Source: Thermoanaerobaculia bacterium (GTDB taxonomy: Bacteria; Acidobacteriota; Thermoanaerobaculia; Multivoradales; Multivoraceae). Taken from it: 64,000 bases of DNA. The position numbers and the translations under genes were made by a program. Shown here one piece after another: positions 1-64,000 of the stretch; position 1 is the first letter of the stretch; each line of letters starts with the position of its first letter. The DNA lies in NCBI GenBank assembly GCA_963664405.1, contig OY761158.1, forward strand, positions 3,392,001 through 3,456,000, written 5' to 3'. The notes below the pieces were generated by a model, which was given only the letters and a program-made list of their open reading frames with translations, had not been told where the DNA came from and searched no databases.

Positions 1-1082
1 CCCTAGTCTGCATCGTTGCCTGGGTGGCCGGCTGCGACCGCGCCGAAAGCTGGGAAGCGCGTCGCAATCAGCTCGTACCGAGCCGTTCACGTCACTCGGT
101 CCGCATGCCAACGGTGCACAATCGCCGGGCCCTGGTAACCGCGTCGATGTCACAGCAGTCGCCCGCACCACCAACTCCGATCCGGCTAGAGGCTGAGAAG
201 GTTCCAGAGCCTGAGCACGACCGTTCGGCGGCGTCCTCTCTCGGCGCAGAGGTGGCGAAACCGAGCTACCCCTCGGCCGAGGCCGCCTACCGCGACAAGA
301 ACTGGGAGCGCGCGACACAGCTCTATCGCAATCGAACGGAGCGATCTCCAAACCTCGGCTGGAATCACTACATGCTTGGACTATCGGCGTGGAGAGCCGG
401 ACTCCTGGCAGAATCGCAGTCGGCCTTCGCACGAGTCCTGGAATTGGACCCGAACCACACCAAGAGCATGCTCAATCTGAGCCGCGTGCTACTCGAGGAT
501 GGGCGACCGCACAACGCCTTGCGCTACGTTGAAGGCGCTCTGGCCAACAACCCCAAGTCCAGCGTGGCGTATCGAGTCCTCGGCGAAGTCCACGAAGCTC
601 TCGGCAGCGACCAGCGGGCGATCAATTCCTATCGCAAGGCGCTGGCGCTTCACGACCAGGACGTCTGGGCAATGAATCGGCTAGGGATGGTGCTGAGCCG
701 CGAGGGTCGCCACCAGGAGGCACTGCCGCCTCTCGCGCGAGCTGTCGAGCTAAGACGGGACGTGGCCTCTCTGCAGATCGATCTCGGTCTCGCGTTGGAG
801 CGGGACGGTCACTACTACTCCGCGGGGTCACGCTACAAGGCGGCGCTGGCGATCGACCGGACGAATGAGGTCGCCGCGCTCGGGGTCGCTCGAGTAAAGC
901 AGCTGAACGAGCCGCCTGGACCCCGATGGGTGGACCTCGGGATGCTTGCAAAGAAATTCGTCGACGGCCTCGAGGAAGAACGGAGCGCGCTAGCGACGGA
1001 GAACGTCTCCGGTCCGGAGGGCGCTGTCGCCGACGGGGATCGAAGTGGAGACACCGACTCGATCTCGCAAGGCGGTTCCTAG
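1..1082 (+). CDS. TPR-repeat protein, probable lipoprotein (5' end truncated by window)
   Basis: Frame is open from base 3 (LVCIVAWVAGC, lipobox-like), followed by several TPR-like helices (e.g. AYRVLGEVHEALG, AMNRLGMVL). Ends at TAG 1080-1082. Confidence 0.8.
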   Translation, partial: LVCIVAWVAGCDRAESWEARRNQLVPSRSRHSVRMPTVHNRRALVTASMSQQSPAPPTPIRLEAEKVPEPEHDRSAASSLGAEVAKPSYPSAEAAYRDKNWERATQLYRNRTERSPNLGWNHYMLGLSAWRAGLLAESQSAFARVLELDPNHTKSMLNLSRVLLEDGRPHNALRYVEGALANNPKSSVAYRVLGEVHEALGSDQRAINSYRKALALHDQDVWAMNRLGMVLSREGRHQEALPPLARAVELRRDVASLQIDLGLALERDGHYYSAGSRYKAALAIDRTNEVAALGVARVKQLNEPPGPRWVDLGMLAKKFVDGLEEERSALATENVSGPEGAVADGDRSGDTDSISQGGS

Positions 1083-1224
1083 GAGCGTGTCCGAGTATTC
1101 ATCCTGAGCCGTTTCCGTGAGCGAATAGGAAGCAACGCCCAAGTGCGCCGTCCTCGGCGCCAAGAGACAACTAGGCGGGGCGCGCCCAGCGGAGGAAATG
1201 ATAGCCATCATTTCTGGAGCCTAG
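1079..1224. repeat. CTAG-delimited intergenic element sharing the family-B terminus
   Basis: CTAGGAGCGTGTCCGAGTATTC matches 21/22 nt of the starts at 11758 and 56491. Further CTAGs at 1171 and 1221. Internal hairpin AAATGAT-agcc-ATCATTT. Confidence 0.55.
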
Positions 1225-1253
1225 GCCCGAGCTCAGGAGCTGAGCCGAGAGAG

Positions 1254-2228
1254 CTATTCGCTTTTTGGAACGAGCTGCTGCTGGGGTCCTCGCCAACGCC
1301 GCAGCGCAAACACCGTACCGTCCTCTTGCCTCTCGAAGCGAAAGATGACAACACCCGGATCGCCGACCCGATAGAACGTCGTCTCGGTGAGCCCGACCAG
1401 TTCAGACTCCCAGATGCCGCCATTGGTCTTACGCTCGACGATAAAGAGGTGCCCTCGATCCTCGTGTACTACAAGCTCGATAGGCTCGATCTCGTAGCGG
1501 CCTGAGTACTCCTCCAAGAGAGCGGCCGGCAGGTGGACGAGGGGAAGGGGCGCGACTCCCGCAGCGAAGAGCTGTTGTTTGATGACTTCGAAGTGGTAGG
1601 CGGTCGCCACCAGAAGCGGAGTTCTACCTGCATCGTCGCCAAGCTCCGGATCCACTCCACTGTCGAGAAGAAGCTGTACCAGCCCCTGATCGCCTAAGGT
1701 GATCGCCTCGAACAGAGCCGTGCGGCCACGGCCATCCCGGCTGTTCACGTTCGCTCCGCCATCGATCAGCAGTTTCGCCGTCGTCTCGTCTTTGACTAGA
1801 TTGAGTGCAGGGGTGCCCCCTTTTCCCCCCCGGCCGTTGGGGTCGGCTCCGGCGCCAAGAAGCAGAGCTGCAGCCTCGTCGTGGCCATTTATGACGGCTC
1901 CAAATAGAGGCGAAACACCTCCGCGGCCCATATCGACGTCTACGCCGGCCTCGAGAAGCATCTCGACGATCTCCAACTGGCCATTGGCTGCGGCAGTACT
2001 CAGCGCCCGTCCCTCGCCGGCATCCGGGTCCATACCGGCGGCCAGATACAAGCGGAGATCGGCCTCATCGCCCGCCGTTGCCCGCTCTATGAAGGCGTCT
2101 TCGGTGAAGGGGAGGTCGAGTCTCCGGAGACGGTCCCGCGCCTCCTCGGGTTCGAGATCTGACAGCTGCGGTGATCCACAGGCTCCGAGCAGCACAACAA
2201 GCGCGGCGGGCGCGATTCGAGCTGCCAT
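1254..2228 (-). CDS. Ankyrin-repeat lipoprotein with C-terminal DUF3471-like domain
   Basis: LLGAC lipobox. Ankyrin motifs (GVSPLFGA, GRTALFEA, GRTPLLVA). C-terminal LEEYSGRYE segment. Confidence 0.8.
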   Translation of the reverse strand: MAARIAPAALVVLLGACGSPQLSDLEPEEARDRLRRLDLPFTEDAFIERATAGDEADLRLYLAAGMDPDAGEGRALSTAAANGQLEIVEMLLEAGVDVDMGRGGVSPLFGAVINGHDEAAALLLGAGADPNGRGGKGGTPALNLVKDETTAKLLIDGGANVNSRDGRGRTALFEAITLGDQGLVQLLLDSGVDPELGDDAGRTPLLVATAYHFEVIKQQLFAAGVAPLPLVHLPAALLEEYSGRYEIEPIELVVHEDRGHLFIVERKTNGGIWESELVGLTETTFYRVGDPGVVIFRFERQEDGTVFALRRWRGPQQQLVPKSE

Positions 2229-2241
2229 GGCGTTCTCAGGC

Positions 2242-3318
2242 TCAATCGCCGGCTTGGCGATCGAATGCCTTTTGAATCGCCGCGGTGTAGGGCGGGCGCA
2301 AGACTCCTACTTCGGTGATGATGGCTCCGACCAGCTCTGCTGGCGTAACGTCGAACGCCAGATTGAGTGCGGCAGTTTCGTCGGGTGCGATTCTGGAACC
2401 GAAGACATCTACCACTTCGCCCTCGCTCCGCTCCTCGATGGGAATGGAGTCCCCGGAGCAAGTCGCCAGGTCTATCGTCGACAGAGGAGCCGCCACATAA
2501 AACGGAACTCCATGGCGGTGGGCCAGCACGGCGACGGTATAAGTACCGATCTTGTTGGCGACGTCGCCGTTTGCGGCAATCCGATCAGCACCGACGACGA
2601 TGCGATCAACTCGACCCCTCGCCATTACAAACCCCGCCGAGCTGTCCGTGATCAAACGGAAGGGAATACCAAGGCGCTTGAGCTCCCAGGTAGTGAGCCG
2701 CGCACCCTGGAGTAGGGGCCGGGTCTCGTCGACCCAAACCGACCCAAGACACCCCGCCTCCCAGCTCGCCTGGATCACCCCTACCGCGGTGCCGAAACCC
2801 CCAGTCGCGAGCGCGCCGGCATTGCAGTGAGTGAGAACGCGGTCACCCTCGGCAAACAGAGCCTTACCGTGATGACCGATGCGGATATTGGTCTCGATGT
2901 CCTCGCGATGAAGCTGCTCAGCCCACTCTCTCAGAGCATGACGAATCTCGGCCGCGGTCTTCTCTTCGGACATCGCGATCGAGAAGACCCGCTTGCCGCG
3001 CTCCAGCGCCCAACCCAAGTTCACCGCAGTCGGGCGAGTCGAAAGTAGAAGCTCACAGGTTGCCTCGAACGCCGCTATGAGGGCATCTCGATCCGTCTCC
3101 CGAGGATCGACGCCAAGAACCAAGCCAAACGCCGTGGCTACGCCGATGGCAGGGGCCCCGCGAATCGAAAGCCGCCGGATCGCCGAAGCGACGTCAGCTG
3201 GACTACGGCATGTCAGCCACTCCTCAACCATTGGAAGCCGCGTCTGATCCAAGAGCACAAGGGCATCGGCTTCCCAGCGTAGGGGCGAGAAAACGTTGGG
3301 CTCGGCTACGCTGCTCAT
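2242..3318 (-). CDS. mtnA: S-methyl-5-thioribose-1-phosphate isomerase
   Basis: IRGAPAIG, RPTAVNL, LTHCNAGALAT, ETRPLLQGARLT and NKIGTY motifs. Confidence 0.95.
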   Translation of the reverse strand: MSSVAEPNVFSPLRWEADALVLLDQTRLPMVEEWLTCRSPADVASAIRRLSIRGAPAIGVATAFGLVLGVDPRETDRDALIAAFEATCELLLSTRPTAVNLGWALERGKRVFSIAMSEEKTAAEIRHALREWAEQLHREDIETNIRIGHHGKALFAEGDRVLTHCNAGALATGGFGTAVGVIQASWEAGCLGSVWVDETRPLLQGARLTTWELKRLGIPFRLITDSSAGFVMARGRVDRIVVGADRIAANGDVANKIGTYTVAVLAHRHGVPFYVAAPLSTIDLATCSGDSIPIEERSEGEVVDVFGSRIAPDETAALNLAFDVTPAELVGAIITEVGVLRPPYTAAIQKAFDRQAGD

Positions 3319-3366
3319 TTCGTTTCCGATACTCTATCGCTCCCTGAAACCTAGGCGGAGAAAGCT

Positions 3367-4515
3367 ATGAGATTCGACACAAAGTGCGTGCACGCTGGAG
3401 TCAGTCCCGACGCGACCACCGGCGCGATCGTGCCTCCCATCTACCAAACTGCTACCTACGTTCTGCCGGAAGTCGGTCGGGATCTCGGATTTGACTACAC
3501 CAGAAGCTCGAACCCCACGCGTTCGATCATGGAGCACCTGCTGGCGGAGCTCGACGGCCTGGAGTACGGTCGCGCCTTCGCGAGCGGGATGAGCGCGGTA
3601 GACGCTGTCCTGCGAACGCTTCGAGCAGGCGACCACGTCGTCTGTAGCGACGATGTTTACGGTGGCGTAAGCAGGCTTTTCAATCGCGTTCTGTCCAACT
3701 TCGAGTTGGAGTTCAGCTACGTCGACACGAGTGAGCCCGCGGCTGTCGAGGAAGCCATCCGTCCAAATACCCGCATGGTCTGGGTCGAGACTCCGACAAA
3801 CCCCCTGCTCAAAGTGAGTGATATCGAAGCGCTCGCCGAGATCGCCCATGCGCGAGGTGTGCTCCTCGGCGTCGACTCCACGTTCGCGACGCCTTACCAT
3901 CTGCAGCCGGCGAAGTTCGGAGCCGACCTGGTGATGCACTCCACCACCAAATACCTCTCTGGGCACAACCTCATCATTGGCGGCATTCTCTGTACCGACA
4001 ACGAGGAGCTCGCCGCGAAGCTTCACTTCATGCAGAAAACCATCGGCGCTGTCCCCTCACCCTTCGACTGTTGGCTGGTGATCGAAGGAGTAAAGACGCT
4101 CGGTCTGCGAATGCGGCGCCACAGCTCCAATGGCATGGCGATAGCGAGTCTCCTCGAGGATCATCCCAAAGTGTCGAGGGTCTCCTACCCCGGACTCCCC
4201 AGCCATCCGCAGCACGAGATCGCGGCCCGGCAGATGGAGAACGGCTTCAGCGGCATGATCTCCTTCGAGCTCGAAGGTGGAACTGAAGCGGGGAAAGAGC
4301 TGATGAACACCGTCAGCCTCTGCGCCTTGGCAGAGAGCCTCGGCTCAGTGGAGACGATGATCACCCATCCGGCAAGCATGACCCACGCCGACGTCCCTGC
4401 GCAAGAGCGCAGAGCGCGCGGATTGAGTGACGGGCTAGTGCGTATCTCGGTGGGAATCGAAGATCTCGAAGACATTCAGGCTGACCTCGCCCAGGCGCTC
4501 GACGCGCTCGATTGA
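3367..4515 (+). CDS. Cystathionine gamma-lyase/synthase family PLP enzyme
   Basis: PPIYQTATY, YTRSSNPT, ETPTNP, HSTTKYLSGH (PLP lysine) and AESLG motifs. Confidence 0.92.
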   Translation: MRFDTKCVHAGVSPDATTGAIVPPIYQTATYVLPEVGRDLGFDYTRSSNPTRSIMEHLLAELDGLEYGRAFASGMSAVDAVLRTLRAGDHVVCSDDVYGGVSRLFNRVLSNFELEFSYVDTSEPAAVEEAIRPNTRMVWVETPTNPLLKVSDIEALAEIAHARGVLLGVDSTFATPYHLQPAKFGADLVMHSTTKYLSGHNLIIGGILCTDNEELAAKLHFMQKTIGAVPSPFDCWLVIEGVKTLGLRMRRHSSNGMAIASLLEDHPKVSRVSYPGLPSHPQHEIAARQMENGFSGMISFELEGGTEAGKELMNTVSLCALAESLGSVETMITHPASMTHADVPAQERRARGLSDGLVRISVGIEDLEDIQADLAQALDALD

Positions 4516-4549
4516 CCCCGTGGAGGCGAGTCGGGCGGCGCTATATCCC

Positions 4550-4715
4550 CTAGGCCAGCGTTTCTAAAGTTCGTGCTGCATAGCTCGAGGTCATTCTGTT
4601 CGCTGGCTAGGCGCGCTGACGCAGGCATATTAGGCAATATGTCGAGGAAGCGAAACGACGCCAGCGGGCAGAAGGGCCCGAGATATGTGCGCGAACCTTA
4701 GAAACGCTGGCCTAG
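4550..4715 (+). mobile_element. Family-A 166-bp hairpin element (MITE-like), CTAG-bounded
   Basis: Terminal inverted repeat CTAGGCCAGCGTTTCTAAAGTTCG / CGAACCTTAGAAACGCTGGCCTAG (23/24 match). Homologous to 40069 (inverted), 28796 and 11623. The right CTAG contains the stop codon of the pilin gene. Confidence 0.85.
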
Positions 4716-5353
4716 TTCGACCGCCACTTTTCGCTGTCGTGGTCGAATCGCATTACCCTCACCCGCCCGGTCCGGTTCGAGACCCGGACGGCGAATAACT
4801 CTCTCCGGCCGTCGGTAAGATAGAGGGTGCCAGGTGTCGCCCCACCTTCGGAGCTGAAAGACGCGATATCCGAGCGATTGAAACGGATGGGATCGTCGAG
4901 GCGGTCAAGGAGTCTCCCACTCGTGGGATGTGGCAGCGGCCCCCCGGGCGGGAACCCGAACCCCACTCCCCTACCGAGAGCGGTCAGCCGCCGTGGCGGC
5001 TGGGCAGGGGGGTCGACTCCCGAGTCGATGTCTCTTGTTCTCACGCCGTCACCGTCACCGTCACGATAGAGAGTGAAGGTCACCACGCCGTCTTCGAGGG
5101 TTCGAAACTTGGCGCCGACGTTGGCGCTGTGTCGAAGTGCGTAGATGCGCGACAGCCTGAGAGTAGTCGCCAGCTCGGCTGCGGCAAGCCTTACCCGGGC
5201 TCGGGAGGTCGTGCGAAAGAGGGAAGGCGCACCAACGACCCAGATCATTCCGACGACCGCGAGAGAGACCAGCAGCTGCACAAGCGAGAAACCGAGCTGG
5301 CGGCGGCCACGGCCGGAAAACGGGACTTCGACCCGCTCTCCGGCCCAGACCAA
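4712..5353 (-). CDS. FimT/GspH-like minor (pseudo)pilin
   Basis: Prepilin site RRQLG|FSLVQLLV followed by a hydrophobic helix. C-terminal GTLYL...GRVRV typical of FimT/GspH. Start uncertain. Confidence 0.75.
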   Translation of the reverse strand: MVWAGERVEVPFSGRGRRQLGFSLVQLLVSLAVVGMIWVVGAPSLFRTTSRARVRLAAAELATTLRLSRIYALRHSANVGAKFRTLEDGVVTFTLYRDGDGDGVRTRDIDSGVDPPAQPPRRLTALGRGVGFGFPPGGPLPHPTSGRLLDRLDDPIRFNRSDIASFSSEGGATPGTLYLTDGRRELFAVRVSNRTGRVRVMRFDHDSEKWRSN

Positions 5354-5381
5354 CCTAGGAACGGCTCGCCTGCTGAGCAGG

Positions 5382-5717
5382 CTAGTCCTCCTCTCGGTCG
5401 GGGGATGGGTTGGCTCTGACCTTTTCCTTCAAGGTCGTCTCGCCCGTGACCACGACAAAGGGCTCGATGTCATCGAACGTTCGATCTCCGATGCCGCGAA
5501 CGAGAATGAGCTCCTCGCTGCTCTTGAAGCCCTCGTTCGCGCCGCGAAAATCGATGATTCTCTTAGCGAGCGCTGGTCCAACTCCCGGCAGCAACGCGAG
5601 CTGCTGTTCGGTCGCGGTGTTGATATTCACCACTCCCTCAGCGGCAGAGACTAGGCTCGCCGCCAGAGCCGCGCAAAGAAAGAACAGCGCGACAGGCTTG
5701 AGGTTCAGCTTCTTCAT
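5382..5717 (-). CDS. comEA: ComEA family helix-hairpin-helix DNA-binding protein
   Basis: Signal peptide, then VNINTA...LPGVGPALAKRII...VRGIG. SD sequence GAGGAG upstream. Confidence 0.9.
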   Translation of the reverse strand: MKKLNLKPVALFFLCAALAASLVSAAEGVVNINTATEQQLALLPGVGPALAKRIIDFRGANEGFKSSEELILVRGIGDRTFDDIEPFVVVTGETTLKEKVRANPSPDREED

Positions 5718-5855
5718 AAATCTTGCTCCTCTTGGCTGGTTGTAGGGATACTCGGGGGTGCGAGAGCACCCCCGTTCCTCCGACTGCTTTGTCTTTCGGC
5801 TTACTTCTTCCGGTCAGGCACCTCCTCTCCTCGGGTTGATCATGGTCTTCCTTAC

Positions 5856-5872
5856 TACAAGCACTGTGCCAA
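5856..5872 (-). promoter_or_regulatory. Putative sigma-54 promoter for comEA-pilin
   Basis: Minus strand reads TTGGCACAGTGCTTGTA versus consensus TGGCAC-N5-TTGC(A/T), with one mismatch at -12. AT-rich IHF-like site at ~5890-5914. Confidence 0.55.
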
Positions 5873-6177
5873 CCCCGCGTCTTGGAGGCTAAACCTTGTT
5901 AATACAACGGTTTGAGAGAGATTTCCTAGGTTTTCTGGGTCCGCATCGGCGCAAATGATCTTGCGCGAACGCCGGGTCTTCTCGCCCGGGCAAGCAGACT
6001 CGTCAGCGGTGACGCGGGCCTAGCTCAGCGAAAATCTTCTTGGCGACAGCAAGAGTCTTTGCGCCATGGCCGATCGGCTCCGAGTCCCGCTTGAGCTTGC
6101 GGCGGCGAAACAGAGTCGGCTACACTGCCGAGTCGCTAGCATGGGCGGTCTAGCCGCTAGCGCTGCCTACGCCCCTC

Positions 6178-6882
6178 ATGTCGCAAGCCAAACGATCTGT
6201 GTTCCGCGAGTACTTCGAGGCCCTAGTGGTGGCGGGGCTTTTCCTCGGTTTCACTAATACGTTTGTGCTCAAGACGTTCTACATCCCCAGCGGGTCGATG
6301 GAAGACACCCTCCTCATCGGCGATCACCTATTCGTTAATCGCTACCTCTACGGCCCTACTACGACCAAGCTCGAGCAGGCGCTCTTCCCCTCGAGAAAGA
6401 TCCGTCGCGGAGACATCGTCATCTTCCGCTCTCCAGAGACTCCAGAGGTCGACCTGGTCAAGAGGTGCGTAGCGCTGCCTGGTGATGAGGTCGAAGTAAT
6501 CGACAAAGAGCTGTGGATCAACGGTGAGAAGGTAGAAGACTCGAGCTATGCCTCGAGAAGAGACCCTCGAGTCCTCCCCCGACGCTCTCGCTTCAGCAAG
6601 CAGACCATTCCACGCGACAACTACGGACCGCTTACGATCCCTGAGAGCAATTACTTCTGCATGGGCGACAACCGCGACCACTCGCACGACTCGCGTTTTT
6701 GGGGCACCCTTCCAGAGCACTACGTGAAGGGTCGAGCCTTCATGATCTATTGGTCCTACGGCGGCGGCACATCCGACGGCAACTGGTACGGCTGGGGAGA
6801 GCGGCTAAAACAGCTGGGAAAGACGACTCTGGGCTTCGCTACCAAGACTCGCTGGCGGCGCACGCTCAAGATCATCCGTTAG
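6178..6882 (+). CDS. lepB: Signal peptidase I
   Basis: IPSGSM (catalytic Ser), VKRC (Lys), GDNRDHSHDSRFWG. Confidence 0.95.
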   Translation: MSQAKRSVFREYFEALVVAGLFLGFTNTFVLKTFYIPSGSMEDTLLIGDHLFVNRYLYGPTTTKLEQALFPSRKIRRGDIVIFRSPETPEVDLVKRCVALPGDEVEVIDKELWINGEKVEDSSYASRRDPRVLPRRSRFSKQTIPRDNYGPLTIPESNYFCMGDNRDHSHDSRFWGTLPEHYVKGRAFMIYWSYGGGTSDGNWYGWGERLKQLGKTTLGFATKTRWRRTLKIIR

Positions 6883-6892
6883 GTGGATAAAG

Positions 6893-7558
6893 ATGCCGAG
6901 CGCTAGAGGGGTGGCTCGGATCTACTTGGAAGTATTGATCGTCACGCTGATGGCGGCGACTTTCGGCCGTACCTTCTTGGCCCAGGGCCTCCGTATCTCC
7001 AGCGGCTCGATGGAAGAAGCCCTTCTTGTCGGCGACCACGTGTTGGTCAATCGCTTCCTCTTTGCGCCGAGCGGCTCCCGCTACGCCGAGTCCTTCCTAC
7101 CCATCCGCTCTGCTCGCAGGGGCGAGATCGTCGTCCTGCGATTTCCGCAGGACCCTACGACGCTGTTCGTAAAGCGGTGCATCGGGCTGCCCGGCGAGCA
7201 GGTCGACATCGTCCGCGGTCGAGTGCTTATCGACGGCCTGGCTCTCGACGAATCAGCCTACCTCGACACCGCACCCACGATAACGGCAAAGGAGACGCCG
7301 TCTGGCGACTATTCAGTCCGAGTGCCGGATGATCACTTCTTCGTCCTCGGCGATCGCCGCGGCCATTCCTTCGATTCGAGGCACTGGGGCAGCGTGCCGG
7401 CCGCCTCTCTGGTGGGGAGGCCGATCTTCGTCTACTGGTCGTGGAACGAGCGCGCCCGCGACGTTGGGGAAACGCAGCCGCAGGGGCGTTTCGAGCGAGC
7501 TATTTCAGGCTTTTTAGGCGCTACGAGGTGGCGTCGAACCTTCTCGATCGTGAGATAG
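6893..7558 (+). CDS. lepB: Signal peptidase I, second paralog
   Basis: ISSGSM, VKRC, GDRRGHSFDSRHWG. Confidence 0.9.
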   Translation: MPSARGVARIYLEVLIVTLMAATFGRTFLAQGLRISSGSMEEALLVGDHVLVNRFLFAPSGSRYAESFLPIRSARRGEIVVLRFPQDPTTLFVKRCIGLPGEQVDIVRGRVLIDGLALDESAYLDTAPTITAKETPSGDYSVRVPDDHFFVLGDRRGHSFDSRHWGSVPAASLVGRPIFVYWSWNERARDVGETQPQGRFERAISGFLGATRWRRTFSIVR

Positions 7559-7644
7559 GGAACAGAGTTATGTAAGATAGTCTCTGCATGGAACGTCTAG
7601 CGAGGTCGCTGGCGCTCCTAGGCGAGCAGAGAGGAGCTTGAGCT

Positions 7645-8028
7645 ATGAAGACTTCAGACAATCCGAACTGGACCCGACAGAGAGGCGGAGCCAAGATCGG
7701 CACCCTCATCTGGCTGTTCATGTTCGTCGCCATCATCATTGTCGGTAAGGAAGCTATCCCGGTAAAGATGAGGAGCTCGCAGTTCGAGGACTACATGATC
7801 GAACAAGCGAAGTTCGCCGGGGGTCGGGGAGCCGAGTCGCTTCAAAGAGCCTTGTTGAACAAGGCGAACGAACTCGAAATACCGGTTGACAAGAAGACCT
7901 GTCGAGTCCGCAAGAGCAACGGACGGGTCAAAATGGACGCCGAGTACACGATCAGGCTCACATTCCCGTTCTACGAGTACGACTGGCACTTCGTGCACTA
8001 CGTCGATCGCCCGGTCTTTATCATCTAG
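7645..8028 (+). CDS. DUF4845-like single-pass membrane protein
   Basis: RQRGG followed by a TM helix. Lies downstream of lepB, as is typical for DUF4845. SD GAGGAG. Confidence 0.6.
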   Translation: MKTSDNPNWTRQRGGAKIGTLIWLFMFVAIIIVGKEAIPVKMRSSQFEDYMIEQAKFAGGRGAESLQRALLNKANELEIPVDKKTCRVRKSNGRVKMDAEYTIRLTFPFYEYDWHFVHYVDRPVFII

Positions 8029-8085
8029 CCCTAGCCGAGGTCGCGCCTCTGAGCTTCGGGGCCTTCCCGCCGCTGCGGGCCCGGG

Positions 8086-9015
8086 TCAGGTGTCGCTCGG
8101 CAGCTCGACGGCGCCGACCAGCTCGCTCACTTTGGCGATGCCGGATTCGCGAAGGTAGGACCTGAGGCCATCGAGAATTCGCTCCGGCGTGGCCGGGTCG
8201 CGGAAGAGTGCCGTGCCGATTTGTACCGCGCTCGCGCCCGCCAGCAGGAATTCGATGACATCGGAAGCCGTCTCGATACCTCCGATACCGATCACCGGAA
8301 GGCCGACCTTTCGAGCCACATCGAAAACGATCCGCAATGCGATGGGCTTGATCGCCGGTCCCGAGAGCCCGCCGCGGACGGTGTGCAACAACGGCCGCCG
8401 CGTGCCGGCATCGATCGCCATCCCCACGACCGTATTGATGCACGAGAGAATGTCGGCTCCCCCCTCCCTGGCGGCCTCCCCGAGCTCGTGCGGAGCCGCA
8501 ACATTGGGCGACAGCTTGACGATCAAGGGCTTCGTCGTTTCTTGCCGCACTGCGGCAACGAGCTTGGCGAGGATCTCGGGGTCGTGCCCGAACTCGATCC
8601 CCCCGCGGTCGACATTCGGACACGACACGTTGAGCTCGACGCCAGCGACCTCGGGTATGGGCTCGGCGCGGCGCGCGAGCTGGCGATACTCATCTATCGA
8701 AGTCCCGAAGAGGTTCAGGACCACGCGAGCGGGGTACTGACGCAACCCAGGCAAGACATCGACAAGAAAAGCCTCGATGCCGATATTCTGCAGACCGATC
8801 GAGTTGAGCATCCCGCCTCGGGTTTCGCAGATCCGCGGCCCGGGGTTTCCTTTCCGTGGCTCGAGCGACAGACCCTTGGTGACAATGCCGCCAAGCTTTG
8901 CTAGCGAGCCGAGGTGGGAGAACTCGAGCCCGTAGCCGAAGGTCCCGCTCGCCGTAAGCACCGGATTGGGCAGCTCGAGGGGCCCGACCCGAGTGGAAAG
9001 ATCCGGTTCGGTCAC
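8086..9015 (-). CDS. pyrD: Dihydroorotate dehydrogenase, class 1B catalytic subunit
   Basis: ASGTFG, NSIGLQN, NVSCPN, KLSPN, GGLSGPAIKP. GTG start overlaps the pyrK stop. Confidence 0.95.
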   Translation of the reverse strand: MTEPDLSTRVGPLELPNPVLTASGTFGYGLEFSHLGSLAKLGGIVTKGLSLEPRKGNPGPRICETRGGMLNSIGLQNIGIEAFLVDVLPGLRQYPARVVLNLFGTSIDEYRQLARRAEPIPEVAGVELNVSCPNVDRGGIEFGHDPEILAKLVAAVRQETTKPLIVKLSPNVAAPHELGEAAREGGADILSCINTVVGMAIDAGTRRPLLHTVRGGLSGPAIKPIALRIVFDVARKVGLPVIGIGGIETASDVIEFLLAGASAVQIGTALFRDPATPERILDGLRSYLRESGIAKVSELVGAVELPSDT

Positions 9016-9809
9016 CAACGCACCTCGTCGAAGCGAAAAACAGGGCCATCCTTGCAGCACAGAGCGAAGCGGCCGTCGACATGGGGAACCGCGCAACCCA
9101 AACAGGCGCCGTAGCCGCAACCCATCGGCGTCTCGAGCGCGGCCTCCCCTGCTACCCCATGGTCACGAGCGAGTCCGGCGAGTGCGGCCAGAAGGCCCAT
9201 CGGACCACACGCGTAAAGAAAACCATAAGCACCTTGCTCTAGCGCCTCGCCAAGGGGACCGGTCACCAGGCCCTCACGACCCTCGCTTCCATCCTCGGTG
9301 GTGACAATGCAACTCCCACCCGACGCCGTCGCCGCTTCCTCGAAATCGCTGCGGCAAGGTAGGTCGATGGACGACCGGCCGCCGTAGTAAAAATCGAAGG
9401 GAATTCGCCGATCGGCGAGCTGGCGACCCAGCAGAAGGAGTGCGGCCGAACCGACTCCTCCTGCGACCAGGGCCACCCGATCGTGAGGCTGGACCTCGAA
9501 CCCCCGGCCCAGCGGGCCCAGAACTCGCAAGATGCTCCCTGGAGAAGCTGTGGACAGAAGGTGGGTGCCGCGCCCGATGACCTTCCCGAGAAGGTCGATC
9601 TCCACTCGACTCCCCGCCACGCGTAGATCGTGCACCGAGAAGGGCCGTCGTAAATAGGGCTCGAGCCTCTCTCCGACCTCGACCATCACGAACTGGCCGG
9701 GCACAACCGGAAGGAAGTCTTCGGCGATCTCGAGGTGAAGAGTGAAATAGGGGAGAGGGTGGGGCTCGACCGAACTCACCGTCGCCCGGAGGTCGCGCAT
9801 CTGCTCCAA
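9012..9809 (-). CDS. pyrK: Dihydroorotate dehydrogenase electron transfer subunit
   Basis: LRRPFS, GPLGRGF, AGGVG, ACGP, and the 2Fe-2S motif CGYGACLGC...CKDGPVF. Confidence 0.93.
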   Translation of the reverse strand: MEQMRDLRATVSSVEPHPLPYFTLHLEIAEDFLPVVPGQFVMVEVGERLEPYLRRPFSVHDLRVAGSRVEIDLLGKVIGRGTHLLSTASPGSILRVLGPLGRGFEVQPHDRVALVAGGVGSAALLLLGRQLADRRIPFDFYYGGRSSIDLPCRSDFEEAATASGGSCIVTTEDGSEGREGLVTGPLGEALEQGAYGFLYACGPMGLLAALAGLARDHGVAGEAALETPMGCGYGACLGCAVPHVDGRFALCCKDGPVFRFDEVRW

Positions 9810-9854
9810 ACTTTAGCATGCAACATCCACGATCTCTGTCACAATCCGCTGGCG

Positions 9855-11609
9855 ATGCCCCCAGCAAAATCGCAGTCATGGCCGAGTAGGCGCCGACGGC
9901 TGCTGGAGATCCTTGCCCTCCTCGCACCCGGCGCCCTACTGGGCGTTCAATTCGCGACTCTCCTCTTCTTTCTCAACCCCAGAGCGGAATTCGGCCCCGG
10001 CCCACTGGCCGGCGCCTGCGTAGCTTTCGGAGGCTTTTTTGCAGTGGCGTGGGCGGGGCTCAGGCGCGCCTGGAGAGGGAAGCGAGGGCGCAGCAACGTC
10101 GAGATTCTCCCCTGGGCCCTGACCGTGATTCTCTTCCTGACCGCAACGGCTCAGTGGGCACACGCATCTCTGTACGCTTTCTACCTTCCACCAGGAATCA
10201 ATAGCCGACTGATCAAGGCTGCCGTAGGCGTCAGCCTCTCCTCCTTGATCTGCTTCTACACCGCCCTTCTCCACACGGTGCAGCAAAGGAGGTACGGTCG
10301 GGGCAGTCGTCTCGCCATCGGTGCCCTCGTGTGTCTTTCGATCGTCATTTCTCTAGAGCGGCGCTACGCCTACACATCCACCCCCAGCGCCGCTCCAACT
10401 ACAGCAACGCTAGCCCGGTCACCACGACCAAAGCTAGTGGTGATCGGCCTCGAAGGCGCGACCCTCGACGCGATTCTGCCACTGGCCGAAGAAGGCCAGC
10501 TTCCCTTCCTCGCGTCACTCTTGCAGCAGGGCGCCTATGGCCGCCTCTCAACGCTCTCACCGGTGAGGCGACTCCCGCTTTGGTACGCCTTGGCCACGGG
10601 AAGCTACCCCTACCGTCATGGCGTCGTTTCCGAGACCTCGCTTACGGCGGCATTTCTCCCCGATGACTCGCCGCCCCTGACGCTGGTCCCCTGGGCTTCG
10701 GGCCTGCAGCGCTGGGGGTCCCTCATCGGCATCCGCGCGTCCACTTCCTTGCCGCCTTCGAACGTCCCAGCTCTATGGGAGATTCTGGAAGGGCTTGGTG
10801 TCTCCACTACTGTTCTCGGCTGGCCGGCGCTCGAGGCCGACCTTGCACAGGCGAGCCGATCCCTCGGACCGCACTTCTCGAGATTTCCAGAAACGACTGT
10901 CACTCTTAAGGAAGAAAGCTTTCGACTGTGGGCAGAGGCCCGCCGTATCTGCCCGTCATTGGCCGCCGCCGACCCCGAGCTCTTCTCGCCGCTCGGCGAG
11001 GACTCCCCTGACGCGGTCAAGGAAGCGCTACTGGGAGATCTCTGGCGGGTCGAGGTGGCTCGTTACGTTCTCTCATCGGGCGAAGATGCTGTCTTTCTTG
11101 GCCTCCCCGGCCTCCTCGACATCTCACGTTCCTACTTCGGCGGCTACGCAGCAGTCCAGTTCGATGGAGAGAGTCAGGAACAGCAGCAACGAGCCTCGCA
11201 GATCCTCGCCGGGTACTACCGCATTCTCGACGATGAGCTGTCTCGCTTGTGGAACAGCATGCCGAGCCCTCGACTCTTGGTCATCGTGTCGCCATTCGGT
11301 GTCCGGGAGCCGAGCGGGTGGCAACGGCTGTGGTCGACGGTCTCTCCCGAGAGCGCCCTGCTCGGCCGCGTAGACGGCGCCGCCGACGGCGTTCTTCTGC
11401 TCTTGGGAGACAATCTTCGCTCGGGCACTCTTCTCGACCGATCCCAGCTAACCGACCTGGCGCCTACGCTTCTGTACGCCCTCGGCGCCCCGGTCGCCCG
11501 CGATCTAGATGGGAGTGTGCTTACCCAAGCGTTCGGAACCACGTTCCTCAACCGAATGCCGCTGAGGTTCGTTCCGTCCTATTCCTCACTGGCTCGTCCA
11601 CGGCGATAA
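9855..11609 (+). CDS. Membrane-anchored alkaline phosphatase/phosphodiesterase-superfamily protein (degenerate active site)
   Basis: About 5 TM helices, then VVIGLEGA, W..LATG...HGV and DLAPTLLYALG...DLDG. Start uncertain. Confidence 0.7.
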   Translation: MPPAKSQSWPSRRRRLLEILALLAPGALLGVQFATLLFFLNPRAEFGPGPLAGACVAFGGFFAVAWAGLRRAWRGKRGRSNVEILPWALTVILFLTATAQWAHASLYAFYLPPGINSRLIKAAVGVSLSSLICFYTALLHTVQQRRYGRGSRLAIGALVCLSIVISLERRYAYTSTPSAAPTTATLARSPRPKLVVIGLEGATLDAILPLAEEGQLPFLASLLQQGAYGRLSTLSPVRRLPLWYALATGSYPYRHGVVSETSLTAAFLPDDSPPLTLVPWASGLQRWGSLIGIRASTSLPPSNVPALWEILEGLGVSTTVLGWPALEADLAQASRSLGPHFSRFPETTVTLKEESFRLWAEARRICPSLAAADPELFSPLGEDSPDAVKEALLGDLWRVEVARYVLSSGEDAVFLGLPGLLDISRSYFGGYAAVQFDGESQEQQQRASQILAGYYRILDDELSRLWNSMPSPRLLVIVSPFGVREPSGWQRLWSTVSPESALLGRVDGAADGVLLLLGDNLRSGTLLDRSQLTDLAPTLLYALGAPVARDLDGSVLTQAFGTTFLNRMPLRFVPSYSSLARPRR

Positions 11610-11622
11610 CAGATTGTCGTGC

Positions 11623-11683
11623 CTAGGACCAGCGTTCCAAAGTTCGTGCTGCATAGCTCGAGGTCATTCTGTTCGTTGGCTAG
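11623..11683 (+). mobile_element. Truncated family-A element (left arm only)
   Basis: CTAGGACCAGCGTTCCAAAGTTCGTGCTGCATAGCTCGAGGTCATTCTGTTCGTTGGCTAG aligns with 4550-4610 and ends at the internal CTAG. Confidence 0.8.
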
Positions 11684-11848
11684 GAGCCTGCGAAGCAGGC
11701 GAGTAGTTCTCAGGCGGGGATGGGCCGGAGAACGGGCCGAAGGCGCGTTTTCCGGGGCTAGGAGCGTGTCCGAGAATTCGGACAGGCGAGTAGTTCTCAG
11801 GCGGGGATGGGCCGGAAAACGGGCCGATGGCGCGTTTTCTGGGGCTAG
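11680..11848. repeat. Tandem family-B CTAG-bounded units (11680-11761, 11758-11848)
   Basis: Shared core CAGGCGAGTAGTTCTCAGGCGGGGATGGGCCGGARAACGGGCCGAWGGCGCGTTTTCYGGGGCTAG. The last CTAG contains the parB stop codon. Confidence 0.85.
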
Positions 11849-12789
11849 GGCTCCGCGGCTGGATTGATCGGATCCGAACCCTGGTTCTCTGACGACGGAG
11901 CATCCGCCGCGGGAAGGCGCTCGACCGCTTCAGCCAAAAGGCGATCGAACAAGCGGATCAACTCTTCCTCCGAATGAAAATGGATGCGCAGACTCCCACC
12001 TCTCTTGGATCTGCGGATCTCGACTCGCGTCTGCAGCGCCCGAGTCAACTTTTCTTCGGCTGCCGTCGTGTGAACGTCATTGCGCAAGGCGCGGCCCTTA
12101 CTTGCCCGTGAGGACCCGGCTGCCCCGGCTCTCACCAACGCCTCCACGCGACGCGCGCTCAAACCCTCTTTGACCGCCCGCTCCGCAACCTCGACCTGAC
12201 TCGACGGAGAGGCCAGGGCAAGCAGGGGCCTCGCCTGCCCTGCGCTGAGTCTCCCCGCACGCAGCAGGTCTTGGACGCTCGCCGGTAGACGGAGCAGCCT
12301 CAATGTATTCGTGATCGTCGAGCGCGCCCTCCCCACCTGCTCCGAGATCTGATCCTGAGTCAGCTGGAACCGGTCCGAAAGGCTGCGGTAGGCCTCGGCT
12401 TCCTCGATCGAGTTGAGATCCGCTCTTTGAAGATTCTCCACGAGTGCAAGCTCCAGCGACGCCTGATCGCTGGCAACCTCGCGCACAATCGCGGGAACCT
12501 CGGCGAGGCCGCACTTCTGTGCCGCCCTCCAACGGCGTTCGCCTGCAATGATGGTGAAACTCCCATCCGCTCGAGCAGAAACAATCAACGGTTGAATCAC
12601 GCCCTGGGACCGAATTGAGCTTGCAAGCTCCTCCAGTCCCTCCTCATCAAAGCTGGATCGAGGTTGGAAGCGATTGGGGACAAGCCTGGTGACCGGAATC
12701 TTCTCTACCGCCGCTGCCCCTGCTCGGGTCGGAGTTGCTTCTCCGTCACCGAGAATCGCATCCAAACCTCTCCCAAGTCCTTTACGCAT
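11845..12789 (-). CDS. parB: Chromosome partitioning protein ParB
   Basis: GLGRGL, QPR, GERRWRA, ENLQRADL, helix-turn-helix. Confidence 0.96.
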   Translation of the reverse strand: MRKGLGRGLDAILGDGEATPTRAGAAAVEKIPVTRLVPNRFQPRSSFDEEGLEELASSIRSQGVIQPLIVSARADGSFTIIAGERRWRAAQKCGLAEVPAIVREVASDQASLELALVENLQRADLNSIEEAEAYRSLSDRFQLTQDQISEQVGRARSTITNTLRLLRLPASVQDLLRAGRLSAGQARPLLALASPSSQVEVAERAVKEGLSARRVEALVRAGAAGSSRASKGRALRNDVHTTAAEEKLTRALQTRVEIRRSKRGGSLRIHFHSEEELIRLFDRLLAEAVERLPAADAPSSENQGSDPINPAAEP

Positions 12790-12807
12790 AGTTATTTACC
12801 CCATTCT

Positions 12808-13548
12808 TCAAAGAAGCTCTCTGGCTAGGTTCAAGTATGCCTGGGCCCCTCGACTCTTGATGTCGTACTGCAACACCGGCACGCCGTGACTCGGCGCCTC
12901 GGCCAGTCGAACGTTTCGCGGAACGACGGTTTTGAAGACGCGATCCGGGAAATGCTGCCGAACTTCCTCAGCGACCTCCTTGGAAAGGCGTGTTCGCTCG
13001 TCGTACATGGTGAGCGCGATTCCGCGAATCTCCAGGGCTGGATTGACGCTTCCTCGAACTCTCTTGAGGGTCGAGAAGAGCTCACCCATGCCTTCGAGCG
13101 CAAAATATTCGCACTGCAGAGGAATCAGCACTCCGTCCGCTGCCGCCAGCGCACAGACGGTGAGGTGGCCAAGCGACGGAGGGCAATCGAGGAGGACGGT
13201 GTCATAACCATCAAGAGCCTGAACGAGCGTACGCAAACGCAGCTCCCAGCCTTGCTGGCCGACAAACTCGACCTCTATCCCAACCAAATGGCGATCCGAT
13301 GGAGCCACATCGAGACCGGGAAAACCGGAGGGCCGAATGACCTCGGATAGAGGGCATTGGCCCAATAGCGCCTCGTAGAGGAGTGGTGGCTCGGTATCTG
13401 CTCCAACGCCACGAGAGGCGTTGCCCTGGGGATCACAGTCAACCAGCAGCACGCGTTGCTCGAGCGCACCTAGTGCCGCACCAAGATTGACAGCGGTGGT
13501 GGTCTTCCCGACCCCCCCTTTCTGATTGACAATCGCCAAGACGCTCAA
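12808..13548 (-). CDS. parA: Chromosome partitioning ATPase ParA/Soj
   Basis: NQKGGVGKTT, DCDPQGN, DCPPSLG, EAPSHG. TTG start chosen from an upstream GGAG (the ORF extends to 13614). Confidence 0.95.
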   Translation of the reverse strand: MSVLAIVNQKGGVGKTTTAVNLGAALGALEQRVLLVDCDPQGNASRGVGADTEPPLLYEALLGQCPLSEVIRPSGFPGLDVAPSDRHLVGIEVEFVGQQGWELRLRTLVQALDGYDTVLLDCPPSLGHLTVCALAAADGVLIPLQCEYFALEGMGELFSTLKRVRGSVNPALEIRGIALTMYDERTRLSKEVAEEVRQHFPDRVFKTVVPRNVRLAEAPSHGVPVLQYDIKSRGAQAYLNLARELL

Positions 13549-13682
13549 ATGCTGTGTCTCCGCCCCGATATCGACAAGGTCATTCCGACGGGGCCCCAGT
13601 ATTGGGCCGCACACGTCGTCAAGGCCTCTTTACTCCATCCTGTCATGCTGGCGCATGTGCGTCTCGAGAGTCAACAGTCCAT

Positions 13683-14327
13683 CTATCTAGACTCCGACCG
13701 TCCGAACATCAACAGCTGTCTGTGCTTCGAGCCGGCAACCGGCACACGCTCGAGAAGGCGCAGAGATTGCGGAAGCGGAGGCGCCTCGAGGCCGGCCCAG
13801 ATCAGGACGCGCCCTTGTTCGGAGAGGCACGACTCGAGGAGGCCCCAAGTCTCGAGTGGTAGGCGAACGGCCCTCACCGTAATCAGATCCGCCAGCTCCT
13901 CCTCCATTACGGCGGGCAAAGACGGCCCGAGGCGCTCGTTGATGCACGCCACCGAGACCCCGCCCGCCCTTGCCGCAGACCTCAAGAACGCCCACTTCGC
14001 CTGTCGCGACTCGATCAGCAGCACGGACAAATCGGCGCGGGCGGCTGCAAGAACAAGACCTGGAAACCCACCGCCAGACCCAACATCCACAACTCTCGCC
14101 CCAATCGGTACCAAAGGCAGACCCTGCAAAGACTCCCCGAAATGGCGCTCCGGAGTTTCCTGCAGTGTGCCGGGCCCCACCAGTGAAAGGCGACGATTCC
14201 AACGCAGAAGCTCTTGGTAATGGGCGTAGAGCGCCGTCGCGACCCTGTCTGACAGACAAAGGTTTGCCGCTCGTCCAACTCGGACGGCGAACTCCTCGAG
14301 TGAGAGTGTCTGTTGTGGATGTTTCAC
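13683..14327 (-). CDS. rsmG: 16S rRNA m7G527 methyltransferase
   Basis: WNRRLSL, RHFGES, DVGSGGGFPG, ES..K..FL, VRAV. Conserved position upstream of parA. Confidence 0.9.
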   Translation of the reverse strand: MKHPQQTLSLEEFAVRVGRAANLCLSDRVATALYAHYQELLRWNRRLSLVGPGTLQETPERHFGESLQGLPLVPIGARVVDVGSGGGFPGLVLAAARADLSVLLIESRQAKWAFLRSAARAGGVSVACINERLGPSLPAVMEEELADLITVRAVRLPLETWGLLESCLSEQGRVLIWAGLEAPPLPQSLRLLERVPVAGSKHRQLLMFGRSESR

Positions 14328-14335
14328 GTGAAACG
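14320..14335. other. parS site 1 (overlaps rsmG start)
   Basis: TGTTTCACGTGAAACG, 15/16 match to the TGTTTCACGTGAAACA consensus. Confidence 0.9.
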
Positions 14336-14488
14336 CCGTCTCGACGTTGGCGACAAACTATCACTCGTAGACCCGACGCCAGGCCCTGGCCGACGCGAGC
14401 TCCACCCATCATCACGCTCCTATCCAGCGAAGCACCCAGTACCCGCCCCGGGGCCTAGAATTCCTCGAGCGAGGGTGTCCGTTGCGGA

Positions 14489-14504
14489 TGTTTCACGTGA
14501 AACG
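14489..14504. other. parS site 2
   Basis: TGTTTCACGTGAAACG within a ~44-bp direct repeat of the site-1 region. Confidence 0.9.
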
Positions 14505-14533
14505 CCCGACGGCCGGCCCACGCACGAAGACTC

Positions 14534-15427
14534 CTACGCGGGCAGGATCGTTACGCGCTTGTAGAATCCCTGTCCGTTGCTTTCGGTGACCACGTCGCTT
14601 TCGTTCTTCAGCGCTAGGTGAATCGTTCGGCGGTCCGCCGGATTCATTGATTGGAGCGTGTAGGCGCGGCCCTCTCTCCGAACATCCTCCGCCGCACCAA
14701 GTGCCATCTGCTCCAATCGACTCACTCGCCGTTCTCGAAAACGCTGACTGTCAACCCTGCAGGCCCCCATGGTGCCCGCGCTGCCTCGCAGCACGCGCGG
14801 CAGCAGGTGCTGGATCGCCAACAACAAACGACCCTCGCCCCGGACCAACAGCTCCTGATCAGGACCCGACAGCTCGACCTCGAGCTCTTCCTCGCCCTGA
14901 AAGACCACGACTTCGAGGTCGAGCCCCGCAATCGATGCGAGCTGACGAGTGGCTTCGGCAGCGGCCTCTGCAGCCTCTCCCTCTGCGAGTGGAAGATCAC
15001 GAGAAGGCAGAGGCAGCTCTGAGTCGGCCTCTGGCAACTCCTCACCCGCGTCACCAGGCCGACCCTGCGGGTGACCAGATCCTCCTGCCGGTGCTCTTTC
15101 GTCCAGGCTCTCCTCTGTTTTCTGGCCAGGAGGCGCTTGCGGAGTGAGGTTGAAATCCTGCTGGTTCTCAGGGGGATCAGGGGTGACGCTCTCATGGGGA
15201 GGCGTCGCAACGTTATCCCCCTCTTCGACTGCAGGGTCTCGCTCCCTCGTTGGGTGCTCGGGGTCGACTTTGATCACTACATTGCGCCTCGTGCGGAGCG
15301 GACCGCTACGTCGCTCCACCCGCTCGTACGCCACATCGTCGGGCTCGACACCGTGGTGTTCGGCCGCTGCTGTCACCGCTAGATCCAAAGAACCACCAGT
15401 GAAGAAAACACGAGTTGAACCGCTCAT
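14534..15427 (-). CDS. jag: Jag/KhpB (EloR) RNA-binding protein (Jag_N, KH, R3H)
   Basis: Jag_N-like N-terminus. R3H motif MNPADRRTIH. Follows yidC. Confidence 0.85.
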   Translation of the reverse strand: MSGSTRVFFTGGSLDLAVTAAAEHHGVEPDDVAYERVERRSGPLRTRRNVVIKVDPEHPTRERDPAVEEGDNVATPPHESVTPDPPENQQDFNLTPQAPPGQKTEESLDERAPAGGSGHPQGRPGDAGEELPEADSELPLPSRDLPLAEGEAAEAAAEATRQLASIAGLDLEVVVFQGEEELEVELSGPDQELLVRGEGRLLLAIQHLLPRVLRGSAGTMGACRVDSQRFRERRVSRLEQMALGAAEDVRREGRAYTLQSMNPADRRTIHLALKNESDVVTESNGQGFYKRVTILPA

Positions 15428-17184
15428 TTCTTCTTTCCCCGCTCCTTTTTCTTACCTACCGGTTTGACCACTGCGGCGGCATCCTCACCACCGAAGTAAC
15501 CGGCCTTCTTAAGACGTTGGTAACCGGTCTGTTGCACGATCGTCAATATGTTATTGGTGAGCCAATACAAAACCAGCCCGCTCGCGAAGCCAAACGAGAT
15601 CACAGTGAACCAGACCGGCATCGTGTTCATGATGATTCTTTGGCTTGGGTTCATACTCGCAGCCGGCATCATTCGCTGCTGCAGAAACTGAGCGCCGCCC
15701 ATGATGATGGGCAGTGCGTACCACGGATCCGGGGCGCTCAGATCCTGGATCCAGAGGGTCCAGGGAGCGTTCCACAGCTCTCCTGAATTCCTCAGCAGGG
15801 TGAAGAAAGAGAAGAAGACCGGCATCTGCAGCAGCATCGGTAGGCAGCCCCCGGCGGGATTTACGCCTTCGCTGCGGAACAGCGCCTGCATCTCTTCGTT
15901 CATCTTGCGCTGAGACTCCAGATTCGGTCGACCCTTCTTGTCTCGCTGTTTACCTCGGTGCTTCTGCTTGATCGCCTCGATCTTGGGATTCAGCTTCTGC
16001 ATCTTCTGCATCGAGACGTAACTCTTGTGGGTCAATGGAAACAGAGCCACCTTGATTACGACGGTGAGCAGAATGATCGACCAGCCGAAGTTGCCAACCA
16101 CATTGTCGTGGATCCAAAGCAACATGAAGAGCATCGGGCGGGACAACGCACCGAGGTACTTACCCCACCGGATCGTTCGATCGAGCCCGCCCTCGAGCTT
16201 CGCGAGGCGTTGGTACTTCTTCGCCCCCCAGTACCCGGCAGCCTGGAACTCTCCGCCCTGCGGAAAGAGCGCCAGCTGGAGCTCCTGCGGTAGATCTTCC
16301 TGAGTGGAGCTTATCGACTCCTCGGGAGGCCGTGGCAGGAACGAATGGGGGGCGCCCTCGCCCTGGCTGACCAAGAGAACCGGTTGGGCCAACACCTCGA
16401 CTAAGGGTGTCCGAGGTGCCAAGGTAGTCAGAAAATACGTGTCCTCCAAGGCAAACCATCCAACGCCGGCGCCGGGGATTCGCACATCGGCCCGCTGTTT
16501 TGGGGCGTCGAGCTGTTCCACTTCGTCACCTGCCGAGAAGGACGCGCTTCTCTGAAGATTCCGGCTAACGAGCTCCTTGTCCGTCGGGTTTCGAAGTCCT
16601 GGGCCGAGGAGGACTCCCCAGTCCCTCAGATTCGTTTCGATCCCGACCTCGAACATGCCGTTGTCAGAAAAGCGGAACTCTTTGGTCACCACCCCCAGAG
16701 CGCCCCGGTACTTGAAGCGGATGCCAGGGCCCTTGGTTCCCTCTCCGGCCAGCTCCTCGTGCACGAAAAGAGCCTCATTCACCGGCAGCGGATCGCCTTC
16801 CGGGTTCACCAGGGCGAAGGGGTAGGGAGCCGATTCACGCTCCCGAACCATCTCGAGCTGGCCTCCGTCTCGACCGATTACATCCTTGAGTCTAAAGGAG
16901 ATAAGCTGAGCCCCGCGATTCGAGAACACGGCCTGGGTGGTCGGCCCATCGAGGTCGACGTTGGTCGCGAGGGTCGCCTCCAAGGGCTCGAACGTCAGCT
17001 CTTCCTCCACCGCCGGGTCGACGACGACAGCATCTTGCGCCTGGGCGGGTCGAGTCGAGGGAGAGGGCAGGGCCGCGTCTGGAGCAGGCTGCGCCACCCG
17101 CTCCGGGGCCGGGAAAAGGAAGCCCCAGCCAATCAGCACCAGCAGGGAGAGAAACGCCGCGAGGATGAGCCGTTTTTGGTCCAA
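15424..17184 (-). CDS. yidC: Membrane protein insertase YidC
   Basis: N-terminal TM, periplasmic domain, GNFGWSII, NPAGGCLPMLLQMP, GLVLYWLTNN. Confidence 0.96.
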   Translation of the reverse strand: MDQKRLILAAFLSLLVLIGWGFLFPAPERVAQPAPDAALPSPSTRPAQAQDAVVVDPAVEEELTFEPLEATLATNVDLDGPTTQAVFSNRGAQLISFRLKDVIGRDGGQLEMVRERESAPYPFALVNPEGDPLPVNEALFVHEELAGEGTKGPGIRFKYRGALGVVTKEFRFSDNGMFEVGIETNLRDWGVLLGPGLRNPTDKELVSRNLQRSASFSAGDEVEQLDAPKQRADVRIPGAGVGWFALEDTYFLTTLAPRTPLVEVLAQPVLLVSQGEGAPHSFLPRPPEESISSTQEDLPQELQLALFPQGGEFQAAGYWGAKKYQRLAKLEGGLDRTIRWGKYLGALSRPMLFMLLWIHDNVVGNFGWSIILLTVVIKVALFPLTHKSYVSMQKMQKLNPKIEAIKQKHRGKQRDKKGRPNLESQRKMNEEMQALFRSEGVNPAGGCLPMLLQMPVFFSFFTLLRNSGELWNAPWTLWIQDLSAPDPWYALPIIMGGAQFLQQRMMPAASMNPSQRIIMNTMPVWFTVISFGFASGLVLYWLTNNILTIVQQTGYQRLKKAGYFGGEDAAAVVKPVGKKKERGKKK

Positions 17185-17209
17185 GGCTGAGAGTCCTCTT
17201 GGTCAACCC

Positions 17210-17416
17210 CTAAGGGAGGTCGACGCCCCCCTTGTGGAGGGGGTGACAACGAAGGAGCCTGGCACCGCTCTTGGCGAAGGCGGTCCCGAATCCGTACTTC
17301 TGAAAGGAGAGACGGGCATACTCGGAGCAAGACGGCGAGAAGCGGCAGGCGCCGGGTAGTAACGGGGAGACCCACCGTTGATACCCCTCGAGTGCCGCCA
17401 CCGCGAGTCGACTCAT
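17210..17416 (-). CDS. yidD: Membrane protein insertion efficiency factor YidD
   Basis: YQRWVSP...CRFSPSCSEY...LLRCHP...GGVD, 68 aa. Confidence 0.92.
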   Translation of the reverse strand: MSRLAVAALEGYQRWVSPLLPGACRFSPSCSEYARLSFQKYGFGTAFAKSGARLLRCHPLHKGGVDLP

Positions 17417-17802
17417 GACACCCAATCGCCTGTCAGTAGCCTGGACAACTGGTCTTCCAGGGCTCGTTTCACTTCCTCGAAGTCTCTGCGGATTGCGGGA
17501 TGCTTCAAATTCATCACGATGTCCACTGCCGGGAGCTCGTCGCGACGCCCCCAGCGCCGATAGACCTCCCGGCACCGGCGCCGTCCCAGATTTCGCAGTA
17601 CTGCGCATCCCAACTTCCGACTGGCGGTCAGGCCCAGCCGCGGAGCTCCCAAATCGTTCGATAGGACAAAAAACGTCGCAACAGGTCCACCCAAGCGCTT
17701 GCCACGGTTATAGCAACGAAGGTACTCACTCCGTTTCAGTAGACGACCTGCAGAATCAAGACTCTCAGGCCTCTTGCGCGCCACCTTCGCTTCCGCGTTC
17801 AA
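17413..17802 (-). CDS. rnpA: Ribonuclease P protein component
   Basis: [26 protein letters not shown]. Lies between rpmH and yidD. Confidence 0.88.
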
Positions 17803-17933
17803 ACCGCCAAGCGCGTGCGCCCCTTGCGGCGGCGATGAGAGAGTATGGCGCGACCCTGCCGCGTACGCATTCTGATACGAAATCCGTGGGTCTTCTTACG
17901 GCGACGATTGTTCGGTTGAAATGTTCTCTTCAC
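17799..17933 (-). CDS. rpmH: 50S ribosomal protein L34 (not in ORF track)
   Basis: Manual translation from GTG: [44 protein letters not shown]. Confidence 0.97.
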
Positions 17934-17982
17934 AGCATCACCTTTGTCGATTCTTCAGTTTCTATACACACGGCCCAGGGGA

Positions 17983-18072
17983 TGGCGGAGAGGGTGGGAT
18001 TCGAACCCACGGATCGCGTAAACGATCAACGGTTTTCGAGACCGCCCCGTTCGACCACTCTGGCACCTCTCC
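17983..18072 (-). tRNA. tRNA-Ser(CGA)
   Basis: GGAGAGG acceptor stem, GCGGT-CT-CGA-AA-ACCGT anticodon arm, long variable arm, GGTTCGAATCC, encoded CCA. Confidence 0.96.
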
Positions 18073-18111
18073 TACTCTCAAACACAAACCTCCAGGTCCA
18101 GCCCACTCGGA

Positions 18112-18202
<91 letters not shown>

Positions 18203-18219
18203 CTATTTTCGGATCTATA

Positions 18220-18678
18220 TCAAGTATTGTGCCGCAGCGCGGCAAAAAAGCTTTTTAGCAACTGTCGACTTTCTTCTCGCATCTCTCCGCGGCAGACTTC
18301 CAGTCGATGATTCAAGCGAGCATCCTGGACCAAGTTTCCCAGCGATCCGCAGAAGCCTGCTTTGGGATCCTCTGTTGCGAAGACCAGCCGGCGTATGCGG
18401 CTCTGCACCAAGGCGCCGGCGCACATGGCACAGGGCTCGAGTGTTACAAAGAGGGTGCACTCGGATAGTCGCCAATCTCCGATTCGACGCGCGGCCTCTC
18501 GCAGCGCAAGAATCTCGGCGTGGCCGAGTGGATCTTTGTCCGTCTCCTTTCGATTGTGTGCACGGCTCAACACCTCATCGGTGCCGTGAACAACCACGGC
18601 TCCAACCGGCACCTCGCCGAGCTTTGCCGCCTTCCGCGCCTCGTGTACTGCTTCCGACATCCAGTGCTCATCGTTCAT
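18220..18678 (-). CDS. tadA: tRNA adenosine(34) deaminase
   Basis: EVPVGAV, HAE, TLEPCAMC, DPKAG, FF..LR. Confidence 0.95.
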   Translation of the reverse strand: MNDEHWMSEAVHEARKAAKLGEVPVGAVVVHGTDEVLSRAHNRKETDKDPLGHAEILALREAARRIGDWRLSECTLFVTLEPCAMCAGALVQSRIRRLVFATEDPKAGFCGSLGNLVQDARLNHRLEVCRGEMREESRQLLKSFFAALRHNT

Positions 18679-18784
18679 CGGCAGATCTGCAAACTGGCGC
18701 GGCGGACGAACGCCCTATAGTAGCTCATCTAAGAACGTCGGTAAACAACCAGTCGTCCCTGCCGATGCAAGTCACGAGCTCTGC

Positions 18785-18813
18785 TTTACAAGCGGCGGAC
18801 CACACACTACGAT
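18785..18813 (+). promoter_or_regulatory. Sigma-70 promoter of SRP RNA/dnaX
   Basis: TTTACA-N17-TACGAT immediately upstream of the SRP stem. Confidence 0.65.
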
Positions 18814-18817
18814 GCCG

Positions 18818-18960
18818 GGTGGGGAGCCCCCCGTGAAGGGTTCGGGCCCTGTGCGTTGAGGGGCTCCGAACCTCGTCAGGCCCGGAAGGGAGCAGCGATA
18901 AGGTGTTCTCCTCGAGCGCCGCAGTTTCAGCCGGAACCCTTCACGCGAGGCTCCTGCACC
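18818..18960 (+). ncRNA. ffs: Signal recognition particle RNA (4.5S)
   Basis: GTCAGGCCCGGAAGGGAGCAGC domain IV motif inside a long stem (GGAGCC..CGTGAAGGGTTC / GAACCCTTCACG..GGCTCC). Sits upstream of dnaX. Confidence 0.93.
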
Positions 18961-19006
18961 AAGTGAGGGTCGCAGGCTCCCTCGCTGGAGACGGCCTAAC
19001 ACCAAA

Positions 19007-20686
19007 ATGACTTATCAAGCCCTCGCCAGGAAGTGGCGTCCGCAGGACTTCTCCTCGATCGTCGGACAAGAGGCAGTGGTCACGGCGCTGCGCAATAGCA
19101 TTGCTGAGGACCGCATCGCGCAGGCCTACCTTTTTTCCGGCATCCGCGGCGTCGGCAAAACAACGGCCGCCAGAGTTCTGGCCAAGGCCCTCAATTGTGA
19201 GACCCGACGCGACGCCGACGAGAGCACCGAATCGTTCTCCGACCCCTGCAACAACTGTGTCCCTTGCCGTGAGATCACTCGAGGGTCGGACCTCGATGTC
19301 ATCGAGATCGACGCCGCCACCTATTCCAAAGTGGAACAAGTCCGCGAGCTCACCGAGAGTCTTCGCTACGGCCCCGCCCGAGACACCTACAAGGTCGTCG
19401 TCATCGACGAGATTCATCGGCTCTCTCGGCAGGCCTTCGACGCGTTGCTCAAGATTGTCGAGGAGCCGCCTTCCCATCTAGTCTTCATCTTTGCCACCAC
19501 CGAGATCGAAGTCGTACCGGCAACCCTGCTCTCGCGGTGCCAGGACTTTCACTTCCGACGGGTGTCCGCCGCCGACTTGGTTTCGCTGCTCAAGAAGCTC
19601 ACCGACGCCGAGAACATCGACGCCACCGAGAGAGCGCTGCGATTGATCGCCCGGGCGGGGGAAGGAAGCGCTCGTGATGCGGTAGCTCTTCTCGATCAAC
19701 TTGCGACTTTCGGCTCGGGCAAAATCGCCGAGGAGGACGCGGTTCGCTTACTTGGAGGACTCGACCTCCGCCTTTTTCACCATCTGCTCTCGAGCATTCT
19801 CAGCGGTGATTCGTCGTCGGTCTCCACCGCTCTGCAACAAGTGGAGGACCAAGGCTGGGACCCCAGACGCACCCATACCCAATTCCTCGCCTACTGCCGA
19901 GACGCGCTCCATGCCGCCGTCGGCACCGAGGCCAATGCGCTCGACCTACCTAAGGAAGACGCAGACCAGCTGGTGACCCTGGCGCGCGAAACAGGGTACG
20001 AGAATCTGCTCCGCCTACTCAATCAGCTGCTGAAGAGCGAGGAGCTGGTTAGAAGAAGCGACGCACCGGCCTTGGCTGTCGAGATCGCCTGGCTGCGGGC
20101 CGCAGAGCTTCCCAAGCTGACTCGAATCGAGGAGATCCTGAGCGGGGCGCCGGCGCCGAAGAGAAGGGAGGCCCTCGAGGAACCCGCGCCGGCCAAAGCC
20201 CCTCGTCCACGGGCGAGCGACGCAGACCCGACTCCGAGCTCGGCGCAACCGGCGACGCCGACGACTGCTCAACCGGAGCCCACCGCGGACGGACCTCGGC
20301 TGTCCCGGAACCCTAAAGAAGCGCTGCTCGAGCTGGTAAGCCAACGCAAACAGCCCCTCGCGGCCCGGCTTCGTCAATGTCAGAGCCTCGAGGTCGTGGG
20401 AAGCGAGCTGCGCATCGTCATCGCGCAAGGCGACGACTGGCCGAGAGAAGCTCTGGAGCGAAGCCAAAACAAAGAGCTACTCGACCAGGCCGTCGCTGAG
20501 CTCTGGGGGAAAGACGCGAGCTGGACCCTGGTCGAGGGAGAGCCTGTCGCAGAACCGGTAGAGTCAGCGTCGCCCGCCGTCGGCCCTGCGGTCGAGCACC
20601 CTGTAGTCCAATCGGCGCTCGATCTCTTTGCCGGCACCATTGAAACCATCGAAGAGACTCAACCGAACACGGAGGACCAGGAATGA
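19007..20686 (+). CDS. dnaX: DNA polymerase III subunit gamma/tau
   Basis: YQALARKWRP, GIRGVGKTT, Zn-binding cysteines, IDEIH, LSRC. Confidence 0.96.
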   Translation: MTYQALARKWRPQDFSSIVGQEAVVTALRNSIAEDRIAQAYLFSGIRGVGKTTAARVLAKALNCETRRDADESTESFSDPCNNCVPCREITRGSDLDVIEIDAATYSKVEQVRELTESLRYGPARDTYKVVVIDEIHRLSRQAFDALLKIVEEPPSHLVFIFATTEIEVVPATLLSRCQDFHFRRVSAADLVSLLKKLTDAENIDATERALRLIARAGEGSARDAVALLDQLATFGSGKIAEEDAVRLLGGLDLRLFHHLLSSILSGDSSSVSTALQQVEDQGWDPRRTHTQFLAYCRDALHAAVGTEANALDLPKEDADQLVTLARETGYENLLRLLNQLLKSEELVRRSDAPALAVEIAWLRAAELPKLTRIEEILSGAPAPKRREALEEPAPAKAPRPRASDADPTPSSAQPATPTTAQPEPTADGPRLSRNPKEALLELVSQRKQPLAARLRQCQSLEVVGSELRIVIAQGDDWPREALERSQNKELLDQAVAELWGKDASWTLVEGEPVAEPVESASPAVGPAVEHPVVQSALDLFAGTIETIEETQPNTEDQE

Positions 20687-20979
20687 ACCTGCAAAAACTC
20701 ATGAAGCAGGCTCAGGAAATGCAAACGCGCCTCCAGGGCGAGCTCGAGACCCTGGAGGTCGAGGCGTCTGTCGGCGGCGGTATGGTGTCGGTGACCCTCA
20801 GTGGCCACAAACTTCTGCGCTCTGTACGCATCGACGCCGAGGTCATGGACCCCGAGGATCCCGAGATGCTCCAAGATCTGATCGTCGCGGCGGTGAACGA
20901 AGCTGCCCGTAAAGTGGATGAAGAGATGCAGAGCAAGCTTGGCGGCCTTGGCGGAGGCTTGCCCGGCATGTTCGGCTAG
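20683..20979 (+). CDS. ybaB: YbaB/EbfC nucleoid-associated protein
   Basis: MKQAQEMQ, GGGMV, EMLQDLIVAAVNEA. Confidence 0.93.
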   Translation: MNLQKLMKQAQEMQTRLQGELETLEVEASVGGGMVSVTLSGHKLLRSVRIDAEVMDPEDPEMLQDLIVAAVNEAARKVDEEMQSKLGGLGGGLPGMFG

Positions 20980-20986
20980 CTCGAGA

Positions 20987-21577
20987 ATGCGGCCCTCCGA
21001 TCCGCTGGGCCGGTTGGTCGGGGAGCTTTCGCGGCTACCCGGCATCGGCCCCAAGACCGCTACCCGACTAGCGCATCACCTGCTCCGCGTTCCGGAGTCC
21101 GATGCCAGATCACTGGCCGAGGCCATCGTGGAGATCAAGGAGAAGCTCACCCACTGCTCTACCTGCAACAGCATCACCGCTGAGGACCCCTGCGATCTCT
21201 GCACAGATCCTCAGCGGGACCGCTCTAAGATCTGTGTAGTGGAAGAGCCCTTCAACATCCAGCCCATCGAGCGCACCGGCGAGTATCGCGGCCTCTTTCA
21301 CGCACTCATGGGCGCTCTTTCACCGCAACGTGGCATCGGGCCCGACCAATTGGCCATCGACGGGCTGCTCGAGCGCCTCGACGGCGTCGAAGAGGTCATC
21401 ATCGCCACGAATCCCAATGTGGAGGGAGAAGCGACGGCCCTCTTCCTCGCCCGAATCCTGAGGCCCAGAGGAATAGCGGTCACCCGCCTTGCCTTCGGGC
21501 TGCCGATCGGCGGAGACATCGATTACATCGACGAAGTGACCCTCGCCCGATCGCTCACCGGCCGAAGGGACTTTTGA
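20987..21577 (+). CDS. recR: Recombination mediator RecR
   Basis: LPGIGPKTA, C4 zinc finger, EVIIATNPNVEGEATA. Confidence 0.96.
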   Translation: MRPSDPLGRLVGELSRLPGIGPKTATRLAHHLLRVPESDARSLAEAIVEIKEKLTHCSTCNSITAEDPCDLCTDPQRDRSKICVVEEPFNIQPIERTGEYRGLFHALMGALSPQRGIGPDQLAIDGLLERLDGVEEVIIATNPNVEGEATALFLARILRPRGIAVTRLAFGLPIGGDIDYIDEVTLARSLTGRRDF

Positions 21578-22893
21578 GCCCCCCGGAAGCGATGGACACG
21601 AGCCTCGGCCGCGGCGATCTCCTTCCGGAGGTCCTGATCGCACCGCCCGGGCCCGAATCGAGACGTCTCTGTACCCGCCTAGAGGACGTCGAGGCGCCGA
21701 TCGTCAACACCGTTTCGGCCGCCGGGCCGGCGGTGGTGTGGGCTGAAGCGCTGGGAGCTAACGTGCTCGACGTCGACGGCAATCGCTATATCGACCTCAC
21801 TTCCGGCTTCGGCGCCGCGGCGGTGGGTCACCGACACCCTAGGGTGGTCGAGGCGGTGAACCGCCAGGCGGCGAAGCTGCTCCATGGCCTCGGCGACATC
21901 GCCGCCCACCCGACGCGAGTAGCCCTCGCGACGAGTCTCAAGAAACTCGCACCCATCACCGACGCGCGCATTTTCTTTGCTACCAGCGGCTCCGACGCGG
22001 TCGAGATTGCCCTCAAATCAGCAATGCTCGCGACCGGGCGCAGTGGCGTCTTAGTCTTCGAGCCCGCGTACCATGGCCTCTCCTTCGGCGCGCTGGCTCT
22101 GAGCTCGCGGGCTTCGTTCCGCCTTCCCTTTGAGGATGTGCTCAACCCCGCAATCGCAAGGCTGCCTTTCGGCTGTGATACCGAGTTGTTGGCTAGCGCC
22201 CTTTCGGGCGGCCGAGAGCGGCTCGCCTGCGTAGTCTTCGAGCCCATCGTCGGTCGAGAAGGCGTTCTCCTACCACCAACTGGATGGCTCGAGGCATTGC
22301 AGCGAATCTGTCAGGCCGAGGGCATCCTTCTGGTTGCGGACGAGATCTTTACCGGATTCGGCAGGACTGGCCAAACCTTCGCGATCGAGGAAGAAGGCAT
22401 CGAGGTAGATCTTCTCTGCTGCGGAAAGGCGCTCGCCGGCGGTCTACCGCTCGCCTCGGTGATCGGGCGAAGAGAGGTAATGGCGGCCTGGGACCGGCCC
22501 GGCGAAGCTCTTCATACCGGGACTTTCATGGCCCACCCTCTGAGCTGCGCCGCAGCTCTCGAGGTTCTTGGCCTGCTCGAGGAAGAGAACCTTCTCGAGA
22601 AGGCGAGGAGGGGTGGGCAAAAGATCGAGAAGCGCCTGTCTCCTTGGGTCGGCGCAGCTGGCGTGACAGACCTTCGCGGTCGTGGTCTTCTCTGGGGGCT
22701 GGAAATGGATCGCGCCTCGCGTGCCAAGGCGCTCGCGAGCGAGGCCCTGGCCGAGGGGCTCATCATCCTCGCCGGTGGTAGCGACGGCCGAACGCTCCAA
22801 ATTCTGCCACCGTTAACCATAGATAGTCGCCAACTCGACGCCGCTCTCGATATCCTGGAGCACCTGCTGTCGAGCTCCGAGGCTTCCGGATGA
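21574..22893 (+). CDS. Class III PLP aminotransferase (GABA/acetylornithine-like)
   Basis: DVDGNRYID, SGSDAVE, YHG, ADEIFTGFGRTG, GKALAGG. Confidence 0.88.
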   Translation: MSPPEAMDTSLGRGDLLPEVLIAPPGPESRRLCTRLEDVEAPIVNTVSAAGPAVVWAEALGANVLDVDGNRYIDLTSGFGAAAVGHRHPRVVEAVNRQAAKLLHGLGDIAAHPTRVALATSLKKLAPITDARIFFATSGSDAVEIALKSAMLATGRSGVLVFEPAYHGLSFGALALSSRASFRLPFEDVLNPAIARLPFGCDTELLASALSGGRERLACVVFEPIVGREGVLLPPTGWLEALQRICQAEGILLVADEIFTGFGRTGQTFAIEEEGIEVDLLCCGKALAGGLPLASVIGRREVMAAWDRPGEALHTGTFMAHPLSCAAALEVLGLLEEENLLEKARRGGQKIEKRLSPWVGAAGVTDLRGRGLLWGLEMDRASRAKALASEALAEGLIILAGGSDGRTLQILPPLTIDSRQLDAALDILEHLLSSSEASG

Positions 22894-24068
22894 CGCATAG
22901 TCAAGATTCTTCCAGACCCATACCGCTGGTCGATGTCGGTCGCGAGCACGAACCGATACGAGAGGAGCTCTCGAGAGCCGTCACTCGAGTGCTGGCGAGT
23001 GGGCGTTTTATTCTCGGCGAAGAGGTTGCCACCTTCGAGGCTGCCACCGCCGCCTATCTCGGCTCCGGTCACTCTTTGGGTACCTCATCGGGCAGCGACT
23101 CCTTACTCGCTTGCCTGATGGCCTTGGATCTCGAGCCCGATGACGAGGTCCTGTGTCCGGCTTTCACCTTTATCGCCACCGCCGGCGGCATTTCGAGGGC
23201 CGGCGCGAAGCCTGTCTTCGCAGACGTCTCTCCGCTTACGCTCGACTGCCGGCGGGAGGACCTCGAATCGCGGATTACTCCTCACACACGGGCCATTGTC
23301 GCGGTCCATCTCTTCGGTCGGTGCAGCGAACTGGATCCCATCGTAGAGCTCGCCAACGATCACGGGCTAGTGCTGATAGAAGATACGGCGCAGGCGCTGG
23401 GGGCGTCGATCGGAGGCCGAAAGGCAGGCACACGCGGCGACGCCGGCTGCTTCTCGTTCTACCCGACCAAGAACCTCGGCGGCTTTGGGGACGGCGGCCT
23501 GATCTGCACCGACCGCGACGACTTGGCGAACCGGCTTCGATCTCTCCGCGACCACGGGCAGGTTGGACGCTACATTCATGGCGAGATCGGCGGGAACTTC
23601 CGGCTCGATGCCCTGCAAGCGGCGCTTCTCTCAGTGAAGCTGCCCCGACTCGACGAGATGAACGTGCGTCGTGGCGAGGCTGCAAAGCGCTACTCTGACC
23701 TGTTCTTCGACAGTGAGCTCGCGGCTGCCGCTGACGCCGACTGTGACCGAGTCCCGCCGCCCATCCTTGTGCCCCTGGGAGCGTACCCAGAGCACGTCTT
23801 CCACCAGTACGTGATCCGAATTACCGAGGTCGGGGCCAGGGATCGAGTCCGCGATGTGCTGCAAACGGCCGGCGTTGGCACACAAATCTACTACCCGGTA
23901 CCCCTCCATCTACAACCCTGCTTCGCGGACCTGGGTTACCAAGGCGGCGAGCTCCCCAACGCCGAGCGCCTTTCGCGAGAGGTCCTCGCTCTCCCCATCT
24001 TCCCGTACATCACCGAAGAGGAGCAGACGAGGGTCGTAGATCTCGTCACCGCCAGCCTCCGGACGTGA
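22890..24068 (+). CDS. DegT/DnrJ/EryC1/StrS sugar aminotransferase
   Basis: EDTAQA, SFYPTKNLGGFGDGG, NFRLDALQAA, YYPVPLHLQP. Confidence 0.93.
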   Translation: MTHSQDSSRPIPLVDVGREHEPIREELSRAVTRVLASGRFILGEEVATFEAATAAYLGSGHSLGTSSGSDSLLACLMALDLEPDDEVLCPAFTFIATAGGISRAGAKPVFADVSPLTLDCRREDLESRITPHTRAIVAVHLFGRCSELDPIVELANDHGLVLIEDTAQALGASIGGRKAGTRGDAGCFSFYPTKNLGGFGDGGLICTDRDDLANRLRSLRDHGQVGRYIHGEIGGNFRLDALQAALLSVKLPRLDEMNVRRGEAAKRYSDLFFDSELAAAADADCDRVPPPILVPLGAYPEHVFHQYVIRITEVGARDRVRDVLQTAGVGTQIYYPVPLHLQPCFADLGYQGGELPNAERLSREVLALPIFPYITEEEQTRVVDLVTASLRT

Positions 24069-24102
24069 TCGCCGTCGTTGACGGTCGAGCTGTCCTGGAC
24101 GG

Positions 24103-24840
24103 TTGAGAGATGGCGGCCCCGCAAGGCGCATCGTGCCAGCCTTCGAAACGATCTTCATTTTCCTACTTGTGATCGCTGCAGGGCTCACAACACTTCTCCT
24201 CTTCGTAGCTCTCAAGCGCTCGAGGGCCTCACCCGCAGGCGATGCCCTGGGAGCAGGCCAGTTCGAAGATGCGCTGGTCCTCGCCGGAAGAGGCCTCGGA
24301 GACCAACGAGACGAGTGGATGGCCGGCGCGGTCGCGGCTAAGCATCTAGCGCGCTGGTCCCAGGCTCACGCGTTCCTTGACCGGATCCTGGCCGAGGATC
24401 CAAAAGACGGGGAGGGCCTAGCCGAGCGCGGACTCCTGAGTCTCTATCAAGATCGCCCGCAGGACGCGCGCGGCTACTTTCAAAGCGCCCTGGCGCAGCG
24501 CGGAGATCTAATCGAGTCGCTGACTCTTCATCTCGCCCTGGCCGCTTTGGTCGAGGGCGACCTCGCCCTCGCCCGCAGGACCTTCGAAGAGGTCGAGGTC
24601 TCGCTCGAAACCAAGCTGCGAATCGACCTGGGGGATGATGAGCCACTGTTCTCGGAGTGGCTCTTTCACGCGGCAGCACTGTGGGACGCGCTGGGCAAAG
24701 AAGGCAAGGCCCGCTGGGCCTGGGGTCAGGCCCTGGCCGCCGCACCTGCGAGCCAACTCGCGACCGTCCTCAACGACCTCGGCCTCGCTCAGCACCTCCA
24801 TCCGCCTGGTCCAGAACCTTGTCAATCATCGACGACGTAG
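24103..24840 (+). CDS. Membrane-anchored TPR-like protein
   Basis: N-terminal TM helix followed by TPR-like helices. Alternative GTG start at 24133. Overlaps the mutY 3' end. Confidence 0.6.
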   Translation: MRDGGPARRIVPAFETIFIFLLVIAAGLTTLLLFVALKRSRASPAGDALGAGQFEDALVLAGRGLGDQRDEWMAGAVAAKHLARWSQAHAFLDRILAEDPKDGEGLAERGLLSLYQDRPQDARGYFQSALAQRGDLIESLTLHLALAALVEGDLALARRTFEEVEVSLETKLRIDLGDDEPLFSEWLFHAAALWDALGKEGKARWAWGQALAAAPASQLATVLNDLGLAQHLHPPGPEPCQSSTT

Positions 24841-25915
24841 GAATGCTCGACAATTCCTGTCGATTTCTCCAACTCATCTCTCCGGCTTCGCTTTCTGCAA
24901 CGACGTCGTCCTCGTAGACCACTCGGGCGCGACGAATCTCCAGCCTCAGATCACGGAATGTGATGTGGTGCCTGGCCTCACCGAGCTTTCTCCCAAGGCT
25001 CCATGTCCCACCGTAGCGCTGCGCCAGAGCCAACTCCCAGCCCGCCTTTCTCTCCCCGCTCCTCTTCGTCCAGGGCAACTCCCAGAGACCCGCGAGGATC
25101 TTCTCGTCGTCGCTGTTTCGACACAAAAGAATGCGGCCCTTTGTTTCGACCACGACGACGATGCGCTTCTCAACGATCGGCCGTCGGCTCTCCCTTCGCG
25201 GCGGATAGGCCTCGGGATGGCCCGAGGCTCGCGCGAGACAGTCTCGACCCAGAGGACACTCCGAGCACCGGGGCCGCAACGGCGAGCAAACAGTCGCGCC
25301 GATCTCCATCAGGGCTTGATTGGAGTCGCCGGGCGCCCCGCGATCCAACAGCTCGGTCGCCTTGGCCAGGAGCTTCAGGCGAGCCTGCTTGCGCTTGGGA
25401 TCCGCCGACAGCGCGATCAGGCGGCCGACCACTCGCTCGACGTTTCCGTCGAGAACGGCAACAGGCTCGCCGAACGAGATGCTCGCCACGGCTGCCGCCG
25501 TATAGGCGCCAACCCCAGGGAGTCGGCGCAGCTCCCTCTCGGATCGAGGAAAGCCCCCTTTCTCTACGACCTGCTTCGCCGCCGCATGCAGATGTCGGGC
25601 TCGGCGGTAGTAGCCGAGTCCCGACCACAACGAGAGCACCTTCTCGATCGGCGCTTCCGCAAGGCTGTCGACGGTTGGAAACTCGCTGAGGAATCGACCG
25701 TAGTACGGGATCACGGTGTCGAGTCGCGTCTGCTGCAGCATCACCTCCGAGACCAAGACCTCATAGGGCCCGCTCCGCCGACGCCAGGGCAGTTTTCTAG
25801 CGTGCTTTCGAAACCATTCGAGCAGCTCCGTTCGCAGCTTCTGCTCACCACTGACTGACGCAAGACTTGGAGCGCCAAATTGATCGGCGTCACGGCGCAA
25901 ATTTTTTTTCGTCAT
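24770..25915 (-). CDS. mutY: A/G-specific adenine glycosylase
   Basis: VSEVMLQQT, WSGLGYYRRA, LPGVGAYTA, DGNV, and the 4Fe-4S motif C-X6-C-X2-C-X5-C. Confidence 0.95.
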   Translation of the reverse strand: MTKKNLRRDADQFGAPSLASVSGEQKLRTELLEWFRKHARKLPWRRRSGPYEVLVSEVMLQQTRLDTVIPYYGRFLSEFPTVDSLAEAPIEKVLSLWSGLGYYRRARHLHAAAKQVVEKGGFPRSERELRRLPGVGAYTAAAVASISFGEPVAVLDGNVERVVGRLIALSADPKRKQARLKLLAKATELLDRGAPGDSNQALMEIGATVCSPLRPRCSECPLGRDCLARASGHPEAYPPRRESRRPIVEKRIVVVVETKGRILLCRNSDDEKILAGLWELPWTKRSGERKAGWELALAQRYGGTWSLGRKLGEARHHITFRDLRLEIRRARVVYEDDVVAESEAGEMSWRNRQELSSIPTSSMIDKVLDQADGGAERGRGR

Positions 25916-26056
25916 GGAAGGTCAGAATTCTCAGTAGGTTAGACGTTGGGGGCCCAGATTTCTTGACGCAGAGCGTTGCGTACGTCAACAACCCGATGTT
26001 AGGATTCGAATCCTTCCGCGGGGTCGGAAGTAATATCAAAAAAGGGACTTCTTTTA

Positions 26057-26088
26057 GTTTCCACAGGTTGTGGAAATAATGTGGAATT
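26057..26088. promoter_or_regulatory. DnaA-box-like cluster upstream of dnaA
   Basis: GTTTCCACA (26057), TGTGGAAAT (26069) and TGTGGAATT (26080) in an AT-rich stretch. Confidence 0.65.
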
Positions 26089-27373
26089 TCGTCCCGGCGC
26101 GATGAGTAGCACCGTCTGGAACCAGCTCTTAGACCAACTCGACCGGACCCTCCCGGCCGAAGAGGTTCGCACTTGGTTTCGTCCCCTGAGGGTCGAATCC
26201 GAGAGCGAGCACCAGCTCGTTCTGCGCGCTCCCAACCAGCGCTTCGTCTCCTCTCTGGAGGAAGCCTACCGGCCGGTCGTCGATCGGGCCATTGGCACTC
26301 TTCAGGGCGCCTCCTATGAGGTTCTGTTCTCGGTCGGGAATGGGGGGGCTGAGAAGGCCGATCCCTTCGACCCACGCTATCGATTCGACACCTTTGTGGT
26401 GGGCAACTCGAATCAGCTGGCTCATGCTGCCGCGAGGGCCGTCGCCGAGCGCCCGGGTCGCAGCTATAACCCCCTCTTCCTCTACGGCGGCGTGGGCCTC
26501 GGTAAGACCCATCTTCTCTACGCCATCGGGTACGAGATTCGCCGTCGGAATCCGAAGCTCCGAGTGAAGTATTTTCCTACCGAGCAATTCGTCAACGAGC
26601 TCATCAACTCGATCCGATTCGATCGAACGGTTGCCTTTCGCGAGCGTTACCGCTCTATCGATGTGCTGCTGATCGACGACGTTCAATTTCTCGCCAACAA
26701 AGAGCGTACACAGGAAGAATTCTTCCACACATTCAACACGCTCTACACATCACAGAAACAGATCATTCTCTCCTCCGACTCATCTCCGAGGAAGATCCCC
26801 ACCCTCCAAGAACGGCTCCGAAGTCGCTTTGAATGGGGCCTTATCGCCGATATCGGCTCTCCCGATCTCGAAACCAAGGTGGCCATCCTGCGGCGAAAGG
26901 CGAGCGCCGAGGGAGTCAATCTACCTGACGATGTGGCTCTCTTCATTGCCCGACAGGTGCGATCGAATATTCGCGAGCTCGAAGGTCTCCTGAACCGCGT
27001 TCTCGCGTATTCATCCCTGACCGCGCGAAGCCTCGATCTCAATCTCACCAAGGAGACCCTCAAAGACATCCTGCTCGACGGGGATCGTCGCACCAAGGCG
27101 GCGGAGGTGATCAAATACGTCGCCCGTTTCTACGGTCTTCGCCTCACAGAGATCAAGAGCAAGAACAACTCACGGCCTATCGCCTTTCCTCGCCAGGTAG
27201 CCATGTACCTGTGCAAGCGATTGACGGATCTGTCCTATCCCGAAATCGGCAAGAACTTCAACGACAAGCATCACTCCACGGTGATGTATTCGGTGGAGAA
27301 GATCGAGCAGCTGAGGAGGAAGGATCCTGACCTCGATCGCTCGATCCAGGACATGCTCAATCAGTTCTCCTGA
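26081..27373 (+). CDS. dnaA: Chromosomal replication initiator DnaA
   Basis: YNPLFLYGGVGLGKTHL, LLIDDVQF, QEEFFHTFN, RLRSRF, NIRELEG. Alternative ATG at 26102. Confidence 0.98.
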   Translation: MEFRPGAMSSTVWNQLLDQLDRTLPAEEVRTWFRPLRVESESEHQLVLRAPNQRFVSSLEEAYRPVVDRAIGTLQGASYEVLFSVGNGGAEKADPFDPRYRFDTFVVGNSNQLAHAAARAVAERPGRSYNPLFLYGGVGLGKTHLLYAIGYEIRRRNPKLRVKYFPTEQFVNELINSIRFDRTVAFRERYRSIDVLLIDDVQFLANKERTQEEFFHTFNTLYTSQKQIILSSDSSPRKIPTLQERLRSRFEWGLIADIGSPDLETKVAILRRKASAEGVNLPDDVALFIARQVRSNIRELEGLLNRVLAYSSLTARSLDLNLTKETLKDILLDGDRRTKAAEVIKYVARFYGLRLTEIKSKNNSRPIAFPRQVAMYLCKRLTDLSYPEIGKNFNDKHHSTVMYSVEKIEQLRRKDPDLDRSIQDMLNQFS

Positions 27374-27698
27374 GTCGCCGCCGGTCGCCCCCTTCGACCG
27401 CCCCCTCCCATCCCTTAGCTTCCGGTGGTGCCCTCGGTTGTGGGTCTCTATCTGTGGAAACCTTCGGTTTCGGCTGTGCATAGATTGAGGATTACGGCTC
27501 GGCTTCCATGCCTCCCGCAAATAGGGGCCCTTTTTCGACCTGAAATCCGGCTCGGATCCACTGTGCGTTCCACATCCTCTGTAGTACCCCAAGAGGTTGA
27601 ACGGAAAGCACATATAGAAAGATTTCCGAGTTTCCACAGCGCCTAGCTACTACGACTACTGTGTTATATAAAGAGATATCGGAGGAGGAAGACAAACC
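27374..27698. other. oriC (DnaA boxes, DnaA-trios, AT-rich unwinding region)
   Basis: Boxes TGTGGAAAC (27453), CGTTCCACA (27566) and GTTTCCACA (27630). The last is followed by GCGCC, TAGCTACTACGACTACT and GTTATATAAAGAGATAT. Confidence 0.85.
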
Positions 27699-28799
27699 AT
27701 GGAGCTTCGGTGTAATCGCAGTATTCTGCTCAACGAGCTAGGGCCGATGCAAGGAGTAGTGGAGCGTAAGACCACAATCCCAGTCCTCTCCCACATCTTG
27801 TTGACCGCCCGCGACCAGCAGCTACATATCGCGGCGACAGACCTGGACGTGTCGCTGACATCTTCTTGCGAGGCCGAAGTCGCGCAAGAAGGGGGTATCG
27901 CTATCCAGGCGAGGAAGTTCCTCGAGATCATCCGTTCTCTCGCTGGTGAGGAGGTCCATCTTCTCCAGGAAGACCCGAATATCCTGAGTATCCATGCGAT
28001 GCAATCGCGCTTCAAGCTCAATGGGCTTGCGCCTGAGGACTTTCCGACCCTTCCCGAAGCAGCTTCGGGAGACACTCTCGAGCTACCCTTCGCAGAGTTT
28101 CGAAGAATGATCTCGAAGATCATCTTCGCGGTCTCGGCGGAGGAGTCTAGGTTCCAGCTCAACGGTGCGCTGCTGTTGGAAAAGGACGGTTCCTTCGAGA
28201 TGGTCGCTACCGACGGTCACCGTCTGGCTCTGGTCGAGATCGCTCAAGAGGGCGCGTCGGCAAAGGAGGGTGTGTTGGTACCGCGCAAAGCCCTGCAGGA
28301 GCTCCAGCGCTTCGAGAGCGACGGGAATCTCGAGTTCTCGAGAGGGGAGCATCACCTCTCTTTTCGAGTGGGTCGCCGAGAGTTGATCTGTCGAATTCTG
28401 GAGGGGACCTTTCCCGACCACGAGCGTGCCATCGCCAAGGATAACGACAAGAAGGCTATATTCGACGCTCGGGCGCTGGCGTCGACGACCCAGCGCGTAG
28501 CTCTTCTCACAGGCGATCGGGCTCGCGCCATTCGCTTGCAGATGGGTCCTGACCTACTGGTGGTTTCAACCGCCAATCCGGATCTGGGAGAAGCCGTTGA
28601 GGAAGTTGCCTGTGAGTATCCCGGAGGGGAAGAGTTCCGGCTCGGCGTCAACCCGGACTATCTCTCCCAGTTTCTTGCGGCGGTGGAGACCGAAAAGGTG
28701 CGCTTCGAGTTCAAGGACGAGAATAGCCAGTGTGTTGGCTATCCGATCGATGGAGAGGACACCCGTTACCTCTGCGTCATCATGCCGATGAGGATCTAG
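27699..28799 (+). CDS. dnaN: DNA polymerase III beta clamp
   Basis: TIPVLSHI, ATDLD, ATDGHRL, IMPMR. Confidence 0.97.
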   Translation: MELRCNRSILLNELGPMQGVVERKTTIPVLSHILLTARDQQLHIAATDLDVSLTSSCEAEVAQEGGIAIQARKFLEIIRSLAGEEVHLLQEDPNILSIHAMQSRFKLNGLAPEDFPTLPEAASGDTLELPFAEFRRMISKIIFAVSAEESRFQLNGALLLEKDGSFEMVATDGHRLALVEIAQEGASAKEGVLVPRKALQELQRFESDGNLEFSRGEHHLSFRVGRRELICRILEGTFPDHERAIAKDNDKKAIFDARALASTTQRVALLTGDRARAIRLQMGPDLLVVSTANPDLGEAVEEVACEYPGGEEFRLGVNPDYLSQFLAAVETEKVRFEFKDENSQCVGYPIDGEDTRYLCVIMPMRI

Positions 28800-28961
28800 T
28801 GCCGTGTCTCCGACATGGCTTACCAATATCTCGGCCCCTTTAGCCCGCTGCCGTCGTCGCGACTCGTCGACATATTCCCAATATGCCTGCCTCGTCGCTC
28901 CTTGACAGCGAATAAAATGACCTCGAGCTCTTGGCAAGCCATGTCGGAGACACAACACTAG
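28796..28961 (-). mobile_element. Family-A 166-bp hairpin element with different terminal arms, between dnaN and recF
   Basis: 31-bp TIR CTAGTGCCGTGTCTCCGACATGGCTTACCAA / TTGGCAAGCCATGTCGGAGACACAACACTAG with 3 mismatches, all G-T on the minus strand. Core homologous to 40069. The left CTAG contains the dnaN stop. Confidence 0.8.
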
Positions 28962-28991
28962 GAAGGAGAACCTTCCGGCTAGAGAACCTCG

Positions 28992-30062
28992 TTGCTTTCC
29001 GGACTCACCCTTCACCAGTTCCGCAATCTCGAACACTTCCAGCTGCGGCTCGAGCCTGGCACGAACGTCTTGCTCGGCAGCAACGGTAGCGGTAAGACCA
29101 GCCTGTTGGAGGCAGCGCACGTAGCGGCTACGACCCGCAGCTTTCGTACCGCGCAGATTGCCGATTGCGCCTCTCTTTTGCCGTTGGAGCAAGAGGAGTC
29201 GGCAGAGCCAGGCTTCTCGGTCCGTGCGGAGGTTGTTGGCAAGAGTAGGGCGGAGTTGGCCGTCGTTTGGAATCGAGAGGGTCTCCAGCGAAGTCTCAAT
29301 TCAAAGGCCTCGACGCTTCAGGAATACCTGGGCGCTCTACCGGTCATCGCTTGGACCGCTCGCGAAGACGAGATCCTGGCGGGAGTTCCTGATCGTCGGC
29401 GACGGATGATCGACGCCGGGTTGGTGGCGGAAGACTCGAACAACCTTGGGGTACTGTCGCGCTACCGCAGGGCTCTGGCGCAGAAGAGGGAGCTCCTGAA
29501 GCGAGGCCATGGCGGCCTGGAAGAGTGGAATCGGCTGCTGGCGGAGGGCGCGGTCGAGCTCGTTGCCGCTCGATCCGAGTGGGTCGCTCGCCTTCGCAGC
29601 GGGGTGAAGGAAGCTCTCGATGAGTCCGGTCTCACGTTCCCACCCATCGACCTCCGCTACGAGCCCTCGCCACCGAGCGCCCTCGACGGAGTCGAATCAA
29701 CCTTTGGGAGCCTTGCCGAAGTCGCGGACGAAGAAAGGCGACAGAGAAGGCCGCTTCTGGGGCCGCATCGAGATCGACTGTGGATTCTCTGGGGCGGCAT
29801 CGATGTCTCCCGGGTAGCTTCCGCCGGCGAGCGCAAGGCGCTCGGGTTGCTGCTTGCGAGCGCTCAGGCTGCTCTGGTCGAGGCGCGGGGAAAAGAGCCT
29901 CTGATCCTCGCCGACGACTTCGACTCGGAGCTCGACCTGCGTGCCCTGGCGGCTGTGTGGCGGGTGCTCGGGAGCCAACGCCAAGTGCTTGCGAGTACCA
30001 ACAGAGAGGAGATTCTGACCACCCTCGAAGGCGCACTGACCCATCGCTTGGGTGGGCTCTGA
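28992..30062 (+). CDS. recF: DNA replication/repair protein RecF
   Basis: FRNL, GSNGSGKTSLLEA, PDRRRR, GPHRD, SAGE, DDFDSELD. Confidence 0.9.
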   Translation: MLSGLTLHQFRNLEHFQLRLEPGTNVLLGSNGSGKTSLLEAAHVAATTRSFRTAQIADCASLLPLEQEESAEPGFSVRAEVVGKSRAELAVVWNREGLQRSLNSKASTLQEYLGALPVIAWTAREDEILAGVPDRRRRMIDAGLVAEDSNNLGVLSRYRRALAQKRELLKRGHGGLEEWNRLLAEGAVELVAARSEWVARLRSGVKEALDESGLTFPPIDLRYEPSPPSALDGVESTFGSLAEVADEERRQRRPLLGPHRDRLWILWGGIDVSRVASAGERKALGLLLASAQAALVEARGKEPLILADDFDSELDLRALAAVWRVLGSQRQVLASTNREEILTTLEGALTHRLGGL

Positions 30063-30083
30063 GACGACCCCGAACAAAACTTA

Positions 30084-30142
30084 TAAGTGTCGCATAATCA
30101 GACACTTACGGATTGTGGTCAGGGCCTCGTCTGTGATATGAT
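30084..30142 (+). promoter_or_regulatory. Putative gyrB promoter with IHF-like inverted repeat
   Basis: TAAGTGTC-N9-GACACTTA containing AATCAGACACTTA (fits WATCAR-N4-TTR). Extended -10 TGaTATGAT at 30134-30142. Confidence 0.5.
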
Positions 30143-30186
30143 CTGGCTGGTTGCATAGAGAGTGGGAGGACGTGCTCGATGGCTGA

Positions 30187-32658
<2,472 letters not shown>

Positions 32659-32682
32659 GGCCGCAAGTCCCCGGTCGCTACG

Positions 32683-35196
32683 ATGAGCGACGAGACCAAA
32701 GCCCCTCTCGAGAACACCGAATTGGTGGATCTCGAAGAGGAGATGAAGCGCAGCTATCTCGACTACGCGATGAGCGTGATCATCGGGCGCGCCCTGCCCG
32801 ATGTGCGTGACGGCCTCAAGCCCGTACACCGCCGGGTCCTGTTCGGAATGTGGGAGGCCGGGAACCTGTCGAATCGCCCGTACAAGAAGTCGGCGCGCAT
32901 CGTCGGAGATGTGATGGGCAAGTATCACCCCCACGGCGACGGGCCGATCTACGACACTGTTGTGCGGCTGGCTCAGGACTTCTCGATGCGCTACCTGCTG
33001 GTCGACGGCCAGGGAAACTTTGGTTCGATCGATGGCGACGCGGCGGCGGCGATGCGCTACACCGAAGTGCGGATGACTCGGCTTGCCGAAGAAATGCTGC
33101 GCGACGACATCGACAAAGATACGGTCCCTTGGGTCGAGAACTACGACGGTACCGAGCGCGAGCCGCTTGTGCTCCCCGCCCGTGTTCCAAACCTGCTCGT
33201 AAACGGGTCCTCGGGAATCGCAGTGGGTATGGCCACGAACATCCCTCCGCACAATCTGCGGGATGTCATCAGTGCTCTGAAGCTCTGCATCGACGACCCG
33301 AATGTGGGGCTGGAGCAGCTGATGGAGGCGGTGCCAGGGCCGGACTTTCCCACCGGCGGCACGATTCACGGGCGCAGCGGTATTCGTTCCGCCTATGCCT
33401 CCGGCCGCGGCACCATTCATGTTCGAGCCAAGGTGATCTTCGAGGAGATCAAGGGAAGCGACCGCCAGAGCATTGTCGTCAACGAGCTTCCGTACCAAGT
33501 AAACAAGGCCCGCCTGATCGAGCGCATCGTCGAGCTGGTGCGAGACAAGAAGTTAGAGGGCATCTCGGATCTTCGAGACGAATCGGATCGAGAGGGTATC
33601 CGAGTCGTGGTCGAGCTCAAGCGCGGCGAGATACCCGAAGTCGTCCTCAACAACCTCTACAAGCAGACGGCGATGCAGTCGAGCTTCGGGATAAACATGC
33701 TTGCGATCGTTGACAACCAGCCGCAGGTTCTCGGCCTGAAGCCGATCCTGATGCACTTTCTCGACCACCGCAAAGCGGTAGTGGTGCGGCGCACTCGCTT
33801 CGATCTCCACAAGGCCGAGGCGCGCGCTCACATCCTCGAGGGCATTCTCAAGGCACTGGACCAGCTCGATGAGATCATCACCACGATTCGCAGTAGCGAG
33901 AACCCCGCAGATGCGCGAGAGCGTCTCATGGGCGGCTTCGCGCTGTCGGAGATACAGGCCCAAGCCATCCTCGACATGCGCCTGCAACGCCTCACCGGTC
34001 TAGAGCGCGAGAAGGTGGTTGAAGAGTACCGCCAGGTGAGCGCGACGATCGAGCGCCTGCGCTCGGTTTTGGCCTCCGACAGTCTGGTCCTGGCTGAGAT
34101 CCTGGTCGAGCTGGTCGAGCTCGAAGAGGTCTACGGTGACGACCGCCGCACCGAGATCATCGAATCCACCGGCGACATCTCGATCGAAGACATGATCGCG
34201 GACGAGGAAATGGTGATCACGGTCACGAACACCGGTTACGTAAAGCGCTCCTCACTAAGCCTGTACAGGGCCCAGCACCGAGGCGGTAAGGGACGTACGG
34301 GAATGGTGACCCGAGAAGGCGACGTGGTCGAGCAGCTCTATGTCGCGACCGCTCACAGCTACATTCTGGTCTTCACCGAGATGGGGCGCGTCTATTGGCT
34401 CAAGGTGCATCAGATCCCGGAGTTCGCGCCCGCCGCACGCGGCAAGGCAATCGTAAATCTTTTGCAGCTGTCCGCCGAGGAGAGAGTCGCGACCACAGTG
34501 GCGGTGAAGGACTTCGAGGCCGGGCGATTCTTGTTCTTCGCCACCCGCAAGGGCACGGTGAAAAAAACCGCCCTTGCCGCCTACTCCAACCCTCGAGCCG
34601 GCGGCATTATCGGCATTCGGATCGACGAAGACGATAGTCTTCTCGATGTCCGAGTCACCGATGGAGAGAGGGACATTTTCCTCGCCACTCGAAGGGGCCT
34701 CTCGATCCGCTTTCCCGAGAGCGACGCGCGTCCGTTGTCGAGGGCGACTCGAGGTGTAAAGGGCATCCGACTGGGGAGCGAGGATGCGGTGGTCACGATG
34801 GAGGCACTCGAGGACAGCGGCGAGATCCTCACCGTCAGCGAAAACGGTTTCGGTAAGCGCACTCGACAGGAGGAATACCGGATTCAGGGCCGAGGGGGCA
34901 AAGGAATCCTCAACCTCAAGGTGAGCGAGCGGACCGGTGAGGTGGTGGGGGTTCGCCAAGTCGATGAGGACGATGACGTAGTCCTCATCTCTCGGGAGGG
35001 TAAGCTGATCCGGATCGGTGCCGCGAGCGTATCGGTGATCGGCCGGGCTACGCAGGGGGTCAAGGTCATGGACCTCGAAGGCGATGACATCTTGGTGGCC
35101 CTGGCAGAGGTTACTGAGCGTGACGAGGGCGGAGAGGGCGACGATCCACCTCTCCTTCTCGAAGAAGGTGATCTCGACGAGGAGCCGGTGAACTAA
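32683..35196 (+). CDS. gyrA: DNA gyrase subunit A
   Basis: YHPHGD, AAMRYTE, GyrA box QHRGGKG. Confidence 0.98.
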
Positions 35197-35234
35197 TGAA
35201 GCTTCTACGACTAGGGGTATGAGGAGGGTGCTGC

Positions 35235-35888
35235 GTGCTGTTCTTTCTTGACACCGCCAAGATCTCGGAGATCGAGCAAGGTCTGGAATGGGGAATGGTG
35301 GACGGTGTCACGACGAATCCGACGCTGATAGCGAAAGAAGGAAAAGACTACCTCGATACGGTGGTCGAGGTCGCCAAACTGGTTCCCGGTCCGGTCAGCG
35401 GCGAGGTTCTCGCAACCGAGTACGCGCCGATGATGGAGGAGGCCAAGCGCCTCGCCGGCCTGGCGGAGAATGTGGTGGTGAAGGTACCGTTGGGGCCGGT
35501 AGGCCTGCGAGCGGTGGGTCATCTGCGCGAGCAAGGGATCTCGACCAATGTGACGCTCTGCTTTTCGACCGCCCAGGCTCTCCTTGCTGCCAAGGCCGGC
35601 GCCGGGTATATCTCGCCCTTTATCGGCCGCCTCGATGACCTGGGCCAGGACGGAATGGGCCTGATCGAAGACATCGTGCAGATGTACGACAACTACGACT
35701 TCGAGACCCAAGTGCTTGTTGCATCCGTACGGCACCCGGTGCACGTGGTTCGGTCTGCTCTCCTGGGTGCGGACGTCGCGACCCTGCCGTTCAAGGTGCT
35801 GCAGCAGCTCTATGGCCACCCACTTACGGACAAGGGGCTCGCGGGCTTTCTGGCGGATTGGGAGGCGACGGGCGTTAGCGCCTTCTGA
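35235..35888 (+). CDS. tal: Transaldolase (MipB/TalC family)
   Basis: FLDTA, GVTTNPT, VKVP. SGEV (Glu) and SPF (Phe) favour transaldolase over FSA, which has Gln/Tyr. Confidence 0.88.
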
Positions 35889-35895
35889 GGCGCTC

Positions 35896-36474
35896 TTGAG
35901 CGGCGAAAACGACGAGGCGTCCCCCTCGTTTCGGTTGTACCAGCTAGCGTGGGCTTTCTATCTGGTCCTCGGTCTCCTAGGGGCTTTGTGGATCGGCATC
36001 CGCGAAGGTACGATCGAGAGCGCACTCTTCGCGAGCCCGTCCTCCTGGCTGCGAGACCTCGTGGTCGGGGTCTTGTCGGGCGGCGCTCTCATTGGCCTTT
36101 GGGAGGGATTAGGGCGACGTCTGGCTTTGGGCCGGGAGCTTGAGCAGCGTCTTCGCGGTCTGCTGGGACATCTCGACGCATCGGAGGCGATCGGCCTTGC
36201 GGTGCTCTCGGGCTTTGCCGAGGAGCTGTTCTTTCGGGGCGCTGTGCAAGGTAGCTTCGGCTACCTTGTCGCATCACTGCTTTTTGCCGCTCTTCATTCG
36301 GGCAGAGAGCGGAGCTTCATGCTGTGGACCGCCTTCGCGCTTATCGCGGGTCTACTCTTCGGCGGCCTGGTACTGTGGGCGGGAAATCTACTTCCCGCGA
36401 TCGTCGGGCATGTCATGGTGAATGCGGTGAACCTGCGGCGTCTCACAGCATTGCCGGAGGGAGAGGTTGATTGA
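35896..36474 (+). CDS. CPBP/Abi family intramembrane metalloprotease
   Basis: EELFFRG, FAALH, H..VN, multiple TM helices. TTG start inferred. Confidence 0.85.
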   Translation: MSGENDEASPSFRLYQLAWAFYLVLGLLGALWIGIREGTIESALFASPSSWLRDLVVGVLSGGALIGLWEGLGRRLALGRELEQRLRGLLGHLDASEAIGLAVLSGFAEELFFRGAVQGSFGYLVASLLFAALHSGRERSFMLWTAFALIAGLLFGGLVLWAGNLLPAIVGHVMVNAVNLRRLTALPEGEVD

Positions 36475-37013
36475 GCGACGAGAAAGAGCTCAAGTTTGCG
36501 GTGGTAGGCGACGTGGAGGAGTTGCGCCGGCGGCTAGTTGAGGTTGGCGCGAAAGAGTCCAGCGTTCCGAGTGAAGAGAATAATTGGGTTTTTGACCGCC
36601 ACGCCGAGCTCTATTCCGCCAGTCGACTCCTGCGTTTGCGCAGCGACGGGCAGGGCGGACACCTCACCTACAAGGGGCCGCCTCGCTTTGAAGGGGGGCT
36701 CAAGGTGCGCGAAGAGATCGAAGTCGATGTCGACGATGTTGAAGCGACTCGCGATCTTCTGGTGCGCCTCGGCTACCGCGTTGTTCGTCGTTACCAGAAG
36801 ATTCGGCAGGAATGGCGCCTCGATAGCACGGTAGTCGCGGTGGACCTCACCCCTATCGGGCTCTTCGTCGAGTTTGAAGGGGAGGATGCGCCGGTCTCGG
36901 CCAAGCAATGTGGCTTTGACCCAGAACAGGCGGAAAAGCGCTCTTACCTCAGGCTCTACGAAGAGCATCGGCGGGAGCACCCGCACCTGCCTCCAGATAT
37001 GGTCTTCCCCTGA
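36471..37013 (+). CDS. CYTH (class IV adenylate cyclase-like) protein
   Basis: EKELKF (ExExK), LRLR, LTYKG, REEIE, FVEFEG, SYL. Confidence 0.88.
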   Translation: MSDEKELKFAVVGDVEELRRRLVEVGAKESSVPSEENNWVFDRHAELYSASRLLRLRSDGQGGHLTYKGPPRFEGGLKVREEIEVDVDDVEATRDLLVRLGYRVVRRYQKIRQEWRLDSTVVAVDLTPIGLFVEFEGEDAPVSAKQCGFDPEQAEKRSYLRLYEEHRREHPHLPPDMVFP

Positions 37014-38047
37014 TGGCGCCGCTACGGCTGCGAGCGCTGGTTCTCTGCGCCGGCCGGGCGACGCGTTTTCGCCCTCTCACCACTGGGGTTCCCAAGGCAC
37101 TCCTTCCGGTCCTCGGCCGACCCCTGCTCGGGGTTACGCTCGAGCAGCTCCTCGAGGCGGGCGTCGAGGCGGTTGCGATCAATCTCCATCACCAGGGTGA
37201 GGCAATCGCCTCGACTCTGGGAAGCTCCTATCGAGGAATACCTCTCCGCTACTCACGAGAGAATCTGCTGCTCGGAACGCTAGGCGCGGTTAATCCCCTG
37301 AAGGAGTTTCTCGGTGAGGCGGATCTGGTCCTCCTGGTCAACGGCGACAGCCTGTGCAGGTGGCCGATCGAGGCGATGGTAGAGCGTCATCGGAGCGTCG
37401 AAAGTGAGGCGACACTATTGTTGAGCTCTGTCGCCGATGTCGAGTCCTTCGGCGGAGTGGGAATCGATGACAACGAGCAGATCGTGTCCTTCCCTGGTGG
37501 CCCATGCTCCCCTAGAGAGACGCGGCAGCTCGTTTTTGCCGGCGCGCACATCTTCGACCCCGAGCTACTTCGGAGGGTGCGACCCGGTGCCTCCGACAGC
37601 GTCGTGGATCTCTATCGCCCGATGGTCGAGGCCGGTGGGCAGTTGCAGGCCTTTGTGAGTGACCAGCAGTGGCATGACCTGGGCAACCCACACCGTTACC
37701 TCAAGGCTTTACTGGAGTGGATGCGGAGCACGGACGGTAGCTCGGAAGACCGAAGCTGGTTCGGCCGAGGTGCGTCGGTAGATCCTGCAGCTCAGGTAGT
37801 TGGCTCGATCATCGAGGCGGGTGCCACCGTCGCCGCCGGCGCGCGGTTGACCGAGTGCGTGGTCCTCAACGACGCCGAGGTCGGAGTCGGCGCACAGCTC
37901 GAACGATGTCTTTTGGCCCCGGACGTAGTCCTGGGTCGAGGGACCCGAGTGGCAGGCGAGATGGTCACGCCTTTTGCTTGGGGTTTGGTGGATGGCTCCC
38001 GTCGGGTTGGCGCTCTTGTTCATACACCGCTATCAGGGCGGGCATGA
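37013..38047 (+). CDS. Sugar-phosphate nucleotidyltransferase with C-terminal hexapeptide repeats
   Basis: LCAGRATRFRPLT...PKALLP, NGD, WHDLG. Confidence 0.85.
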   Translation: MAPLRLRALVLCAGRATRFRPLTTGVPKALLPVLGRPLLGVTLEQLLEAGVEAVAINLHHQGEAIASTLGSSYRGIPLRYSRENLLLGTLGAVNPLKEFLGEADLVLLVNGDSLCRWPIEAMVERHRSVESEATLLLSSVADVESFGGVGIDDNEQIVSFPGGPCSPRETRQLVFAGAHIFDPELLRRVRPGASDSVVDLYRPMVEAGGQLQAFVSDQQWHDLGNPHRYLKALLEWMRSTDGSSEDRSWFGRGASVDPAAQVVGSIIEAGATVAAGARLTECVVLNDAEVGVGAQLERCLLAPDVVLGRGTRVAGEMVTPFAWGLVDGSRRVGALVHTPLSGRA

Positions 38048-38616
38048 GCGCGTCGGTGACCCTCTACTGCTGGCTCGTTGCCGCAGTCGCCGCCGAGCGC
38101 GGGTTCGAGCTCGTCTTATCGCGTCGAAATCTGCGCTGGGCGGCACAGAAAGGGGGCGTCGAGAGAGGAGCCGGACACTATCGATGGATGGTTCTTTCGC
38201 ACACCGGGCTGCTCTTGGCTTGCCCCTTGGAGGTATGGCTCCTGGAGCGCCCCTTCCTGTCCGTGGTCGGGGTTCCGGCCCTCGTGTTGCTGGTGGTTTC
38301 GATGAGCCTTCGCTATTGGGCAGTGGTCTCGCTTGGAAGGAGGTGGAATACACGAGTGGTGGTGGTACCGGGGGTTCCAGTCGTGACCAGCGGGCCATAC
38401 CGGTTCTTGCGTCACCCCAACTATCTCGCTGTTGTTCTGGAAGTCGCGGCCCTGCCACTGGTACACAGCGCATGGGTGACAGCTGTCGTGTTCACGATCC
38501 TCAATGGCTTGATTCTGCGCACCAGGCTCCGGGTCGAGGAATCCACACTTCGGGAGCTAGCCGACTACGAGACGGCGATGAAGGGAAGGTCGAGTTTGTT
38601 ACCGGGGGCAGGGTGA
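38044..38616 (+). CDS. Isoprenylcysteine carboxyl methyltransferase family (SrsB/BpsB-like)
   Basis: ER..EL.LSRRN, LG.RWNTRV, GPYRFLRHPNY, R.RVEE. Confidence 0.88.
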   Translation: MSASVTLYCWLVAAVAAERGFELVLSRRNLRWAAQKGGVERGAGHYRWMVLSHTGLLLACPLEVWLLERPFLSVVGVPALVLLVVSMSLRYWAVVSLGRRWNTRVVVVPGVPVVTSGPYRFLRHPNYLAVVLEVAALPLVHSAWVTAVVFTILNGLILRTRLRVEESTLRELADYETAMKGRSSLLPGAG

Positions 38617-39749
38617 CGGCCGGCTGCGACGTCGTCGTGATCGGCGGCGGCCCGGCAGGCCTGGCGACAGCGATTGCAGCAGGCCGTCAAGGACTTCGAG
38701 TAGAGGTCCTCGAACGTTTCCAGACTCCTATCGACAAGCCCTGCGGCGAGGGTCTGTTGCCGAGCGGGTTGGCGGCTTTGGAGGCCCTGGGGGTCAACGC
38801 CGCCGAGCTTCCGAGTCGAGAGCTCGAAGGAATTCGCTATGTCGATGGGGAGACGGTCGCCGAAGGGCCGTTTTGCAGTAGGTTGGGGAGGGGGATTCGT
38901 CGCCTGGTTCTGCACGAAGCTCTTGCCGGGAGGGCGGAAGAGGTTGGTGCTCGCCTAAGCTGGGGCGTGACCGTCAAGGGGATCGAGTCGGTGGGTGACC
39001 GTTGGTCGGTCGCGACCTCGGAAGACCGCCGGGAGGCGCGTTGGCTGGTTGGAGCCGACGGCCTCAGCTCTCGTGTTCGCGAGTGGTCGGGTTTGTCGGG
39101 CCGGCCCGCCAAGCGGCAGCGCTTCGGAGCTCGCCGCCATTATCGACTGGCTCCCTGGTCGAGCTTTGTCGAGGTCTACTGGAGAGAGGGCTGCGAAGCT
39201 TATGTGACCCCGGTAGACGACGATCTCGTTGGGGTGGCGCTGCTGTGGAGTGGTCGCAGCGGCGGGTTCGACTTCTTGCTCGAGGGCTTTCCCGAGCTTG
39301 CGGCGAGGCTTGCCGGCGCCACCAAGGCATCGCGAACGCGAGGTTGTGGACCTCTCCGTCGTCGCACTCGGCATGTGGTGGGTAAGAACTTGGCGCTGGT
39401 CGGTGATGCTTCGGGGTATACGGACGCCCTCACCGGCGAAGGTCTAGGGCTCGCTTTTCAGCAAGGCTTGGCTTTGGCCAAGGGGTTGGCTAGGGGAAGT
39501 GTTCGCTATTACCCGCGAGAACACCGTCGCATAGGTCGGGCAGTTCGCGCGATGACCGAGCTCACACTCCTTCTCTCTCGCTCACCCGCCTTACGCCGAC
39601 GCGTGATCGACGCTTTGCGAGCTCAACCGGCACTCTTCACCCGCCTGCTCGCCACCCAAGACCGAGAGGCCCCACTGCTGGGTACGGGAGTGCCAACGCT
39701 CGTAGAGCTTGCGCTGAGGACTCTTGTCTCGAAGCCCGAGAGAGGCTGA
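38613..39749 (+). CDS. FAD-dependent oxidoreductase (SrsC-like flavoprotein)
   Basis: GGGPAG, DKPCGEGL, GADG..S, VGDASGYTDALTGEG. Confidence 0.85.
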   Translation: MTAGCDVVVIGGGPAGLATAIAAGRQGLRVEVLERFQTPIDKPCGEGLLPSGLAALEALGVNAAELPSRELEGIRYVDGETVAEGPFCSRLGRGIRRLVLHEALAGRAEEVGARLSWGVTVKGIESVGDRWSVATSEDRREARWLVGADGLSSRVREWSGLSGRPAKRQRFGARRHYRLAPWSSFVEVYWREGCEAYVTPVDDDLVGVALLWSGRSGGFDFLLEGFPELAARLAGATKASRTRGCGPLRRRTRHVVGKNLALVGDASGYTDALTGEGLGLAFQQGLALAKGLARGSVRYYPREHRRIGRAVRAMTELTLLLSRSPALRRRVIDALRAQPALFTRLLATQDREAPLLGTGVPTLVELALRTLVSKPERG

Positions 39750-39768
39750 GACTCGGTAGGTGAGACCG

Positions 39769-40068
39769 GCCCTCGGTCAGGGGCTGGTGATCATCAGCGG
39801 CGGCATCGACCTCTCGGTGGGCGCGACTGTCGGCCTGGGTCCCGACCACCCCGCCTTCGTCGAGGCCGGCTCGGGCTCGTTGTATACGCCATCGCCGCCG
39901 TCGTACTCGGAGGCTGCTCGCTGCGCGGCGGTGTCGGCACAGTGTCGGGTATCCTTGTCGGTGCGGCTCTGATGCGTCTGATTACCAACGGTATTAATCT
40001 TCTCGGCATCAGCACACACTGGGAGCTCACCGTTATCGGGCTCGTTATCGCAGCGGCGGCAGTGCTCA
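39769..40068 (+). pseudogene. Collapsed sugar (RbsC-type) ABC permease remnant
   Basis: ALGQGLVIISGGIDLSVG in one frame. YAIAAVVLGGCSLRGGVG...NGINLLG...VIGLVI in another. The middle is missing and the end is cut by a family-A element. Confidence 0.8.
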
Positions 40069-40233
40069 CTAGACCAGTGTTTCCAAAGTTCGCGCACATA
40101 TCTCGGCCCCTTCTGCCCGCTGGCGGCGTTTCGCCTCCTCGACATATTGCCCAATATGCCTGCGTCGGCGCGCCTGGCCAGCGAACAGAATGAGCTCGAG
40201 CTATGTACACGAATTTTGGAAACGCTGGTCTAG
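40069..40233 (-). mobile_element. Family-A 165-bp hairpin element (inverted relative to 4550)
   Basis: CTAGACCAGTGTTTCCAAAGTTCG...CGAATTTTGGAAACGCTGGTCTAG. Its reverse complement aligns full-length with 4550-4715. Confidence 0.85.
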
Positions 40234-40244
40234 CAGGGGGAACT

Positions 40245-40904
40245 ATGAGTGAAGAAAAGAGTGTCTACAAGTACGAAGGTGAGGAAGTCGATGTCTTCTG
40301 GGATGGCAAGCTGTGCATTCACATCGGTGAGTGCGGGCGGGCGCAGGGCGACCTCTTTGTTGCCGGCCGCCAGCCTTGGTGTCAGCCGGATACCTCCGCG
40401 ACCACTGAGGTAGTCGATGTCGTCAAGCGCTGCCCCACGGGCTCGCTGACCTACCTACGAAAGGACGGTACCGGCGGTGAGGTGGCTGACGACCGAAACG
40501 TCGTGGTGGTCTCCAACAGCGGTCCGCTCTATTTTCGTGGCGACCTGAGAGTCGCCGGAGAGGCGGCCGCAGAGAAACCAGGGGTGCGGTTCCGTGCCGC
40601 TTTCTGTCGTTGCGGAGAGTCGGGCAACAAGCCCTTCTGCGACAACAGCCACGAGGGGGCCGGCTTTCGCGACTATGGAGCGGTCGGTGAGACCGGCGAG
40701 GCGCTCGCCGAAGAGGGCGGCGCCTTGGAGATCACATCGGTTCCGAACGGGCCACTGATCGTTTCAGGCCACTTCTCTATCGTTGCGGCCAGTGGCCGGG
40801 TGGCGTGGCAGGGGACGAGGGCTGCGCTGTGCCGCTGTGGTGCCTCGGGCAACAAGCCGATGTGCGACGGCAGCCACAAGGCGGCGGGCTTCGAGGCGAG
40901 CTAG
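40245..40904 (+). CDS. Fe-S protein: divergent 4Fe-4S (Fer4_19-like) domain plus two CDGSH domains
   Basis: CIHIGEC...[38 protein letters not shown]. Confidence 0.88.
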
Positions 40905-40934
40905 CCGTGCCATCCGCAGTCGGTGGCGCTCAGG

Positions 40935-42434
40935 CTATGAGCTGAGGACGGCGGCGCCGGATGCGGGGATCGGCAGCTCGGTCGAGCCCATGAGGTACTC
41001 GTCCACCTTGGCGGCGGCGGCTCGACCCTCGTTGATCGCCCAGACGATAAGCGATTGTCCGCGTCGGCAATCGCCGGCCGCGAAGACGCCCTCCGCGCTG
41101 GTCGCGAAGTCGCCATAGGCGGCTTTGAAGTTGGAGCGCGAGTCGGTCTCCAGGCCCAGCTTCTGGACCAGGGTGTCCTCCGGACCCAGAAAGCCCATCG
41201 CGAGTAGCACCAGATCGGCTTCGAAAACCTGCTCGCTCCCGGGGACTTCGCTCATCTGGAAGCGGCCGCTCTCGTCCGACGCCCATTCAACGGTGGCGGC
41301 GCGAATGCCGGAGACTCGTCCGTTACCGTCATCGAGGAACTCTTTGGATAGGATGCTGAAAACGCGCGGGTCGGCACCGAATTTGGCGGCGACCTCGGCG
41401 TGACCGTAGTCCACACGAAAGATCTTCGGCCACTCGGGCCAAGGGTTGTCGGGAGCCCGCTCCTGGGGTGGCTCCGGCAACAGCTCGAAATTGACCAGAC
41501 TGCGGCAGCCGTGACGCATCGCGGTGCCGATGCAGTCGGTACCGGTGTCGCCGCCCCCGATAACAAGGACGCTACGCTCTTTCGCGTCGATGTAGCGCTT
41601 GTCGGAGAGACCCGAGTCTAGAAGACTCTTGGTATTGGCGGTGAGGAAGTCCATCGCGAAGTGAATGCCCTCGAACTGGCGCCCCGGAAGCGGCAGATCT
41701 CTCGGGTTAGTGGCGCCACAGGCGAGCAGGACAGCGTCGTTGTCGCGCTGGAGCTTACGGGCGTCAATGTTCCCACCTACATCGGCGTTGGTGATGAAGC
41801 TGACCCCCTCGGCCGCCAACAGCTCGACCCGGCGCTCTACCACCTCTTCCTTCATGAGCTTCATGTTGGGGATGCCGTACATGAGGAGGCCGCCGACTCG
41901 GTCGGCGCGCTCGTAAACGCTAACTTGGTGGCCCGCCTTGTTGAGTTGTGCCGCGGCGGCCAACCCCGCCGGCCCTGAGCCCACGATGGCGACCTTCTTG
42001 CCGGTTCGGAAGCGGGGAGGCTGGGGCACGATCCAACCTTCGGCGAAGCCACGATCGACAATCGCGTTCTCGATGTTCTTGATGGTGACGGCCGGGTCGG
42101 TGATGCCGAGCACGCAGGCGCCCTCGCAGGGAGCCGGACAGACTCGGCCGGTGAATTCCGGGAAGTTGTTGGTCTGATGCAGGCGGTCCAGAGCTCGGCG
42201 CCACTGGTTGCGGTAGACCAGGTCGTTGAACTCCGGGATCAAATTATCGATCGGGCAGCCCGGTTCCGATTGGCAGAAGGGCACGCCGCAGTCCATGCAG
42301 CGCGCCCCTTGAGTGCGCAGATGCTCCTCGGTGACGGGTACGAGAAACTCGTCGTAGTTGTCGAGTCGAACAAGCGGGTCGGCGTAGGGAGCAGCCTTGC
42401 GCTCGTAGTCCTTGAAACCGGTAGGTTTTCCCAC
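40935..42434 (-). CDS. gltD: Glutamate synthase small subunit
   Basis: [42 protein letters not shown]. Confidence 0.97.
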
Positions 42435-42462
42435 TCGTCCGAGCTCTCCGGCAGCAGAAAGA

Positions 42463-47014
<4,552 letters not shown>

Positions 47015-47025
<11 letters not shown>

Positions 47026-47941
47026 GGGAGACCTCTCTCTCTTCGAGCATGCTTAGAGAGGCGTCCGGATCGGCGTGCGCAACAAGGAAGTCCTGAAAGC
47101 TGGTCGCGGCACGACTGAGGCCCTGGCGCCGAAGGAAAATGATGCCGAGCGGCCGTTTGAGCTCGGGCTCCAGTTCGACAACAGAAAGCACGCCTACACT
47201 GGCTTCGCGCTGGACCGTCCGACGAGGCAGGATGGCCACCGCGTCGGTGATCGCGAGAAGGTTCTTGAGCGTGTCGATGTTGTCGAGCTCATTGGCGAGC
47301 TCTGGTTCAACGCCTTCGCTGCGTAGGTAGCGCCGGATCTCACGGGCCATCGGCAGACCCGAGTCGAGGCCGAGCATCGGCAGGCCGTCGAGATCGCTGG
47401 CGAGGACCTGATGGCGGGAGGCGAGGGGGTGGTCGGGCGCACAGGCCACGGTCATTCGCTCATCTCGCAAGGGCCTAACCGCCAGTCCCGGCCACCGTCG
47501 AGGGTAGGAGACGATGCCGAAGTCGCAGGCGCCCTCCCGAACCGAACGATCGACAGCCTCAGGACGCTGATAGTGAAGACCTATATGCACCGCCGGGTGG
47601 CGCTGCTGGAACCCATCTCGGTGCGCCTGAAGGAGGTCGATGCCCGCCGAATAGATGGCGGCGACAACAACTTCTCCCTCGAGCTGCTCGTCGATCTCGG
47701 CGACCCGACGAGTGAGATCGTCGTAGCGTTCGACCAGAGCTCGAGCCTCGCGGGCGAAGAGCTCTCCGGCTGGAGTGAGAGCCGGGGGGCGGACGCTGCG
47801 ATCCAGGAGCAGGGTCCCGAGCTTCTCCTCCAATTGGTGGATCCGCTGGCTTACAGCGGACTGTGTTACGCCATGGAGCACTGCAGCACGGCTGAAGCTG
47901 CGCAAGCTCGCGACATCTGAAAAGAGCCGTAGATTCTGCAC
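47015..47941 (-). CDS. LysR family transcriptional regulator
   Basis: SFSRAA..GVTQSAVSQRI..LE...LLDR. Overlaps the gltB start. Confidence 0.93.
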
Positions 47942-47953
47942 GGGGGGGCGCGC

Positions 47954-48007
47954 ATCCTATCATTAGTGGATATGATGTCAATGTTCCTATGGATAAGCAG
48001 GACTTAT
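47954..48007 (-). promoter_or_regulatory. Sigma-70 promoter plus LysR box for lysR-gltBD
   Basis: TTGACA-N16-TAGGAT with TG extension. Palindrome ATAAG-N5-CTTAT (T-N11-A) at 47993-48007. Confidence 0.65.
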
Positions 48008-48085
48008 TTTGCCTCATGCATAAGTCGGCTCCGAGAAGCGCCGCCACAGGTTTTGCGAAGGACCCGCCGGGAGCCTGTAGCGACT

Positions 48086-49378
48086 TCAGGCCGTCAACAC
48101 ATCGAGGAGCTCCGAGTAGCGCGGCTCCAGGGTGACGATCTGCTCCTGCAGGTCCAGGCGCTCGAGGAGAGCGTCGGGCATCTCGATCTTGGTCTCCAGG
48201 ACGTCCTCGACCGTCTCAGGGAACTTCGCGGGGTGCGCGGTCCCCAAGAAGACTCCTTGTGCGTCCGGATCGCGCTCGAGCTGCGCTTCGAGTGCTAGAA
48301 AACCGATGGCGGAGTGGGGATCGAGAAGATAGCCATTCTCCCGGTAGACCCGGCCGATGGTGGCGCGGACCTCGGCGTCGGTGTGGCTGCTCCCCTCTAG
48401 GTCGCGCCGCAGCCGGTCGATATCGTTGTCGTAGAGATAGAGAATGCGCTCGAAGTTGCTCGGATTGCCTACGTCCATCGCGTTGGTGAGGGTGGCGCGA
48501 GAGCTGCGAGGGCTGAAGACGCCGGTCTCGAGGTACTCGGGTACCACGTCGTTGATATTCGTTGCCGCTACGAAGAGGTCGACCGGGAGGCCGAGGCGTT
48601 TGGCCATCAGACCTGCGGTGAGATTGCCGAAGTTGCCACTCGGAGTCGCCACCACGACCCTCCGCGCCCCAGCTGGCAATTGAGCGTAAGCGATGAAGTA
48701 GTAGAAGATCTGAGGTAAGAGTCGACCCACGTTGATGCTATTTGCCGAAGCTAGCGCGCCTGACGGACGTAGCTCTTTATCGCTGAGGGCACGCTTTACC
48801 AGCCGCTGGCAATCGTCAAAAGTACCGCGAATGGCAATAGCCTCTACGTTGCCGCGCAGGGTAGTGAAGAGCTTTCTTTGCGGTTCGCTGATCTTGCCCT
48901 CCGGGAAGAGCACGACCACACGAAAACCGGGCTGCTCTAGAAAGGCATGCGCGACAGCGCTACCGGTATCGCCCGAGGTTGCCACAAGGATAGTGAGATC
49001 TCGGTCCGCGCCACGTCGGTAGTGGCCCATGAGCGCTGCCATGAAGCGTGCACCGACGTCTTTGAAGGCGAGAGTCGGGCCGTGGAAGAGCTCGAGGATC
49101 GCCATTCCTTCACGCACCTCGACCAGAGGGAGAGGAAAGTCGAGGCTGCGCTCGATCAGATCCGCAAGTTCACGCTCGCTGAGATCCTCCCCTAGCAGAT
49201 GTTCGGCGATCCGCAGCGCGATCTCATTCTGGCCGAGCTCGCGAAAGCCGAGAACCTGCTCCTCGAGAGAGCGCAGGCACTGAGGGAAGTAAAGACCCCC
49301 GTCCTCCGCCATCGCAGAAAAGAGAGCCTCTTCGAGAGAAAGCGAGATGGCGGTGTTGCGCGTACTCAGGAAGCGCAC
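48086..49378 (-). CDS. thrC: Threonine synthase
   Basis: DGGLY, ELFHGPTLAFKD, ATSGDTG, SANSIN, PSGNFG, TAHPAKF. Confidence 0.96.
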   Translation of the reverse strand: MRFLSTRNTAISLSLEEALFSAMAEDGGLYFPQCLRSLEEQVLGFRELGQNEIALRIAEHLLGEDLSERELADLIERSLDFPLPLVEVREGMAILELFHGPTLAFKDVGARFMAALMGHYRRGADRDLTILVATSGDTGSAVAHAFLEQPGFRVVVLFPEGKISEPQRKLFTTLRGNVEAIAIRGTFDDCQRLVKRALSDKELRPSGALASANSINVGRLLPQIFYYFIAYAQLPAGARRVVVATPSGNFGNLTAGLMAKRLGLPVDLFVAATNINDVVPEYLETGVFSPRSSRATLTNAMDVGNPSNFERILYLYDNDIDRLRRDLEGSSHTDAEVRATIGRVYRENGYLLDPHSAIGFLALEAQLERDPDAQGVFLGTAHPAKFPETVEDVLETKIEMPDALLERLDLQEQIVTLEPRYSELLDVLTA

Positions 49379-50322
49379 GTCTTCGCCTGCAGCAGCCGGG
49401 CGCCACCAGCTCCGACCGCAGTCGTGTAGCGATCTGCCGCCATCCCCGTCGCCTTGCCGAAGGCCTCGAGCATGGCCTCGGCCACGGCATCCGCGCTTTC
49501 CTGCCCGCGGCAGAGCGCGAAGACTGTGGGTCCTGACCCTGAGAGACTGCATCCCAGAGCGCCGTACTCGATTGCCGCCTTTTTCATTTCGTGGAAGCCG
49601 GGAACCTGGGAGCCGCGCACGGGCTCCGCCACCAGGTCCTCGAGAGAGCGCGAGATCAACTCCCAGTCGTCGCGGAAGAGACCAGCTACGAGCCCCGCTA
49701 CATTGGCCCACTGATGAACCGCGGTGGACAGCGGAATGGCACTGCCGAGAAGGGCGCGTGATTCACCGGTCTGAATTTGGATGTGGGGCCGCACCAGGGC
49801 GCAGCTGAGCCCCCGGGGGACCGGTATCTCGACCACATCGGGTGGATCTAGGCTGCGCACGGCAACAAAGCCGCCGAACAGGCATGGGGCGACGTTGTCG
49901 GCGTGAAGAACACCGCCGCTGGCAATGCGCTCTCCCTCGAGCGCGAAAGACAGGAGCTTCTCAGAAGGCAGTTTGAGACCGAGAAGCTCATTGGCGGCGA
50001 GTACCGCCGCGACTGCGCTGGCGGCGCTCGAGCCTAGACCACTGCCGGCGGCGATTCCCTTTTGAATGTGGAAGCTGAGCCCTCGACTCTCTTCCCCTAC
50101 ACCCTCTAGCAGGGTCAACGCGGCGAGGCCGGCAGTGTTCTGCTCCGGTGTCGAGGGGATCATCCCCCCGCCCCCCTCGATCGAAGAGATCTCGACCCCA
50201 GGCTCGTCGCGGAGGGCTGCGGTCAGGTGGTCGCCCACGCTCTCGATCGCGAAGCCCATGACGTCGAAGCCGCACGCGACATTCGATACGGTCGCCGGGG
50301 CGAATACCTGTACTTCTGGCAT
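49366..50322 (-). CDS. thrB: Homoserine kinase
   Basis: PATVSNVACGFD, GSGLGSSAAS, HADN, SGSGP. Confidence 0.95.
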   Translation of the reverse strand: MPEVQVFAPATVSNVACGFDVMGFAIESVGDHLTAALRDEPGVEISSIEGGGGMIPSTPEQNTAGLAALTLLEGVGEESRGLSFHIQKGIAAGSGLGSSAASAVAAVLAANELLGLKLPSEKLLSFALEGERIASGGVLHADNVAPCLFGGFVAVRSLDPPDVVEIPVPRGLSCALVRPHIQIQTGESRALLGSAIPLSTAVHQWANVAGLVAGLFRDDWELISRSLEDLVAEPVRGSQVPGFHEMKKAAIEYGALGCSLSGSGPTVFALCRGQESADAVAEAMLEAFGKATGMAADRYTTAVGAGGARLLQAKTCAS

Positions 50323-50324
50323 CG

Positions 50325-52757
50325 CTATGGACTCCGGCGGACGCTGCAGGCGAGGATATCCGCGAACACGCCGGCCGCGGTAACCGCGGTTCCGGCCCCG
50401 GGGCCGCGCACCACCAGCGGGCTCTCGGAGTAGCGCTCGGTGACGAACGAGAAGAGATTCTCGGTCTCGGTAGTGGCGGCGACCGGATGGTCGATTCCAA
50501 CTGTGTCTAGACCCACGGTTGCGCGGGCTCCGTCCCAGCTGGCGAGGTAGGTAAGTCTGCGATCTTGCTTCGAAGCGTCGTTGGCGAGGGCGGCAAAGTG
50601 GGCGTCGAGCTCGGGCAGTCTCTCCCACATCTGCTCGAGCTCGAGCTCTTCCCACTCCCTCGCAGGTAGAAGCGACTGCAGCTCGAGATCCTCGAGCTCG
50701 AGACGAGCTCCTCCGACGCGCGCGAGGATGATCAGTTTGCGCGCGACATCCATTCCGCTGAGATCCTCCCGCGGGTCCGGCTCGGTGAAGCCCCTGAGGT
50801 GGGCCGCCCGAAGAGCCTCGCTGAACGGTGCGCCGCCGCGCAGCTGATGCATGAGAAAGCCGAGCGTTCCGGAAAAGAGACCTTCAGCCCGAACCAGCCG
50901 ATCGCCGGTGGCGAGTTGATCTTGAAGGGTGCGGATGACCGGAAGGCCGGCGCCAACGGTGGCCTCACAATAGAGACGGGCCGAGGGGCTCTGCGCAGCG
51001 ACGATCTCGTCCCATACAGCTTGTCGATCGGCGAGAGGCTTCTTGTTAGCAGTGACGATACTCACCCCGCCTCTCAGGAGATCGGCGTAGAGAGCGCCCA
51101 TGCCATCGCTTGCGGTGCAATCGACGAGGACTCGTGCCCCGGGAGTCGCGAGTATGTAGGCCTTGAGGGCCTCCGGATCGTGGCCTGGGCAGTCGTCGGT
51201 GTCCAGTAGCTCGGCGTTCCAGGTGGATCGGTCTATCCGCTGGCGGTCGAGGCTCATGCGTCGGCTGTTGGCGACACCCGAGAGACTTAGACCGTCGCTG
51301 ACGGGTGCCTCTCTCAGCTGGCGGAGCAGCTCGGCGCCAACCCCACCGACGCCTAGCAAGAAGACGTTCAGTCTGGGTGTGGCGAAGAAAGCATCGTGAA
51401 GAGTCTGCAAGGCTCGGGTCTCTTCTCGGGCAGGGACGGCACAGGAGATATTGAGCTCCGAGGAGCCTTGCGCGATAGCGCCGACGTTGATTCCTGCCTC
51501 GCCGAGTGCCCCGAAGAGGCGCCCCGCGATGCCGGGTCGATGAGACATCTCTGCACCGACCACGGCGACGACAGAGAAGTCCTCGTCGATGACCAGGTCG
51601 TCGATCAGACGCAGATGCCGCTCTCGCTCGAACTCTCTGTGAATGCACTCTCGTGCTTGCTCGACGTAGCGGGGGTCTATGGCCACACAGATCGAGTGCT
51701 GGCTCGAGGCCTGGCTGATGAGGATTACGGTGACCCCTTCCTGGGCGAGAGCATGAAAGAGCCGCCCGGCGGTGCCGGGGAGTCCAATCATGCCGTCTCC
51801 CTCGATGCGAAGAAGGGCGACCTTCGAGATCGAAGAGATGCCGCGGATGGGATGCTCGCTGGGACCCGCCTCTTCGAGCACCAGAGTGCCTTCGAAGGAA
51901 GGGTTCAGGGTGTTCTTGATGACCAGAGGTATCGATGCCCGTCGCGCCGGATGCACGGTTGGCGGAGCCACGACTTTGGCGCCGAAATGGGAGAGCTCGA
52001 GAAGCTCGTCATAGCTCAGCCTCGGAATTGAGAAAGCGCCGGTCACGCGGCGTGGATCCGCGCTCTGAACGCCGTCGACGTCAGTCCAGATCTCGATGCG
52101 CTCGGCTTCCAGCCCAGCGCCGAGAAGTGAGGCGGTGTAGTCGGACGCTCCTCTGCCGAGAGTGGTGGTCTCTCCTTCCGGTGTCGCGGAAAGAAAGCCG
52201 GTGACCACTTGGACCGCACTGCGGCCCTGGAAGTGCTCGCGGATACGCTTGTAGGTCGGTTCGATCTTTACGTTGGCGTTGCCGAAACCGCGATCGGTGA
52301 CAATCAGAGCGCGAGCGTCACAGGCCTCGGCCTCGACACCCTTCTGTCGTAACACGGCGGCAACCAGAGGGGAGGAGAGTCGCTCGCCGGAGGCCAGGAT
52401 CTTGTCTAGAGACCGGGGAGTGCACTCGTGGACGAGAGAGACTCCGGCGAGAATCATCTTGAGCTCACCCACGCACTTGCCGATAGAGAGGCGAAGCTCC
52501 GATCGCTCGGCTTCGCTCTCGAGAGCGTCTACGACCTCGTTGTGGCGCGCATTGAGCTCGTCGCAGAAGGCAGCGAAGTCGGCATCGCCCTGCTGGCTGG
52601 CTGCCGCCGCGGCGTGCAGAGTGTTCGTTACTCCCGACAGTGCCGACACCACCACTGCAACTGGGCCCTCTCGGCGCGCGGCGACGACCAATTCGGCCAC
52701 CGCGCACATGCGCTCATAGTCCCTGACGGAGGTGCCGCCGAACTTCATGACTTTCAT
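50325..52757 (-). CDS. thrA: Bifunctional aspartokinase/homoserine dehydrogenase
   Basis: MKFGGTSV, TTLGRGASD, ACT domains, GVGGVG, EATVGAGLP, EPDPREDLSG. Confidence 0.95.
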   Translation of the reverse strand: MKVMKFGGTSVRDYERMCAVAELVVAARREGPVAVVVSALSGVTNTLHAAAAASQQGDADFAAFCDELNARHNEVVDALESEAERSELRLSIGKCVGELKMILAGVSLVHECTPRSLDKILASGERLSSPLVAAVLRQKGVEAEACDARALIVTDRGFGNANVKIEPTYKRIREHFQGRSAVQVVTGFLSATPEGETTTLGRGASDYTASLLGAGLEAERIEIWTDVDGVQSADPRRVTGAFSIPRLSYDELLELSHFGAKVVAPPTVHPARRASIPLVIKNTLNPSFEGTLVLEEAGPSEHPIRGISSISKVALLRIEGDGMIGLPGTAGRLFHALAQEGVTVILISQASSQHSICVAIDPRYVEQARECIHREFERERHLRLIDDLVIDEDFSVVAVVGAEMSHRPGIAGRLFGALGEAGINVGAIAQGSSELNISCAVPAREETRALQTLHDAFFATPRLNVFLLGVGGVGAELLRQLREAPVSDGLSLSGVANSRRMSLDRQRIDRSTWNAELLDTDDCPGHDPEALKAYILATPGARVLVDCTASDGMGALYADLLRGGVSIVTANKKPLADRQAVWDEIVAAQSPSARLYCEATVGAGLPVIRTLQDQLATGDRLVRAEGLFSGTLGFLMHQLRGGAPFSEALRAAHLRGFTEPDPREDLSGMDVARKLIILARVGGARLELEDLELQSLLPAREWEELELEQMWERLPELDAHFAALANDASKQDRRLTYLASWDGARATVGLDTVGIDHPVAATTETENLFSFVTERYSESPLVVRGPGAGTAVTAAGVFADILACSVRRSP

Positions 52758-52879
52758 GGCGATAGATCCGGAAGGGCGCTCGAAGGGGCCGAATCTTAGC
52801 ATCGCCGCGGGCGCGGTGGCGCATCGACAAAGGGACGGCGAGCTTGCGTTGATCCTCTGCGCCTCCTACCATTTGCCGG

Positions 52880-54433
52880 ATGAAGCCCCAGGACTGGTCC
52901 AAGCACCGCGCCAGCGAGCGCTATGTCGAGGAACAACCCCGCGAGGGGCGATACTCGATGGCTCTGGCATACGCCAACAGTTATCACGTTGGGATGTCCA
53001 GTCTTGGCTTCCAGCGTGTCTGGGATCTGGTGCAGAAACGAGAGGGGTGGCTCTGCGAGCGCTTCTTCTGCGATGGCGAGGGCCCGCCTCGGTCTGTCGA
53101 AGGCTCCTCGCCGATGGGAGCTTTTGGCTGCTTATCTTTTTCGGTGTCGTTCGAAGAGGACTACGTGAACCTGCTGGCGATGCTCAGCCGCGCAGGTATT
53201 CCTCTGCGACGCGACGAGCGCGGCAAGGACCATCCGCTGGTGCTGGTTGGAGGGTCCTGCGCCATGATCAACCCTCTTCCGATGGCTGAGTTTGTCGATG
53301 TCTTTGCTCTCGGAGCCGCCGAGAACGTGCTGCCGCCGCTGCTGTTGGCCCTCGAAGAGGAGTCGAGCAAGGAAGCTGTGCTCCGGCGGTTGGCGGAGGA
53401 GCCAGGCTTCTTTGTCGCCGGTTGTCATCGCCCCGAAGAAGATCCAGCGATGGAGAAGCTCAGCAAGCTGGAGCTGAGCGCAGAACAAATGCGCCAGCCG
53501 GGCTTTCTCCCCACCAGTGCCATCATCACTCCTCACACTGAGTTCTCCGACAAGTTTCTGATCGAGATGTCTCGGGGATGCCCTGAGAAGTGTCGCTACT
53601 GCTGGGCCACTTTCGGTATGGGGGCCTTTCGTTGGCACCCCACCGACGCCATCCTCAGCTCTCTCGAACGGGCCAGAGCGGTGACGGATCAGTTGGGATT
53701 TGTCGCCACCGCGGTCGGAGACCACCCCGACATCGAAATGATTCTCGACCAAGCTTGCGCGCAGGGGTTTCGTACTTCGGTCTCCTCCATTCGCATTCCC
53801 GCGGTCACCGAGGGCATTCTCGGATCGCTGCATCGATCGGGAGATCGCTCGATCACTCTCGCCCCCGAGACCGGCAGCGACGAGCTGCGCGCGAAGATGG
53901 GGAAACCGGTCACGAACCGGATGCTGCTGGAGAAGATCCAGCTCATCTTTGCAACCGGCTTTACCCACCTGAAGCTCTACTTCATCATCGGTCAGCCGGA
54001 AGAGACGACGGAGGATGTTCTCGCAATCGCTCAGCTCGCCGCTGAGGCTCGTCGGGTCATGCTTGTCGAGGCGCGTCGGAGCGGGGTCGTCGGGCACATC
54101 CACCTCGGCACCAACATCTTGATTCCGAAGCCCTACACGCCATGGCAGCGAGAGCCGTTCGGAGACACACGGAGCTTGCGGGCGAAGATCTCGCTGCTTC
54201 GGCGAGAGCTCGCGAAACTGCCCAATGTGTCGATGGGCCCGGTCTCGATCCGGCAGGCGAGATGGCAGGCCTACATCACACGGGCGGGTAGCGATGCCGC
54301 GGATGCTCTGGAAGCGGCGGCCGGAGGAGAGTCTGTAGCCTCAGTCCTCCGCCGCTTTGCTCCAAGCATCGACGCTGAGATCCAATCTCGCAAATCCGAC
54401 CGGCTCCGTTGGCACTTCATGCGAGCGGGCTGA
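52880..54433 (+). CDS. Radical SAM protein
   Basis: EMSRGCPEKCRYC (CxxxCxxC), Y.VGMSSLG, APETGS, KLYFIIG. Confidence 0.88.
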   Translation: MKPQDWSKHRASERYVEEQPREGRYSMALAYANSYHVGMSSLGFQRVWDLVQKREGWLCERFFCDGEGPPRSVEGSSPMGAFGCLSFSVSFEEDYVNLLAMLSRAGIPLRRDERGKDHPLVLVGGSCAMINPLPMAEFVDVFALGAAENVLPPLLLALEEESSKEAVLRRLAEEPGFFVAGCHRPEEDPAMEKLSKLELSAEQMRQPGFLPTSAIITPHTEFSDKFLIEMSRGCPEKCRYCWATFGMGAFRWHPTDAILSSLERARAVTDQLGFVATAVGDHPDIEMILDQACAQGFRTSVSSIRIPAVTEGILGSLHRSGDRSITLAPETGSDELRAKMGKPVTNRMLLEKIQLIFATGFTHLKLYFIIGQPEETTEDVLAIAQLAAEARRVMLVEARRSGVVGHIHLGTNILIPKPYTPWQREPFGDTRSLRAKISLLRRELAKLPNVSMGPVSIRQARWQAYITRAGSDAADALEAAAGGESVASVLRRFAPSIDAEIQSRKSDRLRWHFMRAG

Positions 54434-55334
54434 GCCCTCCTTCACTGGGGCCAGCCGGGGCGAGAAACACTACCTTCTCTGGCGCCAGAGCGATCTTTAC
54501 CGGCAGGGTCACACGAAGGGGGTCGCCATCGATCTGGAGGAGGCTGTACTTTTGCTCTCCTTCAAGAGTGGCTTCGACTGTCTCCCATGTCGCGACGTCC
54601 TCTCGGCGGAGATGGGTTCCCATCAGGGCGTCGATCGCGAAGGAGAGGGTCGCTAATCGGCGCCCATCGAATACCAGGGCATCGAGCATTTCATCACAGG
54701 GATCGGCTCTCGGTGACAGAGCGACAGGACCCCCGTAGAGATGCATATTACTCACCACGATGAAGGTTCCTCGTCGTTTCTCGCCTTCGTGGGAGAGGGT
54801 GTACAAGGGGAAGCGATAGCTCGGAATGGTCGCCGCAATCTGCGTCGCAACGGCCAACCGCCCCCAGCGCTGCTTCGCGTTGGCGGCCGTGCGGTGGAGG
54901 ATCTCAGCGTCGATCCCCGCCGATACCATGATCAGGAAGGGCGCGTCCCCGCACATTCCCACGTCGAGCAGGTGGGTGGAGAGGGGGCCGCAGTATGCGC
55001 GACAGGCCTTAATGGGGTCGCCTGGCAGCCCGAATGCGAGCGCGATGACGTTCACGGTTCCTGCCGGAAGCATCGCCAGTTCGACCTTTGACCCGAGAAG
55101 CCCTGCCGCCAGCTCACGCTGAGTGCCGTCTCCTCCGAGGCCGAAGATGACTTGCTGGTGACCGGCCTCTACCGCTTCGCGCGCCAAGAGAGTCGCGTGG
55201 CCGGCGCGCTCGGTCTCCCTTACCTCCACCGAAAAGCCGCCACCGCGCAGGATCGAGAGCATCTCCGGCAGCCGACCCGACCATCTACGGCCGCCACCGG
55301 AGTTGGGGTTGGTTATCAATAGGCCGCTCTTCAC
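54417..55334 (-). CDS. Diacylglycerol/lipid kinase family protein
   Basis: NPNSG, GGDGT, PAGTVN, YGG, QIDGD. Confidence 0.9.
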   Translation of the reverse strand: MKSGLLITNPNSGGGRRWSGRLPEMLSILRGGGFSVEVRETERAGHATLLAREAVEAGHQQVIFGLGGDGTQRELAAGLLGSKVELAMLPAGTVNVIALAFGLPGDPIKACRAYCGPLSTHLLDVGMCGDAPFLIMVSAGIDAEILHRTAANAKQRWGRLAVATQIAATIPSYRFPLYTLSHEGEKRRGTFIVVSNMHLYGGPVALSPRADPCDEMLDALVFDGRRLATLSFAIDALMGTHLRREDVATWETVEATLEGEQKYSLLQIDGDPLRVTLPVKIALAPEKVVFLAPAGPSEGGLSPLA

Positions 55335-55397
55335 CGGACCTTCAAACTGCCTTCGGGTGCCGAGAAGTCGGCGAGCGGTGACGGCACTGCTTGGCGC

Positions 55398-56423
55398 CTA
55401 GAAGAGCGTGGGCTCCGAAGGCTTGGGCTCCTCGAGCCCGAGATGCCGGTACGCTCTCATAGTGGCGACGCGACCTCTTGGGGTCCGTTGCAGGAATCCC
55501 TCCTGGATCAGGTAGGGCTCGTAGATGTCCTCGAGAGTGCCGCGGTCTTCTCCGATTGCCGCCGCAATCGCCTGTACTCCCGCCGGCCCACCCTGGTAGT
55601 GCTGGATCAGCGTATTGAGGATCTTTCGGTCGACCTCGTCGAAGCCCAACTCGTCGACTTCGAGGAAGTCCAACCCTCCTCTGGCGACGGCTCCGTCGAC
55701 TCGTCCGTCGCCGCGCACCTGAGCGAAGTCTCGAACTCGGCGCAGCAGTCGGTTGGCGATCCGCGGAGTGCCTCGGCTGCGGCCGGCGATCTCGTTCGCG
55801 CCCTCGTCGTCGATGTCGACACGGAGCAGCCTGGCCGAGCGCAGCAGGATGCTCGCGAGGTGTTCCGGGCGATAGAAGTCGAGCCGATGAACGATCCCAA
55901 AACGAGCTCGCAGGGGAGCTGTGATGAGTCCTGCACGAGTGGTGGCGCCGATCAACGTAAAGGGCGGGAGATCGACCTTCACGCTCTGGGCCGCGGGTCC
56001 GTGACCCAGCATGACATCGACCTGGAAATCCTCGATGGCCGGGTAGAGAATCTCTTCCACTGTTGCACTGAGACGGTGGATCTCATCGATAAACAGGACC
56101 TGCTTGGGCTCCAGGTTCATCAAAATGTTGACGAGATCGCCCGCCTTCTCGAGCACCGGGCCGGAGGTGGACTTGAAGGGCGCCTGCATCTCATTGGCGA
56201 TGATGCTGGCCAGCGTAGTCTTGCCTAGGCCTGGCGGGCCGAAGAGAAAGACATGGTCGAGGGCCTCTTTGCGCTCGATTGCGGCTTGAATGAACACCCG
56301 AAGGTTCTCGACCACCCGGTCTTGGCCGACGTATTCTTCGAACTCGCGAGGGCGAAGGGAGACCTCCGCCTGTAGGTCCTCGCTGGACGCGCTCGCCGAA
56401 AGAATCTGAGGGTCGGTGGTCAC
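55398..56423 (-). CDS. ruvB: Holliday junction helicase RuvB
   Basis: [42 protein letters not shown]. Confidence 0.97.
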
Positions 56424-56490
56424 ACTTGTAGTGTAACCCGCTAGCCCCCTTGTCAGGTGGGGCGATCGCTGCACTCCGCCGCCCGCGGCA

Positions 56491-56581
56491 CTAGGAGCGT
56501 GTCCGAGAATTCGGACAGGCGAGTAGTTCTCAGGCGGGGATGGGCCGGAAAACGGGCCGAAGGCGCGTTTTCTGGGGCTAG
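56491..56581. repeat. Family-B 91-bp CTAG-bounded unit between ruvA and ruvB
   Basis: 90/91 identical to 11758-11848. Confidence 0.9.
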
Positions 56582-56596
56582 GTAGCTCCTGCCGGG

Positions 56597-57202
56597 CTAG
56601 GCTCTCGAGAGTTTCTTGAGACTCAAGCGAAGGAGCTCGGCGAAGGGGGCGCCGTCGGCCGCCTCCTGGCAGGCCATTTCGGCGGCCTGCTCGGCGTTGG
56701 CTTTACGATAGCCGAGGTTTTCCAGCGCGGAGATGAGGTCGTCTTGAGGACTGAGCGCCACTCTGGCAGGCCCTTGACTGTTCTCAGCCAGGAATTTGGC
56801 GGCCGCCTCTTTGAGCTCGAGAATCATCCGCTCGGCGGTCTTCTTGCCCACACCGGGAATCCGCGTCAGGCGGGTCGCATCTTGCTGGGCGAGGGCGTTT
56901 AGCAGGTCTTCCCAACCCATCCCGGACATGATGACCTGGGCTAGACGTGGGCCGATGCCGGATACCGAAATGAGCTTGTCGAAGACCCGCTTCTCCTCTT
57001 CGGTCAGAAAGCCGTAGAGCTCGAGCGCGTCTTCACGCACATGAGTCTTGATGTACAAAGAGACCGAGTCGTTGGGTCCGCTTGCCTCGATCTCGCAATA
57101 GGTCGAGAAAGGAACGTGAATGGCGTAGCCAACGCCGTTGACGTCGAGCAAGATGTTGTCTGGGGCGCTGGCGAGGAGCACACCTTTGAGAAAGCCGATC
57201 AA
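56597..57202 (-). CDS. ruvA: Holliday junction branch migration protein RuvA
   Basis: [38 protein letters not shown]. Confidence 0.96.
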
Positions 57203-57227
57203 GCTCGAAGCCTCAGAGGTGTGAGAG

Positions 57228-59195
57228 CTACGAGCTCGCCTCGGCGCCGCCGAGGACGCCAAAGGACTCGAGGAGATCCTGGTTGTAGTGGACCTCCAGC
57301 TCCAATCGGCGCTGCTCGATGAGGGAGAGGAGTAGCGAGTTGAGCCGCTCCTGGGAAAGGCCGTCGCGGGTCTCGCTCTCTTTCTGCGCGAACTCGTCCG
57401 CGTTCCATTCAGTTCTTTCAGCGAGCTGGTAGATCACCGAGCCCTGGGGTGTCTCGTAAGGGCCTCCGACTCCCCCGACCTCGAGCTCGAAGGCCTCGTC
57501 GCTCAGCTCTGGATGGGACCCCAGCTCGGCGATGAAGCCGGAACGGGAGAAGTCGCTGGAGTCCTGGACCTCGAGGCCCAGTTCAGCCGCGAGCTCCGCG
57601 AATGCCAACCCCGCCCGCACTCTCTCGAGCGCTTCCCCAAGGGCCGTTTTCGCGGCCTCCTCTTGCTTGAAGCGCAGAACTGCCTCGCGAAGCTCGGAGT
57701 CGACCTCTTCCATACTCGGGGCTCTCGAGCCCTGGGCTTCGCGCAGCTGGAGAATCGCCCATCCCCTCGAGACCTGGATTGGTTCCGAGGTGGCACCCTC
57801 CTCGAGCCCGAAACTGGTCGTCGTGAAGGGTGTCCCTCTGCCGATGCCGGCGATGTTGTCGTCCCTCGAAAAGGCGGGGGTGGTCGCAAAGGAGGCGCCG
57901 ACTTCCGCTTCGGCTAGGGCGCCGAGACCGGTCTGCCCCTGAAGACCCTCGCTGTCGATCCGAGCTGCGAGGGTCTTGGCGAGAGCTTCGGCGGCACTCT
58001 CCGAGCGCTCGCCGAGGATGCGACTGTGAATTCGCGGTCTCACCGATTCGAAGCCCTGCAGGCCACCCTCGCGGCGCGCCAAGATCTCCACCAGGTGGAC
58101 ACCTGTGTGGGTGATCAGGTTGCTCTCGACCACGAGGAGCTCGCCGGGAGTGCCGGAAAAAGCGGCCTCTTCGAGCTCGGGGTTGAATTGGCCGCGTGTG
58201 AAAAATCCCAGCTCGCCGCCGCGATCGCGAGAGATCTCGTCCTTGGAGAGCTCCTTCGCCAGTGCGCCAAAGTCCTCGCCACCCTCTTCGATACGCTTCT
58301 TCAGGCTCTCAATCTCGGCCCTTGCTGACGCGACCTCGTCCTCTCCCTCCGCGGTGAGCAGGAGATGTCTCGCCCTGACCTGTTCTTCCTGGGTGAACTC
58401 CTCGTTGTTCGCGTCGTAGTAGGCGCGTAAGGCCGCATCGTCGATCTCGATGGTTGGCCGGAGCAGCCTGCCCTCCACGAGTATGTAGTCGACGGTGCGG
58501 CGTTCGGGGATGTGAAAGTCCGCTCGGTGCTCGTCGAAGTACTGCTCGAGATCGCCCTCTTCGATGGCGGCCAGGTCTCGAAAGGTACCCGTCGGAACGC
58601 TCAGGTAACGGATCTTCGCCGTCTCGACCTCGTTTCGGTAGGCATCTTCGACTTCGCTGTCAGCAACGTAGACGGTGTCGCCGAGTACTCCGGTGAGCTT
58701 GTCGATGAGCACCTGGGCGCTGATGTCCTCCTCGAAGTCGGCGACAGCAAAAGAGCTTTGCTGAAGGATCAGGAGGTAGTTCTCTTGACCGATGAAGTGG
58801 CCGTGCTCGTCCTGGAACTCGGGTACTTGGAGTATGGCGTCCTGAATTTCCGTCTGGCTGACCGTGAGCCCCATTCGTCCCGCTTCTTCGACCAGGATTC
58901 GCTGTGCGACCAATGCGTCTAGCGCTGCTACCGCGAGGCCGAGCTGCTGTGCGAGCTCGGCTGAATAGCTTGCTCCATAGACCGCCTGTGCCTGCCGTTC
59001 ACTCAGCTCGTAGCGGCGGCGGAAGGCGCTAAACGAGATCTCGTGGTCGCCAACGGTGACCGCGGTAGCGGTGCTCGCGGGTCCCTGGTAGCCGGCGCCG
59101 CCGAAGTCGACGAAGACAAGCAGCACGAAGGCCGCGATTACCAGCCACAAGATCCAAACCAGCTTCTTAAGATTGTCGCGAAAGGCCTTGAGCAT
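57228..59195 (-). CDS. ppiD: PpiD/SurA-like membrane-anchored peptidyl-prolyl isomerase chaperone
   Basis: N-terminal TM, SurA_N-like domain, parvulin motifs (ARHLL, LSKD..S..GGELG). Confidence 0.8.
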   Translation of the reverse strand: MLKAFRDNLKKLVWILWLVIAAFVLLVFVDFGGAGYQGPASTATAVTVGDHEISFSAFRRRYELSERQAQAVYGASYSAELAQQLGLAVAALDALVAQRILVEEAGRMGLTVSQTEIQDAILQVPEFQDEHGHFIGQENYLLILQQSSFAVADFEEDISAQVLIDKLTGVLGDTVYVADSEVEDAYRNEVETAKIRYLSVPTGTFRDLAAIEEGDLEQYFDEHRADFHIPERRTVDYILVEGRLLRPTIEIDDAALRAYYDANNEEFTQEEQVRARHLLLTAEGEDEVASARAEIESLKKRIEEGGEDFGALAKELSKDEISRDRGGELGFFTRGQFNPELEEAAFSGTPGELLVVESNLITHTGVHLVEILARREGGLQGFESVRPRIHSRILGERSESAAEALAKTLAARIDSEGLQGQTGLGALAEAEVGASFATTPAFSRDDNIAGIGRGTPFTTTSFGLEEGATSEPIQVSRGWAILQLREAQGSRAPSMEEVDSELREAVLRFKQEEAAKTALGEALERVRAGLAFAELAAELGLEVQDSSDFSRSGFIAELGSHPELSDEAFELEVGGVGGPYETPQGSVIYQLAERTEWNADEFAQKESETRDGLSQERLNSLLLSLIEQRRLELEVHYNQDLLESFGVLGGAEASS

Positions 59196-59421
59196 GCTAC
59201 TCCCCGTTACGGCCCGCAGGGCCCTAAGGGCACTACTGTACCAACCTGCAGGGAGTGGCGGCAACTGCTCGACGCCGGCCTCGGTCCGGCCAGAGGCGCC
59301 CCCCGCGAAACGCCGTTGCGCTCCCAGAAAACGCCTTGATGAAGGGCCTGTAACCCCTTTTTTTGAGGGTACTTGTGCTATATTCTCGCTGTTTGACACG
59401 ATCTCGGCGGAGCAGGACCCG

Positions 59422-60843
59422 GTGGCCAAAGCTTTCAAAAAGACCGGTTGGTACAGCGTGTCTGAGGACACCCTCAGAGGCCTGGCCAAGTTGGTTCTGG
59501 GCGTCGGCCTACTGATCGGTGGCTACCAGGCGTACCAGCGTTGGGATGAGTACACCCTCGAACGCCGAGCCAACGAGACCCTGGACCGCGCACGGGTATT
59601 GATGAGAACCCTGAGCTCCGATAGCAACACTACCGGCTATCAGGACGAGCTGTCGAAAGCGTCGCTGCACTTGAGCGAAGCGGAGGACGCCTGGAAGGGT
59701 GGCTCCTACCGCTCAGCCCTGGGAAAAGCACAGATCAGCCGCGGCCTCCTGCTCGACGTCCTGGACTCGATGCAGAATCCGGGGCGCAGAGGCGAGGCTC
59801 GTTTCATCTATATCGAAGGGGTCGTCGAGTACCGACGTGGTGAGACTGGCAGCTTTCGCCGTGCGAGGCCTCGCGATGCCCTCTACGATGGCGACTACGT
59901 TCGCTCGTCGGGGCAGGGGTCGGCAGAGTTGCTCTTCGATAGCGATGGGACCTTATTTACCGTTCGGCCCGGCACGATGCTCAAAGTCCAGCGCCAGCTT
60001 GGCCTCAGCAGTCGGAAACAGCCGGTGCGGATGGAGTACGGCTGGGTAGATCTGCAGACCTCGGGGCGACCGAGCGGAGTCGAGACCGAGTACGCGGCGC
60101 TGCAACTGAATACCGAGTCGGAGGCGACGATCACCTTCGAAGAGCACTCGTCGACAGGCCGTTTCGCGGTGGGTCGGGGGTCGGGAGCGGTCGAGGCGGC
60201 GGAGTCCGGCGACGTCCTACGTCTCGGCGCGCTGAAACAGGTAGTGCAGAAGGAGTCCGAGCTTGGAGCGGCCACGGATCTTCTCGAGCGACCCGACATC
60301 GTATCTCCACCTTCGAATTTCGACCTCAATCTCGATCGTACTCGCGAAGTGGCCCTGTCCTGGGATCGCGTTGACGGTTCCGCCGGCTACCGCTTTCAGG
60401 TCTCCCGCAATCGCCTCTTCGGCGATCCGCTGGTGGACACTAAGCGTGCAAAGACGAACGCGACACTCGGCGTCAATGGACAAGGGAACTTCTATTGGCG
60501 AGTCGCTGCCTACGCGCCCGATGGCAGTCTCGGACCCTGGAGCGCGATGCGAAAGTTTCGAGTGCTTTCGTTCGGCGGTATCGGCTGGAAGGATACAGTG
60601 GCACCCGCACTCGACATCGCCGGGGTCAACGTCAACGGCAATATCGTCATCGTGACTGGCCGAACCGAACCTGGAGTGAGGCTGGAGATAGACGGCCAGC
60701 GCGCCCCGGTTGCCGCCGATGGGGAATTCACGTTGTCGGTAACTCCCGATTCAGAGGGCTTGGTGAACCTGGTTGTGTCTGCCGTTGACGCGTCGGGGAA
60801 TCGCACCTTGAAGACCCGCCAGGTCTTCATCGAGACACTCTAG
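59422..60843 (+). CDS. Membrane-anchored protein with FecR-like, FN3-like and Ig-like domains
   Basis: TM helix, then L..GD.VRS....AEL.F..DGT (FecR-like), W..V.G...Y..QVS...YWRV (FN3-like), and VTGRTEPG...AVDASGN. Confidence 0.7.
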   Translation: MAKAFKKTGWYSVSEDTLRGLAKLVLGVGLLIGGYQAYQRWDEYTLERRANETLDRARVLMRTLSSDSNTTGYQDELSKASLHLSEAEDAWKGGSYRSALGKAQISRGLLLDVLDSMQNPGRRGEARFIYIEGVVEYRRGETGSFRRARPRDALYDGDYVRSSGQGSAELLFDSDGTLFTVRPGTMLKVQRQLGLSSRKQPVRMEYGWVDLQTSGRPSGVETEYAALQLNTESEATITFEEHSSTGRFAVGRGSGAVEAAESGDVLRLGALKQVVQKESELGAATDLLERPDIVSPPSNFDLNLDRTREVALSWDRVDGSAGYRFQVSRNRLFGDPLVDTKRAKTNATLGVNGQGNFYWRVAAYAPDGSLGPWSAMRKFRVLSFGGIGWKDTVAPALDIAGVNVNGNIVIVTGRTEPGVRLEIDGQRAPVAADGEFTLSVTPDSEGLVNLVVSAVDASGNRTLKTRQVFIETL

Positions 60844-60876
60844 CTCGTCCGACGGCACGAGAGATCAGGTACTCAG

Positions 60877-61896
60877 ATGCCGTCCTTCTTCCGACTGTTC
60901 TCCAATGATCTAGCGATCGATCTGGGCACCGCCAATACGCTGGTGTTCGCAAGGGACCGGGGGATCGTGGTGCGTGAGCCATCGGTCGTCGTCTTGAACA
61001 AGAAGACGAACAAGATCGAAGCGGTGGGGAACGAGGCCAAGGAAATGCTGGGTCGCACCCCCGGCAATATCGAATCTGTGCGTCCGATGAAAGACGGAGT
61101 GATCGCCGACTTCGACATGACAGAGAAGATGTTGAAGTACTTTATCCGCCAGGCACACGGGGGTCGGCGCATTCCGGCTCGACCGCGGATCGTGATCGGC
61201 GTTCCGTCGGAAATTACGCCGGTAGAGAAGCGGGCGGTGAGAGAGTCGGCGATGAGTGCGGGCGCCTCGGAGGTGTTCCTCGTCGAGCAGGCGATGATGG
61301 CTGCCATCGGCGCCGGACTGCCTATTACCGAGCCCTCTGGCAATATGGTGGTCGATATCGGCGGGGGTACCACCGACGTCGCCGTCATCTCGCTGTCGGG
61401 GACGGTCTACAGTCGGTCGGTTCGGGTTGCCGGCAATGAGATGGACGAAGCCATCATTCAGTACCTCAAGCGCAAGTACAACCTGCTCATTGGTGAGCGC
61501 ACCTCGGAGCAGATCAAGATCGAGCTGGGCTCTGCGTATCCGCTTAAAGAAGAGCTGACAATGGATATCAAGGGCCGCGACCTCGTTGAGGGAGTTCCCA
61601 AGTCGCTGACGATCCGCGATGCGGAAATTCGCGAAGCCCTCGCCGAGCCGGTGGGGACCATTGTCAAGGTGGTGCGCTGGGCCCTAGAGCGAACGCCGCC
61701 GGAGCTCTCCGCAGACATCATGGACAAAGGAATCGTGCTCAGTGGCGGGGGCGCGTTGCTGCGCAGTCTCGACCAACGGCTTCGTGATGAGACCGGGCTC
61801 CCGGTGGTGACCGCCGAGGATCCGCTGGCGTCTGTCGTCCTCGGTACTGGCCGCCTGCTCGAGGATATTGATCTGCTCCGAAAGGTCTCTCTATGA
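60877..61896 (+). CDS. mreB: Rod shape-determining protein MreB
   Basis: IDLGTAN, EPSVV, DGVIADF, DIGGGTTD, GGGALL. Confidence 0.98.
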   Translation: MPSFFRLFSNDLAIDLGTANTLVFARDRGIVVREPSVVVLNKKTNKIEAVGNEAKEMLGRTPGNIESVRPMKDGVIADFDMTEKMLKYFIRQAHGGRRIPARPRIVIGVPSEITPVEKRAVRESAMSAGASEVFLVEQAMMAAIGAGLPITEPSGNMVVDIGGGTTDVAVISLSGTVYSRSVRVAGNEMDEAIIQYLKRKYNLLIGERTSEQIKIELGSAYPLKEELTMDIKGRDLVEGVPKSLTIRDAEIREALAEPVGTIVKVVRWALERTPPELSADIMDKGIVLSGGGALLRSLDQRLRDETGLPVVTAEDPLASVVLGTGRLLEDIDLLRKVSL

Positions 61897-61921
61897 AGTG
61901 TGCTCAAAGGGGACTGTTCAA

Positions 61922-62764
61922 GTGAAGAAGCGTTGGACGACCCTCGTTTTTCTGGGTCTGCTTCTGGCGCAGCTCGTTCTTCTTTCTTCTCAGGTCCGGC
62001 ACCCGGAGACGGGGAGCACCCAGCTCGAGAGGACGGCGCTGCGGGCAATCGCCCCCCCGGCGAGGCTGTTCAGTGGCTTGCTCGGCGTCGGATCGAGCCT
62101 CTCCGAAAACTTCCGATCTCGTTCTCGCTTGCAGAGCGAAGTTCAGGTTCTGGAGGCTCAACTCCAGACTCTCCAAATGGAGTACGCCCGTTTGCGCTCG
62201 CTCGAGGGCCAAGTCGAGAGACTTTCTAACGCGCTTGGTTACAAGGCTCCCTTCGACGGGCAGCTGCGCCTTGCCGACGTGGTCTACGTCGATCACTCTT
62301 CCTGGCTTCAGACGCTATTTCTCTTTCTTCCGGGTCGTCAAGCATCTGAGAGCAGCCCGGTGACCGCGCCGGAGGGCCTGGTCGGGCGAGTGATCTTGTC
62401 GGAGGGCCCTTATTCGAAGGTGCAGCTGATCACGGATCGGGCCTCGGGCATCGGCGCGATGATCGAGCGCACCAGACGCCAGGGAATCGCTCGCGGCGCC
62501 GGCCGCTCAGGTCTGAGCCTCGAGTACGTGCCGCTACAGGCGGATGTGCAGGTCGGAGACCGAGTGCTCACCTCAGGCACCGACGGTCTCTACCCGCGCG
62601 GCGTGCCGATCGGTTTCGTGGTCGAAGTCGGCCCCGGCACGGAGCTCTTTCACAGCATCCGGCTTGCGCCGGCGGTGGACTTCGGAATGTTGGACCAGGT
62701 CTTCGTGGCGATGGGGGACGCGCTTCCCGGCAAGGCCGCGGCGATTACGAGTGCGAGCCCTTAG
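61922..62764 (+). CDS. mreC: Rod shape-determining protein MreC
   Basis: TM, coiled coil, GLVGRV, VQLITD, GD.VLTSG.DG.YP.G. Confidence 0.93.
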   Translation: MKKRWTTLVFLGLLLAQLVLLSSQVRHPETGSTQLERTALRAIAPPARLFSGLLGVGSSLSENFRSRSRLQSEVQVLEAQLQTLQMEYARLRSLEGQVERLSNALGYKAPFDGQLRLADVVYVDHSSWLQTLFLFLPGRQASESSPVTAPEGLVGRVILSEGPYSKVQLITDRASGIGAMIERTRRQGIARGAGRSGLSLEYVPLQADVQVGDRVLTSGTDGLYPRGVPIGFVVEVGPGTELFHSIRLAPAVDFGMLDQVFVAMGDALPGKAAAITSASP

Positions 62765-63263
62765 GTTCTTAGCCGGGTTGGCGACCGCCCTCTCCGCCCA
62801 CATCCTGCTTGTGGCTCTAGCGCCGGAAGCTGCGCGCTTTGTCGACCCTTTCCTGCTCCTGGTCGCGTTTCACGCGATGGACGGGGCGGTGCTGGCGGGT
62901 GTCCTTGCCGGTGTGGTTTCCGGCCTCTCGGAGGATGCTCTGACAGGTGGTATCTACGGCTTGCATGGATTTGCGGCGACCGTGGTGGGGTACGTCGCGG
63001 CGCGTGCGGCGCGCGTGCTGACTCTTCAGAAGAGCTACTACGTCGGACTCTACTTTGCCTCAGCGGTTCTCGTGCAACAGCTGGTCCTGCAAACCCTCTT
63101 ATTGCTGCTTTGGCAGCGGCCTCAGCTCCCCACGCTCGGCGAGCTTAGTCTCCGAGTCGTGGTGGCCGCCCCTCTCGGCGCCTTGCTGGTCGGGACCGTC
63201 GAACGGTTCAGCGAGAGCTATCGGATCTGGAAGGCGCGCAGACCCCGCGTCTCCCTGGATTAG
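62751..63263 (+). CDS. mreD: Rod shape-determining protein MreD
   Basis: Hydrophobic, with GL.ED.L.G...G motif. Lies between mreC and mrdA. Confidence 0.85.
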   Translation: MRALRFLAGLATALSAHILLVALAPEAARFVDPFLLLVAFHAMDGAVLAGVLAGVVSGLSEDALTGGIYGLHGFAATVVGYVAARAARVLTLQKSYYVGLYFASAVLVQQLVLQTLLLLLWQRPQLPTLGELSLRVVVAAPLGALLVGTVERFSESYRIWKARRPRVSLD

Positions 63264-63313
63264 CATGGGCTCGTAGTGCAACCAGGCATCTCGGGTGTTA
63301 CCGTCGACTAGCG

Positions 63314-64000
63314 ATGATCTCAGGCGAACTAGAACGAAAAGAGCTGATGGCGCTTCGCGCCAGGTATCTCGCCGTTGCTATGGCCCTATTGTTTGGGGTC
63401 GTCATCTCCGGATATTGGTACACGCAAGTCGTCCGCGGGGGCTTCTATCGCGAGCTTTCGGAAAACAACCGGCTTCGCGAGAGGCGGATCCAAGCGCCGC
63501 GTGGGCTGATTCTGGATCGCGAGAATCGACCCATGGTGGAGAACGTCCCTAGCTACCAGCTACTTCTTGATCGGAGCCGGGCGCGAGACCTCGCTCGGAG
63601 CATCGACTTTCTGTCACGATCTATTGGCCAATCTGAAGCGGAGACGCTCGACCGTCTTGGCCGGGCCGCCGGTATGCCTTCATTCACCCCTGTTCTGGTG
63701 GCCGAGGATCTGACCTTCGAGCAGGTGGCGAGACTGGAGGCGGCCGCGCTCGAGCACCCCGAGCTCGAGATCGAAGTGCGACAGCGGCGCTTCTATCGCC
63801 ATGCCACGCAGACAGCCCACGTCGTCGGGCACCTGGGCGAGGCTACCCCTGAAATCATCGCTCGCCGGCCGAATCTCAAGGCTGGTGATCTGGTGGGGGT
63901 CAAGGGTATCGAGCAGGCCTATGACTCTCTGTTGCGGGGTCAGGATGGCCGGCAAGTGGTCGTGGTGGACAGCCGCGGCAAGCTGGTTCGTGAGCATCTC
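63314..64000 (+). CDS. mrdA: Penicillin-binding protein 2 (truncated by window end; not in ORF track)
   Basis: Manual translation: TM, then QVVRGGFYRELSENNR...APRGLILDR, RRFY...AHVVG, G..GIEQAYD..LRG. Confidence 0.92.
   Translation, partial: MISGELERKELMALRARYLAVAMALLFGVVISGYWYTQVVRGGFYRELSENNRLRERRIQAPRGLILDRENRPMVENVPSYQLLLDRSRARDLARSIDFLSRSIGQSEAETLDRLGRAAGMPSFTPVLVAEDLTFEQVARLEAAALEHPELEIEVRQRRFYRHATQTAHVVGHLGEATPEIIARRPNLKAGDLVGVKGIEQAYDSLLRGQDGRQVVVVDSRGKLVREHL

Follow-up and report, generated by a model that had tools for sequence, protein, structure and literature searches.

The window, a 64,000-nucleotide stretch of a Thermoanaerobaculia bacterium contig, contains three full copies (A, B and C) and one partial copy (H) of a CTAG-bounded repeat of 165–166 bp. 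Their coordinates, sizes and ends, as given in a preliminary description of this DNA, were confirmed. Two further full copies, D and E, are present at an Acidobacteriota MAG locus (L006), where they lie in opposite orientations with 193 nt between them. In total, five full copies and one partial copy occupy six unrelated loci (three and a half in the window and two at L006), and all copies are intergenic. The better-folding, G-rich strand of each element is hereafter referred to as the S strand.

4550..4715, plus strand: copy A, 166 bp, A-type arms, S strand plus
28796..28961, minus strand: copy B, 166 bp, B-type arms, S strand minus
40069..40233, minus strand: copy C, 165 bp, A-type arms, S strand minus
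11623..11683, plus strand: partial copy H, left arm and part of the core, A-type, nearest to A
L006 9929-10094: copy E, B-type arms, 97.6% identical to B

CTAG stands at both ends of all five full copies, and similarity between copies stops exactly there, the 20-nt flanks matching at 4–10 of 20 positions. All five boundaries read C-TA-[G...C]-TA-G, which fits a TA duplication and a 4-bp CTAG duplication equally. The elements are non-coding, with stops in most frames of a six-frame translation, and are rare in public protein predictions (3 element-derived matches among 1.84 billion representatives). Only 4 of 166 positions separate B from E, whose flanks are unrelated, indicating recent spread. 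The partial copy spans from a CTAG to an internal CTAG that is carried by A and H only. Its identity to A's left part is 92.4% across 66 nt and 88.8% across 80 nt, and a weaker resemblance to A extends to 11700; its right half is missing and a repeat of another family follows. Scored as a whole element, H reaches only 14.4 bits; copy A reaches 169 bits on the plus strand and 76 on the minus strand.

The right CTAG of A (4712-4715) contains the TAG stop of a minus-strand ORF (4712-5353), for which only a weak GspH-like match was obtained (E 0.0018). B separates dnaN from recF: the dnaN TAG stop (28797-28799) is part of its left CTAG, and directly after its right CTAG comes the ribosome-binding stretch of recF. 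C lies just after apparent transporter permease fragments, and 11 nt separate it from the ATG (40245) of a downstream CDGSH/4Fe-4S gene. A neighbour's TAG stop is thus found in two of the six boundary CTAGs of the three full window copies, and also at two boundaries of the second repeat family described below. Removing the element and one CTAG in silico yields natural-looking junctions, for example the dnaN TAG followed by the recF ribosome-binding stretch. Relative to the neighbouring genes, the S strand of B and C is antisense on either side, that of A and H has the same sense as the upstream gene, and D and E show a mixed arrangement. Read on the S strand, the 4 nt preceding the left CTAG are pyrimidines at 17 of 20 positions, and the right flank shows no mirror image (purines at 8 of 20), a pattern that was noticed post hoc.

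The second CTAG-bounded family (F2) is unrelated to the 165-bp family and is represented in the window as follows.

11680..11849, plus strand: F2 tandem of two units (83 and 92 nt), head to tail, with one CTAG in common
56491..56582, plus strand: F2 unit between ruvB and ruvA, 97% identical to 11758-11849, not of the 165-bp family
5300..5385, minus strand: diverged F2 unit in inverted orientation (71 nt, 80%)

The tandem occupies the place of the missing half of H, and its last CTAG (11845-11848) holds the parB TAG stop. The CTAG of the diverged unit (5382-5385) holds the TAG stop of an HHH_3 (ComEA-like) gene (5382-5717). F2 is without terminal inverted repeats, has hairpins near both ends and folds better on one strand (-43.5 versus -31.6).

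Fold, arms and strand asymmetry

Each full copy folds into a single end-to-end rod of 69 pairs around a CATATT-loop-AATATG stem, and 95% of the cells of the alignment are paired. The full-length hairpin put forward previously is confirmed for each copy by minimum free energies (MFEs) of -71 to -108 kcal/mol, versus -40 to -53 for 100 mononucleotide shuffles each (z -8 to -14). For half-units alone the fold is no more stable than in shuffles (z -0.6 to -2.1).

A and the reverse complement of C are 90.4% identical over 166 nt; B shares with them a core of about 105 nt only, at 82–84% identity. The terminal arms of A (27 nt) are 93% complementary and those of B (38 nt) are 87% complementary to each other, and just inside the CTAGs 10–12 of 12 nt are paired in all five copies. 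The preliminary description had the copy at 28796 keeping the core while exchanging its outer arm for a different, still paired one. This holds for the copy itself, but not as a one-off exchange: because the arm of B recurs in the L006 copy at 97.6%, the elements form two subfamilies with a common core of about 100 nt and unrelated self-complementary terminal arms (A, C and D versus B and E). Nor is the pattern the reverse of that of ordinary MITEs, as had been supposed, given that the terminal repeats of A, C and D are conserved like the core (paired positions among the first 12 nt: 12, 11 and 12).

The four compensatory pairs named at the outset all exist (columns 5/163, G-C versus A-T; 16/152, T-A versus C-G; 41/128, G-C versus C-G; and 68/100, T-A versus C-G). 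The other three copies have a G.G mismatch at 41/128, so that A and C would each have mended a mismatch by a different single change. Between A and C, 4 compensated pairs occur among 15 differences, where random substitution gives 0.23 (P ~5e-5, 20,000 simulations), and comparing A-type with B-type copies over the core only gives 4–5 compensated pairs (P <=5e-4). Changes on both sides affect 21 pairs, versus 13.1 +/- 2.0 in 500 shuffles (0 of 500 reach 21) and 0–7 when the partners are slid; these counts come from only five sequences, and a large share of them traces to the one difference in arms between the subfamilies. On the shuffle and pairwise tests over these five sequences, pairing is kept by compensatory change beyond chance, as had been proposed. 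The compensated changes are mostly transitions on both sides. C and D show 16 differences, with 14 pairs changed on one side and 0 compensated, and the 4 differences between B and E are all one-sided, suggesting that landed copies decay one arm at a time.

Non-Watson–Crick oppositions common to at least two copies are all G.U or purine–purine on one strand. Shared pair positions comprise 10 G.U versus 0 A.C, and changes private to one copy comprise 3 G.U versus 5 A.C. The conserved internal-loop oppositions are all purine–purine, on the same strand as the shared G.U. At least ten non-Watson–Crick oppositions (3 G.U together with G.A, A.G and tandem GA/AG) are identical in all five copies; the cores of the two subfamilies differ by about 17%. 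The S strand has a G-C skew of +0.11 to +0.22 and folds better by 17–32 kcal/mol with RNA parameters and by 9–13 with DNA parameters. RNA MFEs are -106.7 on the plus versus -87.0 on the minus strand for A, -102.5 on the minus versus -70.8 on the plus strand for B, and -107.9 on the minus versus -89.7 on the plus strand for C. This asymmetry travels with the element, whatever its orientation to the neighbouring genes. To the left of the replication origin, where the plus strand of the genome is C-rich, the element's G-rich S strand is nevertheless the plus one; replication mutation bias therefore does not explain the asymmetry. The strand-specific non-canonical positions fit a constraint acting on one single strand. 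Selection on a single-stranded rod, of ssDNA or RNA, had been suggested previously: the excess of compensation and the strand-specific non-canonical pairs agree with it, and it is from these that we infer selection rather than a mutational process.

Database searches and described systems

The window had been said to hold no cognate enzyme, and this is borne out by a Pfam scan of its 55 ORFs of at least 100 aa. No transposase, recombinase or HUH (Y1, RAYT) gene was found among these and 20 ORFs of L006 of the same minimum length (84 kb in all), and no autonomous element with the same ends was found in the 84 kb examined. Rfam returned only the SRP RNA and two tRNAs for the whole window, with no family at gathering score on the repeats. 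At a relaxed threshold the best matches were 28.5 bits on A (gathering 90) and 18.3 bits on B (gathering 61), and the sub-threshold matches on both were to long plant microRNA precursors. Against plasmids, a 40-nt A-type end (from copy C) gave chance-level matches only, with the terminus uncovered, and the B-type end gave none; no plasmid or phage match to the element was found. A scan of 4300-5500, the sole region covered, gave no promoter-like site.

MITEPsy1 of Pseudomonas syringae is a 100-nt IS5-related MITE that duplicates CTAG or YTAA (PMC3189936), and IS630/Tc1-mariner elements duplicate TA, with IS630 itself favouring a TA inside CTAG (PMC2170065, whose reference list includes a title on IS630 transposition to TA within 5'-CTAG-3'). 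As these elements are described in the passages available, the 165-bp family resembles them in being small, non-coding and dispersed, with terminal inverted repeats, CTAG on both sides and a transposase that would act in trans. It differs in its two unrelated termini on one core and in having no known parent insertion sequence. The MITEPsy1 terminal repeat as printed in PMC3189936 resembles, by eye, neither arm type, and a whole-165-bp rod with strand-specific non-canonical pairs is not described in the available passages of PMC3189936 and PMC2170065.

A full-length hairpin with compensation, initially taken to be unusual, is already known for MITE-like repeats and REPINs (PMC3184786, PMC3116915). 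ERIC, Correia/nemis, Chunjie and bcr1 are intergenic repeats of 100–235 bp with long stable stem-loops; Chunjie folds at about -98 to -130 kcal/mol, bcr1 is reported to retain its structure via compensatory changes, and several such long-hairpin repeats are co-transcribed with neighbouring genes (PMC3184786). The same source, in the part available, sets them apart by flanking repeats of TA (ERIC), 9 bp (Chunjie) and 5 bp (bcr1), versus CTAG here, and describes arm-swapped subfamilies for none of the four.

REPINs are non-autonomous palindromic units predicted to form one hairpin in ssDNA or mRNA, in which compensatory changes are common, and a single-copy RAYT tyrosine transposase lies elsewhere in the genome (PMC3116915). 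Each is made up of a pair of short REP palindromes whose tag is of the GTAG or CGTC type (PMC3733652); one example has 71 bp between two conserved ends, and the element here is about twice as long (PMC3116915). We rejected a REPIN/REP–RAYT architecture, taken as two palindromes of 20–40 bp, each folding and each with a GTAG- or CGTC-type tag, for the 165-bp family, in which the halves do not fold alone and CTAG is the tag at both ends. PATEs of haloarchaea, which derive from IS200/IS605-type elements, are short and strand-polar, carry no transposase and have a 4–5 nt 5' targeting sequence and palindromes near their ends (PMC3119063). They are described there as being without terminal inverted repeats, and the 165-bp family, with 27–38 nt of these, therefore does not fit; the PATE assignment was rejected for it. 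F2, with hairpins near its ends and no terminal inverted repeats, matches the PATE layout fairly well (PMC3119063).

Probable mobility of the 165-bp family and alternative readings

The 165-bp repeats are probably non-autonomous, non-coding mobile elements of the MITE class that insert at CTAG. They are small and have no transposase coding, they have terminal inverted repeats, and their dispersed copies lie in unrelated flanks. The element would be a new family; long-hairpin MITEs, REPINs and CTAG-targeting MITEs are already described. Integration would occur at the palindromic tetranucleotide CTAG and leave CTAG on both sides, whether all 4 bp of CTAG are duplicated (the pattern of IS5-type MITEs) or only the TA within it (IS630-type). 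Because C+TAG is often the stop of a gene and would be remade on insertion, such insertions may be tolerated. The transposase would be supplied in trans from outside the window. In lineages that go on propagating, the entire element would stay able to fold into one rod on a given strand, and copies, once landed, would lose pairing one arm at a time. If this reading holds, the family is a clean natural case of a bacterial miniature element constrained by the fold of one strand, which suggests that its life cycle passes through a single-stranded stage, as ssDNA or RNA. Stop-codon CTAGs remade on insertion would also make a safe landing niche, allowing an element to lodge between essential genes (dnaN and recF, for example).

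Some observations sit less easily with a MITE. A transposase that recognises terminal sequence is hard to reconcile with two subfamilies that have core and target in common but unrelated termini, and a transposase acting on dsDNA gives no reason for a strand-specific fold. F2, being CTAG-bounded without terminal inverted repeats, would not be moved by a classical DDE enzyme. An alternative, which we regard as unlikely, is that the elements move as ssDNA by means of an IS200/IS605-like or RAYT-like HUH (Y1) enzyme or some other structure-reading enzyme. CTAG would then be both cleavage site and target, the left one being the target and the right one the element's own end, with no duplication, and the enzyme would read the folded strand and CTAG, not the terminal sequence. 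In line with this, unrelated arms are tolerated provided that they pair. The strand-specific non-canonical positions, the better fold of the S strand also with DNA parameters, and an asymmetry independent of gene orientation and not caused by replication mutation bias all argue in this direction, as does the post hoc difference between pyrimidines before the left CTAG (17/20) and purines in the right flank (8/20). Further likenesses are the PATE-like layout of F2, CTAG-bounded with a one-strand fold and a tandem on one CTAG (PMC3119063), and the common compensatory changes in the long hairpin of REPINs (PMC3116915). However, the long terminal inverted repeats pair mutually, with no separate hairpin per end, and half-units do not fold alone; D and E lie in opposite orientations 193 nt apart, and the 84 kb yielded no Y1/HUH gene. 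REP-family tags are moreover GTAG and CGTC, and CTAG appears 0 times in the text of PMC3733652. A wider proposal, to which we give little credence, is a CTAG- and strand-specific mobilisation system in an uncultured lineage of Acidobacteriota that reads a folded strand and the tetranucleotide, not a terminal sequence, and moves a set of hairpin modules. The set could comprise 165-nt rods with interchangeable arms, 87–92-nt three-hairpin units without terminal repeats and 40–54-nt mini-hairpins, which together would form mosaic intergenic arrays joined at common CTAGs. Such a lifestyle would resemble that of REP/RAYT or IS605 but use a new tag and cargo architecture, and an undescribed enzyme might drive it.

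The pairing could in principle be kept with no single-strand constraint. In quasipalindrome-templated mutation, template switching while the DNA is replicated or repaired transfers a change in one arm to its partner. The compensated pairs are just what such arm-to-arm copying would yield, are mostly transitions on both sides and come from five sequences only, yet we find this explanation improbable. Frequent correction should have erased the non-Watson–Crick oppositions that persist in all five copies, copy D has piled up one-sided changes without correction, and template switching has no reason to spare only G.U and purine–purine oppositions on one strand. It is very unlikely that the repeats serve chiefly as genes for structured RNA or as cis-regulatory RNA modules (an sRNA, an mRNA stabiliser or a processing site) that have spread through the genome, with the rod as the functional product. 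In its favour, structured RNA typically shows G.U pairs and tandem G.A oppositions on one strand, the rod has a very stable fold, every copy is intergenic, and ERIC and bcr1 are reported to be active at the RNA level (PMC3184786). However, the S strand is not consistently the sense strand of the neighbours, 4300-5500 gave no promoter-like site and no Rfam family matched, and CTAG on both sides together with terminal inverted repeats are features of insertion. Of practical concern, the repeats cause spurious ORFs and false C-terminal extensions in MAG annotation (for example P0002 and the tail of P0003), and they can break assemblies.

Copies, subfamilies and distribution

The hairpin repeat is present in the window as three full copies (A, B and C) and one partial copy (H), and as two further full copies (D and E) in L006, a locus of an Acidobacteriota MAG (contig CAXWPL010000005.1).

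Copies of the 165-bp repeat (S, the better-folding, G-rich strand of each copy)
4550-4715, S on plus strand: copy A, 166 bp, A-type arms, CTAG at start and end
28796-28961, S on minus strand: copy B, 166 bp, B-type arms, CTAG at start and end
40069-40233, S on minus strand: copy C, 165 bp, A-type arms, CTAG at start and end
From 11623, S on plus strand: partial copy H, similar to the left portion of A (identity of 92% across 66 nt, or of 89% across 80 nt)
L006 9570-9735, S on plus strand: copy D, A-type arms, 85-89% identity to A and C
L006 9929-10094, S on minus strand: copy E, B-type arms, 97.6% identity to B

The three full copies lie where the preliminary description placed them (4550, 28796 and 40069), with the CTAG ends that it reported, and the half copy at 11623 is likewise present and resembles the left portion of A. 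C, taken as its reverse complement, matches A over the full length (90.4% identity). Similarity of B to A and C is limited to the central ~105 nt (82-84%); the outer 38 nt on each side of B are unrelated to the arms of A and C, yet are 87% complementary to each other (the arms of A are complementary at 93% over 27 nt). The 28796 copy had been described as carrying a different, still paired outer arm. Both the difference and the pairing hold, but the arm is not a one-off exchange: E, 97.6% identical to B, carries it too, and the B-type arm thus defines a second subfamily. Apart from the copies, L006 and the window have one other small repeat in common and nothing more, so D and E sit at different loci from the window copies. 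They are oppositely oriented, and a short open frame that begins at 9741, within the 193 nt between them (L006 9736-9928), runs into E; it may be a small gene or a remnant.

The window (62% G+C) lies around the replication origin of a bacterial chromosome, with parB, parA, yidC, dnaA, dnaN, recF, gyrB and gyrA and a cumulative GC skew minimum at 26-28 kb. By Pfam, none of 55 window and 20 L006 ORFs (at least 100 aa) encodes a transposase, a recombinase or an HUH domain, in agreement with the earlier remark that no cognate enzyme lies in the window. The sole IS-named match, IstB_IS21, falls inside DnaA, owing to the AAA+ fold in common. An Rfam search had also been proposed; the element matches no family there at the gathering threshold, and sub-threshold matches on A and B, the two copies scanned, are to long hairpins only.

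Further copies were sought in several ways. A genome scan with a loose pattern (18 fixed bases plus a single variable gap) returned at least 46 loci; among the matches listed, L006 alone is related to the element by blastn, and the 45 others listed show no likeness outside the pattern and are mostly of 35-55% G+C. The five full copies were also combined in a covariance model, which, with filters off, detected no additional member in the 84 kb of window and L006; the best non-copy score, 15.9 bits, falls on the SRP RNA region. Whole-element blastn gave no match in plasmids (A and B queried) or phages (B only), and the 40-nt element ends gave either chance-level plasmid matches that omit the terminus or none. 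In protein space, one open frame of copy C, searched against 1.84 billion representatives, yielded six matches at E <=0.001. We read three as element-derived: P0002, a spurious-looking ORF of 230 aa; P0003, of 340 aa, whose tail enters an element and which carries precomputed Pfam matches to PF04321, PF13460 and PF01370 (epimerase/NAD-binding families); and P0007, which is 48% identical and has diverged arms. The other three (33-45% identity in 6-20 matched stretches, proteins of 421-1658 aa) are probably repetitive proteins. A word-index search for longer proteins led back to the same two element-derived proteins, each on one contig. The family therefore occurs elsewhere but is rare in public protein predictions.

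Fold, compensatory change and strand asymmetry

Every copy folds end to end as one rod, with a minimum free energy (MFE) of -71 to -108 kcal/mol; shuffle controls reach -40 to -53 kcal/mol (100 simple shuffles per copy; z -8 to -14). RNAalifold places 69 nested pairs on the five-sequence alignment, and standard pairs occupy 95% of the cells of this structure. Pairs changed on both sides number 21, compared with 13.1 +/- 2.0 in 500 shuffles, none of which reaches 21, and fall to 0-7 once the partner columns are offset by 1-3 positions. A large share of the 21 is the one arm difference between the subfamilies; sequence pairs were therefore tested separately, with an equal number of substitutions placed at random, the covariation resting on five full sequences.

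A and C differ at 15 positions, and 4 pairs are compensated where 0.23 would be expected (P about 5e-5); these are the four compensatory pairs of the preliminary description. In the core, A-type and B-type copies differ by 4-5 compensated pairs (P 5e-4 or less), at alignment columns 47/122, 57/112, 67/101 and 71/97 and, for A, additionally 68/100. C and D differ at 16 positions, with no compensated pair and 14 pairs altered on one side only, and all four differences between B and E are one-sided. Compensated change is thus a mark of the lineages that founded the subfamilies, and individual landed copies decay. At pair 41/128, D, B and E have G.G, A has G-C and C has C-G, so that the mismatch was repaired twice, by two different single changes, in A and in C.

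The fold is strand-specific, an observation that is new here and absent from the preliminary description. Each copy scores 165-177 bits with the covariance model on one strand and 61-76 bits on the other. S, which is the plus strand in A, H and D and the minus strand in B, C and E, folds at -93 to -108 kcal/mol with RNA parameters (complement, -68 to -90) and at -49 to -59 with DNA parameters (complement, -36 to -50). S folds better because the non-Watson-Crick positions are one-sided: among pair positions common to at least two copies, G.U occurs at 10 and A.C at none, whereas private changes of single copies are roughly even (3 G.U versus 5 A.C). Every conserved opposition in the internal loops sets purine against purine on S; examples are G.A at 34/134, A.G at 44/125 and a tandem GA/AG at 69-70/98-99.

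The G-C skew of S is +0.11 to +0.22. Left of the switch in skew, where the surrounding plus strand is C-rich, S is the plus strand; right of it S is the minus strand, again the locally C-rich one. The G-richness of S in the window copies is thus not accounted for by replication mutation bias, which was rejected as its source. All four window copies flip orientation across the skew minimum at 26-28 kb, although four of four is not significant, and the L006 pair, 193 nt apart, is oppositely oriented.

CTAG boundaries and neighbouring repeats

Similarity between copies stops at CTAG, the 20-nt flanks agreeing at only 4-10 of 20 positions. Deletion of the element with one CTAG leaves plausible junctions; for B, the reconstructed site has the dnaN TAG stop followed directly by the recF ribosome-binding stretch. 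This TAG lies within the boundary CTAG of B, as does the stop of the minus-strand ORF 4712-5353 within that of A, and the TAG stops of parB and a ComEA-like gene lie within boundary CTAGs of a second repeat family, F2. From the boundaries we infer a target-site duplication at CTAG; they fit equally well a duplication of all 4 bp of CTAG or of the TA within it. On S, the four bases 5' of the left CTAG are pyrimidines at 17 of 20 positions in the five full copies, a post hoc count that is due in part to the ribosome-binding stretches of genes lying downstream on the opposite strand; the right flank has no mirror pattern (purines at 8 of 20, counted likewise post hoc over four bases in the five full copies). 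C abuts the last of two short open frames at 39760-40070. By eye these read as pieces of a sugar ABC-transporter permease, so a degraded gene may lie at the insertion site of C.

Other CTAG-bounded repeats in the window
11680-11762 and 11758-11849: tandem F2 units with one CTAG in common, in place of the missing half of H
56491-56582: F2 unit
About 5300-5385, minus strand: F2 unit, inverted and diverged
1079-1174: third module, CTAG-bounded, beginning like F2
1171-1224: CTAG-bounded mini-hairpin, after the module at 1079-1174

F2 units (83-92 nt) are CTAG-bounded, lack terminal inverted repeats and are unrelated to the 165-bp family. Their G-rich strand (G-C skew +0.35) forms three hairpins (MFE -43.5 versus -31.6 kcal/mol), the first of which exists in at least two unrelated versions with pairing kept; one tandem is head-to-tail. 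This layout resembles that of IS605-derived palindrome-associated elements. The module and mini-hairpin (1079-1224) recur at L006 15571-15671: 65 nt of the module (1110-1174) match L006 15607-15671 at 91%, and the adjoining L006 15571-15610 is a 40-nt perfect CTAG-to-CTAG hairpin, with the same AT-rich core as the window mini-hairpin and different outer bases. CTAG itself is under-represented in the window (102 sites versus 222 expected from base composition), and small repeats that make up <2% of it account for about 18 of these sites, within them or at their ends. With several repeats bounded in this way, CTAG serves generally to join small repeats in this genome.

Related elements and mode of movement

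A long hairpin over the full length counts as a classic trait of MITEs, and compensatory changes are reported for bcr1 (review PMC3184786) and for REPINs (PMC3116915). Unlike those of a REPIN, the halves of the 165-bp element have no fold of their own, and a REP doublet was rejected on this ground; the tag is CTAG, whereas REPIN tags are GTAG or CGTC (PMC3733652). Unlike PATE, the family has terminal inverted repeats. In literature searches of main texts, no palindromic repeat of ~165 bp bounded by CTAG was described, in Acidobacteria or elsewhere; PMC8841776, seemingly on topic, has MITEs in its reference list only. Integron attC sites were rejected by eye (no core-site-like ends or cassette array, and both orientations occur). 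Intrinsic terminators were rejected as well: no T-run follows the rod, and a scan of 4300-5500 placed no terminator-like site at 4550-4715. The arm-swapped subfamilies and the strand-specific non-canonical pairs are the unusual traits of the family, and worth genome-wide study.

On balance we favour, with reservations, a MITE-class non-autonomous element that would insert at CTAG and be mobilised in trans, because of the terminal inverted repeats, the identical short flanks, the dispersed near-identical copies and precedent. Duplication of CTAG or YTAA is reported for MITEPsy1 in a passage of PMC3189936; part of PMC2170065 gives TA as the duplication of IS630 elements, and a title among its references names TA within CTAG for IS630. 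Three features are left unexplained by an enzyme that cuts and pastes double-stranded DNA: the strand-specific fold, the tolerance of unrelated arms and the CTAG ends of F2, which has no terminal repeats. They keep alive, as an unlikely alternative, movement as single-stranded DNA by an HUH-type enzyme.

Pairing might also be kept by templated correction, with no selection on the fold. The conserved mismatches, unchanged across subfamilies whose cores are ~17% apart, argue against frequent arm-to-arm correction; this account is improbable. That the repeats serve primarily as RNA is very improbable: S does not run consistently in the sense direction of neighbouring genes, and the case for a role as cis-RNA is weaker for it.

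Several features of the window were seen beside the repeats. Adjacent minus-strand tRNA genes (17986-18072 and 18116-18202) contain an identical 30-nt stretch, and a plus-strand bacterial small SRP RNA (18840-18940, 65.7 bits) lies just downstream of them. Close to where an R3H-domain gene region ends there is a 49-nt direct repeat (14289-14337 and 14458-14506; 90%, units 169 nt apart), and tandem signal peptidase I (Peptidase_S26) paralogues (6178-6882 and 6893-7558) are 81% alike over a 67-nt stretch.
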